64,000 bases of DNA, from assembly GCA_963921275.4 (NCBI GenBank), contig OZ001293.3:4736001-4800000 (forward strand), read 5' to 3'. Numbering within the stretch: position 1 is the stretch's first letter; each line of letters starts with the position of its first letter. Source of the stretch: an uncultured Hormoscilla sp. Its GTDB lineage: Bacteria; Cyanobacteriota; Cyanobacteriia; Cyanobacteriales; Desertifilaceae. Below, in pieces: positions 1 through 64,000 of this stretch. The notes beneath the pieces were generated by a model. The model worked only from the letters and a program-made list of their open reading frames with translations, was not told the origin of the DNA and did no database searches. Both the position numbers and the translations under genes were made by a program.

Positions 1-345
1 ATCTATTGTACGATAATAGGCTTCCATTTCCGCATCCAGTTTGCGGCGATCGGCTTCTATATGTTCCAGCACTTCTGGGAAAACCGGATTATCTGCATAC
101 ATTCCAGCAAACTTCATCCAAGGATGTTCGGGTTTGGGCAGTTCCATTTCCATCTGGACAATTTCTGCCTTTGACAAACGGGCAGTTAAAAGCTCTCGTA
201 CCTTTGCCAGGGCTTCCGATCGCGTTCCACCCTCAGCCTGACAGTTAGGCAAACCCCACACCGTCGCCCTTACCGTACCTTCGTTTTCTGTTTCTATCAC
301 CACATTATAAGTCAAGTTAGACAACTTGTCCGCAGTCGAGGTCAA
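1..345 (-). CDS. HicB-like antitoxin family protein, runs off the window edge
   Basis: Manual translation LTYNVVIETENEGTVRATVWGLPNCQAEGGTRSEALAKVRELL...HPWMKFAGMY; TTG start just downstream of AAGGAG; not in the ORF track. Confidence 0.6.
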   Translation of the reverse strand, partial: MTSTADKLSNLTYNVVIETENEGTVRATVWGLPNCQAEGGTRSEALAKVRELLTARLSKAEIVQMEMELPKPEHPWMKFAGMYADNPVFPEVLEHIEADRRKLDAEMEAYYRTID

Positions 346-594
346 CTCCTTAGTTGAGGTCTCCATATTGATATTCTCTGCACGACTTGCTTTTCTTCTT
401 TATCTTAACATCATTTGCCGTTAGATTGACAATTGTTAAAGCAAATTTAATATCGATCGGATAGCTTGCGATTGAAAAACGAGTAGATCGAGAAACCGGG
501 GTTTCTGTCACTATAATATAAATATCATTAATAATTGCACGAGAAACCCTGTTTCTGACTGCCACCTGTCTGTATCGCTTCTCATAATCCCTTG

Positions 595-1009
595 TTATAG
601 CGGTACGGCTTTGTTGATAATCTGTTCCCGGTAACGTTCTTTTAATTCATCTTCGGTAAAAACATACAGTTCAAAGCCCAATAATTCTCGTAAATCCATC
701 GATAAACTACCTTGTTCAAGTAAACCACTTCCCGGTTTTAAGTTTACCAAAAAATTGACCTCTGTGTCCCTGACTCATCCTTCTGATAAGCAAAGAGTGA
801 AAAATGCGCAGGCGATCTGCTTCATATTTGGCTGCTTTTTCCAAGATTTCCTGCTTGCAAGCCTGAATTTTGGCTCGCCGACTGCGGAGGACTACTTCCG
901 GATCTACTTCCAGAGCGATCGCCTCTAACTGTGCTGCTAGAGATATTTTTTCGTCTGGGGTCAGTTTTTCTGCTTGTTGAATTAATGTCTACAATGTATT
1001 TTTACTCAT
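595..1009 (-). pseudogene. Decayed paralog of the MNT antitoxin at 2450-2863, followed by a few codons of a HEPN gene start
   Basis: High DNA similarity to 2450-2863; CAG>TAG near 990, frameshift near 790. Confidence 0.8.
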
Positions 1010-1126
1010 AAGCTGATGGGATGGTTGCGCTCTGCCTCCAGTTTAACCTAGATAGAGGAAAAATGGACAAATTTCAGAAATCATGTTATGATAATCTTAT
1101 CAGAAGAGATTTCCGCAAGAATAGAG

Positions 1127-1363
1127 ATGAAAAAGCTAACTAGAATAACAATGAATCCGGAAGTGATGGGCGGAAAACCTTGCATCCGTGGGTTACGAGT
1201 CACAGTTGGGACTATTGTGGGACTAATAGCATCGGGTCATTCGCCAGAAACAATATTGCAAGCATATCCCTATCTAGAAGAGGCAGATATTTACGAAGCA
1301 CTTGCCTATGCAGCATGGCGAGTTGAAGAACAAGAAGTTATCCTCCACAGCAACCCAGCATGA
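1127..1363 (+). CDS. DUF433-family antitoxin
   Basis: RITMNPEVMGGKPCIRGLRVTV...YPYLEEADIYEALAYAA; overlaps the next gene (ATGA). Confidence 0.85.
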   Translation: MKKLTRITMNPEVMGGKPCIRGLRVTVGTIVGLIASGHSPETILQAYPYLEEADIYEALAYAAWRVEEQEVILHSNPA

Positions 1364-1734
1364 AAATTCTGATTGATATGAATCTTTCACCAGACTGGGG
1401 GCAAGTGTTTATCAAGTATAACATCCAGTCGGTTCACTGGTCTACTGTCGGCGACCCGAGAGCAACAGACAGAGTGATAATGGAGTGGGCAAAAACCAAT
1501 AGCTATGTTGTCTTTACCAATGACTTAGACTTCGGTTCTCTGTTAGCAGCTACCCAAGCAGAGTCTCCCAGCGTGATTCAGATCAGAACTCAAGACTTGC
1601 TACCTGCTAGCATAGAAAACATCGTAATTGAAGCCTTACGTCGCTTGGCATCAGAACTCGAATTAGGTGCTTTGATTACCCTTGACCTTACCCGTTATCG
1701 AGTGCGAATTCTGCCGATAATTACCGAGGAATAA
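1360..1734 (+). CDS. DUF5615 PIN-like toxin
   Basis: MKILIDMNLSP...ATDRVIMEWA...VFTNDLDFG PIN-like motifs; coupled to DUF433. Confidence 0.85.
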   Translation: MKILIDMNLSPDWGQVFIKYNIQSVHWSTVGDPRATDRVIMEWAKTNSYVVFTNDLDFGSLLAATQAESPSVIQIRTQDLLPASIENIVIEALRRLASELELGALITLDLTRYRVRILPIITEE

Positions 1735-1789
1735 GAAGAGGTGGGGCTAGACAAAATTAGCCCGCGCAGGCGGGCTAATTTATATTAAA

Positions 1790-1972
1790 GAGATGTTCCA
1801 TACTTCCGCTATCAACTCTTTTGAGGATTCAGTAAAGTAAGGAATGTTATTCGGAATCTACTTGCAGGGCGATCGCCTCTAACTGTGCTGCTAGAGATAG
1901 TTTTTCGTCTGGGGTCAGTTTTTCCGCTTGTTGAATTAATGTCTGCAATGTATCTTTACTCATAAGCTGATG
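1790..1972 (-). pseudogene. Chimeric remnant: MNT N-terminus joined to the 3' end of a UPF0175-type gene
   Basis: 1850-1972 matches 2750-2863; about 1800-1846 resembles 4500-4550. Confidence 0.6.
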
Positions 1973-2050
1973 GGACCGTTGCGGTGAAAGAGGGGCGATC
2001 GGCCCGCGGACGGTCCGAAAAATCGGGGTACAATTGTGATTATAGCTCAT
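1970..2050 (-). promoter_or_regulatory. Reused promoter/leader cassette with TATAAT on the minus strand; further copies near 2861-2949, 3753-3852 and partial 4760-4788
   Basis: Repeated AAATCGGGGTACAATTGT(C/G)ATTATAGCTC upstream of antitoxin genes. Confidence 0.55.
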
Positions 2051-2101
2051 AGATTTGCCTGTATCTGAGGAAGCGCTCGCCTTTTGCTGTCAGCCAGTAC
2101 A

Positions 2102-2446
2102 TTAATCTTGGGATTCCAATTCGTGCAAAATTTTTTCTACTTTGCTTTTTAACTCTGGTAAGTCCTGGGTAACTACTGACCAAACTTTCGGCAAGTTTAT
2201 CTTATAATATTGATGAGCCAGAATGTTTCGCATTCCCACGATCTTGGTCCAGGGAACATCGGGGTATGCTTGTCGCAGGCTGGAAGATAAACCACTTACA
2301 GCTTCACCAATAATTATCAGTTGGTACAAAATTCCGCTTTGAACCAAAGATTCTTGTTCAAAGCTGGATTTTCCACCGTACCGCTGAATTTTCGCTATGG
2401 CTTGTAAAATATCCTGCAACCTGTCGGTATTGCTTCTCATAATCAA
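2102..2446 (-). CDS. HEPN/DUF86 (HepT-like) RNase toxin
   Basis: VPWTKIVGMRNILAHQY with the RX4H motif; adjacent to MNT. Confidence 0.85.
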   Translation of the reverse strand: MIMRSNTDRLQDILQAIAKIQRYGGKSSFEQESLVQSGILYQLIIIGEAVSGLSSSLRQAYPDVPWTKIVGMRNILAHQYYKINLPKVWSVVTQDLPELKSKVEKILHELESQD

Positions 2447-2449
2447 TTA

Positions 2450-2863
2450 TTATAACGGTACGGCTTTGTTGAGAATCAGTTCCCGGTAACGTTCTTTTAA
2501 GTCATCCTCGGTGAAAACATACAGTTCAAAGCCCAATAATTCTCGTAAATCCATCAATAAACCACCTTGTTCGAGTAAACCACTTCCCGCTTTTAAGTTT
2601 ACGAGAAAATTGATTTCTGTGTTTCTGACTCCTCCTTCTGATACGCTTAAATGAAAAATACGCAGGTTATCGGCTCCATATTTGGCTGCAAGTTCCAAGA
2701 TTTCCTGCTTGCAAGCCTGAATTTTTGCTCGCCGACTGCGGAGGACTACTTCCGGATCTACTTGCAGGGCCAGATATTCTAACTGTGCTGCTAGAGATAG
2801 TTTTTCGTCTGGGGTCAGTTTTTCCGCTTGTTGAATTAATGTCTGCAATGTATCTTTACTCAT
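2450..2863 (-). CDS. MNT-fold antitoxin with degenerate catalytic motif and N-terminal helical extension
   Basis: KQEILELAAKYGADNLRIF...LLMDLRELLG...ILNKAVPL; GS..DxD replaced by HLS..EIN. Confidence 0.75.
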   Translation of the reverse strand: MSKDTLQTLIQQAEKLTPDEKLSLAAQLEYLALQVDPEVVLRSRRAKIQACKQEILELAAKYGADNLRIFHLSVSEGGVRNTEINFLVNLKAGSGLLEQGGLLMDLRELLGFELYVFTEDDLKERYRELILNKAVPL

Positions 2864-3040
2864 AAGCTGATGGGACCGTTGCGGTGAAAGAGGGGCGATC
2901 GGCCCGCGGACGGTCCGAAAAATCGGGGTACAATTGTCATTATAGCTCAGGTGGGAGGGCGATCGCCGGGTTGGGGGGCGCAGGGGAAGGGGCGATCTCT
3001 GAGATTAACAAGTGAGTAATAGTTATCCGTGGGAGGAAGC

Positions 3041-3364
3041 ATGACACCCCAACAGAAGTTTGAAATCATCTTCACCCGCCCAGTCTTTGGGCATTTGGCA
3101 ACAATAGACCGCAAGTATCATTCTCAGATCCGTAGTACAATTTCCGAACAGTTGAGTTACGATCCAGAGGTAGAGACTCGCAACCGTAAACCTTTGCAGC
3201 GACTTTCACAGTTGGGTGCAACGTGGGAATTACGTTTTGGTCCCTTAAATCGGTGGCGAGTGTTTTACGAGACTAACCCTGACGAATATGAGGTTTATAT
3301 CTTAGGAATTGGGGAAAAAGTGGGCAATCAGTTATTTATAGGCGGAGAGGAGGCGGAGTTATGA
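3041..3364 (+). CDS. RelE/ParE-superfamily toxin
   Basis: WELRFGPLNRWRVFYE...VYILGIGEK; overlaps the antitoxin. Confidence 0.65.
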   Translation: MTPQQKFEIIFTRPVFGHLATIDRKYHSQIRSTISEQLSYDPEVETRNRKPLQRLSQLGATWELRFGPLNRWRVFYETNPDEYEVYILGIGEKVGNQLFIGGEEAEL

Positions 3365-3633
3365 AAATTGTATCGATTGCTGAAATCAAGGCGAATTTAG
3401 AGGATTATCTGAAATCTCCTCCAAATGAACCAATTGCGATCGTGGAAGGCGATCGCCCTATAGCAGCAATGAGTTTAATTGTAGACCCGGAGGAGCTAGA
3501 GCGATTTCTGTTAGCCAACAATTGGAAGTTTAATCAAATTTTAGAGAAGTCGCGACGCAGCCTTCAAGAAGAGGGCGGTATTAAGCAGGATGATTTTTGG
3601 CAATTAGTGGACCAATTACCAACTAATGATTGA
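3361..3633 (+). CDS. Phd/YefM-like antitoxin
   Basis: MKIVSIAEIKANLEDYL...PIAIVEGDRPIAAM. Confidence 0.7.
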   Translation: MKIVSIAEIKANLEDYLKSPPNEPIAIVEGDRPIAAMSLIVDPEELERFLLANNWKFNQILEKSRRSLQEEGGIKQDDFWQLVDQLPTND

Positions 3634-3927
3634 AAAAGGGTCTAGAGAGTCAGACCGCCTCTGGTTCAAACCAGAGGCCAATAGCTCAAGTCGGTTTTAA
3701 CCGACTAATAGCATGATGCTGAAAATAATTGTAGCCACGTTTGACAAAATGGTATAAGCTGATGGGATGGTTGCGGTGAAAGAGAGGCGATCTGCCCGCG
3801 GACGGTCCGAAAAATCGGGGTACAATTGTCATTATAGCTCATAGATTTGCCTGGGGTATCAAATCGCGGCTACAAAAACAAAACCCGCTCGCGCGGGGGC
3901 GATCGCCGTTTTGCAAAATAATTCCTC

Positions 3928-4466
3928 TTAATCTAATTCACTTGCTAGCTGTTGAGCTGTCTGATATAATTGCATATTCATGCGAAAACCACCGATCATT
4001 AGTTCATCTAGCAGGGGAGTAACAGCAGGAATTAATCCCCTTTGCCTTGCTTGAACTAAGGTGCCTACAGTACCGACTATATTTAATCCGATTTTTCTGA
4101 GGTTTGTAGTGAGGACTTCCGTCCTCACTACAAACCTCAGAAAAATCGCGCCACTTCTCGTCCTCTAGCTTCATCTATTACTAATAAATCTGCTTGTAAC
4201 TCCATCACCAGCGTGATCGCTTCACTCTCACCTCTGTCTAACTGTTCCCTGAAACTTTCGACTACAGTCTGATTTTGAACGTTGATGACTTGTCTCCACT
4301 GTGCTGTCTCTACTTCTGCTGTACCTGGACGAGACTGTCCAAAGGTAACAACTTCTTCTCGAACCGCTGGGGGTATGCATATTTGATTGTAGAGCAGGTG
4401 CAACAGGCCAAATTGATTAATCCGAGCAAGAGAAACTAAAGGACTAGAATTGGTAACAACTATCAT
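3928..4466 (-). pseudogene. DUF3368 PIN-domain toxin split by a 60-bp palindrome
   Basis: MIVVTNSSPLVSL...LDRGESEAI...LVIDEARGR then IGLNIVGTVGTL in another frame. Confidence 0.8.
4089..4148. repeat. Perfect 28-bp-arm palindrome inserted in the DUF3368 gene
   Basis: CGATTTTTCTGAGGTTTGTAGTGAGGAC-ttcc-GTCCTCACTACAAACCTCAGAAAAATCG. Confidence 0.9.
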
Positions 4467-4747
4467 TATCTTTGTTCTCCGAGGATTCTTTGAACAGTTT
4501 CTACTTGGGCTACCAACTCTTTTGAGGATTCAGTAAAGTAAGGAATTTTATTCTGTCCCAGCAGTTGCACGAACTCCCATTTAGAGATTCCTAATAATTC
4601 CGCTGCTTTCCCGGTTGAGATTCGCTGTTGTCGGACTAACTCTAGTACAATTAATTCCAGAATTCTTCCTTCTAATTCTGCCTCGTTGGCTTCGAGGATA
4701 GGTATTAATTCTTGGGGTAACTTCAAGCTCAGGGTTATTGTACTCAT
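4466..4747 (-). CDS. UPF0175-family antitoxin
   Basis: ISTGKAAELLGISKWEFVQLL HTH motif; coupled to DUF3368. Confidence 0.8.
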   Translation of the reverse strand: MSTITLSLKLPQELIPILEANEAELEGRILELIVLELVRQQRISTGKAAELLGISKWEFVQLLGQNKIPYFTESSKELVAQVETVQRILGEQR

Positions 4748-4979
4748 TTGATTTTGCTAAAATCGGGGTACAATTGTCATTATAGCTCTTTGCCTGGGCG
4801 ATTTCAATCGCGGCTACAAAAACAAGGGGGGCGATCGCCTATCGGGAAGTTAGGAACCTGCAAAAGGGGGCGATCACCCCCAACTTAGCGGGGGGTTTGG
4901 GGGATCCAGCGACTGGGAGATCCCATGCACGATCAACTGGTTTTGACCACACCCGTTGCCAACGGGCCCAAGACCACTA

Positions 4980-5131
4980 AAACCCCAACCGAGAGGTTTC
5001 AAACCCCAACTGAGAGGTTTCAAACCCCAACCGATAGGTTTCAAACCCCAACCGATAGGTTTCAAACCCCAACCGATAGGTTTCAAACCCCAACCGATAG
5101 GTTTCAAACCCCAACCGATAGGTTTCAAACC
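4980..5131. repeat. 21-bp tandem array, about 7 units; shorter degenerate copy with the same leader at about 5611-5750
   Basis: Unit AAACCCCAACCGATAGGTTTC. Confidence 0.9.
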
Positions 5132-5325
5132 TCGGAACAGTGTGTCCCGCTGCGTTCAGGTAATTAGTTATCAGGTCAGCACTGCTCCGGGTACTATTTT
5201 GGCCAATAGCGTCCCCGGTTAAAGCATCACGCTGGAAACCGAACATGTGACGTATCATTTTTTCCGTATCCTCTTAGGGTTAGGGCTAATTTTCAATTCC
5301 TAACTTTTTCGTTAACTCCATCTTG

Positions 5326-5582
5326 TCATACATATTTTGCTTTGCCAAGGGCTAAAAGTGGGATAAAAAGTGGTAAACAGTGAGTAATATGAAAGTTTTC
5401 CAGTCCTAACTTAGTTGGAAAAAGTAGGATTTAGTTGTTAAAGTGGCAAATAGTGTGATATAGTGGGATATGCTAACCTTAACTATGACCGGTGATTCTC
5501 ACTTTGACCTCTGGACATCCAAGAAATGCTACAATGGACCGGCGATCGGGTATTCGCTAAGACCGGCAAACCTCTGGACTCC
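5326..5582 (+). pseudogene. Truncated duplicate of the promoter and 5' end of the NB-ARC gene (7678-7934)
   Basis: Aligned by eye; ATG changed to CTG; cut at a GGGTGTGGTCAAAA hairpin element. Confidence 0.8.
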
Positions 5583-5851
5583 GGGTGTGGTCAAAAGTAG
5601 TTGCGGCGGGGGATCCCATGCACGATCAACTGGCTTTGACCACACACCCGTTGCCAACGGGCCCAAGACCACTAAAACCCCAACTGAAAGGGTTTAACCC
5701 TCAACAGAGAGGTTTTAAACCCAAACAGAGAGGTTTAAAACCCAAACAGTGGGGCACCGGTTAGATTGGATGCGGTCACAAGTAGTTGATAGCCGGTGCA
5801 TCGATGATGCATGTAATATAGCCCGCGCAGGCGGGCTTTGTTCCTGTAGCC

Positions 5852-7593
5852 GGATGGGGTCGAGCCGGGAATCGCTTCCCGACCCTCCCTTGAGGAACCG
5901 GACTTGCGATTTTCACCGCATCCGGCTACTGGGTACTAGGCCCTTTTCATAGGTGGATGGGGTCGAGCCGGGAATCGCTTCCCGACCCTCCCTTGAGGAA
6001 CCGGACTTGCGATTTTCACCGCATCCGGCTACTGGGTACTAGGCCCTTTTCATAGGTAGACTTAATAGGAATTACTTCCGTTAGCCCTTGCCGCCTGTCT
6101 TTTCTTCCCTTTCCTGGTTTAGCGAGTGGTTGTTCTGATAACCGTTAGTATCACCATTTTCAAGTCAGTTTTACCAGTTATCCATACCTTATCCTCCACT
6201 TGCGTTTCGGATTAGTTCCGTGGCTTTTTAGGATTACTCATTCCAGCAGCTTCCTAGTATCACCGACCCACGTCAGCGCTGGCTACCCAGCATCATCTAC
6301 ATTACTGTAGATGTTATCCCAGGAATTACCCCGGGCATTCGCTTCTTGGGTCATCCCTCCCCCCGTGGCTTGCGCTTAACATCTAACTTGTCCTGATGGA
6401 CAGCACACGAGAGGTTACTTCGTTCCCTAACAACATTTCGCGATACCTTTAGGTCCACACTATACCCCGGGAGCTATTTGAGTACTATATTAGCCAGAGT
6501 CTAAAACTAATACTAGCTACCATTTCCTTTTTAGGCCAGCGCATATAGCCTTATTTCGCTGGTTCCTTATAACGAGGCTTGCACATGTTTGCCTGCTCTA
6601 ACCTTGGATATCTTTCCTAGCGGCGTCACCGGCTTAGGCTGCCAGTTATCCTACATTTGAGTCCTCGCTTAGCACCACGATGATGTCGCTTCGTAGCACC
6701 GAGGACCGGTGTCACCCCCGTACCTGGGGGGAGGGGAATTTAACCCCCATGCGGTCAGAGTTCCCGGCTAATGAAACCGGGCTAGCGTTCCGTGTTTGAC
6801 CACGTTAGGCTAGAACGAATCGCACAGACTTAATAGGAATTACTTCCGTTAGCCCTTGCCGCCTGTCTTTTCTTCCCTTTCCTGGTTTAGCGAGTGGTTG
6901 TTCTGATAACCGTTAGTATCACCATTTTCAAGTCAGTTTTACCAGTTATCCATACCTTATCCTCCACTTGCGTTTCGGATTAGTTCCGTGGCTTTTTAGG
7001 ATTACTCATTCCAGCAGCTTCCTAGTATCACCGACCCACGTCAGCGCTGGCTACCCAGCATCATCTACATTACTGTAGATGTTATCCCAGGAATTACCCC
7101 GGGCATTCGCTTCTTGGGCCATCCCTCCCCCCGTGGCTTGCGCTTAACATCTAACTTGTCCTGATGGACAGCACACGAGAGGTTACTTCGTTCCCTAACA
7201 ACATTTCGCGATACCTTTAGGTCCACACTATACCCCGGGAGCTATTTGAGTACTATATTAGCCAGAGTCTAAAACTAATACTAGCTACCATTTCCTTTTT
7301 AGGCCAGCGCATATAGCCTTATTTCGCTGGTTCCTTATAACGAGGCTTGCACATGTTTGCCTGCTCTAACCTTGGATATCTTTCCTAGCGGCGTCACCGG
7401 CTTAGGCTGCCAGTTATCCTACATTTGAGTCCTCGCTTAGCACCACGATGATGTCGCTTCGTAGCACCGAGGACCGGTGTCACCCCCGTACCTGGGGGGA
7501 GGGGAATTTAACCCCCATGCGGTCAGAGTTCCCGGCTAATGAAACCGGGCTAGCGTTCCGTGTTTGACCACGTTAGGCTAGAACGAATCGCAC
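5852..7593 (-). mobile_element. ORF-less group II intron A, outer copy (871 bp: 5852-5954 plus 6826-7593)
   Basis: GTGCG 5' end at 7593; domain V AGCCGGATGCGGTGAAAATCGCAAGTCCGGTT; domain VI; near-identical to the other A copies. Confidence 0.92.
5955..6825 (-). mobile_element. ORF-less group II intron A, inner copy inserted in the same orientation just upstream of domain V of another copy
   Basis: 871 bp; removing it restores CCTATTAAGTCT|ACCTATG as in intact copies. Confidence 0.92.
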
Positions 7594-7862
7594 GGACCCT
7601 TTAGGGTTCGGGCGGCGAGGCCGAGTATCAAGGGTGTGGTCAAAATCCATTGGTAAGAGGATCCCCCCCAGCCCCTCTCATACATATTTTGCTTTGCAAA
7701 GTAATAAAAGTGGGACAAAAAGTGGTAGACAGTGGGTCATATGAAAATTTTTTAGTTCTAATTTAGTCGTAAAAAGTAGGAGTTAGTTGTTAAAGTGGCA
7801 AATAGTGTGATATAGTGGGATATGCTAACCTCAACTATGACCAGTGATTCCCACATTGACCT

Positions 7863-9239
7863 ATGGACATCCAAGAAATGCTACAATGGACCGGCGATCG
7901 GGTACTCGCTAAGACCGGCAAACCTCTGGACTCCCTCCAAAAAGCTATATTAGAAGGTACTTTACAAGGTCCAAAATATCCAGAAATAGCCAAAAATAGC
8001 AATGTCAGTCACCATCATGTCAAGAAGGTTGGTTCAAAATTATGGAAACTCCTCTCAGATGTATTGGACAAAAACATCAAGCAATCTAATTTTCGCTCCA
8101 TTTTGGAAGAAAATGAATTTTCCAATATTTATAACTTGGGTGACTGTATGCAAATTGGTAACATCAATCTATGTGGAGAAAATAGCAACTCTCTAGCAAA
8201 AAGCAGATCGCCCTCATCAGAGAGGGACAACTCAGACAAGGTCGATCGGGAAAGATGCCACGATCTCAGAGATGCGCCGGAGTTGAATTGGTCGTGCGAT
8301 CGCCCCCAGGCCCTAACTACTCTCAAAGAATGGATTATCGAAAAGAATACCCGTCTAGTCACGATATTAGGATTATCCGGGATTGGCAAAACTGCCCTAG
8401 CGGTGCAGCTAGTGCAACTTCTACAAGACAACTATGATTATATCATCTGGCGCAGCCTGGAGAATTACCCGACTTGGTCGGACCTGCAAACAAACTTAAT
8501 GCAGTTTTTTTCCCAGCAGCAAGCAACTCAGTTCCTTTCACCCATCGACTACGTGCGATCGCATCGTTGTCTGGTAATCTTGGACGACGTGCAGCAAATA
8601 TTGGTGAGTATAGAATTAGCGGGCGAGTACCAACCAGGCTACGAAGATTATGGCACATTCTTTAAGCAAGTAACAAAATTCCCCCACAAAAGTTGCTTAT
8701 TACTCCTGAGTTGGGAAAAACCGAGAGAAATTGCCACCTTAGAAGGGGTGAACCGTCACTGTCGCAGCTTCCAACTGCAAGGTTTAGGTGCCTCAGGGCG
8801 GGAAATATGCAAAGAGAGAGGATTAACCGATCCAGACAAATGGTTAGAACTGATTCACCTTTACGGCGGTAATCCCTTATGGTTAAATATAGTTGCCACG
8901 ATGATTAGAGAATTATTTAATGGTAGCGTAGCACAGTTTTTATCTTGTCCCACCCTCTGTTTAGGAGATGTAGAACCTTTATTGCAGAAACATTGTCAGC
9001 GTTTGTCCGAGTCGGAAAAACAGGTAATGTTTTGGTTAGCAAGTCAAGAGGTGGCTGTCGAGATTTCCAGTCCCCCAGAAACTATCCCACTTTCCCCCTC
9101 AGATTTCTTCACAGCGGTACAGTCTTTGAGGCGACGTTGCTTAATTGATAAGGTCACCGAAAACAGGCGATCGCGCTTTACCCTTCAGCCTGTCATTAAG
9201 GAGTATGTGAAAAACAAATCTTGGGCGCAATCAAATTAG
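7863..9239 (+). CDS. NB-ARC/STAND NTPase with N-terminal HTH-like region and no C-terminal WD40/TPR repeats
   Basis: Walker A GLSGIGKT, Walker B LVILDD, YGGNPLWL motif. Confidence 0.85.
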   Translation: MDIQEMLQWTGDRVLAKTGKPLDSLQKAILEGTLQGPKYPEIAKNSNVSHHHVKKVGSKLWKLLSDVLDKNIKQSNFRSILEENEFSNIYNLGDCMQIGNINLCGENSNSLAKSRSPSSERDNSDKVDRERCHDLRDAPELNWSCDRPQALTTLKEWIIEKNTRLVTILGLSGIGKTALAVQLVQLLQDNYDYIIWRSLENYPTWSDLQTNLMQFFSQQQATQFLSPIDYVRSHRCLVILDDVQQILVSIELAGEYQPGYEDYGTFFKQVTKFPHKSCLLLLSWEKPREIATLEGVNRHCRSFQLQGLGASGREICKERGLTDPDKWLELIHLYGGNPLWLNIVATMIRELFNGSVAQFLSCPTLCLGDVEPLLQKHCQRLSESEKQVMFWLASQEVAVEISSPPETIPLSPSDFFTAVQSLRRRCLIDKVTENRRSRFTLQPVIKEYVKNKSWAQSN

Positions 9240-9258
9240 GCGCGATCGCCTTTTTCCT

Positions 9259-9477
9259 TTACCTCCGCAGCACCGCAGTTATAATGATTGTCAGAGTCGC
9301 ACTGGCTATTAAAGTAAAAGCAAGTTGCACAACCCATTGAGTCGCTTGCTGGTAGTTGGAAAAGCGATCGTTAAACTTGGTAACATCATTCGACAACTTT
9401 TCGACGTCATTCGATAACTTTCCTAACTGTTCAACTACATCTGCTAGTGTTGGTTCCGTGTTTGGTGTACTCGTCAT
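9259..9477 (-). CDS. Small coiled-coil protein with C-terminal membrane anchor
   Basis: MTSTPNTEPTLADVVEQL...WVVQLAFTLIASATLTIII. Confidence 0.6.
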   Translation of the reverse strand: MTSTPNTEPTLADVVEQLGKLSNDVEKLSNDVTKFNDRFSNYQQATQWVVQLAFTLIASATLTIIITAVLRR

Positions 9478-9707
9478 TTTTTTCTTTCTTAACCCGATAA
9501 TTATATTATAGCAAGCCGTCAGGAGTTCTGCAACTGACTTTTTCTGAAATATTTCCTCTGTTTTCCCGGTTCCGAGAATAAGCTGAACAACCATAATAAT
9601 GCGATCGCTCTATTATTTAATTTTTATCTAGTCGGTTAAAACCGACTTTAGCTATTAGCCGGGGGTTTGAACGGCGGGCTGACTTCTCCCATAATCATGC
9701 GATCGCC

Positions 9708-11558
9708 CTATAAAAAACCAGGGCTTTGAACCACTGGCGGGGTAACTAAACCCATTTGCACTTGCCAGAGACTAGCATAAATTCCCGACTGTGCTAATAG
9801 TTCTTCATGTCGTCCCGATTCTACTATTTTACCCCGTTCCATCACGTAAATGCGATCGGTCTTGCGGATCGTGGACAGACGATGGGCGATCGCAATCGTG
9901 GTGCGATTCTGGGTAATGCGATCGAGCGATCGCTGAATAGCTGCTTCCGTCTCATTATCCACTGCGGAAGTCGCCTCGTCTAAAATCAAGATTGGCGGAT
10001 TCTTCAACACCGCCCGAGCGATCGCGATCCGCTGCCTTTGTCCTCCCGATAACTTCTGCCCCCGCTCTCCCACTATGGTATCATAACCGTAGGGGAGTTG
10101 GACAATAAAATCATGGGCTTCCGCCACCCGTGCAGCGGCAATTATTTCTGCTTCTGTAGCATCGAAACTGCCATAGGCGATGTTCTCACTCACAGTTCCG
10201 TGGAATAAGAAGACATCCTGACTCACAAACCCGATACAACGACGTAAATCCTGTAGTTGCAGTTGTCGTAATTCTATCCCATCTAGAGTAATACTGCCAG
10301 ATTGAACTTCATAAAACCGCAACAATAGTTTGACGATGGTGCTTTTGCCCGAACCCGTGGCCCCAACGATCGCGATTGTCTTGCCAGCAGGAATCTTGAG
10401 GGAGAGATTTTCTAGAACCGGGGCGCGATCGCGATAAGCAAAAGTTACCTCCTGCAATTCCAACTCACCCCGCACTGTTGCTAGAGTCATCTCTCCAGGA
10501 TGAATCATAATTGGCGTATCCAACAAATTCATCACGCGCTTGGTAGACGCCATTGCCCGTTGATACTGATCCAAAGTATCTCCCAAACGCACCAACGGCC
10601 AAAGTAACCGCTGAGTCAGGAATACCAACACGCTGTAAGTGCCAACTGCCAGTCTTCCTGCTGCTGTTTCCATGCCGCGGTAGAGCAATATCCCCGTAAA
10701 ACCGCACAGAATTAACATTCTAATTAAAGGTATGAAAGCAGCAGATAAGGCGATCGCCCGACAATTGCTTTGGCGATAGGCTTCGCTATCTTGTGCTACC
10801 CGGGCCGCTTCATACTCCTCAGCAGTAAAGCTTTTAATCATAGTAATCCCACTCAAATTATTAGAAAGCCTGCCGTTGAGAAAACCCACCTTTTTCCGCA
10901 CGTCAGCGTAACGGGGGGCGAGACGGCGCTGAAAGGCAATCGAATTAAAAAAGATGAATGGCATCGGGACGATCGCCAACCAAGCCACCTCCGGAGCCGT
11001 AATTATGAAAGTCGCCCCCACAATGACTACTGCGGTGCAGAGCTGGAGAATTTGATTAGCTCCTACATCCAAAAAGCGCTCTAATTGATTAATATCATTA
11101 TTGAGAATCGACATCAAATCCCCCGTGCTGCGCTCTTCAAAAAATTCCAGTTCCAAATTTTGTAAATGCTTATAGCTATCCAGACGCAAATTATGCTGAA
11201 TTGTCTGGGCGAGATTCCGCCACAGACGCTGATAAATATATTGACAAGTCGATTCCAATCCCCAGACGATCGCCGACAGTAGGGAAATTACCAAAAGTTG
11301 TCCGAAGATATCCGTGACTCCCAACTTCGTGGCAATTAGAGAATCTTTTCTCTTGACTACCACATCCACTGCTGCGCCAATTAAAGCGGGAGGCGCCAAG
11401 TCGAATATTTTGTTCAAGATCGAACAGGCGATCGCCTGCCATACTTCGAGCCGATAATTCTGTCTGTAGTCCAGCAAGCGTTTCAGGGGATGCACCCGCG
11501 TTTTCCCGGTATCTAACCGACCCTGGGTAGTTTTTGCCTTTGTCACTTTATTCCTCAT
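9708..11558 (-). CDS. ABC exporter, fused permease and ATPase
   Basis: [26 protein letters not shown]-terminal TM domain. Confidence 0.95.
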
Positions 11559-11765
11559 TTACAACTGACTCTGCTTGATTATATAACATTCCTTGCCGAT
11601 TTTTACCATCAAAATGAAAAAACGATCTGGTCCGGCTACAGCAGGGCGATCGCATTTATAGTAATTCCGTGCAAGTACTTATTGTATATTAACATAGAAT
11701 AAGCAATAATTAAGTTAAGATGATTGTTGTGATCGCCTCTGAGGAGGCAAAAATAGTAATAATCT

Positions 11766-11984
11766 ATGACTCAGCAACCACCACCTGATATGGAAAAAAT
11801 CAAGCAAAGGGCAGCTAAAGTGCAAGAAATCTGCAAAAGAGCTGATGCGGAGATTTTAATTTTAGACGATCTGATTGCCCAGTTAGAGGAAAAGATTCGT
11901 GCTTCTCCTCTATACCGTTACCGACTGCATAAGGCAAAGCGTTTGCTCTTTATTGAGTCCGATCCGTTTGGAGGTGACCCTTGA
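11766..11984 (+). CDS. Hypothetical helical protein
   Basis: GAGGAGG upstream; similar to the broken ORF at 12388. Confidence 0.55.
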   Translation: MTQQPPPDMEKIKQRAAKVQEICKRADAEILILDDLIAQLEEKIRASPLYRYRLHKAKRLLFIESDPFGGDP

Positions 11985-12046
11985 AAGGAACTACCGATCG
12001 TAGTATTCTGTGTGGTTATAGGAGAGTACAGCTCTAATGGGAAAGT

Positions 12047-12391
12047 ATGGCAAAATTACCTACTCAAACTCTAATCACTATTTTCGACTTACAGCGACGG
12101 CTGATAGAACTCATTGATGAGGCAAAAGCAGCGGAGTTAAACCTGTTTGAGCGGTTTGGCGAGACAGAGGAAACTCTTGAGGAACTAGAACAACTGCAAA
12201 ATAGTACAGAACGACTCAGAAATCCTTACTCTCGTCTGTACTCGCTGGCGCTGACAATTGCTGAGGCTCAACCGACAGATCCATCTGCTATGCTAAACTT
12301 ACTGGCTGAAACTCTCGAACAAGGACCAGCGATAGCTGATGCTGTAGAAGCTAGTATTCTAGAAATTAAAAGGACTTGGAATCTGCCATGA
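12047..12391 (+). CDS. Hypothetical helical-bundle protein
   Basis: 114-aa ORF, overlapping the next start (ATGA). Confidence 0.65.
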   Translation: MAKLPTQTLITIFDLQRRLIELIDEAKAAELNLFERFGETEETLEELEQLQNSTERLRNPYSRLYSLALTIAEAQPTDPSAMLNLLAETLEQGPAIADAVEASILEIKRTWNLP

Positions 12392-12597
12392 ACAACAAAC
12401 AGAGAATTCCTGATGCCCAGACGAGAGCCAAAAATGTCGCTCGAATGCGCGAAGCTATTCGACAAATTGATGCTTTTACTTATCAACTAGATGAGTAAAT
12501 TGCGATGGTGGAAGAACATAATCGTCGCAGTCCTTTGACAGCTTACCGCTTGGGCAAGTTGAAGGGACCAGCAACTCAGAATAATACCCAGAAATGA
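12388..12597 (+). pseudogene. Broken paralog of 11766-11984
   Basis: ...QLDE*IAMVEEHNRRSPLTAYRL versus LDDLIAQLEEKIRASPLYRYRL. Confidence 0.55.
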
Positions 12598-12755
12598 TAC
12601 GTGCGATCGCGCTTTCTCACTCTCACCCGTTTCCTGGCGAGGGAGCATCTAAATGTAATAATTAAGAAACCAGGTTTTGACAAAAAACCTGGTCTTGGCT
12701 TCTGGGCTACTAGCGTGAGAGTGATAAGATAGTAAGAGATAGTAGAAGTGGAGTA

Positions 12756-13118
12756 GTGATCGTGAACAAATCTCCAGAAGAGTACATCCAGTCAATGCGA
12801 ACAGCATTGGGACGGGGCGACCTGAAAACAGCACAAGAACTGGCGGCGTCGGCGGTAAAAATTTACCCTGACGCTGCTGACATCCAGCAATGTGCTTACG
12901 TCCTCGCCCCTACCAAGGTGACCAGCAGTCCCAGCACCTCAGAACAACGTAAAATGATTCAAGCTAATCACGAGTGGCTCCAGAAAAACAGGGAGAAATA
13001 TCGGCATTGATGGGTGGCAGTGCGATCGGGTAAATTATTGGCGGATGCCAGTTCCCTAGACGAGTTAGCCGACCAGTTAGAGGATACAAAGGGTGTATTA
13101 TTAACGGTGCTTTATTAA
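12756..13118 (+). pseudogene. DUF5678-like protein with internal TGA
   Basis: WLQKNREKYRH*WVAVRSGKLLA continues in frame. Confidence 0.6.
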
Positions 13119-13402
13119 TGCTACTACAATTTCCAAATGGAGAACCTTTTGCCACTGGGGCGATTGGTTATGAATATCGTCCCGTAACTGAGAATGAAAC
13201 AACAAATCGACTCTTACTGCAAGTCGATGTAGAAAATGTGCTTGCAGAAGCTGTGGTGGATACTGGAGCACCATATTCGATCATAGCGCCCCGAATTGCT
13301 GAGGATATATTCATGTTTCCATTCCCATGCTTGCGACATATATATCTACCAAATATCTGTAACTCCTTATCCTATCCCAACCGCCTCAGAAATAGAAGTT
13401 AA
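13118..13402 (+). pseudogene. Truncated retropepsin-like (clan AA) aspartic protease
   Basis: AVVDTGAPYSII motif, then loss of similarity. Confidence 0.6.
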
Positions 13403-14518
13403 CCCCCTTTCATCTAACTTTTGCAGCAACCCCGTCAAAATTCGCCGCACCATCAGCGGACCTTCATAGACAAAACCAGTGTATACTTGCACCAGACTCG
13501 CACCAGCGGTAATCTTTTCCCAAGCATCGGACGCCGTGAAAATGCCACCCACCCCAATAATCGGCAATTGCCCTTGAGTTTCCTGCCAAATAAACCGTAT
13601 CACCTCAGTCGATCGCGCGCGTAAAGGTGCGCCGCTGATACCTCCGGCCTCAGAAGCGATCGGTTTTCCCGTTCTCGGCAGCACCTGGGTTTTCAGTCCA
13701 TCTCTGCTAATAGTAGTATTAGTAGCAATAATTCCCGCCAGTCTATAGGTAGTGGCCAAAGCAACCACCTCTGCGATCGCCCCCCAGTCCAAGTCCGGGG
13801 AAATCTTCACCAAAATCGGCTTGTGGTTTTTGTTTTCCTGCTCTATAGCCTCTAGAATCAGACTAAGTTGGGTGGCATCTTGGAGCCTCCGCAGATCGGG
13901 AGTATTGGGAGAGGAGACATTAACGACAAAATAGTCTCCCCATGGCTCTAGCTGGCGAAAACTTCCTAGATAGTCCGTCGCAGCCGACTCCAACGGTGTT
14001 ACCTTAGACTTACCAACATTAATTCCAATGGGAATCGTGGGGTGCATCTGGTGCTGCGCAAACCTAGCTGCCATCACCGCTGCCCCGTTGTTATTGAATC
14101 CCATGCGATTCAGGGCAGCGCGGTCGGCATCCAAGGAAAACAACCGGGGACGAGGGTTGCCCGGTTGGGCATGCAGAGTCACAGTGCCAATTTCAGCAAA
14201 ACCAAAGCCCAGTGCATCCCAAATCCCCACAGCAACGCCATCTTTATCGAAGCCTGCTGCTAGACCCACGGGGTTGCTAAAGGATAACCCCCACAGGGTT
14301 TGTTCTAAGCGCGGATCCTGCAATGCCAGGGATTGCTGTAATTGGGCCTTGATCGGCGGTCCCCCCCTTACAGGAAGGGGGGTTAGGAGAGATCTCTGAG
14401 GGTCTTTACTGAGGCGCGCGAGCCAACTCAAACAGCCCAGTGTTTGTCGGTGCATCCATTCTGGCTCGATTTTTAGTCGGGAAAGTAAAATTGTCCGGAT
14501 TGCTTGATAAATCCCCAT
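13367..14518 (-). CDS. pyrD: Quinone-dependent dihydroorotate dehydrogenase
   Basis: [34 protein letters not shown]. Confidence 0.95.
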
Positions 14519-14614
14519 AAATAGAGTAATGGATTACTTGTTTAACTGTTCCCGTTCGCGTAGCGCAGCCTGTGGCTGCACGCTGCGCTATAGCCATTTA
14601 ATATCATTAGACAT

Positions 14615-14862
14615 TCTACAGTTGTCGTACAAAAGCTCTTTTTGTAATACAATAGAGATGACAATTTGTCGTGCGGAATGTGGGTGATAATATTGAAGCG
14701 ATCTCAACCGGAGCAGGTCGAGTCGCTTTGGCCATTCAGTCTACAGTTGTCGTACAAAAGCTCTTTTTGTAATACAATAGAGATGACAATTTGTCGTGCG
14801 GAATGTGGGTGATAATATTGAAGCGATCTCAATAGGAGCAGGTCTAGTCGCTTTGGCCATTC
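14615..14862. repeat. 125-bp direct tandem duplication upstream of a DUF4347 remnant
   Basis: TCTACAGTTGTCGTACAAAAGC... at 14615 and 14740. Confidence 0.85.
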
Positions 14863-14913
14863 CTGCCAGCGGGGCCGGGACTCATCAAGCAATTTTATCT
14901 CTGGAGCCAAAAA

Positions 14914-15330
14914 ATGAAACCTCAAACTAACGAAATAGTAGTAGACGCCTCCTGAGAAAACTACCAGCAGCTAATAGAGGGCATCCGGCCCGGGGCCAAG
15001 ACCTTCATCTTAGACCCGAAGTCCGACGGCATCCGGCAGCTCGGCGAAATCTGCCAACAGCATCGGGAAGCCGAGGTTCTGCACCTGCTCTCCCACGGCA
15101 GTCCTGGCTGTCTGTATCTGGGGAACTCCCAACTGAATTTAGATACCCTAGGGGATTACGCCCCAACACTGCAAGAGTGGAAGGTAAAGAAAATCCTGCT
15201 CTATGGCTGTAATGTAGCAGCAGGAGATGGGGGAGAGGAGTTAATAACCAAGCTGCAGGCCCTGACCGGGGCAGACATTGCTGCCTCCTACCCGGACGGG
15301 GGCGGCGGCCCGGGGAGGAGATTGGGAGTT
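14914..15330 (+). pseudogene. DUF4347 domain remnant; intron-free homolog of the site at 49387/50259
   Basis: VVDAS*ENYQQL...LHLLSHGSPGCLYLGNSQL...LLYGCNVAAG. Confidence 0.75.
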
Positions 15331-15446
15331 CTCTCGCAACAATCCCTGACCTCTTTGGAATGCTTGATAGTACATTACCATAGAACCAATGGTAATTGCA
15401 CCCTGAAAAGTTTGGTAGGCGATGAAGCCAAAGGCTGCGAATATGG

Positions 15447-16207
15447 CTATGGTGGCACTGGACGGCGGGCCAGGGTGAGTCTCTCTTGGCGTATTTGCTG
15501 GCGCAGCAAGCGAAAACGTTCTTGAAATAACTCACCTAGCTTGAACAGCCTGATTTCCTTGGCGTGGGCAATATTTGTTAGTAAACTACTGAAATAATGG
15601 GCGTATCTTTTTGTCCAGCCATTTGCTGTAATTTTGATGCGCATACTTGATGCGAAAAATACTGGCAACACCGCTAGCAACAAAATTGCTGCTATTATCC
15701 AATGTAGGGACAGCAGTAAAAGGGCGATCGCCCCCAGACGGCACCCGCACTGAATTAATTTATTGAAAATGGTCGTGGGACGATAGGGCGCTTCTGCTTG
15801 GGCCTGATGCAGGGCATCGTAATATTGGGCATTTTCATAATCTTCTAGATCTACCTCAATGGATTTAGCATGGAGGAGGTTTTGTACGTAGTCCGTGACT
15901 AACTGAAACTGGGCTTGGGTTACCAACCCGGTCAGGGAACGACAGATATCTGTAACTATGCCTATAATACCAGCTAGGATAATTAATAGCACAACTTGCC
16001 CAAAGCTATTTCCGGCACTGCCTCTGGTCACCGCGTCGATCGTAAGTTTGGTCAGATAAAGGGAAAGCAGGGGCAAAACTGCTTGACAACACACTAAAAA
16101 TCTGCTAGCAATAGTCCAGCCAGGGGTACTTTTTAGACTAATTGGATAGATCTGCGCAGGTACAGAAAACGGCGAATTTTTTGGCGGGCGCGACGCCAGG
16201 AGGGCAT
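15447..16207 (-). pseudogene. ABC transporter permease N-terminal fragment
   Basis: TM helices and HAKEIRLF motif; no ATPase domain; broken 5' part. Confidence 0.7.
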
Positions 16208-16493
16208 ATTTTTTGTCTGGTTAGTCTCATGGCCTCATGGCCCGCCTTCGGTGTCTTGTGGGAGCGCTAGTCGCACTACCCACGAGACACCGAGGGTTCA
16301 AACCCCCGCGTTACCAGGCGGGAGCCAGGTAACGAGGCTCAAGTCGGTTGAAACCGACTAATAGCATAATACCAATTTATTTGGCGTTCTGATAGAGAAA
16401 AAACGGCAACTCTCTCGTTCCCAGGAGGATCTGGGTCAGCCAACTCAAATCTCTGCTGGTTATGGTAATAGCCGCGCCTTAATTTATCAGGTA

Positions 16494-16781
16494 GTGCCCA
16501 GTAACATTATTTTACGCTACTATGTAGACCTCAATTCTCAACAAGTGTGTCGAGCTGAGGTATTCTTTCCCCAATCTGTAGACCGACTAATGATGCGCAC
16601 GACTGTCAATGGCATGCTGCTTGGCAGTGGCGCACTTAGCAAGATTCCCAGGGAACTCAAAAAAGTGCGTCAGGGTAAGTCCGATTCCCACGAGTTTACA
16701 CACAAAAACTTAAAAGGCGTCATCCAGAGAATAGATGGCGATCGCATTTACTTCGCTGTCTGGGATGCTAAATTCAAGTAA
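16494..16781 (+). CDS. Hypothetical protein, probably a C-terminal fragment
   Basis: ORF ending LKGVIQRIDGDRIYFAVWDAKFK. Confidence 0.45.
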   Translation: MPSNIILRYYVDLNSQQVCRAEVFFPQSVDRLMMRTTVNGMLLGSGALSKIPRELKKVRQGKSDSHEFTHKNLKGVIQRIDGDRIYFAVWDAKFK

Positions 16782-16829
16782 ATTGTTCGAGTAAATTGTT
16801 CGTAGTAAGGACTTTAGTCCTTGCGATCG

Positions 16830-17060
16830 GAAAGCACTAAGAAACTTCCAAACACCTCATACCTGACAACCCACCTCTGCGCTAGCGAGAACGGACCCAT
16901 GGAGACAACCAGGGGACCCGCGAAGCATCCAGCGGAGACACAGAGAACCGTAGTGCGATACATCGGTACATTTTTGCCTTCCTCAACCTGTCTGACTGGT
17001 AACCCTGCTTGCACCATGGCCGCCTCGAAGGTAAACGAGCAGCCGATTAACTGGAAAAGC
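16830..17060 (-). pseudogene. DUF1445 (putative hydro-lyase / D-glutamate cyclase-like) fragment
   Basis: [28 protein letters not shown]...FAGPLVVSM. Confidence 0.65.
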
Positions 17061-17149
17061 GCGTGCTATTCGCTGAGACTTGACCACTGCGTTGATCGTC
17101 GTAACCAGTTCACCGCCTGCGCTCACGCCCCTTAACAATAGAGATATTT

Positions 17150-17436
17150 TATCCGGGAATAACTGAGTCACTCCCTGGAGTGACTCAGTTATTCCCGGGA
17201 AAACTCAGTCATTTCCAAAGGTAACTATTCATTTCTAGGAGTAACTAAATCATTCCACCGAGTACGAAAGTCATTCGGTGGCGTCACAACCTTTTGCTTT
17301 GGCGTGAGACAAGATTACCGAAGGGCAGTTGAGTAACTCCAAGGCCAGAGTAAGCACCTCCAAGGCCGGAGTAAGCACTTCCAAGGCCGGAGTAAGCGCC
17401 TCCAAGGCCGGAGTAAGCACCTCCAAAGCCGGAGTA
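17150..17436. repeat. Two adjacent 21-bp-period arrays (degenerate 17150-17280; conserved 17337-17436)
   Basis: Units like GGAGTAACTCAGTCATT and CTCCAAGGCCGGAGTAAGCAC. Confidence 0.8.
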
Positions 17437-17754
17437 AAATCGGGGGTGTGGTCTTGCGCCCGTTGGTAAGTAGTTCGTAGTTCAACCTTGCGGGCTATAT
17501 TACATGCATCATCGATGCACCCGGCTATCAACTATTTGTGACCGCACCCTTCTGAGGGCCCAAAACGTCGCCTGTTACTACTTATCACCTGTGGCGAACT
17601 TGCTGTTCCCAATGAGGAACCAAAAAATGAAGTATAATTAATTCTTTCCCTAACAAAGCAGGAAATACTACTATAGATAGCTAAAAGCTAGCTTCCCTCA
17701 AGGTCGCCAGTGACCAACCCCTAAAAAAGTTTATCTCTTACATCAGGAGATCTT

Positions 17755-18351
17755 ATGGCTGAATTTAACGTCAACACACCAGCACAACTATCCCAAGCCA
17801 TTACCACTTCCGCGAATAACGGTGAGGCAGATACCATTAACATCACGGGAGATATTACCCTGACAGGGTTGCTACCCCTTATTGAAGAGGACGTAGAACT
17901 GCGAATTAACAGTTCTTTGGACTTTGAGACCCGATCGAGTTACAGCATCCGCGTCCAAACTACCGACTCTGCTAATAACGCTTTGGAGGAGGTCTTGACT
18001 ATTAATGTCATTGATGAAGCATTGAACTCCTCTCCTACCGATATAGTCCTTAGCAACAGCAGCATCAACGAAAACTCCCCATTGGGTGCAGTCGTGGGGA
18101 CTTTCTCTACTACTGACCCCGACGTTTCCGATAGCTTTACTTACCAGTTAGTCTCCGGTAACAACGCCTTCACCATAGTAGGGGACCAACTGCTAACTAA
18201 CAGTTCTTTGGACTTTGAGACTCAGTCGAGTTACAGGATATTCGTCCAGACTACCGACTTGACTGGGGCCAGTTACTCGGAGGTCTTGATTATTAACGTC
18301 AATGATGAAGCATTGAATTCCTCTCCTACCGACCTCGAACTCAGCAGTTGA
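17755..18351 (+). pseudogene. Truncated cadherin-repeat surface protein
   Basis: SSPTDIVLSNSSINENSPLGAVVGTFSTTDPD...LDFETQSSY; ends at the start of a new repeat. Confidence 0.7.
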
Positions 18352-18690
18352 CGCCAGAACCGCGTTTTTTACTGTCGCCTATCCCGGCGAGTAAGGCACC
18401 CGAGGTCGTAAAGCAATATGAAGACCGCGCGCAGAGATGGATCGATGATTGGCTGTCACTGTTATCAGATAAACTTAAGTCGGGGTTTATGGCATCGGAT
18501 ATTACTCACTTCCTTCCCTATCGAGAGGCGATCGCCACCTCGGAGCGAATAGAGTGTGATCGCTCAATTTGGGAAGATTTCGAGCAAGTTGCCGAGTGGA
18601 TCGAAAGATTATTGCCAATGGGGACAGCAGACTAAGGCGCGATCGCTCAAGGAGAGGCATAATGTTGATAGTCAGCAGATGAGGTAATCT

Positions 18691-19328
18691 ATGAGCAACG
18701 TTCAAACCCAATTACCGACAGATGCATGGGTAACAGCTACTTGGGATGAGTACATCCAAACTGTTCGGCAACAAGAAGGAGCTAAATGCTATTATGACAA
18801 CGGACAACTAAGAATTGAAATGGCACCCCAAGGTTACGATCGCTCCTACGATCGCTTCTCGATCGGGTATGCTGTGGCTTTATTTTGTGGTATCAAAGCC
18901 ATTCTCCTGGTGGGAGTCACTAACTGCACTTTCCGGAAAATTAGCGAGGGAGAAGCGCAACCGAATCTTGCCTTCTACATCGGTGAAAATGCCGAAACTA
19001 TTCCCCCGATACAACTATTGTCGATCTAGATGTTTATCCGCCTCCCGATCTAGCAATTGAAATTGCCAAAACGTCTTTTGCTGATGATATTGGCAGCAAA
19101 CGCATGCTCTACGAACAGCTAAACTTTACTGAATATTGGGTGGTAAATGTAGCTGATGCTCGACTGATTGCTTTTGCGATCGCATCTGGTGGGAGTAGGG
19201 CGATCGCCCGCTCGCAAGTTTTACCTCCATTACCCTTTAGCTTACTCTCGTTGCGGCGGTGTCGGACAACGGGTCGCAGTCAAATCTATGCTTAGTTAAT
19301 TGCCCAAATTCAAAATCTTGATGATTGA
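18691..19328 (+). pseudogene. Uma2-family (DUF820) endonuclease, frameshifted
   Basis: TWDEYIQ...YYDNGQLRIEMAP; PPDLAIEIA; EYWVVNV in separate frames. Confidence 0.8.
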
Positions 19329-19449
19329 AAGATTAAGCTTTTAGGTGGAAGGTGGGCGGTGCCCACCCTACTCAAATAATAGAGTCCGATCGGGAAATTT
19401 GGCAAGATTTAGAGCCAGTTGCTGAGTTGAAGATGGTATATAGCTAATC

Positions 19450-19818
19450 CTGAACAATGGACAAAGTCAATATTCCTTTTGGTTCATTAACTACTAGCTG
19501 CATCATCTTCAAAAACTTTCGTCCCAACAATATGTAGGGGATATTTTCCCCTACATGAACAGCTATTGTTAACTCATAACTGTCAATAATAACCCTCCCT
19601 GCATATATCAAAATACTTGGTTCCCTGTACCGAAATCATTTCTACTTGCGATGCAAGTTTAGACCATCCCAATACCTCTACATCTTGAGAATCAATAGCT
19701 AGCCATCCTGTAGTAAATCCTGTATCCAAAAGTCCCTCTACTGTGAACCGTTCGCCCGCTAAATCCACCAATTACAGTTCAAAAATTAGCTCCCCATTAT
19801 CGCCAAACTTCCCATCAA

Positions 19819-19822
<4 letters not shown>
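19450..19822 (-). pseudogene. Clan AA aspartic protease, broken
   Basis: MIDGKFGDNGELIFELELV...GLLDTGFTTGWLAI; overlaps the stop of the upstream gene. Confidence 0.65.
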
Positions 19823-26663
<6,841 letters not shown>

Positions 26664-26915
26664 ATCGATTGACAATTAAACTACTACCCTATTATAGCAA
26701 GCCGGAGAGCCTTTGTGTAAAAGGAGCCCGATCGATCGGATGTGTTTATTAGATGGTGGCGTTCTTGGCTCTCAACTGGCGCAGAGTTGAGCGATCGCGA
26801 ATTTTCTTCGTTATAGTGGAGGTAAACATCGTGGGTTTTTCCCTTATATTAGCATCAATCACGATCGGGACATTTCTTAATATTTCGAGGAAGTTGCTAA
26901 ATGTCTCGATCGCAC

Positions 26916-27227
26916 TTAACGACAAGTTAAAGTATGAGTAATATTTCCACCCAAGCGAAAACGCCCATACAGAACTAAATTACCCCCTGCAACTCTGGCA
27001 CCATCAAATCTAGTAGATATTTTACCGTCCTTGTTGAGAAAAACGATGTCACCGCCATTTATTTCCCATGAATGCTCATTTGGGTTATTATAACCAACTA
27101 ATTCACCATCCTTTGCCAGATCGATATTTCTTGCTATTACAGAACCATCATCACGACCAAAATCCCAAGAACAAGCTCTCGCTATCTCCCGCATTCCCGC
27201 TTGAGCCGACATTTGCCAAAATACCAT
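26916..27227 (-). CDS. Hypothetical beta-rich protein or fragment
   Basis: WDFGRDDGSVIARNIDLAKDGELVGYNNPNEHSWEI. Confidence 0.45.
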   Translation of the reverse strand: MVFWQMSAQAGMREIARACSWDFGRDDGSVIARNIDLAKDGELVGYNNPNEHSWEINGGDIVFLNKDGKISTRFDGARVAGGNLVLYGRFRLGGNITHTLTCR

Positions 27228-27418
27228 CGCCCAAGGTCTAGAGGCTCTGCCTCTAGAACTCGTTCCCAGGCGGAGCCTAGGAACGAGGGGAAATCCTTAT
27301 CTAGACAAGGCATACAGTGGGTTCTAACCCACTTAAGCTATTAGCCGTGGGTTTTAACCCACGGCCGGCCATGAGGCTAATCGAATCTTAACGCTTGATA
27401 TCGGCTATCTGACGTTGT

Positions 27419-27760
27419 TTAGTACCGTCTGATGTTGCTGTTCGGCTTATGAACGATAAAGCTGAGCACCTGGCACTGCTTAATGTTGTCAAACCCCATG
27501 ACGCGGATAAAGCAATCGCGGTAATCAGTACGACAAGCATCAATTTCTGCCATCACTTCATTGACAGTTTTCGCATGGAACAGGGGCAATTTCCACATGG
27601 TCCAGTAGTGCATTTCTGGTGCAGAGCTTTCGCTGAATTCCACACCAGCGATGTAACCTTGATCCAGAATGTACTGGATTTGATTTTTCATCTGCGCGTC
27701 TGACAGCGGTGGCAGATAGGAAAGTGTTTCGTAACGACGTTCTTTGGCAAGAGTTTGCAT
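27419..27760 (-). CDS. rbcS: RuBisCO small subunit
   Basis: [24 protein letters not shown]. Confidence 0.98.
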
Positions 27761-27802
27761 GATTTGCGTTCTGATTGTTGTAGGACGTTCTAATTATATT
27801 AA

Positions 27803-28204
27803 CTAACCCGATTCATTATCCGGGTCAGCTTCCTGTTCTGGATAAGAGCTGAGATCGGATATATTCAGTTGCGTAATCCGCTCCAGATACTGACGGCGGT
27901 GTCCCATATTTGCCTGTTGAATACCCGATCGCACCATTTCTGGTAAATACTCGGTCACCTCTTCGGCCAGATGTTGCCGCACCGTCATGATTCGGAACGC
28001 CAGTTCCTGGTGGTTGCTCGTGAGTAACTCTTCCAAGTAAGCTTCTCCATCCTGAATTTTTCCAGTTGTCGAAAAGCCATTTAGCCAAATTGCTAGACCT
28101 GGATTTGTTTCTCTCAACTGGCTGACCACAATGCGCACTGCTTGATAGGTCAAGTAACTAGCTAGCACTCGCGTCGTGTCTTTCGCAACTTGTTTAATAT
28201 CCAT
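27803..28204 (-). CDS. rbcX: RuBisCO assembly chaperone RbcX
   Basis: SYLTYQAVR, LAFRIMTVR; lies between rbcL and rbcS. Confidence 0.97.
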   Translation of the reverse strand: MDIKQVAKDTTRVLASYLTYQAVRIVVSQLRETNPGLAIWLNGFSTTGKIQDGEAYLEELLTSNHQELAFRIMTVRQHLAEEVTEYLPEMVRSGIQQANMGHRRQYLERITQLNISDLSSYPEQEADPDNESG

Positions 28205-28273
28205 GTAACCTCAGTCTCTTAACCGATGCTGTAGGGCGGGCCGATCGCCTGCCCCGGTACCGTTCTGACTCTA

Positions 28274-29704
28274 TTAGACGGTATCCATTGCCTCGAACTC
28301 GAACTTGATTTCCTTCCACAGTTCGCAAGCAACTGCCAATTCTGGACTCCACTTGCAGGCTTCGCGGATCACATCGCCACCTTCGCGGAACAGGTTCCGA
28401 CCTTCGTTGCGTGCTTGAATGCAAGCTTCCAGGGCCACCCGGTTAGCGGTAGCACCGGGAGCGTTGCCCCAGGGGTGCCCCAGGGTGCCGCCGCCGAATT
28501 GCAGGCAAGCATCGTCACCGAAGATTTCTACCAGTGCCGGCATGTGCCAAACGTGAATACCGCCAGAAGCTACGGGCATGACACCAGGCATGGAGGCCCA
28601 GTCTTGGGTGAAGTAAATACCCCGTTCCCGATCGCGTTCGATGTGGTCTTCCCGCATCAAGTCCACAAAGCCCATGGTGATGCCTTTTTCGCCTTCCAGC
28701 TTACCCACCACAGTCCCGGAGTGCAGGTGGTCGCCACCGGACATCCGCAAGCACTTGGCCAGCACCCGGAAGTGAATGCCGTGGGCTTTCTGCCGGTCGA
28801 TCACGGCGTGCATGGCCCGGTGGATATGTAGTAGCAGACCGTTGCGACGGCACCACTTAGCCAGGGTAGTGTTGGCCGTAAAGCCACCGGTGAGGTAGTC
28901 GTGCATGATGATCGGCGTACCCAGTTCCTTGGCGAACTCGGCCCGTTCCAGCATTTCTTCACAGGTGGGGGCGGTGACGTTCAGGTAGTGACCTTTGATT
29001 TCACCGGTTTCCGCCTGGGCTTTCTCGATCGCCTCTTGCACGAAGGCGAAGCGATCGCGCCAGCGCATGAAGGGCTGCGAATTAATATTTTCGTCGTCCT
29101 TAGTGAAGTCCAGACCGCCACGCAAGCATTCATAGACTGCGCGACCGTAGTTCTTCGCCGACAGACCCAGCTTCGGTTTAATCGTACAACCCAGCAGCGG
29201 GCGTCCGTACTTGTTCAGCTTATCCCGTTCTACCACAATCCCGTGGGGGGGGCCTTGGAAAGTCTTCAGGTAGGCGATCGGGATGCGCAGGTCTTCCAAG
29301 CGCAGGGCCCGTAAGGCTTTGAAGCCAAATACGTTCCCCACGATGGAGGTTAACATATTGGTGACCGAGCCTTCTTCAAACAGATCCAGGGGATAGGCAA
29401 CAAAGCAGATGAACTGGTTATCTTCACCGGGAACCGCCTCAATATCATAGCAGCGACCTTTGTAGCGGTCCAGGTCCGTCAACAGGTCCGTCCACACCGT
29501 CGTCCATGTACCGGTGGATGACTCGGCTGCTACCGCCGCACCTGCTTCTTCTGGAGGAACTCCTGGCTGAGGCGTGACGCGGAAAGCCGCCAGAATATCT
29601 GTATCTTTGGGCGTGTAGTCCGGAGTGTAATAGGTCAATTTATAGTCCTTTACCCCGGCTTGATACCCGGCTTTTGTCTGAGTTGTGGTTGTACTGTAAG
29701 ACAT
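28274..29704 (-). CDS. rbcL: RuBisCO large subunit, form IB
   Basis: [11 protein letters not shown] catalytic motif; full length 476 aa. Confidence 0.99.
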
Positions 29705-30016
29705 GAAATCCCTTACCTTGACTTATTTTCTTGGCTAGTTCTTCAGACTATATCAATATGCTCTCTCCCCAAGCTCTCAACTTCTTGATTTGCAAATAAT
29801 CCTTACTTATGTTTACCTTTTTTTATATTTCGCAATCTTCTTGACAAAAATAACTTTTACTGTATGGGCAGATCTCGCGGCATTATGGACATATACCCCC
29901 CCCGACCCTGCCCGACAGTTCGGGGAGCGGAGGGGGCGTTACCCGGGGAGCTGGTTCCCAGGCAGAGCCTGGGAACCAGCTTGACAAAACTTCATGAAAA
30001 GCAATAAGATTGCCGA

Positions 30017-30133
30017 TCGATGTCTGAGGGGTTTTTGCGTCACTGCACGCTCCGGGCCCCCTACGCTGCGAGGGGGAGGCCGGGAGCCTGTAGCCGTGGC
30101 GAAGCATGGCTGCATCCCGATTTTTCGGGAACG
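30017..30133 (+). repeat. About 117-bp GC-rich dispersed repeat; inverted copy at 39973-40091
   Basis: TCGATGTCTGAGGGGTTTTTGCGTCACTGCACGCTCCGGGCCCC...CCCGATTTTTC. Confidence 0.85.
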
Positions 30134-30169
30134 GTAGACATCGAAGCTGAGGGGCTAGACTTTGGGCTT

Positions 30170-30943
30170 ATGGCAGTTACAATCGCGAACTTGAGGCAAT
30201 GGAAGCAGCAGGGACGGGCGATCGTCACCCTGACAGCCTGGGATTATGCCTTGGCTCAGTTGTTGGATGCATCTGGTGTGGATGTAATTCTGGTGGGAGA
30301 CTCCCTGGGGATGGTGGCCTTAGGTTATGAAACGACGCTGCCAGTGACGCTGGAAGAGATGCTGCACCATGCTAAGGCAGTGCGGCGGGGGGTGAAGCAA
30401 GCATTGGTAGTCTGCGATCTGCCGTTTTTGAGCTATCAGGAGAGTCCCTCGCAAGCCCTGCACTCAGCTGGCAGGGTGCTGAAGGAAACCGGTGCTGGGG
30501 CAGTGAAGTTGGAAGGGGGATATCCCGCGATCGCAGAAACTGTGGCACGTCTGGTAAATGCTGGCATTCCGGTGATGGGCCATGTGGGCTTGACGCCCCA
30601 GTCCGTGCGTCAGCTGGGTTATCGCCAGCAAGGAAAGACCCCAGCAGAGGCAGAAAGAATCCTCCAAGAGGCGATCGCCCTAGCAGACGCCGGTGCTTTT
30701 GCAGTCATCTTAGAGCATGTTCCCAGTGAGTTGGCCGCAACCATTACGGAACAACTACCAATTCCCACTATTGGCATTGGTGCCGGTCCCCACTGCGACG
30801 GACAGGTCCTAGTTACTGCTGACTTGCTGGGCCTTTCAGATCGCATGCCCCCCTTTGCCAAGTCCTATGCCAATTTGCGCCAGACTATTACTCAGGCGGT
30901 ACAAGATTTTGGTACCCAGGTGCGCGATCGGGAGTTTCCCTAG
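30170..30943 (+). CDS. panB: 3-methyl-2-oxobutanoate hydroxymethyltransferase
   Basis: [35 protein letters not shown]; start moved to MAVTI. Confidence 0.95.
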
Positions 30944-31480
30944 ATGGAGTTCACCAGTTCTCAGTAGCGCTGCGCGCACTTCGTAACGGAGTTCGCAGTT
31001 AAGTGGTTGTACAAAATTATTTTTATATTTTTCCACCTCAAACCCCTGTCAGTCGGCGCGGCACTCTGTTGGGTTTCGTGGGTCAACCCAACCTACAGAT
31101 GATGAGACTTGTCCGACGATCGCAGGTAGGGTTTGAGACTAGGAATTTGTTCGATCGCGCCCCAACTAGATGCTTGGTTTTCTGTGTTGAGCGCAAGTAT
31201 GACATTCTTTGTTGGTATTAATATCTTATTTGCTCCCATTCCTTCTTCCCTTTTCGCCGGGCGATGGCTTTCTGTTCGGGGTCTGGGGTGCCGGTTGTTG
31301 CCCATGCTCCTAGGTGGGAGGTTATATATATAGTAGGGGAGGTCTGGGGAAGAGCGGGCACCCATTGCGCTTTCTATGCCCTGACAATTGGCTTCAGGTG
31401 TAGGAGTACATTGGGCCGGGGTTTGGCTCGAATACGGCTCGAATAGCCCTCGCTAATGGCTCGACTCGGGCGAGAGTATA

Positions 31481-31552
31481 GCTCGGTCTCGGCTCGGTCT
31501 CGGCTCGGTCTCGGCTCGGTCTCGGCTCGGTCTCGGCTCGACCTCAGCTCGG
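31481..31552. repeat. 11-bp tandem repeat
   Basis: (GCTCGGTCTCG)n. Confidence 0.85.
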
Positions 31553-32029
31553 GTATCTATCGTCACATTTTTTGGGTGACTTCAGTCACATACGGGGGGG
31601 TGGGGCGGCGCTATTATGCGGCTGGCTCCCTCGGCTATAATTTCTGTATGGCTTCAGTTCTTATCTACATACCGAGGGCGACGTTGGGTCGCCAAAATGG
31701 GTGACTGTCGCCTTGTAATTTACCAGAAAACGGTATTTTTAGACAAATAAATTTGGCAAAATTGCTGTTTGAGTGGTCAAAATTTTTCTAAGTAGCAACT
31801 TGGGTTATGTATGGGCAGAAATTATCACGCTTGAGGTCGAACGGCCAGAGTAATGATCGTACATGTCTGAAGCGATCGGAAGTTGATGCCGTGTTTCCGG
31901 GCAGGTAGGGCCGCCGAAGTTACCTGTGGGTCGCGCCGGGGCAGGTCAGCAGTATTATTATTGATCCGGCAGCTATGCCCCGATCGCCCAGATGCGAACC
32001 TATTGTGTCCGGGCATCCCCCCCGATCGT

Positions 32030-32232
32030 GCCGGGGCACGGCAGTATGACATTGATTAGATTTACCGATCTTGAGTTGATGCGGTACATACAGTCGCGCC
32101 GGGGCACGGCAGTATGACATTGATTAGATTTACCGATCTTGAGTTGATGCGGTACACCTACAGTCGCGCCGGGGCACGGCAGTATGACATTGATTAGATT
32201 TACCGATCTTGAGTTGATGCGGTACACCTACA
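32030..32232. repeat. Three tandem 68-70-bp repeats
   Basis: GCCGGGGCACGGCAGTATGACATTGATTAGATTTACCGATCTTGAGTTGATGCGGTACA. Confidence 0.9.
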
Positions 32233-32628
32233 TACATAACATTGGCTCACCTATACCATCTGCTGTCGCGTCTGGGCAGGTTGGCAGTGTTGTCATTGGG
32301 CCTGACCTGGCTGCCATCAAGCTAGATTTTCGGCGACATTAGTGGCCTTTCCCGTGGGAGCAAAACATCGCTGGCTTATCGGAAGCGGTTGGCCCAGGCG
32401 ATCGCCCGGGTTGGTTGGTGCAAGACGACAGTCATCCCCATTCTGAGCACTCGGGACTACCGGGACAACGTGAGGGAAGGAGTTCGGAGTTCGGAGTAGC
32501 GCTGCGCGCACTTCGTAACGGAGTTGGGGATCTCTCTGACGCAATCATGAGGGTTTGAGGCCGGAATGTTGCTGACTCCAAATCAGGGTTTGAGTAGCTG
32601 TCACGCCTCACGTGGGACAAGAACAGCG

Positions 32629-32852
32629 ATGGCGACGATTGTATTCCGGTAGTGCCGTGATTGATGTAGCGGCTGATGGGTGGAAGTGATGCCAATTTCC
32701 TGTAGTGAGTGCCGGTGCTTTTGGCTTCGGGGACTGGCTAATGGCGACGATTGTATTCCGGTAGTGCCGTGATTGATGTAGCGGCTGATGGGTGGAAGTG
32801 ATGCCAATTTCCTGTAGTGAGTGCCGGTGCTTTTGGCTTCGGGGATTGGCTA
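32629..32852. repeat. 112-bp tandem duplication
   Basis: ATGGCGACGATTGTATTCC... at 32629 and 32741. Confidence 0.9.
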
Positions 32853-33091
32853 ATCCGGGATTTTGGCTGCGCAACAATACTCAAGTTATTCGCTACCGGT
32901 GAAACGCATTTATCGAAAAAGTTGATTTTTTTTGCCGAAAAAGTGGGAAATAGGTGGATGAAGGCAACTTGACAAACGTTACAGCAAGTGCAGTAGGGCA
33001 AAAAATAGGTGGATCTCGAAGTTCAAAAAGGTGGATAAAGGTTGATTGTCATTCAAAAATGAGCTTTGCTATATTGTGATTGAAGCTAAAA

Positions 33092-33529
33092 GCTGCCTAG
33101 ACCTCTGAAGCTAGGTAACAGGCAAGTCAGTCTATTTAATGAGGGGTCAGACACCCCATTAACTGTGACTGGCAAGTAAAGGTAAATTAGCTATGGGGAC
33201 CGGAGAAAAAAGTAGGGAATTTAGAAAAAAAGGTAAAAGAAGATATTGACAGTGGTTGAGGATAGGGTTATAGTAGGGAAGGAGCCGGGAAGCAGGGAAA
33301 AAAGGCCGAGGCTGCCTAGACCTTTGAACCTAGGTAACAGGCGAGTCAGTCTATTTAATGAGGGGTCAGACACCCCATTAACTGTGACTGGCAAGTAAAG
33401 GTAAATTAGCTATGGGGACCGGAGAAAAAAGTAGGGAATTTAGAAAAAAAGGTAAAAGAAGATATTGACAGTGGTTGAGGATAGGGTTATAGTAGGGAAG
33501 GAACCGGAAAGCAGAGAAAAAAGGCCGAG
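33092..33529. repeat. 219-bp tandem duplication
   Basis: GCTGCCTAGACCT... at 33092 and 33311. Confidence 0.9.
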
Positions 33530-33928
33530 ATGGAAAAAAAGGTAAAAGAACATATTGACAGTGGTTAAAGAGAAGGGTCTGCCCTTATATGAGGGGAGTG
33601 ATACTTTTATCCTATCGAATAATGCGGTGCTGCGGGGGTGTGTTTGCCAAAAACAGAATTTGAATGGCAGATAGGAACTGCAGAAAGTGGCTTTAACGAT
33701 GGTGTGGATTTTAACTCTAGCACGAATGGTTCTGGTCATATGGCACTGCTGCCGATGGATGTCAACGGGATGGTCTGAGTGACTTGGTGCAACCGTGGAA
33801 TAATAACCGTCGCGTGTCAATCATTACCTATTGTCATAAGGTATCCCTATGAATGTCACTCTCCGATAACATTTGTCTTTTGGCAATTATAGAGCTTTTG
33901 TATCTAAGCGAGCGGTGGATATCTAATC

Positions 33929-34621
33929 ATGACACAAAATACAGATCGACTAGACAAAGAAGTTCAGTCACTTTTTCAAGGAATCCGAAATAAATTAAAA
34001 TTACCTGAGACAGCTCCCGAAAAGCTGAAATACTATATACAAGAACATAGCGGATTTTCCAGGTACAACCCGATGTTACTATCGGCTGGTGCTGAGAATT
34101 CTCAATCTGTTACTGCCTTATCTGCGGAGTTACAGCGAAACTCTGATGAAGAAGGTGGAGCTTCTGGTGAAGAGTCTCATTTTGCTATCTATACCCAAGG
34201 GCTTCGAGAGTCATTCCAGTTTAAGGTGGATGAGTATAATCTTTCAGCAGAAACAAACCGTTTCCTGGAAACGATGCTTGACATTTGTAAATCAGGTTCT
34301 TCGAGTAAAATCTGTGGTGTTTTTTACGCAACTGAGGCCGGTGCTATTCCAGAGTTAGAGCTAGTTCGCGATCTAACCGATTTGTACTCAAAGTCTCAAC
34401 AGGACTGTCAACCCTCAGAAAAATTGAAATACTTCTTCGATTTTCATCTCAATGGGGTAGAACAGGAACACAAAGATGGTATTGGAATCTTTATCAACCA
34501 GTACGAACAACATGGTCTAAATTTAAGTGAAATCCATGAGGGCTTCTCTAATACTATAACAGCGATGGATACCTGGTGGAGCGATCTGGAACTGACAGTT
34601 TCAGCCAACGATCGACGCTAG
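33929..34621 (+). CDS. Heme-oxygenase-like diiron oxidase/oxygenase (HDO)
   Basis: Helical protein with EE-G-x6-H, YATE and FH-x4-E-x2-H metal-ligand pattern. Confidence 0.75.
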   Translation: MTQNTDRLDKEVQSLFQGIRNKLKLPETAPEKLKYYIQEHSGFSRYNPMLLSAGAENSQSVTALSAELQRNSDEEGGASGEESHFAIYTQGLRESFQFKVDEYNLSAETNRFLETMLDICKSGSSSKICGVFYATEAGAIPELELVRDLTDLYSKSQQDCQPSEKLKYFFDFHLNGVEQEHKDGIGIFINQYEQHGLNLSEIHEGFSNTITAMDTWWSDLELTVSANDRR

Positions 34622-34749
34622 AGGAGCGGCGAAACTAGAGTTCAGTCTCTACCCATAACTGAACTCTAGTATGGGTAGAGAATGTCTATTATTCTCTGCT
34701 GTATTACAATTTTTATTGTGTTGCAAACTTATTTTGACTATAAAAAAGC

Positions 34750-35898
34750 ATGAGTAAACAAACATCAAATCTCAATACAGATAGGGATAGGAAAAATCAG
34801 CTTGAGGAGATCCTGAGTGAGAGCTGGACAAAAGTACTTGGTATCGAAAAAATAGGGAAAGATGATAACTTCTTTGAATTAGGAGGGAATTCTCTGCAAG
34901 CCATTCAAGTTGCTGTTACATTAGCCACAGCTTTACAAGTAGAAATCCCTAAAAATATCCTGTTTGAAAAACAAACCTTAGCCAGTCTAGCAGATGCGAT
35001 CGAGACACTTTCTAAAACAGGTTCTGAACTGCAGCCTACTTCCACCGAACCTGTTTCATCAGAGATCGAAGAGCCTATCCCCTTTCTTGGAAGTCAAGTT
35101 GCTTCTGACCCAAGCAAAACTGCCGCTGAAATCAAAGAAAAGATCAAAGAACTTTACGATCTCTACACGAGAAAACTTAATGCAACAATTTACAACAATA
35201 GTTCAAAGTTTTTGAATTATGGATATATTGATGATGGAAGCCCACAAGAAGCAGTCATAAAATTACCAAAGTACCTACTCCACAAACATAATATTAAATT
35301 AATTCTTGAGTTAATTGGCGATTGCCCACTTACCAATTGCCGAATTCTAGATATCAGTTGCGGTCGAGGTGGAAATGTTGAAGTAATTGCTAAATACTTC
35401 GATACTCAGGAAATTATTGGCCTCGATCTATCTCCAGAAGCAATTGCATTTTGCCAAGTCAACTACAGCTACGATAATGTTCGTTTTGTAGTGGGTGATT
35501 CTGAGAATTTACCTTTTGAAGCCAATCAATTTGATGCGATAACAAATATTGAATCTTCTCACAGTTATGGCGATGTTATTGCCTTTTACAAAGAAGTTCA
35601 TAGGGTACTCAAACCGGGAGGATATTTCTTATATTCAGATTTGATTTTAGCCGAGCGATTGGAACATAACTTATCTGTTCTAGAAGAAATAGGGTTTATA
35701 GTAAAAAGGAATCGAGACATTACCAAACAAGTTTTGTTATCTTGTGAAGAAGCTGCTAAAGTAAACTTACAGGTAATTGAAGTCGATAAAGATTCTCAAG
35801 TAATGAAAGAATTTTTGGCAGTACCTGGAACCAAATTTAATGAGAGTTTTCAAGAAAGAATATGGACCTATAGAATTTTGAGACTGCAAAAAAGTTAA
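34750..35898 (+). CDS. Carrier protein (PCP/ACP) fused to a SAM-dependent methyltransferase
   Basis: DDNFFELGGNSL phosphopantetheine site; FLNYGY; ILDISCGRGG; RVLKPGG. Confidence 0.85.
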   Translation: MSKQTSNLNTDRDRKNQLEEILSESWTKVLGIEKIGKDDNFFELGGNSLQAIQVAVTLATALQVEIPKNILFEKQTLASLADAIETLSKTGSELQPTSTEPVSSEIEEPIPFLGSQVASDPSKTAAEIKEKIKELYDLYTRKLNATIYNNSSKFLNYGYIDDGSPQEAVIKLPKYLLHKHNIKLILELIGDCPLTNCRILDISCGRGGNVEVIAKYFDTQEIIGLDLSPEAIAFCQVNYSYDNVRFVVGDSENLPFEANQFDAITNIESSHSYGDVIAFYKEVHRVLKPGGYFLYSDLILAERLEHNLSVLEEIGFIVKRNRDITKQVLLSCEEAAKVNLQVIEVDKDSQVMKEFLAVPGTKFNESFQERIWTYRILRLQKS

Positions 35899-35900
35899 TC

Positions 35901-36527
35901 ATGAATACAAAAGATAAAGTTAACTGGGTATATAATGTTAATAACAATAGTGAATTGACTGCAAGGTATAATCTCTGGGCAAAAGAATATGACCAAGATT
36001 TGAAAGATGAGTTTGGCTATACAAATCCACTATATGCAGTGGAAGTCTTAGTAAAGTACGTCTCTAGAGATGCCAATATTTTAGATGCAGGAGTAGGAAC
36101 AGGTTGGGTAGGGCAGCTTCTAGATGAGCAAGGCTACCATAACCTAGAAGGAATGGACATGTCAGAAGGTATGCTCTCACAGGCGCGTAACAAGAATATC
36201 TACACCACACTTTACCAGAAGACAATGGGCGAGCCACTTTCTTTTGGGACTAACTCCTTTGATGCTATTATTAGCGTTGGCGTGTTCTCACCTGGGCACG
36301 CCCCAGCCAGTTCTTTTGATGAGTTAATTCGCATTGTTAAACCAGGAGGTTACATTATTTTTACCTTGCGTCCTGACTTTTATCAAAGCAGTGATTTTAA
36401 AGAGAAGATGGCATATCTGGAGATATCCAAAATATGGGAATTGGTAGAAGTTGGAAAACAGTTTAAATGTCTTCCCAAAGGCGAACCTAATATGTACTCT
36501 CAAGTGTGGGCTTATAGGAAAGTTTAA
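35901..36527 (+). CDS. Class I SAM-dependent methyltransferase
   Basis: YNLWAKEYDQDL, ILDAGVGTG, RIVKPGG. Confidence 0.9.
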   Translation: MNTKDKVNWVYNVNNNSELTARYNLWAKEYDQDLKDEFGYTNPLYAVEVLVKYVSRDANILDAGVGTGWVGQLLDEQGYHNLEGMDMSEGMLSQARNKNIYTTLYQKTMGEPLSFGTNSFDAIISVGVFSPGHAPASSFDELIRIVKPGGYIIFTLRPDFYQSSDFKEKMAYLEISKIWELVEVGKQFKCLPKGEPNMYSQVWAYRKV

Positions 36528-36558
36528 TTTTTGATAGTCTGATTTTATTTCTGCGTAC

Positions 36559-37530
36559 ATGGAAAAAAGTATTTGTCAACCTCGTTATCAACCTGCTAAT
36601 TCCTTAGAATCTCCACGATTCACGGGTATACGGACCTTTGCGCGTTTGCCCAATGTGCAAACTGTTGAAGATGTCGATCTAGCTGTGGTCGGTTTACCCT
36701 TTGATACCGGAGTTAACTTTAAAGTTGGTGCCCGTTTTGGTCCTGAGGCAGTAAGGAGTGCTTCAGTTTTGCAGCGTCCCTATAATCCCGAACTCAAAGT
36801 AAATATATTCAAAACCCTTTCCTGTATTGATTATGGTGACGCACCTGTCGTACCAGGGTATATAGAAGACTCTCATAGAGCAATTACAACAACCTTAAGA
36901 CCCCTAGTTGAAGCAGGTATTATTACGCTGGGGATTGGGGGCGATCACAGTATAGCGCTGGCAGAATTGCGAGCCTTAGCCGCAGTACACGGTCCTTTGG
37001 CGATGGTTCATTTTGATGCCCACTGCGATTTATGGGATACTTTCTACGGCCATAAGTACGGTCACGGTTCTCCATTCCGACGAGCTGTTGAGGAAGGATT
37101 ATTATTACCCGAACATTCAATCCAAATTGGGCTGCGAGGAACTCTTTTTGATTACGAAGATTCGCGATATTCACAAGAAATGGGCTTTCTTGCCCTCACA
37201 ACTTCACAATTACTGGCTCAGACTCCTCAAGAAATTGGCGAATTAGTCCGCGAGCGCGTAGGAAATAACAAGGTATTTTTATCCTTTGATATTGATTTCT
37301 TTGACCCAGCTTATGCACCAGGGACTGGTATGCCTGAAGTGGGGGGACCAACAAGCTTTCAAGGTCTTTCCTACTTACGAGCCTGCAAAGGTATTAACTT
37401 AGTTGGTGCTGATGTAGTAGAAATTCTGCCTGCAATGGATCATGCACAAATTACCGCTCAGCTAGGAGCATATGTGGCTTATGAGTTTATGTCCTTAGTA
37501 GCACTGTCGCGCTTGCGGGAAATCTGTTGA
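36559..37530 (+). CDS. Agmatinase-like ureohydrolase (amidinohydrolase)
   Basis: GGDHS, HFDAHCD, GHGSPF, SFDIDFFDP Mn-binding motifs. Confidence 0.9.
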   Translation: MEKSICQPRYQPANSLESPRFTGIRTFARLPNVQTVEDVDLAVVGLPFDTGVNFKVGARFGPEAVRSASVLQRPYNPELKVNIFKTLSCIDYGDAPVVPGYIEDSHRAITTTLRPLVEAGIITLGIGGDHSIALAELRALAAVHGPLAMVHFDAHCDLWDTFYGHKYGHGSPFRRAVEEGLLLPEHSIQIGLRGTLFDYEDSRYSQEMGFLALTTSQLLAQTPQEIGELVRERVGNNKVFLSFDIDFFDPAYAPGTGMPEVGGPTSFQGLSYLRACKGINLVGADVVEILPAMDHAQITAQLGAYVAYEFMSLVALSRLREIC

Positions 37531-37580
37531 TTTAAAGTTCAGCAGTTGATTGGAAACTTGAAGACAAAATTCTTGAAGAC

Positions 37581-38981
37581 ATGGATATTATCTTGAAACT
37601 TGTCGGGTATACTCGCTCGAGACACAATCTCACTTTCCTTTACCAATATCATGAAATCACTTTTACCACTACTCTTTGGTATTCAACAGTTGACTTTCAT
37701 CAACTGGAGGAAGAGTATGGGCAAGAATACATGGGAAAACTGTATTTTCATATTTTATTATTTCATGGTTTAAAAATCTTGAGTTTGAAACCAACTCATC
37801 TAGATCTTGGAGAATATGCTAAATATTGGAGCCCCCAGTTACAAAAAGTTTGGGAAAGAAGTGTTGAACAGTGTTTGGGGCAGTGGAGATATGAATCGGG
37901 CAATATCGATTATTCAGGAGTAGAAGTTATCGCTAAAGATGTTCCCGAACTCAAAATAGAGCCGATAAAGCTGAATGCCCAAGACCCCCCACTTCTTGTC
38001 TGTAATGGTGGAGGAAAAGATAGTGTTTTAATGATTCGTTTATTGGATGAGCGCGCAATTTCTTTCGACACCTTTAGCATCAATTTTCACACTCACGCCT
38101 ATCCAGAAAAGATGTTTGAGTTGAATGAAAAACATCTTGACTACCTCGATCATCCTCCGCAAAAGAACCATCGTCAGTACATTATAGAGTCATTCCTTAA
38201 TTCTCCGGCGGCTAAACTTCATGGAGTAGAAGACTTAGAGATTTCTCTGATGCATAATGATGAAGACCTACCCAACGCTTACGGAGTTTTTGGTATCCTT
38301 CCTATTATTCTTCAAGAAAAATATACAAGTATCTGCTTTGGAAATGAGAGAAGTGCTGAAAGTGAAAATGTTCAGGTAAACGAGCAAATCATTAATCATG
38401 CCTGGAGTAAAACTACTGAATGTGAAATTCTTTACCAGCAATACGTTCAAAAAGAATTTATCGCTAATCTTTCCATCTTCAGTTTCCTGAAACCTTTTTC
38501 AGATGTGTTAGTTTATCGTCTTTTAGCTAAAAAAGTAAATCCAATAAGTCTAGCACTAGCTTATTCATGTAATCTAAATCCTCCTTGGTGTAAATTATGT
38601 CCTAAATGTGCTTATGTTTGGTTATCTTACATGGCTTATCTCGCGCCAGAACAAGTCAAAGCTATAGTCGAAGTTTTTGGAGAAGAAAATCTCTTCGACT
38701 GTTCGGATTTACAGTTTTACTATCGAGGGCTTATGGGTTTAGAAAGTCATAAACCCTTTGAATGTGTTGGAGAGATAGAAGAAAGCAAACTTGCCTTTGA
38801 AAAATGTGTTGAACGAGGAGTTACAGGAAAAGCTGTGGATAGCTATCTTCAAAAAGCCCGTTTAGATAAAGATGAGTATAAAAAGTTATGGGAAAAATAT
38901 AATCAAATCGATCTGTCCTACCAGTATTTACCCCAACAATTCCAGGCTCTTCTTGTTAAAGAATATCAGAATTTAGAATAA
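37581..38981 (+). CDS. PP-loop adenylating enzyme, MurL-like
   Basis: GGGKDS PP-loop, NERSA, INHAWSK, WCKLCPKC, KPFECVGE. Confidence 0.65.
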   Translation: MDIILKLVGYTRSRHNLTFLYQYHEITFTTTLWYSTVDFHQLEEEYGQEYMGKLYFHILLFHGLKILSLKPTHLDLGEYAKYWSPQLQKVWERSVEQCLGQWRYESGNIDYSGVEVIAKDVPELKIEPIKLNAQDPPLLVCNGGGKDSVLMIRLLDERAISFDTFSINFHTHAYPEKMFELNEKHLDYLDHPPQKNHRQYIIESFLNSPAAKLHGVEDLEISLMHNDEDLPNAYGVFGILPIILQEKYTSICFGNERSAESENVQVNEQIINHAWSKTTECEILYQQYVQKEFIANLSIFSFLKPFSDVLVYRLLAKKVNPISLALAYSCNLNPPWCKLCPKCAYVWLSYMAYLAPEQVKAIVEVFGEENLFDCSDLQFYYRGLMGLESHKPFECVGEIEESKLAFEKCVERGVTGKAVDSYLQKARLDKDEYKKLWEKYNQIDLSYQYLPQQFQALLVKEYQNLE

Positions 38982-39932
38982 ATGACAAATCAGCTACACA
39001 AATCCCAACAATCATTGTTTTTACCAGAAAACCTAAAGGCAATAATTGCCTTGTTGACTGCCCTGATTATTTGGGCTTTTGTTCCTATCGCAATCCGATT
39101 AGGCGAAAGGGAAATGATCCCCAATCTTCTTATCTTTCATCGTTTCTGGATATCTACTATCATCTTGGGGTTGTGGAATGGATTTCCGAGTGTAAATCGC
39201 CAATTATTCGAGGATCGATCCGAGCAAAAACAACCCTATAACAGTCGATTGGTGGTGCTATTACTAGCTATTGGCATCTGTTTTGGGGGGGAGCAAATTA
39301 TCTGGGCTTGGTCGCTGACTCAAACCAGCATTGCTAATTCATCACTTCTGCACAGTCTCTCCCCCCTATTCACCACTTTGGGGGGATGGATATTATTTGC
39401 ACAGCACTTTGATAAGAGATTTATGCTCGGTATAATAGTTGCCATTCTAGGCTCGGCGATCGTCGGATTCGACGATCTATCGTACAGTATAGACAAGCTA
39501 CAAGGTGATGGCCTCTCTCTTCTTTCTGCATTTTTTTTAGCCGGCTATTTCCTGTTTGTCGAACAAGTCCGAACTCAGTTTAATACTAGAACTATACTTC
39601 TATGGTCTTGTACGATCGGCACTCTAGGGCTTTTTCCTATCTTTCTAATGACCAAAGATAAACTTTTACCCTCTTCGTGGAGTGAATGGCTAATAGTTCT
39701 GCTTCTAGCTTCGATGCTAGTTTTCGGTTACGGACTTCTAGCCTATTCTCTCAAGTTTTTGTCCTCAGGGTTAGTTGCCACAATTTTACTCTTCGATCCA
39801 GTCATTACTGCTATCCTTGCCTGGGCAATTTTCTCAGAAACACTGGATTTCTATAACTTAGTTGCTTTTCCAATAGTTTTGGGGGGCATATACTTAGCCA
39901 CAACTAGCCAATCTGCTATTAAAGGGACTTAA
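38982..39932 (+). CDS. EamA/DMT family transporter
   Basis: About 10 TM helices, SLTQTSIANSSLL, GDGLSLLSA. Confidence 0.9.
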   Translation: MTNQLHKSQQSLFLPENLKAIIALLTALIIWAFVPIAIRLGEREMIPNLLIFHRFWISTIILGLWNGFPSVNRQLFEDRSEQKQPYNSRLVVLLLAIGICFGGEQIIWAWSLTQTSIANSSLLHSLSPLFTTLGGWILFAQHFDKRFMLGIIVAILGSAIVGFDDLSYSIDKLQGDGLSLLSAFFLAGYFLFVEQVRTQFNTRTILLWSCTIGTLGLFPIFLMTKDKLLPSSWSEWLIVLLLASMLVFGYGLLAYSLKFLSSGLVATILLFDPVITAILAWAIFSETLDFYNLVAFPIVLGGIYLATTSQSAIKGT

Positions 39933-39972
39933 ACAAAAATAAAGGTCAAAACAAGTTATAACCCACATTCCG

Positions 39973-40091
39973 CGTTCCGGAAAAATCGGGATGCTAGCTG
40001 CTGCTTCGCCACGGCTACACGCTCCGGGCCTCCTCCTCGCAGCGTAGGGGGCCCGGAGCGTGCAGTGACGCAAAAACCCCTCAGACATCGA
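39973..40091 (-). repeat. Inverted copy of the repeat at 30017-30133
   Basis: Reverse complement aligns over its length. Confidence 0.85.
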
Positions 40092-40652
40092 CGGCTCATA
40101 ACCTCGCAGCCGCTCCCCCCCAAACCCCCTCTTGCGTTCCCAGGGGTCGCCAGTGGGAACGAGGGGGGCAATCAGGCGCCCTCCAACTTAGCGGCTTACC
40201 ATTACTCACATAATTCAAAACAATCTTGAAAGCCTTATGGTGCAAAGGTTTCGAGGCGTGAACCAAGGCTTAGGGCTTGACTTTTTGCGCCATGTGAGTT
40301 CTCGATCAATTGTGGAACAGGCACAGAATCGGATTAATCTGTGCTAGCATCGCCTAGGGATGGTCAAATTCAGGATACAGGTAGCGTCCTCCCATACGGG
40401 CGCATCTCACTTTTGCATGAAGTGGTTGGTTCGTAGTTCGTAGTTCGAGATTGCTTCGTGCCTCGCAACGCTGCGCGGTTTGTAGTTTGTAGTTATTTTA
40501 AAGCCTAGATCGTACTACAATTGCTCGAAAGATAAGACATCTGCAAATATGGGATACTCCCTCTCATACCCACGTCTCGACACATCAGTTACCAATTGAC
40601 AGTCTGGGTCTAGGATAAACTGGTAAACTGTAGAAATTGAGTATAAATAACT

Positions 40653-40913
40653 ATGAGAACCTTAATTTCAACCGACCGCTCTCTAGTGACCGGTGCAGAA
40701 CGACCTGTGGCGGCCTGCAAAAATGCTGTCCGATTAACTGGCCGTGGGAGGAAGTCATTATATCAAGTAGATCAGCAAGTCAAGTTCCTGCATCTGCAAG
40801 CGGAAGTAGAATCCCTCTGGCAGCAGTTGCAAGTGCTCAAACAACAAAGACAGGCATCCCAGGAGGCCAAAGTACTCGCTAGTACTGTAACGGTAGCCGA
40901 CACTACAGAATAG
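40653..40913 (+). CDS. Hypothetical small coiled-coil protein
   Basis: YQVDQQVKFLHLQAEVESLWQQLQ. Confidence 0.6.
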   Translation: MRTLISTDRSLVTGAERPVAACKNAVRLTGRGRKSLYQVDQQVKFLHLQAEVESLWQQLQVLKQQRQASQEAKVLASTVTVADTTE

Positions 40914-41070
40914 GATAAAAAGCGTTGTTGTCTGCAAGCTGTGATATAAAAAATAAAGCCTTCCAGCCTACTGGGCAGCTTGTGGGCAACAACCAGAACC
41001 TACGAGGAATGGCCTGAGTAACTGGTGGCCAGTAACATGATTGTGATGTGTAAGGAGAAAGCATCGATTA

Positions 41071-44000
41071 ATGACAGCATCTATAGTCAAGCCGCAAACC
41101 GATGAACAGCAGGCTTCCCTGCGGTTGAAAGACATCATTAAAACCTTGCCGCGAGAGGTTTTCCTCAAGAACAGACGCAAAGCCTGGACTACTGTGTGCG
41201 ATTCGTTTAGTGTAAAATGAATTGACACATGTCAATAAATGGGACCACTAGCAGGGTGACATTAGCCCTGACAACTTCTAGATGATGGTGGTGAAAGCCC
41301 ACCCCTCCAGGTGCAGGAGTGAAAGCGTAACCCCTACGGTAGCGATGGCATCAATCCGTAAAGCGGGGTTAAAAGGCGCACTGACTGGTAGCCTAAACCG
41401 GTTATCGCCAAGCAAGTAGTCATGGTGAGCGAAAGCAAAGACTCATAAGTGTCGTCACAAGGAACCAGCGAAAAGGCTGAACCTGAAACGCTGGCCCAAA
41501 AAGGGAAAGGATAATGGTCATTGGCGGATACAGTACCGACCAATAAGCACTGACAATAAACCCGGCATATAGAGTCCACCTAAAACTACAACCAATCATC
41601 TAGAGGAACGAAGTAAACCAGATATATACTCTCAACCACCGGTCGATAGGTTGAGTAGCCACCACAGGCGCAACATCTGCTCTCCGGAAGGCAGGTTGTA
41701 TCTGGGAAAGATTGAGCGGAGAAGCTAACGCCCGTCTGTAATGGATGGGATATGCTGACGCCCTCACGGTAACGTCAATTGTGGAGTTGTAAGTAGCAAT
41801 GCATACGTCATGAGCACGGTTTCCGAATCGATGAATGAATGGAAGGATATCCCCTGGCCTCGGCTGGAGCGGGTAGTCTTTAAGTTGCAAAAACGAATTT
41901 ACAGAGCGGCACTGGAAGGCAATAAGCGAACGGTTCGCAGACTCCAAAGGTTACTGGTAAAATCCCGGGCTGCCAAAAGTCTAGCGGTACGACAGGTGAC
42001 ACAAGATAACCAGGGAAAGAAGACCGCTGGTGTGGACGGTGTGAAAGCACTGACCCCGAAGCAAGGTTTAGAACTGGTAGGACAGATGGAAATCTCAAAC
42101 AAGGCCAAACCTACACGGCGTGTATGGATACCCAAGCCAGGAAGAGAGGAAAAGCGTCCTTTAGGAATACCAACGATGTATGACCGCGCGACACAGGGAC
42201 TCCTCAAGATTGCGCTCGAACCCGAGTGGGAAGCGTACATGGAAGGGAACTCCTATGGATTCAGACCGGGAAGGGGATGTCACGATGCAATCGGAGCGAT
42301 ATTCTTAAGCATCAAACATAAACCCAAGTGGGGACTAGATGCTGACATCGCAAAATGCTTCGACAAGATAAACCACAAAGCGCTACTGGAGAAACTGAAC
42401 ACCATAACACCAATCCGTAAACAAATACGGGCATGGCTAAAGGCCAGTGTGATGGACAAATGGAACTGGCATGCAACCGAGGCGGGTACTCCCCAAGGGG
42501 GGGGCATATCACCATTACTAGCCAACATAGCCCTCCACGGGTTAGAGGAGGCAGTGATGAAGCTCGCCAGTACACAAAGGGAAAAGCAGAGACTGACGGT
42601 AGTCAGGTATGCTGATGACTTTGTTGTAATGCATGAGAGCAAGGAGATGATAGACAAAGCGCAAATGGTGGTGGCAGAGTGGCTAAAAGAAATGGGGCTA
42701 GAGTTGAAAGCCGAAAAGACAAAAATAACTCATACGCTAAAAGGAGAAAAACCGGGATTTGATTTCCTGGGGTTCAACATAAGGCAATATGAGGTGGGTA
42801 AAAACAGAACCGGCAAATCAGGTCAAGGAACACCCCTAGGATTCAAAACCCTAATCAAACCCAGTAACAAGTCCATAGGGAAGCATAAAGAACGGCTAGC
42901 AGAGGTGGTAGCCAGCCATAAAGCAGCACCACAAGCGGCCCTGATAAGCAGGCTAAGCCCGATAATACGGGGATGGTCTAACTACTACAGGTCCGTGGTG
43001 AGTAAGGAAACTTACTTCGACATGGATAACTACCTATGGAACATCCTATGGCAATGGGCCAAAAGGAGACATCCCCATAAGTCAAGTCACTGGATAGTCC
43101 GTAAGTACTGGTCTGTAGACCAGGATGATTGGCGATTCCGGTGCAAGGCAGGGAAGGGAGAGGTAACGCTGTACAAACACTCTGAAACTGAGATAGTCAG
43201 ACACGTAAAAGTGAAAGGCGCAGCAAGCCCATATGATGGGAACCTTACATATTGGAGTACAAGGTTAGGCAAAAGCCCTGAACTAAGTAAGAGAGTAGCG
43301 TTGCTACTGAAGAGGCAAAAAGGAAAGTGCCAACACTGCGGACTAACGTTTATGGACGGTGACAAGTGGGAAGTTGACCAGATCAAGCCCCTCTCATTAG
43401 GGGGTAAGGACCGGTATGACAATCTACAGTTGCTGCACAAACATTGCCACGATATAAAGACTGCCAGCGATGGCAGCAAGAATAGCCGTACCTGTGACAA
43501 AGGTGGCGTTACTGAGGAGCCGGATGACGTGAAAATGTCATGTCCGGTTTTGAAGACGAGTCGGTACGGTGACGTACTGGCTTAGTTTAATAATTATTAA
43601 CGTGCTGCTGGTGATATTGGGATACGTCGGTCTGGCGATCGCGCCCTGGTTTCTGTTGCCGCCCCTATGGATATTTACGGGGACAGCGCTGACGGGTTTC
43701 TTCGTGTTGGGTCACGACTGCGGCCATCGGTCCTTTGCCAACCGGAAATGGGTAAATGACCTAGTAGGACATTTAGCATTTCTGCCCTTGATTTACCCCT
43801 TCCACAGCTGGCGGATCCTGCACAATAAACACCACGCACACACGAACCTATTAGGGGGAGAGGACACGGCGTGGGAACCCTTTCAGCCAGAATTTTACGA
43901 TAACTTTGGCGCAGTCGGGAAGTGGTTTTATCGGAGAATTCGGGGTCGGTTTTGGTGGGTAGGGTCAATTGCCCACTGGGGAATCCTCCACTTTAACTGG

Positions 44001-44507
44001 TCTCAGTTTGAAGGCAAAGAGCGACAGCAAGTTAAACTGTCGGTGTTTGTGGTGTTGATTGGTGGGGCGATCGGGTTTCCGGTCCTGATTGCCACCACAG
44101 GCATCTGGGGTTTGGTAAAATTCTGGTTAATGTCCTGGTTAGTTTACCACTTCTGGATGAGCACCTTTACGATCGTCCACCATACATCACCAGAAATTCC
44201 CTTCACCACAGCAGACAAGTGGAATGAGGCTTTAGCTCAACTTGAGGGGAGTGTTCACTGCGACTATCCCCGCTGGGTAGAATACCTTTGTCACGATATC
44301 AACGTTCACATCCCCCATCATATTTCCACAGGGATTCCTTTCTATAACTTGCGCTTAGCTCATCGCAGCTTGAAGGAGAACTGGGGGGATTATATCAAGG
44401 AACGTCAGTTCTCTTGGTCTTTAATGAAGCAGATTACAGACACCTGCCACTTGTATGACCCGGACGCCTGCTATAAGTCTTTCCAAGACTACCACGCTGG
44501 CAAATAA
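41071..44507 (+). CDS. desA: Delta-12 acyl-lipid desaturase, 346 aa, split by intron E (exons 41071-41195 and 43592-44507)
   Basis: Joined exons 1041 nt in frame (AWTTV|IINVLL); His boxes HDCGH, HNKHH, HIPHH. Confidence 0.9.
41196..43591 (+). mobile_element. Group II intron E
   Basis: GTGCG start; ...TTAGTTTAAT end; EBS1 ACAGTA pairs perfectly with exon end TACTGT. Confidence 0.95.
41810..43585 (+). CDS. ltrA: Intron E-encoded RT-maturase with variant HNH domain
   Basis: Uninterrupted 591 aa; YADD; WEVDQ in place of WEVDH. Confidence 0.92.
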
Positions 44508-44644
44508 CGACTAATTCTGCTGTTGGGTGAAGTACTCTGGTTGAAGGGTGTAATTCGATCGGGAAGTAAAAAAATGAGACTTGCTCCTTCATACTTTATA
44601 CTTCACCCAATCAGAAATCACGGCGTAATTTTAAGAAAAATAAT

Positions 44645-45981
44645 ATGGGGATTGAATTAGTCAAATCTCTTAAATCAGCAGGAGTTAAATTTCTGCGTGT
44701 AGTCTTTTGCGATAACGCCAATGCGATCCGCGCCAAGGCTATTCACCTGGGGATCCTCGCAGAAAACCTGGACTATCCGGTCAGCATCACAGCGGTCAAG
44801 AGGCTAAGCAAGCATTGCCGGTGATGTATGATGGGGTGGTTCCTGATAGTGGACTGGCCCCGGTGGGGGAAGTTTGGTTGGTTCCCGACTGGTCAACATG
44901 TAAGATTTTACCCTATGGACCCAGCCACGCCCGGGCGATGGGGATACGATCCACAATGGAAAACCTTGGTCGTTATGTCCGCGATATTTTCTCAAACGAG
45001 CGATCGCCGCCGCCAAACAAGCAGGGATAGAGGTGATGGCCGCTTTTGAAAATGAATTCTCCCTGCTGCATTCTAGCAATAATGAAATTATCCCCACTGA
45101 TGATACTGTGTTTGCCTCCACTCTGGGGATGGATCTCAATCGCAAAATCATTGATGCGATCGCCGATGCTTTAGTGGCCCAAGATATGACCGTAGAGCGA
45201 TATTATCCTGAATCGGCCCCCGGACAGCATGAAATTTCTATCCGGTATGCCGAAGCTTTGCAAGCTGCAGATAATCAGATCGTGTTTCGGGAAACGGTGC
45301 GGGCGGTCGCCATCGAACATGGGTTAAAAGCCTCATTCTTACCAAAAATCTTTGCAGATAAAGCAGGCAACGGTTGCCACTTGCACGTGAGTCTCTGGCA
45401 AGAGGGCAAAAATATCACGGGGGATGGTTCTGGGAAACTTTCGAGTACGGCCCTGGCTTTTATCGCGGGCATTCTCCACCATCTCCCGGCCCTCATGGCC
45501 CTGACCACCCCGAGTACGAACTCTTACCGGCGCATTCGCCCCCACTTTTGGAGTGGTGCTTTTGCGGCTTGGGGCTATGATAACCGAGAGGGGGCAGTGC
45601 GGGTGCCTAGTAACCCAGTGCCACCGAGTCCCACCCATTTTGAGTTAAAAACTTCTGATGCTTCAGCTAACCCATATCTAGCTTTGGGAGCAGTGATTTT
45701 TGCCGGTTTGGATGGGATAGGCCGAAATCTTAGCCCTGGAGACCCGGGTAGATATTGACCCGGGGCTGTTTTCGGAAGCAGAACTTACCGAACGCGGGAT
45801 CGAAAGATTGCCCCAAAACCTAGGAGAAGCGATCGAACACCTGAGTGGCGATCGCCTGCTCTTAGATGCCCTGGGTGCAGAACTAAACCGCGCTTACCTG
45901 GCGGTGAGAAAAGCGGAATGGGAGGCGATGAAAGACATGGAATTAGAAGCAGAAGTGAATCTTTTACTCGAACGCTATTAA
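44645..45981 (+). pseudogene. Glutamine synthetase-family (gamma-glutamyl ligase) gene, frameshifted
   Basis: AFENEF, ESAPGQHEI, GNGCHLHVSL, WGYDNRE, ANPYLA across several frames. Confidence 0.8.
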
Positions 45982-45986
45982 GAAAA

Positions 45987-46862
45987 ATGATGCCCCTTGC
46001 GGATATTCCTCTAATTGACCAGCATGCCCACAACCTACTAAAAGCGGAAATTTTCTCGGCATATGCTTACTCGGCGGCTTTTACCGAGGGTTATGACCCG
46101 AAGATTGTCAACTATCATGCCCGTCATACTCTCTGTTACCGTCGCAGTTTGCGAGATATTGCTGCACTGTTGGACTGCGAACCCAGCGAAACTGAAATTA
46201 TCCAGCAACGGGAACAGTTAGGACTGGAAAAACTGACCTAATTTTGTTTCCAGGCGGCTAACATTGAAAGCATTTTCATGGATGATGGGTTTTTAGGCAA
46301 TCAAATACTTCCCTTAGCATGGCATCAAAAATTTTTGCAAGTTCAGCGATTATTGCGTTTAGAAACCTTAGCAGAGACTATATTTGAACAAACCTAGTCT
46401 TTTGAGGCTTTTGTAAACGAGTTTCGCAGTCAGCTTGAATGTCCGGTGGTTATAGGGTTTAAGAGTATTGCCGCTTATCGGACTGGTTTAGCCATTGAAT
46501 CAGTTGCTGAAGCCGAGGCAAAATCTTGTTTTTACTTGCTAAAAGATACTTACAAATATAAGCCATTCAGACTCGCGAATAAATCCTTAATTGACTTTCT
46601 GCTAGGACAAGCTCTTGCCGCCCGGCAGAAAATGCCCGTACAGTTTCATACGGGGTTTGGCGATCCGGACTTAGACTTATTGTTAGCAAATCCTCTACAT
46701 TTGCGACCAATTTTAGAAGCTCGACGTTATGGCGATGTGCCGATAGTCTTGTTGCATGGGTCATATCCTTACGAAGCAGCATATTTGGCCAGTGTTTATC
46801 CCCAGGTTTATGTAGATTTTGGGCTAGCAGTGCCATTTTTAAGTGTTTCCGGAATATGGTAG
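45987..46862 (+). pseudogene. Amidohydrolase (FluG N-terminus-like), broken
   Basis: IDQHAHN, GFKSIAAYRTGL, QFHTGFGD; stop or frameshift near 46240, truncated. Confidence 0.75.
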
Positions 46863-48344
46863 CAAGTGGGTGGCCACATACCGCTCGCATGTAGAGATGA
46901 GCTGGGAAATTTGGTTAGTGGCGATCGCCTTAGTGCTGTTGCCCCCCAGCTTGATTTGGCTAGGATACCACATATTTCCCCCCGAAACGGGCAGTAGAAT
47001 ATTATCAGTTACCGATTTATGTATCTTTGCGGGTGAGGCTGCGGTAGCTGTTGGGGCGTCCTTAATGGTGAATGAATGGAGGGCGTTGCACATTTTGGGG
47101 ATGATGCCATTGTTTGCACAGGCTACGCTACTGAAAGTGGCTTATAGTCTACGTTTAAGACTTATGCAAAGAGACTCATCGTCCCGTGATTGTGCAACGC
47201 TTCTTTTCTATCGATGTCCCCCCCATCTCAGAAGATTGCCAAAGTAGGAGGTAGAGGGTCGGAGGTTTCAACTAGATCGTCCTTTCGATGCCTACCTACC
47301 GCGCCCCCTCCCGCACGGCGAAAACCCGGAAGGCATCGCTCAGGTATCGAGGTTCCCCCCATTGTGGTAAACTTCAAGTAACCACAGTGAAATCATCGCT
47401 AGTAATCAGGGTAAAATCAATGCGCTTTAGGGTGGTCAGGGTTTCCTCTTCAAAGTTAATCAAAGTATTTCGGCCCCGAGAGACGATCTGCAAATTGGCG
47501 AAACTCAAACCTCCTGCTAGCCCGATCAAGTCCGTGCCATCTTCAAAGTCTATGATGGTATCCCGGCCATGGCCCTGCTTCAGAACAAAAATATCGGCGT
47601 CCTCTCCTCCGTAGAGGGTATCGAGCCGGTCTTTTCCTCCTAGACCTAACAGTTTTTCCCCGTTGGGCGTCCCCCGGAGGTAGTCGTTCTGACTATCCTC
47701 ACCGACTATTGGTAGGCCAACCTCTGAAACATCGTTGACGTTAATGGTAAAGGTCTCTGAGTAACTGTTCCCAGCAGAGTCGGTAGTTTGGACGCGGATG
47801 CTGTAACTAAACTGGGTCTCATAGTCCGGTGAACTGTTAATTAGCAGTTGGTCCCCGGAAATGGTTAAGGCGGCGTTGTCGGAGGCACCGGCGCCTGAGA
47901 CTAACTGGTAAGTAAAGCTATCTCCCGAGTTGGGGTCGGTAGTGGAGAAGATCCCCACGACACTACCCTCAGCGGAGTTTTCATTGATGCTGCTGTTGCT
48001 GAGTTCTAGATCGGTAGGAGGGGAGTTCTCTATAACAATGTCAAAGATATCTGTCCCTCGATTTCCCGCTTCGTCGATGGCGGTTACCGTTACGGTAAAG
48101 ATGCCTGCGGTAGTAGGGATACCGCTGATAACTCCCTGAGAGTTGATGGTTACGCCCCCTGGTAAACCGGTAGCTGTGTAGTTGTTGATGTTGTTATTGA
48201 TGTCGCCGAAGTTGTCGCTAATGTCTATGTCGAGGTTATTACCTAGCAAGAACTTGACGTCGGGAATCTGGGTTAAAACATAAGGGGGGTTTTCCAATAG
48301 CTTTTCAGCCCGCAAATCTAAGACCTCTTGGGGGATGGTGCCAG

Positions 48345-48950
48345 TTAGTTGGTTGTAGAACAGCCAGAGAAACTCCAAATTGGAAAGATTCCCTAACTCA
48401 GTCGGGATGCTGCCAGTCAGTTGGTTGGAGTACAGCCGGAGACGACTCAAATTGGAAAGATTCCCTAACTCAGTCGGGATGCTGCCAGTCAGTTGGTTGG
48501 AGTTCAGCCAGAGAGACTCCAAATTGGAAAGATTCCCTAACTCAGTCGGGATGCTGCCAGTCAGTTGGTTGGAGTCCAGCCAGAGAAACTTCAAATTGGA
48601 AAGATTCCCTAACTCAGTCGGGATGCTGCCAGTCAGTTGGTTGGAGTACAGAATGAGAAACTCCAAATTGGAAAGATTCCCTAACTTAGTCGGGATGCTG
48701 CCAGTCAGTTGGTTGGAGTCCAGCCGGAGACGATTCAAATTGGAAAGATTCCCTAACTCAGTCGGGATGCTGCCAGTCAGTTGGTTGGAGTCCAGCCAGA
48801 GAAACTTCAAATTGGAAAGATTCCCTAACTCAGTCGGGATGCTGCCAGTCAGTTGGTTGGAGTACAGAATGAGAAACTCCAAATTGGAAAGATTCCCTAA
48901 CTCAGTCGGGATGCTGCCAGTCAGTTGGTTGGAGGACAGATCGAGCCTAG
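48345..48950 (-). repeat. 72-bp tandem repeats encoding nine 24-aa plant-type LRRs
   Basis: xxLxLxSNQLTGSIPTELGNLSNL. Confidence 0.95.
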
Positions 48951-49387
48951 TCACCCGGGAGTTAGCTACAGTCACTCCATGCCAACCATTAACAACAGAA
49001 GCATCGGGGGGAATTGCGCTGTTGAAATTCCAGTCCCGCCAGCCTGTATTGTTACTCCAAGAAGCCCCATTCGTGCTTTGATAGAGAGCCCTTAAGGCCT
49101 GATACTCCTGCTGGGGGATCAATATGCCCCCATAGGCCATCTGAGCTTCTGCGGACAATGCTAAGGGAGTTTTCATCCCCGGAGTTCGCCACTCCAACTT
49201 CCAATTTCCGCCCCGGGCTGCTGCCCCTGTCCGGGTAGTAGAAACGGCGAGGGATGCCCCGGTCGGGGCCTGTAGCTTAGTCATCAACTCCTCTCCTGCA
49301 TCTCCGGCGGCGACGTTACAGCCGTAGAGTAGGAGTTGTTTTACCTTCCACTTCTGCAGGGTAGAGGCGTAATCTCCTAGAGGATCT

Positions 49388-50258
49388 GTGCGATTTGTTC
49401 TAGCCTAACGTGGTCAAACACGGAACGCTAGCCCGGTTTCATTAGCCGGGAACTCTGACCGCATGGGGGTTAAATTCCCCTCCCCCCAGGTACGGGGGTG
49501 ACACCGGTCCTCGGTGCTACGAAGCGACATCATCGTGGTGCTAAGCGAGGACTCAAATGTAGGATAACTGGCAGCCTAAGCCGGTGACGCCGCTAGGAAA
49601 GATATCCAAGGTTAGAGCAGGCAAACATGTGCAAGCCTCGTTATAAGGAACCAGCGAAATAAGGCTATATGCGCTGGCCTAAAAAGGAAATGGTAGCTAG
49701 TATTAGTTTTAGACTCTGGCTAATATAGTACTCAAATAGCTCCCGGGGTATAGTGTGGACCTAAAGGTATCGCGAAATGTTGTTAGGGAACGAAGTAACC
49801 TCTCGTGTGCTGTCCATCAGGACAAGTTAGATGTTAAGCGCAAGCCACGGGGGGAGGGATGGCCCAAGAAGCGAATGCCCGGGGTAATTCCTGGGATAAC
49901 ATCTACAGTAATGTAGATGATGCTGGGTAGCCAGCGCTGACGTGGGTCGGTGATACTAGGAAGCTGCTGGAATGAGTAATCCTAAAAAGCCACGGAACTA
50001 ATCCGAAACGCAAGTGGAGGATAAGGTATGGATAACTGGTAAAACTGACTTGAAAATGGTGATACTAACGGTTATCAGAACAACCACTCGCTAAACCAGG
50101 AAAGGGAAGAAAAGACAGGCGGCAAGGGCTAACGGAAGTAATTCCTATTAAGTCTACCTATGAAAAGGGCCTAGTACCCAGTAGCCGGATGCGGTGAAAA
50201 TCGCAAGTCCGGTTCCTCAAGAGAGGGTCGGGAAGCGATTCCCGGCTCGACCCCATCC
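49388..50258 (+). mobile_element. ORF-less group II intron A inserted antisense in the DUF4347 domain
   Basis: 871 bp; removal restores CTG AGT TTA GAT CCT, matching the homolog at about 15133. Confidence 0.93.
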
Positions 50259-51014
50259 AAACTCAGTTGGGAGTTTCCCAGATACAGACAGCCAGGGCTG
50301 CCGTGGGAGAGTAGGTGCAGAACCTCTGTTTCTTTATGCTGTCGGAGAAGTTCGCTGATCTGTTCGATGCCATCGGACCGAAGGTCTAAGAGGAAAGATT
50401 TGGCCCCAGGCCGGATGCCGTCTATAAGCTGCTAGTAGTTTTCTAGGGAGGCATCCACTACTACCATGGTGTTGGCATTGGTATTATGTTTCATTTTTTG
50501 GTTTCTCTTGTATTTTTCTGTAGAGGTGCTGGTGTAATACTAGCCCGACTATTGTCATATTTCTGACTTACGCCGGAACGAGTCGCACCTAGGTCTATCA
50601 TAACTCAAGTTGCGACCTATTTAAAAAATCTTAACAAATATGGATTACCTACTTAGACTTTACGGATCTTTAGGTTTTTTTCGTCTCTGATACATAAAAT
50701 TACTTTTTTATGCTATCCGGAGAGTTGGTCATTCTGACCGTCCCTTTAAAGACAAACAGGGCACCGCTTATGCCTGCCGCCCCGCCGCTATTGCCTCCCT
50801 GGGCCCCCGTTGCTAAAGGTCAGGTTATCGAAATTGATGGTACTGCTTTCTGACAAAGAACAGCCAGTGTTGGTCGTTACTACTAATAGTGTTACCGTTT
50901 CCTGAAATTGTTAGCTGGACGTATTCTGAGGTAGCACCCGGTCATAGTAATATATCTTTTTCTGGTTCTGTCTTAACCTGGCTAGCTTAGGCTCATTTTT
51001 GACTAAAGCAGGCT

Positions 51015-51345
51015 GGGCTGTTTTTTGGCCATGTTTGGGCTAAAAATGGCCATTTTGGGGTTAACCATGGCCATTTTTGGGCTAACCTAGACCATTTGGG
51101 ATTAAAATAGGCCACTTTGGACTAAACTAGGCCATGTCTGAGCTAAACTAGGCCATGGGAGGGCTAAAAATGGCCATGTGAGGGCCATGTTTGGGCTATT
51201 TTAGGCCATGTTTGGGCTATTTTAGGCAACTTTGGGCTAAATTAAGCCATGTCTGAGCTAAACTAGGCCAAAGATGGCTAAGCTAAGCCATATCTGAGCT
51301 AACCGGGGCCATGCTTGGGCTAAACTAGGCCATGTTTGGGCTAAA
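51015..51345. repeat. Degenerate 21-22-bp tandem array, about 15 units
   Basis: Consensus GGCCATGTTTGGGCTAAACTA. Confidence 0.8.
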
Positions 51346-51939
51346 ACAACTTCATAAATTGTCGGTGACGAGAGTATTAGCCTGCGGAGGCGGGTAGGAA
51401 AGGTGTAGCCGGGTTTTTTAGGGTTCGGGCGGTGGGGTGTTTTCCAACAGCAAGCGCTTTTCGCGCGACTCTCCCTGTGTAACTGGTTTTTTCGGAACCA
51501 AAGCTACAAGCTCCCAGCGGCAAAGTAAATATCTAAGACTACCGGTGCTAGCGAACACACTACCATCTAATATGCTAACATAATTATATGATCGGAGTGC
51601 TGTTGTAATTCATCCACTATTACCATGGTGTTGGCAAAGAAATTGTGCTTTACTTTAAGGTTGCTGAATTGATTTTGAGGTGCTAGTGTAATACTAGCCC
51701 GACTCTCGTCTTGCAGTTCTCCCGATACCGCAAGACGAGAGCACCGTCAAGCGGCCGGATCGCATGGAGTGGGTGAGTTGTGAGAGCAATAACTTGCGGT
51801 ATCGGGAGAATCGCCAAAAACTCAGGTAATTTCCGTCGGAGGGTCTGTTAAAATAAAATATCCCGGGAATCAGAAATTCAACAGTTTAAAATTGAAGCTA
51901 TAATTAACGTTGGTTTGTCTGTTATGATTAGGAAATGAA

Positions 51940-54324
51940 ATGGTACAGCAAGCAGGGAACGATTGGTTAAGAGAGGCTTTGGGTCACTACCAAGCAGGAC
52001 GCCTGGATGAGGCGAGGGCTGTTTATTTGGCGATGCTAGAACAGCAGCCTTACCAGGTAGAGGCCATGCAAATGCTGGGAATTATTGCTTATCAGACGAG
52101 AGAATACGATCGGGCGATCAACTATTTACAACAGGTGATATCCATAAAGCCAAATTGGCATGAGACTTATAATAATCTGGGGGCTTGCTTCTGGGAACAG
52201 AAAAAAATAAAACAGGCGATCGCTGCCTACAAACAGGCGCTCGCAATGAAGCCTGATTATCTTAATGCTTATGATAACCTGGCTTTTGCCCTGGAAAAAC
52301 AGGGAAAAATATTAGAGCTGCGCGAGCTGCGCGCACGCTACGCGAAGGAGACTGATTAGCAAGTGGGATCGCTGATCCGGAGTGGCGCGACCCCTGAAAA
52401 ATTGGCGGCGATGCGTCGCCAAGAAAAGCGTTATCAAGAGGCGCTCGCTCATTACCGACAGGCGATCAGTTGGTATCAAAAGGGGGAAGAAGACAAGGCG
52501 ATCGCCCTCTGTCACCAAGTGCTATTGGCCTATCCGGGAAATAGGGAAACCATGAATTTGTTGGGAGTATGTCTTCAAAATATCGGGAAGCTAGCAGAAG
52601 CAGTATCGGTATACCGGGAGGCGATCGCTCTCAATCCCCAGGATATAAGCCTGCACAATAATTTGGGCATAGTTTTGCACTCCTTGGGCAATAAGGAACA
52701 AGCGCTCGCCTGCTACGAAAAGGCTATCAGCATTGACCCCAACTATGCGGATGCTTACTATAATGCGGCCAGAATTATGGAAGAGCAGGACCGCAGAAAA
52801 GAAGCGATCGCCTATTATAAAAAAGCCATTGCCATTAAACCAAAAGCGGAATTTTACAATCAGTTGGGTATATACTATCAAGGATGTGAAAACTTAGCAG
52901 AGGCGATCACATGCTACTAAAAGGCGACCGCCCTGAAACCAGACTTTGCCGATGCCTACAACAACCTGGGTGTTGTCCTGCAAGAACAACTGAAATCACA
53001 ACAGGCGATCGCCATGTACGAGCGGGCGCTCGCCATGGAACCAAATTCGGCCGAGGTCCGCAGCAACTTGGGCGTGGCACTCAAGCATGTGGGACGCTTA
53101 GATGAAGCTAAAACCCATTTGCAACAGGCGATCGCCATGTACGAGCGGGCGCTCGCCATGGAACCAAATTCGGCCGAGGTCCGCAGCAACTTGGGCGCGA
53201 CACTCAAGCATGTAGGACGCTTAGATGAAGCTAAAACCCATTTGCAACAGGCGATCGCCCTGAAACCAGACTTTGCCTCAGCCTACAACAGCCTGGATGT
53301 TGTCCTGCAAGAACAACTAAAATTACAAGAGGCGATGGGCTATTACCGCCATGCTATTGCTTTAAACCCAGATGCAGTAAAATCCCGCTTTCGTCTGGGA
53401 ATGTGCTTGTTATTATTGCAGGACTTTCAGCAAAAATTTGTAGAATATGAATGGCGTTGGCGCATGGAACCACAGACCCCGGAAAAACGCTTGGGAAAAC
53501 CCCTTTGGGATGGTTCGCCACTGGCAGGAAAAACTATTCTTTTACATACAGAACAGGGACACGGGGACGCTATCCAGTTCGTCCGTTACGCGCCCTTAGT
53601 AGCCCAGCGGGGTGCTGGTAAAGTAATTCTGGAAACATATCCTGCTCTCAGGCGCTTGTTTACTACGGTCTCCCTTGTTCAGGAGGTGGTAGTCAAAGGC
53701 GAATCATTACCAGCATTTGACGTGCAAGTCCCCCTGATGAGTCTCCCCCGCATCCTGGGTACGACTATAGAAACTATTCCGGCTCGAATACCCTATTTGT
53801 ACGCTGAAGAGAAGGACGCCGTAAAGTGTATCTTACTACGAAGGGAAGGAGAGGTAAAAGTCGGTATTGTGTGGGCTGTTAATGCTAAAAGTCCTACAGC
53901 TAGTAAGCGATCTTGTCCAGTGTCCCTATTTCTGGAACTGTCGCAGATCCCAGGGATTTCTCTTTATAGTTTGCAAAAGGAACATACAGATATCCTGGAT
54001 GGGGCACCTATACAGGATTTAAAAGAGCATTTGCATGACTTCGCTGATACTGCTGCTGTTATCTCACAATTAGACTTAGTAATTTCTGTAGATACATCAG
54101 TTGCCCATCTAGCAGGTGCTTTAGGAAAACCTGTCTGGGTGCTGCTACCATTTTCTCCTGACTGGCGCTGGTTCCTAGATCGATCGGATAGCCCTTGGTA
54201 TCCGACAATGCGACTATTCCGTCAAACAAAACTGGGAGACTGGCCGAGTGTGTTTGCCCAGGTTAAAGCAGCATTAACAGCGAAGAGCGCGCATCCCGGA
54301 TCGCATGGAGTGGGTGAGTTGTGA
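51940..54324 (+). pseudogene. TPR + glycosyltransferase-like (GT9-type) protein, copy 1, two nonsense mutations
   Basis: TAG at 52357 and TAA at 52918 where copy 2 has Gln codons; EQGHGDAIQFVRY, LDLVISVDTSVAHLAGALG. Confidence 0.85.
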
Positions 54325-54480
54325 GAGCAATAACTTGCGGTATCGGGAGAACCGCCAAAAACTCAGGTAATTTCCGTCGGAGGGTCTGTTAAAATAAAAT
54401 ATCCCGGGAATCAGAAATTCAACAGTTTAAAATTGAAGCTATAATTAACGTTGGTTTGTCTGTTATGATTAGGAGGTGAA

Positions 54481-56622
54481 ATGGTACAGCAAGCAGGGAA
54501 CGATTGGTTAAGAGAGGCTTTGGGTCACTACCAAGCAGGACGCCTGGATGAGGCGAGGGCTGTTTATTTGGCGATGCTAGAACAGCAGCCTTACCAGGTA
54601 GAGGCGATGCAAATGCTGGGAATTATTGCTTATCAGACGAGAGAATACGATCGGGCGATCAACTATTTCCAACAGGTGATATCTATAAAGCAAGATTGGC
54701 CTGAGACTTATAATAATCTGGGGGCTTGCTTCTGGGAACAGGGAAAAATCGAACAGGCGATCGCTGCCTACAAACAGGCGCTCGCAGTGAAGCCTGATTA
54801 TCTTGATGCTTATGATAACCTGGCTTTGGCCCTGGAAAAACAGGGAAAAAGATTAGAGGCGATCGAGCTGCGCGCACGCTACGCGAAGGAGACTGACCAG
54901 CAAGTGGGATCGCTGACCCAAAGTGGAGCGGCTCATGAAAAATTGGCGGCGATGCGTTGCCAAGAAAAGCATTATCAAGAGGCGCTCGCTCATTACCAAC
55001 AGGAGATCGCCTGCTACGAAAAGGGGCAGGCTCGGGGCATTGACCCAAAATGTGCGGATGCTTACTATAATGCGGCCAGAATTATGGAAGAGCAAAACCG
55101 CAGAGAAGAGGCGATCGCCTATTGTAAAAAAGCCATTGCCATTAAACCAGAGGCGAAATTTTACAATGAGTTAGGTATACACTATCAAAGATGTGGGAAC
55201 TTAGCAGAGGCGGCGAGGCAGTATGAACAGGCGATAGATTTAACGGCGAACTGTCTGGAAGCAATTTGCAACCTGGGGATGATACTACGAAAGCAGGGTA
55301 AAATAGCAGAGGCGCTCGGACAATATCGCCAGGCTCTGGCAATTAAACCAGATTATCCAGAAGTATACAATAGGATGGGGCTCGCTTGGCAAGAGCAGGG
55401 TAAGTTAGTAGAGGCGATCGCATGCCACCAAAAGGCGATCGCCCTGAAATCAGACTTTGTCCCAGCCTACATCAACCTGGGTGTTGCCCTGCAAGAACAA
55501 CTGAAATTACAAGAGGTGATGGGCTATTACCGCCATGCTATTGCCTTAAAGCCAGATGCAGCAATGGCCCACTTAGGTCTGGGAGAGTGCTTGTTATTAT
55601 TGCAGGACTTGAGCCAAGGATTTGTAGAATATGAATGGCGCTGGCGCCTAAAAGCACAGACCCCGGAAGAACGCTATGGCTGCGCCACGCTGCGCGATGG
55701 GGGAAAACTCCTTTGGGACGGTTCGCCACTGGCAGGAAAAACTATTCTTTTACGTACAGAACAGGGACACGGGGACGCTATCCAGTTCGTCCGTTACGCG
55801 CCCTTAGTAGCCCAGCGGGGTGCTGGTAAAGTAATCCTGGAAACATATCGGGCTCTCAGGCGCTTGTTTACTACGGTCTCTGGCGTTCAGGAGGTGGTAG
55901 TCAAAGGCGAACCATTACCAGCATTTGACGTGCAAGTCCCCCTGATGAGTCTCCCCCGCATCCTGGGTACGACCATAGAAACTATTCCGGCTCGAATACC
56001 CTATTTGTACGCTGAAGAGAAAGACGCAGTCAAGTACAGTGGCTTGCTACGAACGGCGCATCCCGAGTACAGGGCGGTGTCTGGAGCATGCCGATCGCGT
56101 AGCGTGCGCGCAGCGCATGTCCTTCAGGACAAGAGCATGCGGAAGACGCCGGTAAAGGTCGGTATTGCGTGGGCTTCTAATCCTACACGTAGTACAGCAT
56201 GGAAGCGGTCTTGTCCGGTTTCCCTATTTCTGGAACTTTCTCAGATCCCAGGGATTTCTCTTTATAGTTTGCAAAAGGAACATACAGATATCCTGGATGG
56301 GGCACCTATACAGGATTTAAGAGAGCACTTGCATGACTTCGCCTCTTCGGCTGCTGTTATCTCACAATTAGACTTAGTAATTTCTGTAGATACAGCAGTT
56401 GCCCATCTAGCAGGTGCTTTAGGAAAACCTGTCTGGGTGCTGTTACCTTTTTCTCCTGAATGGCGCTGGTTCCTAGATCTATCGGATAGCCCTTGGTATC
56501 CGACAATGCGACTATTTCGTCAAACAAAACTGGGAGACTGGCCGAGTGTGTTTGCCCAGGTTAAAGCAGCATTAACAGCGAAGAGCGCGCATCCCGGATC
56601 GCATGGAGTGGGTGAGTTGTGA
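54481..56622 (+). CDS. TPR + glycosyltransferase-like (GT9-type) protein, copy 2, open
   Basis: Multiple TPRs; GT9-like C-terminus ending SPWYPTMRLFRQ. Confidence 0.88.
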   Translation: MVQQAGNDWLREALGHYQAGRLDEARAVYLAMLEQQPYQVEAMQMLGIIAYQTREYDRAINYFQQVISIKQDWPETYNNLGACFWEQGKIEQAIAAYKQALAVKPDYLDAYDNLALALEKQGKRLEAIELRARYAKETDQQVGSLTQSGAAHEKLAAMRCQEKHYQEALAHYQQEIACYEKGQARGIDPKCADAYYNAARIMEEQNRREEAIAYCKKAIAIKPEAKFYNELGIHYQRCGNLAEAARQYEQAIDLTANCLEAICNLGMILRKQGKIAEALGQYRQALAIKPDYPEVYNRMGLAWQEQGKLVEAIACHQKAIALKSDFVPAYINLGVALQEQLKLQEVMGYYRHAIALKPDAAMAHLGLGECLLLLQDLSQGFVEYEWRWRLKAQTPEERYGCATLRDGGKLLWDGSPLAGKTILLRTEQGHGDAIQFVRYAPLVAQRGAGKVILETYRALRRLFTTVSGVQEVVVKGEPLPAFDVQVPLMSLPRILGTTIETIPARIPYLYAEEKDAVKYSGLLRTAHPEYRAVSGACRSRSVRAAHVLQDKSMRKTPVKVGIAWASNPTRSTAWKRSCPVSLFLELSQIPGISLYSLQKEHTDILDGAPIQDLREHLHDFASSAAVISQLDLVISVDTAVAHLAGALGKPVWVLLPFSPEWRWFLDLSDSPWYPTMRLFRQTKLGDWPSVFAQVKAALTAKSAHPGSHGVGEL

Positions 56623-56778
56623 GAGCAATAACTTGCGGTATCGGGAGAACCGCCAAAAACTCAGGTAATTTCCGTCGGAGGGTCTGTTAAAATAAAATAT
56701 CCCGGGAATCAGAAATTCAACAGTTTAAAATTGAAGCTATAATTAACGTTGGTTTGTCTGTTATGATTAGGAGGTGAA

Positions 56779-57720
56779 ATGGTACAGCAAGCAGGGAACG
56801 ATTGGTTAAGAGAGGCTTTGGGTCACTACCAAGCAGGACGCCTGGATGAGGCGAGGGCTGTTTATTTGGCGATGCTAGAACAGCAGCCTTACCAGGTAGA
56901 GGCGATGCAAATGCTGGGAATTATTGCTTATCAGACGAGAGAATACGATCGGGCGATCAACTATTTCCAACAGGTGATATCTATAAAGCAAGATTGGCCT
57001 GAGACTTATAATAATCTGGGGGCTTGCTTCTGGGAACAGGGAAAAATCGAACAGGCGATCGCTGCCTACAAACAGGCGATCGCAGTGAAGCCTGATTATC
57101 TTGATGCTTATGATAACCTGGCTTTGGCCCTGAAAAAACAGGGAAAAAGATTAGAGGCGATCGAGCTGCGCGCACGCTACGCGAAGGAGACTGACCAGCA
57201 AGTGGGATCGCTGACCCAAAGTGGAGCGGCTCATGAAAAATTGGCGGCGATGCGTTGCCAAGAAAAGCGTTATCAAGAGGCGCTCGCTCATTACCAACAG
57301 GAGATCGCCTGCTACGAAAAGGGGCAGGCTCGGGGCATTGACCCAAAATGTGCGGATGCTTACTATAATGCGGCCAGAATTATGGAAGAGCAAAACCGCA
57401 GAGAAGAGGCGATCGCCTATTGTAAAAAAGCCATTGCCATTAAACCAGAGGCGAAATTTTACAATGAGTTAGGTATATACTATCAAAGATGTGGGAACTT
57501 AGCAGAGGCGGCGAGGCAGTATGAACAGGCGATAGATTTAACGCCGAACTGTCTGGAAGCAATTTGCAACCTGGGGATGATACTACGAAAGCAGGGTAAA
57601 ATAGCAGAGGCGCTCGGACAATATCGCCAGGCTCTGGCAATTAAACCAGATTATCCAGAAGTATACAATAGGATGGGGCTCGCTTGGCAAGAGCAGGGTA
57701 AGTTAGTAGAGGTGCCATAG
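56779..57720 (+). pseudogene. TPR protein copy 3, truncated
   Basis: Near-identical to copy 2 up to about 57713, then abuts a convergent truncated gene. Confidence 0.85.
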
Positions 57721-59659
57721 CGATGGTCAAGGATCCGGCTGCTTGCAACTCGCGCCATAACTGATGTAAAAGAGCCCTCGCTAACTGGGGGCGCGATCGG
57801 CTGAGATCGGCAAGAGTAATCACTTGTGGGTCCAACCATTCCAGAGCTTTGGCCGTGAAAGCTAGGGGTGTGGGAGCAGTCAATAGGGTGTCATCGGGTA
57901 AAGCCTGGCCAGCAGCCAATAAGCGCAAGACGCCTTTTTCAAGTCGAACAGCTTTGACAGTAGCTTCAATAGTTTTCGGTGTTGCCCCTGAGGTCCAGAA
58001 AGTTAGATTTATGTGGGGGTCAAAATCTAGACCCAGCAGATGCCAAAGTCTCGCACCACTAGAACTATCAGCCAGCCGATCGGGAAAGGGATATCTGAGC
58101 CAGCGTTGACCGTTATGAAAACCAGCCACCCGCAGCTGATACTAGACTTGAGAACTGTCTAATTTGAGAGTATCCTGGGCAGTGGTAGGGGGAGGGTGCA
58201 ACCAATCTTTCTTACTCAGCTCGTCTTTTGGTTCCACTGAGGCCACAATGCGGCTGACATGAGGCACAGATGATTTCCAGAGAGCATTGTCGAGTTGCTG
58301 AAGTAATTTCTCAATTTGTTGATGGTTAATTGACCCTCTAGTCGGCTGTTTTTCGAGCCAAGCGCTGCCGCCGTGGAGTCCATCTTTGGCCGTGCGAATC
58401 AGGGCCCCCCAAGCGATCGCGTCGGACTGAGTAGATGTTACCCGCAGGGCTGCCTTGATCCGGTTCCACAAACTGTCAGAATCGGTTTTGAGCAACCGGG
58501 CAATTTCCCGTTGGTTATGGGGCTTCTGGAAAATCTGCAAAGCTGACTGCCAGCAACCGTCAATAATCTGGGTGAGGACTTGCTGGCTAGGAGATGCCCA
58601 AGATTTGTTAGCTTGGGACTGACTTACCTGGGAGTGCATGCGAATTAATTCCAACTGGGCTTGGGCTCCTGGCGACCAATCTGGCGATCGGGTCAGAGGT
58701 TGCAACATTTCCAGAGCTGGCGTCCACAGACCACTGCGAGCTAGAATTAGGGCATTTTGGTAGTTCTTTAAGGCCAGATCGGCCCGCGGACGGTCCGAAA
58801 AATCGAAAGGCGTCAAAGCAATTTCTACGAGCGCCACAGGTGCTAGTCGCTCTTGACGGGGCTGGATCTGGTAAATCTTGAATTTGGGCTCAAAACCAAC
58901 GGTTTGATTGACAATCAACTCCAGAGTGCAATCGCCCGCCGTTACCTTACGCCAGATAGCAGGTTCTCCGGCAGGGCTAGCCCACTGGAGCATCTGCACC
59001 AGGTTAGTTTCCCTGGGGTTGTAGTATAGTACCTTTCCATAGGCGATCGCCCCATCTCCGGTTCTCTGTCGTCCCACCAGATGGAGGCACCGTCCCTTAC
59101 CCTGCATTTCTGGCTGTGGTGAGGGCAGTTCTACTGATGTCAGTTGCAGCTGACCAGAAGATGCGCGCTTGACCGATCGGTCGAGCCGGGGAGTATCAAC
59201 CTCTTCATCAGAATAGGATACCGACATTTGGCTGACTAGCTGATAGTAAGCTCCTGCGGTGGAAAAATACTTGGGAGTGTCCACGCGCCTGTAGACTCTC
59301 AGCTGGCTAATATACTCGCAGTCAGTCTGACAATTTGGCCGTTTGCTATGTACTGGCAGCAGCAAATCCCGTACCGTGCCGGAAAAATCGGCAGTGTTTA
59401 ACTCCAGGCTGTCTCCTGGTATCATGCCCATGCGCTCCACTAAGCCGCGAATTTCCGGCAGAGTGCGCATGGTTTGGCGGTCAGTTACTAAGGTTTTGGT
59501 TTGTTGAGGCAAAATTTGATGCAGCCAGACTATTCCATCGGGATCCACGATCAGTTGGATAGCTAACCAAAGCCCAGCCGCGATCGCGCTAGCACTACTG
59601 GCCAAGAGTAATATTGCCAGGAAGGACGCGCCTTTATTACGAGACTGAGACTGTGACAT
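57714..59659 (-). pseudogene. Hypothetical membrane-anchored protein with internal stop and 3' truncation
   Basis: SSQV*YQLRVAGFHNGQRW reads through at 58142; N-terminal TM helix. Confidence 0.65.
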
Positions 59660-59992
59660 CGTTAATTGCTAATTTTTGATGTTTCTTCTGCCTAGGATGA
59701 GAGTAGGACTTGCTCACCTGCTCGTTCCCAAGTATACTCTCGTTCAACGAACTCTCGCGCGTTCTGAGACAGGCGCTTGCGCAGGGCTGAAGTTACTGTT
59801 TGTTGGAGTTTACCGGTTACCGGTCACCCCTCTAGCTGTCACCCCGTGCTGAATTGCCGGTGACTGCCATACAAACGCGCAGGAGACACCGGCATGCAGC
59901 CGCTCGACTCTCAGTAATCCCAAGTTTAGTAGCACGGGGCTGATGGAAGGCAGTAGATTTATTATAGTCAACTAAAGCATAAGGAGGTAAAT

Positions 59993-62097
59993 ATGCCATC
60001 CATCGATGAGATTATTAAACAGGCAGATAACCCGTTTGATAAATATGTTACGGGAAACTTTTGTGGAGAACAACTCGACCAAACCCCCATCGTGGAATCG
60101 ATTCATCAACAGGAACTTGCTAAAATAGCAAAAGTTATCGATAGCGTAAGGAAAGACCATCGCCCGCGCACGGTAATGCTAGCTGGAGATTCCGGTGTGG
60201 GCAAGAGTTATTTCTTAAAGCGCCTCAAGCAGCAGTTCAACAACAAAGCATTTTTTGCTTACATCGCACCCTGGGCAGATAGCGACTACATCTGGCGTCA
60301 TACCCTGCGCTATATCGTTGATAGCCTGATGCACGTGCCAGAAAACCAACAAGAGTCTCAGTTGCTCATCATGCTGAAAAATATATCAGCTTTCCCAGAG
60401 GGTAACATGGGCTCGCGGCAACAATTCATCAATAAAATGAGAGCAACCTATCGCTCGGGAATTTACAACGGAAAAGTTGTTTTTTGCGTGTTATATGACC
60501 TGAACGATCCCGAACTGAACATGATCGCCTCTGACTGGTTACGGGGAGATGACCTAGATGAAGATGATCTCAACTCTTTGGGAGTAAAAAGTGCTATTGA
60601 CAGTGAAGAGGCGGCGCAAAAAATTATGAGAAATTTGGGCATAATTTCTCCAAGACCAATAGTGCTGTGTTTCGACCAACTCGATAACATACCCCGCCTG
60701 CGAAATAGCGACCTACTAGATATCCAAGCTTTGTTTAACGTCAACTCTAGCCTTCACAATTACTCGCGCAACTTTATGGTGATCGTTAGTATCATTATGC
60801 AGACTTGGAAACGCGAGATGAAGGTTGAGGTTCAATCTGCTGACGAAGCTAGAATTAATGCAGTGGTTCGTTTGAAGCCGATCTCTCTAGATCAAGCAGA
60901 AGAACTCTGTGCCAGCAGACTATATCCTCTACATCAGCAAGCTAACCCTCAACCCGTTCGCCCATTTATCCCTTAACTCGGCAATGGCTGGAAGAAAAAA
61001 TCTCCCAGGGCAAAACTACTCCCCGCTATGCGCTGGTGGAGGGACGTAAGCTAATCGAAGAGTACAAAGAAAGTTTAGCCATTGCTTCACCAAAAGTTAC
61101 CCAACCGACCCTCCGGAGCCCCAAACCTGCTGTAGAGCAAGACTTCCAGGCAACTACGTCTCTTCGCCGCAAACGGACTGTAAAGCCAGACTTCCAGGCA
61201 GATTTTCAGCGGGAACAGGCAGATTTTCAGCGTGAATGGGACCATGAATTCCAGAATAATTCCCAAAAAATTACCCGAATTCGGCATTACGATGGTCCAG
61301 AACTAATAAAGATGTTGCAATTGGCTCTTAAAACCTTAGGAGTCAAGTATATTAAGCCTAAATTGCTGTCGTCGAGCACATTTGCCAGTTGTTCCTTCAG
61401 TTATCTACACAGGGATTGGTTAGGATTAGTCTGGGTGGAAAATCCAAACATGCGTAGCTTTTTTAGTCTCATGAGCGCCTGCGATAAAGCGATTCAGAAA
61501 AATATGAGTCAACCTCTGTACTTGATTAGAAATGAAGGAGTGGGTAAGCCTAATACTAAGGGGAATCAAATATATCAACGAATCTTCACTGGTTCTCCCC
61601 ATGTTCACATTGAACCGGATATGGACTCGGTATGGTACCTGGCAACCTACTATAATCTAGTGAAGAAGGCTAACTCTAGAGAGTTAGTAGTTGCCGATCG
61701 AGTTCTGACGCTAGAATATTTAGAAGACCTGATCCGGGACTCTCAGATTCTGCATAACTGTCCTTTGTTGCAAAAATTGGGGATTGCGGTTCTCCCGGTA
61801 CCGCAAGTCTCCAGAAGGGACGATGATGAGCAAAATGCCGAATATCAAAGGGATGATATCGGACAGGAAGTCAAAGATTTTGTGTTGGATCTAGTCACCA
61901 ACAAGCATCAGTTGATCGGGCGTAATATCCTGATTGAAAATGCTTGCAGTCAGTTTCCGCAGGTGAAGTCAGCGGAAGTTGAGCAAGTGATTCAGCAGCT
62001 TTGTCAAGAAAAGATCGTGAAAATTGTCAACCCCAAGGCTCCACTAGAACAACAATCAATCTGTTGGGTGGTGCCTGATGCTACCGGTAGGGTATAA
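59993..62097 (+). pseudogene. P-loop ATPase (RcaG-like), frameshift near 60960
   Basis: GDSGVGKS, VLCFDQLD; continues in ORF 61036-62097; paralog at 63129. Confidence 0.7.
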
Positions 62098-62237
62098 TAA
62101 GATAATTTGGCAGTTGTCCTGTTTGCTTAATCTTGCACGAGATGATTAATCAGACTTGGGCAATAGTGGTATGTTACTGTAGGATATTGTCATCCAGGCT
62201 AGATGGATTATCTTAATTACAAGGCAAGGGCGATCGT

Positions 62238-63068
62238 ATGGAAGCAATTGAGCTGAAGTTCATGTTAAAATTGTTGGAGTTTACCGGCTACCGGGCCCCC
62301 ATCAGTAAGATTAAGCCTAATCAAAGCACGAAAGCCCCCCAAAGGGATAGCATCTGCAAAAAACTGTGCGATCGCCAGTTGGTGGCTTGCGTGGAGGAGG
62401 TGGCCAAACTGACGATCGCGCCTCCAGGCAAGGGGCTACTGGAACTGGAGCAGACTGAGTTGCCAGTGACTGCCGTGGAACTGAAGGCGCTCAAAGCCTG
62501 CACGAAAGGTATAATTAACTCCTCTGACACCGGCATAAAAGCAGCCGCTCGACAGGCCGTGCTCCAAAGCTTGGTAGAACGGGGCTTTATTAAAGCAGTC
62601 AAGACAAAAATCACAGAAGTCTGGCTGACAGAACGAGGACAGGAATTTTTGCTTTCAAAATATGAATCAAACAGCACTGCCACCATCAGTTTGAAAATGC
62701 TGAGTGATTATCTGCGATTCATGCGACAATCGGTACAGAAGCAGGAGACCCTGGAGCCAGCCACCGATTTTTCCGGAACGGTGTTCGCACCGGCGATCGC
62801 CCCCAGCGACGAGGAGATTTTGCAGCTGATTCGGGATTTAGACCAGCAGCTGCGCACGGACAATTATCTGCCGATTTTCCATCTGCGAGAGAAGTTGCAA
62901 CCGCCTCTGTCCAGGGAAGAACTCGATCGAGCACTCTATCGCCTAGAACGAAATAACCTGATCGAGTTGAGTGCTTTGCAGGAAGTCATAGCTTATACAC
63001 CAGAACAAATTGACGCTGGCATTCCCCAAAATATCGGCGGTCGCCTGTTTTTTATTATAGTAGAATGA
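62238..63068 (+). CDS. Winged-helix-type protein resembling cyanobacterial RcaD
   Basis: ELKFMLKLL...YRAPIS; NYLPIFHLREKLQPPLSREELDRALYRL; followed by an ATPase; family recalled, not searched. Confidence 0.55.
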   Translation: MEAIELKFMLKLLEFTGYRAPISKIKPNQSTKAPQRDSICKKLCDRQLVACVEEVAKLTIAPPGKGLLELEQTELPVTAVELKALKACTKGIINSSDTGIKAAARQAVLQSLVERGFIKAVKTKITEVWLTERGQEFLLSKYESNSTATISLKMLSDYLRFMRQSVQKQETLEPATDFSGTVFAPAIAPSDEEILQLIRDLDQQLRTDNYLPIFHLREKLQPPLSREELDRALYRLERNNLIELSALQEVIAYTPEQIDAGIPQNIGGRLFFIIVE

Positions 63069-63128
63069 AAGCTCGGTAGTCTTGCGATCGGCAGGTAGTC
63101 AGGATCGAATAGGTAAGTAGGATTCAAT

Positions 63129-64000
63129 ATGCCATCCATTGATGAGATTATTCAACAGGGGTTAAACCCCTTTGACCCAGTCAGTTTTACCACGGGGAAC
63201 TTTTGGCAAGAACAACTAGACCTTGCCCCCAGCATTAACTCGATTCACGAACGGGAACTAGCCTCAATAGCAGCAGTGCTAGAGCAGGTAGCCAAAGACC
63301 ATCGCCCCCGCACCATCATGCTGACCGGAGACTCCGGTTCGGGCAAGAGTTATCTATTAAAGCGGCTCAAACAGGAATTTAACAGCCAAGCCTTTTTTGC
63401 CTACATCGGTCCCTGGGCAGATAGCAACTACATCTGGCGTCATACCCTGCGCCATACTGTTGATAGCTTGATGAAAGTGCCAAAGTACCAAGAAGATTCT
63501 CAGTTGGTACTCTGGATGAAAAGTCTATCGGCTTTCAGCGATGGTAGTCTGATGAAAAGGTTACTGGGCGAGCGGAAACAATTCATTAATGACCTGAGAG
63601 CCACCTATCCATTGGGAATTTACAATGCGAAAGAGTTTTTTGGGGTATTGTACGACCTGAATAATCCGAAACTGAAGATGACAGCGTATGACTGGTTGCG
63701 GGGAGACGATCTAGATCCAGACGATCTGAAAGCTTTGGGAGTAAAAAAGGCGCTCGACAGTGAAGATGCGGCACAAAATATCCTGATTAATTTTGGCATA
63801 ATTTCTGCTGATACCAACCCAATCGTGCTGTGCTTTGACCAACTGGATAACATCCCCCGCCTGCAAGATAACTTCCTAGATATCCAAGCTTTGTTTAATG
63901 TCAACTCTAGCATTCACAATTACTCGCCTAACAACTTGCTGGCGATCGTTAGTATTATTAAGAATACTTGGAAACGGAATAGTGAGATGGTGCAATCTGC
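63129..64000 (+). CDS. P-loop ATPase (RcaG-like), runs off the window edge
   Basis: MPSIDEIIQQGLNPFD...GDSGSGKS...VLCFDQLD. Confidence 0.8.
   Translation, partial: MPSIDEIIQQGLNPFDPVSFTTGNFWQEQLDLAPSINSIHERELASIAAVLEQVAKDHRPRTIMLTGDSGSGKSYLLKRLKQEFNSQAFFAYIGPWADSNYIWRHTLRHTVDSLMKVPKYQEDSQLVLWMKSLSAFSDGSLMKRLLGERKQFINDLRATYPLGIYNAKEFFGVLYDLNNPKLKMTAYDWLRGDDLDPDDLKALGVKKALDSEDAAQNILINFGIISADTNPIVLCFDQLDNIPRLQDNFLDIQALFNVNSSIHNYSPNNLLAIVSIIKNTWKRNSEMVQS

Follow-up and report, generated by a model that had tools for sequence, protein, structure and literature searches.

The window, the whole 64,000-nucleotide stretch of DNA from an uncultured Hormoscilla sp. that was analysed, contains four copies of an 871-nt element, which is probably a group II intron that is non-autonomous (ORF-less) and belongs to the cyanobacterial IIB2 type, with a 3′ CC end that would be normal for its lineage. 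BLAST searches using the inner copy as the query found all four, every alignment being ungapped. The inner copy (6825–5955, minus strand; 100% identity) is a sense insertion into the outer copy, forming a twintron in which the latter is split into element positions 1–768 (7593–6826, minus strand; 99.87% over 768 nt) and positions 769–871, which include domains V and VI as well as the CC terminus (5954–5852, minus strand; 100% over 103 nt). The other two copies lie on the plus strand and are each 99.66% identical to the inner one; that at 20813–21683 is antisense in the RT/maturase ORF of a degenerate intron, intron B, and that at 49388–50258 is antisense in a DUF4347/LRR/cadherin-type gene. 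The insertion settings are a short repeat (n = 1), another copy of the element (n = 1) and genes entered in antisense (n = 2). Only 5 of the 871 positions vary across the four copies; the outer copy equals the four-copy consensus, and the other three have one, two and two private changes, including an A at position 475 in the inner copy and C9T and G835A in the 49388–50258 copy. An initial annotation of this DNA had reported four near-identical 871-bp copies and their recent spread; the BLAST results agree with the former, and the copies are judged to be recent insertions at imperfect (ectopic) sites.

The hallmarks of group II introns are domain V, a bulged A in domain VI, a 5′ GUGYG and a 3′ AY. 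All four copies start with GTGCG, and the Rfam model RF00029 (domains V/VI) matched three of them above the gathering score (44.4 bits, gathering score 40), at 5957–6033 in the inner copy, 5854–5930 in the outer copy and 21605–21681, in keeping with the start and the two domains noted in the initial annotation. The copy at 49388–50258 has no match at the gathering score, and its G835A change breaks the basal stem of domain VI. RNAalifold modelling of four relatives predicted 214 pairs, 63 of them with compensatory changes, and recovered domains V and VI, likewise with compensatory pairs; the MFE z-score of the element is −3.97. The 5′ end of the element, GUGCGAUUC, is the IIB2 5′ motif, and two extra hairpins, also with compensatory changes, are found at the base of DI (element positions 13–44 and 45–63); a 5′ motif and additional DI-base hairpins of this kind are named as IIB2 marks (PMC4649490, PMC8643678). 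EBS2 is stem-less, as in IIB2 introns, with UAAGG at 257–261 located in an unpaired stretch. In the 20813–21683 copy, EBS2 is located at 21069–21073, EBS1 at 21136–21141, a candidate coordination loop at 21152–21161, J2/3 at 21280–21285 with the candidate γ G at 21282, the internal self-target at 21580|21581, domain V at 21608–21639 and domain VI at 21646–21683, including the branch A at 21675 and the terminal CC at 21682–21683.

The boundaries of the element can be read from the interrupted sites. Group II introns usually end in A and a pyrimidine, and the penultimate A, which contacts G1, is near-universal. All four copies of the element have the 5′ GTGCG and the 3′ GACCCCATCC, with CC in place of the terminal AY. 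RF00029 places the end of domain VI at ...CCCCAU, 2 nt short of the CC end (the matches stop at ...CAT, at positions 5854, 5957 and 21681), reproducing the canonical end that the initial annotation had expected such a call to give. At the self site, intact copies read AAGTCT|ACC across the 768/769 junction of the element, and the inserted unit measures exactly 871 nt; the boundary cannot slide there, since the flanking bases at −1 and +1 are unlike the element's ends. All four copies share exactly these 871 nt, while their flanks differ at −1 and +1. At the RT-gene site (minus strand), removal of 871 nt gives TETEIVRHIKVKGTASPFDG, colinear with a 20-residue stretch of an intact paralogue, and removal of 869 nt instead results in a frameshift; in the DNA of the paralogues, the two halves abut directly, as GTC|AGA and ATC|AGA. 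At the DUF4347 site (minus strand), where the insertion falls within the codon TT|A, removal of 871 nt gives ...LGNSQLSLDPLGDYAS, and the Pfam DUF4347 profile covers positions 13–69 before the junction and 73–164 after it, the bridging L-D-P corresponding exactly to positions 70–72. The short repeat holding the outer copy has an uninterrupted paralogue at 51378–51432 (minus strand), found by alignment, which serves as a fourth “empty site”; it aligns gap-free over the junction only when 871 nt are removed, and around a variable core of 6 nt the preceding 16 nt and the following 7 nt are identical.

The initial annotation had held that the first three sites are restored only if CC is removed as well, and that the fourth agrees with a related empty repeat near 51385; the comparisons uphold both statements. 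Its counter-case, an empty site already containing CC, was also looked at, and CC is absent from all three decisive sites, which assigns CC to the mobile unit, GTGCG...CCCCATCC, and not to the target. A canonical intron ending in ...CCCCAU, with CC as the beginning of an always-selected 3′ exon motif, would explain why the Rfam alignment stops at AU, and a C at +1 could find a partner in the invariant G of the loop 3′ of the EBS1 hairpin; however, CC is lacking in the empty self site, in two intact RT paralogues, in the DUF4347 profile and also in the repeat paralogue, and this explanation, ruled out by the three empty-site tests, retains practically no probability.

The flanks of the copies are complementary to the element. 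EBS1 and IBS1 form five of six pairs, and EBS2 and IBS2 four of five, at each of the four window sites, leaving a single mismatch in each of IBS1 and IBS2. Among relatives of the element, changes in the aligned EBS1 loop track those in the 5′ flank, with 5/6 pairs in an ORF-less relative located at 23460–24293 and 6/6 pairs in each of two other relatives, L020 and L068; in non-cognate combinations of EBS1 and flank, drawn from a set of seven elements to which introns A, B and C (described below) also belong, 0–5 pairs of six are formed. EBS2 covaries with flank positions −13 to −9 in L020 (5/5) and L068 (4/5). The base at +1 is a purine at all four window sites and in eight of eight copies of a Hormoscilla subfamily (12/12), which suggests a U as EBS3, the candidates, U342 and U345, being located in the loop that follows the EBS1 hairpin on its 3′ side. 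A search for a single loop column pairing with +1 in all relatives did not find one; the 23460–24293 relative, L020 and L068 do not fit, and the last two have U at +1 under their inferred boundaries. The pairing of all sites, the covariation of EBS1 with the flank and the exact edges are the marks that reverse splicing would leave. Spread of the copies as DNA, by recombination, duplication or other transposition machinery, after they had ceased to be functional introns, would suit the two insertions antisense to genes and the damaged domain VI of the 49388 copy. Nevertheless, the flanks are unrelated and the boundaries the same to the base, neither a target-site duplication nor a terminal inverted repeat is present at the copies, and all four sites pair with EBS1 and EBS2, with the EBS1 loop following the flank in relatives, making such a route very improbable.

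Several related introns in the window assist in judging the 3′ end. Intron A (41196–43591, plus strand) is an intact ORF-containing intron of the IIB2 type, inserted in sense in a fatty-acid desaturase gene; it encodes an RT/maturase/HNH ORF (41810–43585) and has a canonical ...UUUAAU end with a 7-nt spacer. Intron B (20423–24540, minus strand) belongs to the same family and interrupts the RT ORF of intron C. The RT/maturase ORFs of the window are those at 41810–43585 and 24526–26004 and a broken one at 20530–23096; intron B carries the antisense 871-nt copy, an in-frame stop in the RT ORF and, in its domain I, the ORF-less relative mentioned above (24293–23460, minus strand; BLAST, about 79% identical to the element). 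The unit of this relative is most likely 834 nt, ending in ...CCCCGACU, one base past the Rfam end at 23461; removal of the 834 nt makes intron B colinear with intron C. The ORF-containing introns A, B and C have a 7-nt spacer, and their end is confirmed by the restoration of the RT frame of intron C when intron B is taken out.

The branch A of the element is at position 863 of 871, the ninth base from the end, as the initial annotation had predicted, and is followed by an 8-nt spacer (CCCCAUCC); the IIB2 norm for this spacer, which separates the branch A from the 3′ splice site, is 7 nt, 6 or 7 nt being typical (PMC9294222). The closest relatives all carry CCCC and four further nucleotides after the branch A, giving the same 8-nt spacer. 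These last four nucleotides are AUCC in the element, GACU in the 79%-identical intron, UAAC in the eight Hormoscilla copies, whose sequences diverge from one another past ...CCCCUAAC, and, in two further relatives, GUCC and AGCC. The spacer is 8 nt in L020 and L068, where CC aligns at the same two columns as in the window element; the ends of L020, L068 and the eight Hormoscilla copies are deduced from sequence, as empty sites for them were looked for and not found. In each of the six groups compared, a pair joins the third J2/3 base to the terminal nucleotide, as G–C in four (among them the window element and the Hormoscilla copies) and A–U in two: the 79%-identical relative, in which this base is A and pairs with the terminal U, and the canonical ORF-containing introns. 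The 3′ splice site is determined by γ–γ′ and EBS3–IBS3 contacts (PMC9294222). The 8-nt spacer in all relatives and the covariation of J2/3 with the last base argue that CC| would be the regular 3′ splice site of the lineage, and not a 2-nt shift, so the shifted site of the initial annotation is not supported as worded; the AU 2 nt upstream is coincidental, and the Rfam model mistakes it for the end. The boundaries, the absence of an ORF, the EBS–IBS complementarity and the near-identity and nesting of the copies can be read from the sequence; working from DNA copies, we infer splicing at CC|, the γ assignment, the lariat pathway and the identity of the helper. The γ assignment draws on one covariation within the ORF-less lineage; J2/3 position 2, if taken as γ instead, would fit the 79%-identical relative ending in a canonical GAC.

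Two other explanations of the end deserve consideration. Two alternative 3′ splice sites, AU| with a 6-nt spacer and CC| with an 8-nt spacer, might exist, of which only the longer lariat yields copies; the AU is an AY dinucleotide at the canonical distance from the branch A, and intron B.a.I2 uses sites 4 nt apart, each with its own γ–γ′ and EBS3–IBS3 pairings (PMC9294222). None of the four copies lacks CC, though, and the GUCC, AGCC, GACU and UAAC tails of the relatives have no AY at the inner position, so the AU is not conserved and a dual site is unlikely. Slightly less likely still is that one subfamily alone acquired the CC end recently, through an AC-to-CC change or through a master copy that captured two exon bases. 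Several element-related subfamilies occur in a Hormoscilla MAG, the commonest ending in the canonical AC, which would be consistent with such a change, as would the fact that the L020 and L068 boundaries are deduced. Yet the AC-ending relatives have the 8-nt spacer too, and since it is common to all relatives, no bases were added; moreover, the second ORF-less intron of the window most likely ends in CU, and L020 and L068 show CC at the same two alignment columns.

The longest ORF in the element is 53 aa, and a tblastn search did not reveal an RT remnant in it (best E-value 0.26), in accordance with the ORF-less state proposed in the initial annotation. Since the element has no ORF, it would necessarily rely on a protein supplied in trans for mobility, as had also been proposed. 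Related RT/maturase genes of IIB2-type introns are present in the window; in bacteria, ORF-less introns occur in genomes that also encode related IEPs (PMC4424553), and in cyanobacteria they are moved in trans (PMC2882425). Within the window, the one intron RT that is intact is that of intron A, which is a candidate helper only; the ribozymes of the element and intron A are about 62% identical over DI–DIII, and a comparison of the element's domain IV with the non-coding portions of intron A detected no local similarity (best score 21). The first His of the HNH motif is present in introns B and C, but the corresponding residue of intron A is Q.

A possible life cycle would begin with transcription from any promoter reading through the element, after which the RNA would fold into a ribozyme and be excised as GUGCG...CCCCAUCC. 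The predicted 3′ splice site would lie after CC, 8 nt beyond the branch A, the normal position for the lineage, and would be specified at least partly by a G–C γ–γ′ pair between J2/3 G470 and the last C871, with C as the penultimate base in place of the usual A, as in RmInt1. An RT/maturase of an ORF-containing intron elsewhere in the genome would act in trans; the intron would reverse splice into DNA sites that pair with EBS2 (UAAGG) and EBS1 (AGACUC) and have a purine at +1, and would then be copied into DNA.

A non-AY terminus is real and rare, and it has a precedent in RmInt1. The latter belongs to the IIB3/class D introns, unlike the IIB2-type element. The 3′ terminus of RmInt1, a highly mobile intron of Sinorhizobium meliloti, is likewise CC (Chillon et al. 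2014, PMC4238363), but RmInt1 encodes its own RT/maturase, and its intron CC is followed by exon CC, with an EBS3 G pairing with C at +1, where the element has a purine (PMC4238363). The group IIB introns of Thermosynechococcus elongatus resemble the element in having many close relatives, most of them ORF-less (Mohr, Ghanem & Lambowitz 2010, PMC2882425); their spread involves EBS1/2/3 sequences that have diverged and entry into other introns, giving twintrons, and the IEP of an ORF-containing intron moves the ORF-less ones (PMC2882425). They are classed as IIB1, however, and their ribozymes are very similar to those of ORF-containing introns of the same genome (PMC8643678), whereas the element has IIB2 marks, ORF-less relatives in a Hormoscilla MAG, a non-AY end and an 8-nt spacer, and it shows neither an RT remnant nor domain IV similarity to the ORF-containing intron of the window. 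In the Bacillus introns B.c.I4, with its “domain VII”, and B.a.I2, the spacer also departs from the typical 6 or 7 nt, through 53–56 added nucleotides or a second site 4 nt downstream (PMC1865049, PMC4424553, PMC9294222), and the splice site is still set by γ–γ′ and EBS3–IBS3 (PMC9294222); the spacer of the element is 1 nt above the IIB2 norm, without an extra domain. In Methanosarcina acetivorans, group II introns, including ORF-less ones, are repeatedly inserted in other introns and RT ORFs, but the host is archaeal and sense-oriented site-specific homing was inferred, in contrast to the antisense RT-ORF insertion here (PMC4424553).

The element may represent an old, obligately ORF-less IIB2 lineage, persisting and multiplying in more than one cyanobacterial genus, parasitic on the RTs of other introns and having its own 3′ architecture (an 8-nt spacer and, in one sub-branch, a pyrimidine for the penultimate A), although we regard this broader picture as somewhat short of an even chance. 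If true, it would follow RmInt1 as a second independent lineage that does without the contact between G1 and the penultimate A, and would be a natural system for studying how second-step splicing and reverse splicing tolerate its loss.

Trichodesmium erythraeum possesses IIB2 introns, nested introns and ORF-less copies thought to depend on a maturase in trans (Pfreundt & Hess 2015, PMC4649490), but many of its introns are inside protein-coding genes, 17 having been documented to splice in vivo (PMC4649490), whereas two of the four copies of the element are antisense in genes and unable to restore them. The DUF4347-LRR-He_PIG-cadherin gene (47374–50467, minus strand) is separated by the insertion into an N-terminal part (50467–50259) and a C-terminal part (49387–47374). 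The RT and DUF4347 codons by which the initial annotation considered the targets restored are on the other strand from the intron; the exact DNA join without the 871 nt stands, but gene function would not be regained by splicing, and both genes, entered in antisense, are thus disrupted and inactivated.

The four copies of the element described in the initial annotation were all recovered by a BLAST search of the window with the inner copy as the query, every alignment being ungapped. The inner copy (6825-5955, minus strand) splits the outer one, on the same strand, into 7593-6826 (element positions 1-768) and 5954-5852 (element positions 769-871); the two other copies, both on the plus strand, lie in the RT/maturase ORF of a degenerate intron (20813-21683) and in a DUF4347 gene (49388-50258), antisense to the gene in each case. 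Five of the 871 positions vary among the copies; the outer copy represents the consensus, from which the other three depart by 1, 2 and 2 private changes, a star-like variation as would be expected from a recent burst. All four copies start with GTGCG and end with GACCCCATCC; their flanking bases differ (C, T, T and T at position -1; G, A, G and A at position +1), and thus the unit common to all copies measures exactly 871 nt, without sliding. The Rfam group II model RF00029 exceeds its gathering score at three of the four copies, and the match stops at ...CCCCAU, two bases before the repeat end; the Rfam D1-D4 models gave only a sub-threshold match (RF01999, 22 bits versus a gathering score of 36). 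The element contains no ORF longer than 53 aa and no RT remnant detectable by tblastn (best E 0.26), and a search of the plasmid collection in 'distant' mode returned no match to it.

Comparison with empty sites shows that the terminal CC belongs to the element, as was proposed earlier. At the RT site, removal of 871 nt yields TETEIVRHIKVKGTASPFDG, colinear with the intact paralogue 41810-43585, and removal of 869 nt produces a frameshift; in the DNA alignment, GTC|AGA of one paralogue faces ATC|AGA of the other without an intervening base, and the extra GG is part of the insert. At the DUF4347 site, the Pfam profile positions 13-69 are matched upstream and 73-164 downstream of the insertion, and the L-D-P formed after the 871-nt excision corresponds to profile positions 70-72. 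The third independent empty site is the element itself, since intact copies read AAGTCT|ACC where the inner copy entered the outer one. These three sites need the CC to be removed, and the fourth agrees: the outer copy occupies a short dispersed repeat, whose paralogue at 51378-51432 is gapless only under the 871-nt model. Empty alleles already containing CC were looked for, and the empty sites found have none. That both AU| and CC| are used as 3' splice sites is quite unlikely, none of the four copies being without CC.

Removal of the element restores the RT and DUF4347 codons exactly, as the initial annotation had it, but repair by splicing is ruled out by the antisense orientation: splicing cannot mend the mRNAs, and both genes are therefore knocked out. 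Upstream of the insertion, the DUF4347 gene is also interrupted in its N-terminal part by an in-frame TAG (50432-50434, minus strand; ...LENY*QLIDG...), and this gene may have been a pseudogene before the insertion or have decayed afterwards.

The 5' end of the element, GUGCGAUUC, the base of domain I with two extra hairpins and an EBS2 unpaired in the predicted fold are marks of subgroup IIB2 (PMC4649490, PMC8643678). RNAalifold was applied to an alignment of the element and three relatives, namely the 79%-identical intron at 24293-23460 (minus strand; hereafter, the window relative) and L020 and L068, two elements of 980 nt from a Hormoscilla MAG; it predicted 214 pairs, 63 of them with compensatory changes, domains V and VI included. 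EBS1 (AGACUC, element positions 324-329, in a hairpin loop) pairs with the 5' flank at five of six positions at each of the four sites, and EBS2 (UAAGG, 257-261) pairs with positions -13 to -9 at four of five. In the alignment, each relative has an EBS1 loop of its own, which fits the flank of that relative (5/6 in the window relative, 6/6 in both L020 and L068); non-cognate combinations among seven elements, including three ORF-containing introns of the window (A, B and C), gave 0-5 of 6. The precise insertion, the lack of target duplication and the EBS-IBS pairing together make up a signature of reverse splicing and, with one mismatch in each of the EBS1 and EBS2 pairings per site, the four insertions look like ectopic sites rather than an ideal homing site. 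No consistent candidate for EBS3 came from a scan of every alignment column for a base able to pair with +1, nor from comparing the element, the window relative, L020, L068 and the three ORF-containing introns in the loop that lies 3' of the EBS1 hairpin; this loop is identical in introns A and B, yet their +1 bases differ. The first six bases 3' of the copies follow R-N-C-T-A-Y in three of four cases (GGCTAC, ACCTAT, GACTAT), the fourth being AAACTC; the pattern may reflect a 3'-exon preference of a helper protein, or chance. Judging by these features, the element is a real, well-delimited and recently active ORF-less IIB2 intron.

The genome contigs were scanned with a domain V pattern that is conserved across phyla; among the matches listed (at least 91 loci), only ten, all from one Hormoscilla MAG, resemble the element beyond domain V. 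The 3' ends were inspected in 25 of these loci, comprising the cyanobacterial ones and L081-L091. Eight Hormoscilla copies are identical through ...CUCGACCCCUAAC and divergent afterwards, the next base always being a purine. L020 has ...CCCCGUCC and L068 has ...CCCCAGCC in the same alignment columns as ...CCCCAUCC of the window element; a BLAST search with their flanks against all retrieved loci and the window found no empty site for either. The reading frame across the L068 junction was considered as boundary evidence and set aside as too speculative. The window relative has ...CCCCGACU, and removal of 834 nt, with U as the last base, makes intron B colinear with intron C; the Rfam end (GAC, 833 nt) requires an indel relative to intron C. 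The alignment, in which the A and C copies have diverged, favours a unit of 834 nt. In the ORF-less lineage, the predicted end is 8 nt past the branch A throughout, and we infer the same for L020, L068 and the UAAC-ending Hormoscilla subfamily. Introns A, B and C end 7 nt past the branch A (GUUUAAU), an end verified by the restoration of the RT frame of intron C upon removal of B and of the desaturase frame upon removal of A.

At the domain II/III junction, the element shares AGGGAU with every Hormoscilla copy; the window relative has AGAGAU there and intron A has AAAGAU. In every group, the third base of this junction complements the last intron base (G-C, A-U and A-U). This matches the γ-γ' arrangement described for the O. 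iheyensis intron, where A287 interacts with U412 (PMC3669008); the γ assignment is a candidate one, based on one covariation among members of the lineage. From these comparisons, we conclude that CC| is the presumptive regular 3' splice site of the ORF-less lineage, and the internal AU, which is not conserved in the relatives, is apparently a coincidence exploited by the Rfam model. The element is unusual in the 8-nt length of its spacer and in having C as its penultimate base; the 'shifted 3' splice site' suggested earlier gives way to a long spacer typical of the lineage, shared by the relatives, and a penultimate C as in RmInt1.

The typical spacer between the branch A and the 3' splice site is 6 or 7 nt, with 7 nt in IIB2 introns (PMC9294222). 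As altered 3' sites, one published account lists only 'domain VII' insertions of 50-70 nt, and B.a.I2 is described as having a second 3' site 4 nt downstream (PMC9294222). RmInt1, an unrelated, RT-encoding intron, has the CC terminus in common with the element, and its γ-γ' pair is G452-C1884 (PMC4238363). No report of a CC terminus in IIB2 or ORF-less introns was found in the literature searched; nor were penultimate-pyrimidine termini beyond RmInt1 found there, in line with a statement in PMC4238363. With its non-AY terminus and 8-nt spacer, the element is a variant form of a known type of intron, and a mobile ribozyme with such a spacer and a CC or CU end makes a second, unrelated example beside RmInt1. 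Such a ribozyme bears on the way in which the second splicing step is set by the last two nucleotides of the intron and by the flexible stretch between the branch A and the splice site, a question raised in a 2022 review (PMC9294222). The AY rule, as applied in annotation tools and Rfam, misplaces the end of the 871-nt element by 2 nt and that of the window relative by 1 nt, and such miscalls would lead to wrong predicted spliced products and empty sites.

Lacking an ORF, the element requires an RT/maturase in trans. In T. elongatus, ORF-less introns have been shown to be mobilised in trans (PMC2882425), and this is described as a general pattern for such introns in bacteria (PMC4424553). Three members of a single ORF-containing intron family, of IIB2 type, are present in the window. 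Intron A (41196-43591, plus strand) is intact and lies in the sense orientation in a fatty-acid desaturase gene (41100-41195 and 43592-44507, plus strand), and its removal joins ...KAWTTV|IINVLLV... in frame. Over domains I-III, the element and intron A have about 62% identity, with no similarity between them in domain IV; the search for a helper by domain IV or an RT remnant was negative. Intron C (26604-24541 and 20422-20093, minus strand) has its RT ORF split by intron B (24540-20423, minus strand), which holds the window relative in domain I and the antisense element copy (20813-21683) in its RT ORF. In this window an ORF-less intron actively inactivates genes and other introns, among them an RT gene of the kind that its own mobility would require.

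The region 20093-26604 (minus strand) forms a four-level intron nest, with intron B inside C and both the window relative (24293-23460) and the antisense element copy inside B. The RT ORF of intron B also has an in-frame TAG within ...SIK*KPKW, near 22560. Of the intron RTs in the window, only that of intron A is intact (ORF 41810-43585, plus strand), and its HNH motif has Gln in place of the first His (codon 43379-43381; EVDQIKP versus EVDHILP and EVDHIMP in the B and C paralogues); Pfam still scores the HNH domain, and the endonuclease of this protein may be inactive. In introns A, B and C, the RT ORF continues across domain V and stops within domain VI (43515-43591, plus strand; 20423-20500 and 20093-20170, minus strand); the conserved peptide EEPDD.K.S.PVLKTS is translated domain V. 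In intron A, the stop codon is followed by the end of the intron after 6 nt. Nested arrangements were also observed in other genomes. In the Hormoscilla MAG locus L042 (896-1457, plus strand, and 1458-1535, minus strand), a UAAC-ending copy is located antisense in another ORF-less intron of the same lineage, and the EBS1 loop of the host copy has no match to its own 5' flank. In the Microcoleus contig L005 (1501-1667, plus strand), a GTGCGG... intron start directly follows domain V of another intron, which looks like a twintron in the domain V-VI linker.

Arrays of 21-nt tandem repeats with differing units (4980-5131, 5673-5749, 17337-17437 and 51026-51345) adjoin copies of a short hairpin segment that is GC-rich and conserved, and one of these copies harbours the outer element copy; similar segments are found at 17490-17546 and 51378-51432. 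A lone Rfam CRISPR-DR28 match (5819-5842; 36.6 bits versus a cut-off of 35) lies within the segment holding the outer copy and is unlikely to be a CRISPR repeat. The TPR-repeat genes at 54481-56622 and 56779-57720 (plus strand) have near-identical N-terminal halves, and a third TPR gene contains a 123-nt tandem duplication (52999-53259); these similarities look like recent local duplications.

Follow-up and report, generated by a model that had tools for sequence, protein, structure and literature searches.

A six-gene block at positions 33929 to 39932 of the 64,000-nucleotide stretch analysed here (the window), from a filamentous cyanobacterium, raises the question of whether its genes serve one biosynthetic pathway and, if so, what that pathway makes. 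The reading preferred here, at a probability of about 0.5, is that the block is a mosaic mini-cluster encoding a single pathway to a small methylated metabolite derived from arginine or ornithine.

Gene content and integrity

All six ORFs are intact and lie on the forward strand. They encode a 230-aa DUF3865 protein predicted to be a heme-oxygenase-like diiron enzyme (HDO; 33929..34621; PF12981 and 3B5O homology), a 382-aa carrier domain fused to an assembly-line type SAM methyltransferase (34750..35898; PF00550 and PF08241), a 208-aa METTL27-like small methyltransferase (35901..36527; 7QCB match), a 323-aa ureohydrolase of the agmatinase/guanidino-acid hydrolase type (36559..37530; TIGR01230), a 466-aa MurL-related PP-loop ATP pyrophosphatase of QueC fold (37581..38981; NF041275 homology, PF26298/PF26299 and a predicted model) and a 316-aa EamA/DMT transporter (38982..39932; PF00892, 133 bits). 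A gap of 128 bp follows the first gene, and genes 2 to 6 are tightly coupled, with gaps of 2, 31, 50 and 0 bp. An earlier note had described six intact co-directional genes with short gaps, and both this description and its six family calls were upheld by the coordinates and by domain and profile searches. A contig from another sample of the same study is identical over 34486–40064; this says nothing independent on the spread of the island, but agreement without a single difference indicates that the frames in that interval are not an assembly artefact. Runs X5–X7 gave only short pieces of about 150–230 bases and were left out.

Composition and genomic context

The GC content of the island was 39.4%, compared with 47.4% for contig C1, and was equally low in just 1 of 1145 6-kb tiles. 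The HIP1 site GCGATCGC, with a mean of 4.1 occurrences per 6-kb tile, was absent from the island, confirming against the genome the earlier description of an AT-rich block with no perfect HIP1 site. The absence of HIP1 is by itself weak evidence, because 76 of the 1145 tiles also lack it; the combination of no HIP1 and GC below 42% was found in 7 of 1145. GC3 of the island genes (0.28–0.41) fell in the lowest 3–12% among 2945 long ORFs. A Moorena or Symploca codon model outperformed the host model for all six genes (+0.02 to +0.08), against a baseline of −0.04 ± 0.04 for host genes, 13% of which were above zero. The island was not found in any of four same-genus genomes. Low GC, missing HIP1, foreign codon signal and absence from relatives together support the horizontal origin proposed earlier, and the best explanation is an insertion acquired from a Moorena- or Symploca-like low-GC cyanobacterium. 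Estimates of dN/dS against relatives were 0.32 for the HDO, 0.15 for the MurL-like gene and 0.25 for EamA, these being whole-lineage rather than strain-specific values.

The island occupies a variable slot running from the panB stop to a conserved block before desA (30944..40065, no strand assigned). The flanks of this slot are 93–97% identical in three relatives (G544, G610 and G621), each of which carries a different insert. The 3 kb upstream of the island consists of tandem duplications, and neither a protein match nor an assembly-line remnant was found there among the comparison proteins collected for the analysis. One 219-bp tandem duplication (33092..33529, forward strand) carries in each copy a promoter-like TTGACA-17-TATAGT site (33246 and 33465), identified by consensus match only. 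Between the HDO gene and gene 2, inverted repeats in an A-B-A'-B' arrangement, with mutually exclusive stems of 13 and 12 bp, are joined by a third hairpin (34634..34698, forward strand), with a folding z of −5.1 that was matched by none of 200 shuffles; C1 contains 16 comparable structured 50-bp bins. This element had no match in Rfam, no riboswitch matches were found over 20000–46000, and terminator and promoter counts were no higher than in shuffles.

Such a setting could also have produced accreted cargo with no single product, namely an HDO unit (possibly with EamA), the detached end of a PKS, a catabolic agmatinase and a MurL-like/methyltransferase pair, gathered in a hot spot of the donor or of this genome and intact because the insertion was recent. 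The varied inserts in relatives, the structured 128-bp gap that parts the HDO from the other genes and a composition that has not been ameliorated are all consistent with this. However, the four gaps of 0–50 bp, the intact state of every frame and the uniform codon signal argue against it, and we regard accretion as possible but unlikely. The evidence from the individual genes, given below, likewise falls on both sides.

The DUF3865 enzyme

The HDO scored 85.5 bits against PF12981 (cut-off 31.6), and its single sequence matched 3B5O (E = 8e-17), a DUF3865/CADD-like protein of the same family. The metal ligands E74/E75, H84, E136, H173, E178 and H181 were invariant in all nine aligned sequences. 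All six ligands are kept and conform to E-H-X-H-E-H, within the superfamily motif of E-H-X-H-D/E-H on three helices given in the consulted part of PMC11363339, so the motif of the diiron site on which the earlier note had made its reading depend is intact. Homology to 3B5O and 7TWA suggests a heme-oxygenase-like helical fold, but the predicted model, built from 7 close sequences, had a pLDDT of 40.8, too low for a fold search. In the PDB, a profile of HDO relatives matched only 3B5O and BesC (7TWA; E = 4.9e-10). BesC, the sole characterised match, is the 4-chloro-allylglycine synthase of the bes cluster, acting by C–C cleavage. It shares with the island enzyme a stand-alone HDO domain and the six-ligand motif; however, the link is remote and found at profile level only, with no single-sequence match, and the island contains no halogenase or other bes genes.

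The literature searched assigns no reaction to the DUF3865 family, which was named in a single, unrelated paper. In four of the five plasmid DUF3865 records examined, from a set of 13, a JmjC gene precedes the family member and a GFA (formaldehyde-activating) gene follows it, and three of these four add lysyl-tRNA-synthetase-like, decarboxylase or amidinotransferase genes; the fifth record has an arginase-family gene. The GFA neighbours of these distant relatives point to formaldehyde release, and the island itself has no GFA gene. A GrbD/GrbE-type reading of these neighbours was dropped, as the upstream gene is JmjC-like and had no PDB match. A 288-aa ORF at C1:3.024 Mb was also rejected as a DUF3865 candidate, giving no alignment to the family profile.

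The earlier note had pointed to N-oxygenation of a guanidine or amine by the HDO, release of an N-hydroxy product by the ureohydrolase and export of a methylated, N-oxidised metabolite. Such chemistry is ascribed to HDOs such as SznF in the consulted part of PMC11363339, and the intact diiron motif and the arginase-family gene at one DUF3865 locus fit the route. However, SznF was not among the PDB matches at E ≤ 1, whether with the single sequence or the relatives' profile, which instead recovered 3B5O and BesC, and the island HDO is a single domain without the cupin fusion of SznF. GntA, cited earlier as an HDO, is described together with DcsA as a heme-dependent YqcI/YcgG protein (PMC10849742, in the part consulted). 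The szn (SznF), gnt (GntA) and dcs (DcsA/B) systems resemble the island in combining a methyltransferase with metal oxygenase or ureohydrolase logic, but the island has no cupin and no sequence link to them was found. With formaldehyde release suggested by the GFA neighbours and a ureohydrolase that is not of the arginase type (below), the N-oxygenation route now appears improbable.

Ureohydrolase, methyltransferases and carrier

The ureohydrolase passed the agmatinase profile TIGR01230 (204.3; cut-off 174.3), failed the arginase profile TIGR01229 (66.5; cut-off 227.6) and fell just under the cut-off of NF002564 (286; cut-off 302). Its metal motifs GGDH127, DAHCD153 and DID244 are intact, as expected of a binuclear agmatinase-type enzyme, and its best structure matches were guanidinobutyrase, guanidinopropionase and PAH. 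Taking the arginase profile as a proxy for DcsB-type enzymes, these scores do not favour the previously drawn analogy with DcsB. Relatives of the gene are solitary or catabolic.

The carrier domain has the motif GGNS (Ser48). The best NCBIfam matches of the fusion protein, phthiotriol methyltransferase and Mtf2, were both below cut-off, and 15 of 20 relatives scanned are KR-ACP-MT ends of type I PKSs; the occurrence of a stand-alone ACP-MT elsewhere (P0156) argues against accreted cargo. No A, AT or KS domain that might load the carrier was found in the island. Loading may occur in trans, and one PPTase was found in the host genome, G000. The METTL27-like methyltransferase matched 7QCB (E = 8e-24), and its gene was present in 20 of 300 further genomes from the same order. 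At 2 of 25 loci (L121 and L122) it adjoins a MurL-like gene, and a 41% relative occurs in L031. The recurrence of this adjacency likewise runs counter to accretion.

The MurL-like enzyme

Gene 5 is homologous to MurL, both being PP-loop proteins, but scored 113.8 against a cut-off of 700 for NF041275. MurL uses ATP and releases AMP, according to the consulted part of PMC5808125. PF26298 and PF26299 are precomputed domain assignments of the island protein. The loop NGGGKDS142 was invariant in 21 of 21 sequences and the cysteines C330, C337, C340 and C343 are present; this SGGxDS-like loop and the fold identify a PP-loop ATP pyrophosphatase. The best fold matches of the predicted model (pLDDT 82.6) were QueC (Z 10.8, rmsd 3.8, 180 aligned) and Cap9 (Z 10.2), which share its fold and four-Cys spacing but only 13–16% identity over about 180 of 466 residues; Foldseek with the model returned nothing at E ≤ 0.001.

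Other MurL-like genes were located in small-molecule clusters, not cell-wall operons, and the island neighbours of gene 5 are tailoring enzymes. Its closest relatives (65–72%) belong to an uncharacterised NAD-linked cluster of Moorena, Okeania, Symploca and Trichodesmium with different partners, namely a Zn-ADH (at 12 of the 13 close loci with names), NADAR, an N-methyltransferase, TauD/PhyH, an isochorismatase and nadA/B/C. The island protein branches outside the 13-row clade of this cluster.

Conservation of the gene set

The six-gene combination was not found in any other DNA searched; for the full set this goes against the earlier note, which had named a lack of co-occurrence elsewhere as a refuting result. 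Homologues of the HDO, ureohydrolase or EamA were found at none of 44 MurL-like loci (duplicates included, several short). Only pairs recur: the METTL27-like/MurL-like pair above, and HDO with EamA, the only two members of the set in G447, which lacks a MurL-like gene and whose EamA shares only 41% identity. The nearest kin of each gene lie in different settings, as accretion would predict. No matching characterised cluster was found in the literature searched, in agreement with the earlier note.

Proposed pathway

For a single pathway we counted the intact ORFs, the tight spacing of genes 2–6 in a repeat-littered slot, the foreign codon signal common to all six genes, the dN/dS values, the HDO motif and BesC match, the DUF3865 neighbours, the recurring pairs and the presence of MurL-like genes in small-molecule clusters. 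Against it we counted the failure to find the set elsewhere, the restriction of G447 to HDO and EamA, the lack of an A or KS domain, the solitary or catabolic kin of the ureohydrolase, the missing GFA gene and the remoteness of the BesC link. The best explanation of the product is a small, polar, methylated and exported compound built on a basic amino acid skeleton.

In the mini-cluster reading, the ureohydrolase would strip urea from an omega-guanidino compound to leave a free primary amine. The HDO would then oxidise the amine end, most likely by BesC-like C–C cleavage to a terminal alkene and formaldehyde. The MurL/QueC-fold enzyme would adenylate the carboxylate and then epimerise, cyclise or amidate it, or hand it to the carrier; methyl groups would be added by the carrier-fused and METTL27-like methyltransferases, with export via EamA. 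This exact order of steps is itself improbable. A more specific and rather remote prospect is that the MurL/QueC-fold enzyme replaces an adenylation domain, activating a small acid of Arg/Orn origin that the DUF3865 HDO has modified and transferring it to the orphan carrier, where it would be methylated. If true, this would be a new loading route, the MurL family would acquire its first role in secondary metabolism, and DUF3865 would have its first assigned reaction.

The DUF3865 HDOs, the bacterial METTL27-like methyltransferases and the MurL relatives outside peptidoglycan synthesis, to which three of the six proteins belong, are families with no assigned reaction in the literature searched. 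At 6 kb, the whole cassette can be expressed at low cost, which would give direct access to these reactions. MurL relatives occur in at least three other uncharacterised cyanobacterial cluster types, so one assay of a MurL relative would inform many.

Glutamate racemase loss

It is very unlikely that the MurL-like gene now supplies peptidoglycan D-Glu to a host that has lost glutamate racemase. The host murI is deleted, in keeping with the absence of glutamate racemase expected alongside MurL, the island gene is the sole MurL-like match in G000, and no D-amino-acid transaminase scored above cut-off there (partial sequences searched). However, the low MurL score argues against this role, an amino-acid-racemase-like gene is present elsewhere in G000, the other five island genes would be left unexplained and the deletion is known from one genome's assembly alone. 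The D-Glu residues of MurD are D182 and K348 in E. coli, replaced by E and R (E197/R358) in MurD2 (PMC8788868, in the part consulted). The host MurD keeps D and K, as do four relatives, rather than the MurD2 residues, which makes rescue by the MurL-like gene unlikely.

The murI deletion raises the separate question of the D-Glu source of this organism. At C1:1611222–1611640 the gene lacks 404 bp, including both catalytic Cys motifs, and another 9 bp, while it is intact in all four same-genus genomes.

Composition and origin of the six-gene island

The six genes at 33929..39932 (plus strand) were all intact and co-directional, with intergenic gaps of 128, 2, 31, 50 and 0 bp, and the segment 34486-40064 was identical, with zero differences, in a contig that the same study had obtained from a different sample. 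The window spans C1:4736001-4800000 of a 7.03 Mb cyanobacterial genome (G000), in which island GC was 39.4% against 47.4%, a value as low being found in 1 of 1145 tiles. The island had no HIP1 site; 76 of 1145 tiles likewise had none, and seven combined this with GC below 42%. Codon usage of all six genes was closer to Moorena or Symploca (donor models of only 29-41 genes each) than to the host, compared with 13% of 2285 host ORFs.

The gene for the heme-oxygenase-like diiron enzyme (HDO) and the ureohydrolase gene were both missing from all four same-genus genomes (93-97% complete), and the only matches to the island at the DNA level were diverged paralogues. The flanks were 93-97% identical in G544, G610 and G621, where they enclose a DUF3179 gene instead; in G597 they are split over separate contigs, and the slot was readable in those three genomes only. 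The earlier note had described intact genes with short gaps in an AT-rich, HIP1-free block and proposed horizontal acquisition. Both are borne out, the latter by low GC, foreign codon fit and the failure to find the island in the same-genus genomes. The island is a real, recently imported cassette with parts from different settings.

The DUF3179 gene of the panB 3' slot (L091-L093) was not found in the host genome. The G621 and G610 slots hold extra cargo, including RHS/HINT-type genes in G610, and the last 44 bp of panB are duplicated. Tandem duplications of 11, 68-70, 112 and 219 bp were found at 31459-33576, the 219-bp one copying a near-consensus promoter-like site 460-680 bp upstream of gene 1. 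Between genes 1 and 2, A-B-A'-B' repeats (34634-34698) form two mutually exclusive perfect hairpins (z -5.1), possibly an attenuator, processing site or replication scar.

Predicted functions of the island genes

Gene 1 encodes a DUF3865 protein scoring above cut-off. The six ligands of the HDO metal motif, as defined in PMC11363339, were invariant in 9/9 sequences; the diiron motif on which the earlier reading depended is intact. Its profile matched 3B5O and BesC only. Three close relatives were found, at 84, 78 and 62%, the 78% cluster being named from Moorena; the gene occurred in 1/52 genomes of that family and 1/400 other same-order genomes, in the same contig position. In the other genome carrying it with EamA (G447), the HDO gene is followed by the EamA gene and then unrelated genes, with no MurL-like match in that genome. 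Of 13 distant plasmid records, five were opened, and four had a JmjC-DUF3865-GFA arrangement (L068, L072-L074). This cassette is common to Nostoc and Streptomyces plasmids, and three of the four loci also carry tRNA-synthetase-like, decarboxylase or amidinotransferase genes. The fifth, from a Streptomyces clavuligerus plasmid (L069:4452-13064), sets DUF3865 alongside genes for an arginase-family protein, isochorismatase, ATP-grasp, MFS and HypE/HypF; this cluster is possibly nitrile- or cyanamide-forming.

Gene 2 is a carrier domain (Ser intact) fused to a methyltransferase. Among 20 of its 150 best relatives, picked for alignment across the methyltransferase, 15 proved to be KR-ACP-MT termini of type I PKS, and P0156 was a stand-alone ACP-MT; three of four plasmid relatives were opened, all inside NRPS/PKS clusters. 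These settings suggest a methyltransferase type that normally acts on carrier-bound substrates. No loading domain was found within the island, nor a remnant of one upstream. Around relatives of gene 3, which is METTL27-like, a TauD or PhyH dioxygenase gene adjoined in 10/25 loci and a MurL-like gene in 2/25 (+/-1.5 kb).

Gene 4 scored above the agmatinase and below the arginase cut-off, and its best structure matches were guanidino-acid hydrolases. Relatives at 70-82% came from other cyanobacterial orders and Chloroflexota, only 3/400 other same-order genomes having a match at E 1e-60; both contexts examined in detail were solitary or catabolic.

The gene 5 product is only distantly related to MurL (114 bits versus 700), has an invariant PP-loop and four cysteines, and QueC was the best match to its predicted model. 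MurL consumes ATP and produces AMP (PMC5808125), probably via an acyl-adenylate. A conserved NAD-linked cluster holds the closest relatives, and Zn-ADH was present at 12 of the 13 close loci with a name. The gene 5 protein falls outside their clade (97/91 for 13 rows), and at 15 positions it agrees with at least two of the three outlying relatives but with no member of a set of seven NAD-cluster proteins, making a different substrate plausible from these residues. Co-occurrence of the six-gene set elsewhere was not recovered, homologues of genes 1, 4 or 6 being found in 0/44 MurL-like loci (a count including duplicates and short contigs).

The NAD-linked cluster (L034-L046, L048, L049, L051, L052; marine filamentous cyanobacteria) is uncharacterised and comprises N-methyltransferase, NADAR, Zn-ADH, MurL-like, TauD/PhyH, isochorismatase and nadA/B/C genes; the setting of L044 is unlike the remaining loci. 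A second MurL-like clade (29-34%; L024-L033, L143, L144) neighbours egtB/egtD-like, DUF427, radical SAM and betaine-transport genes, and other MurL-like genes adjoin ectoine synthase or FAD oxidoreductase.

Pathway prediction

Judged from sequence, the six genes are predicted to act in a single pathway, whose product would be a small methylated compound derived from a basic amino acid, with a probability of about 0.5. Accreted cargo, with which the different settings of the parts would be compatible, is less likely; a single pathway is favoured because of the tight spacing, the intact motifs, the codon signal common to all six genes and the two gene pairs that recur. An N-oxidised guanidine product, proposed earlier with SznF and GntA as HDO precedents, is improbable. 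BesC releases formaldehyde; GFA neighbours fit BesC-like chemistry better than N-oxygenation, as do profile matches confined to 3B5O and BesC. GntA, the cyanobacterial precedent, is a heme YqcI/YcgG enzyme (PMC10849742).

The combination had been considered unlike any characterised cluster, and no match to it turned up in the literature searched for this combination or its enzyme families, a search that did not extend to MIBiG or to most journals under subscription. The families involved are little explored, and the six-gene combination comes from one genome. Further small clusters in the host (L075-L078), some broken, contain methyltransferases, TauD/BBOX, hydroxylases, decarboxylases and EamA or symporters and look like betaine-type metabolism.

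Apparent loss of murI

In the assembly, host murI (C1:1611222-1611640, minus strand) has 404 bp and 9 bp deleted, the former taking out both catalytic cysteine motifs; the gene is intact in 4/4 same-genus genomes. True MurL and MurD2 together bypass MurI (PMC8788868), but rescue by the island is very improbable, host murD being intact and canonical with D-Glu residues retained as in relatives, and a racemase-family gene being present elsewhere in the genome. One candidate D-amino-acid source is an NRPS cluster (L150, G000:C1:3016989-3025005), which includes an Asp/Glu-racemase-family gene that scores below cut-offs, and a 288-aa ORF that has no NCBIfam match.

Neighbouring features

A fatty acid desaturase gene is split by a group II intron (41196-43591) whose RT ORF is intact; the intron is absent from that site in G544, G610 and G621, and further introns lie at 20-26 kb. 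The minus strand at 27419-29704 carries what we take to be rbcL-rbcX, then a small ORF. At 45033-47247, a glutamine-synthetase-domain ORF is followed by several short ORFs, which may be one fragmented gene.
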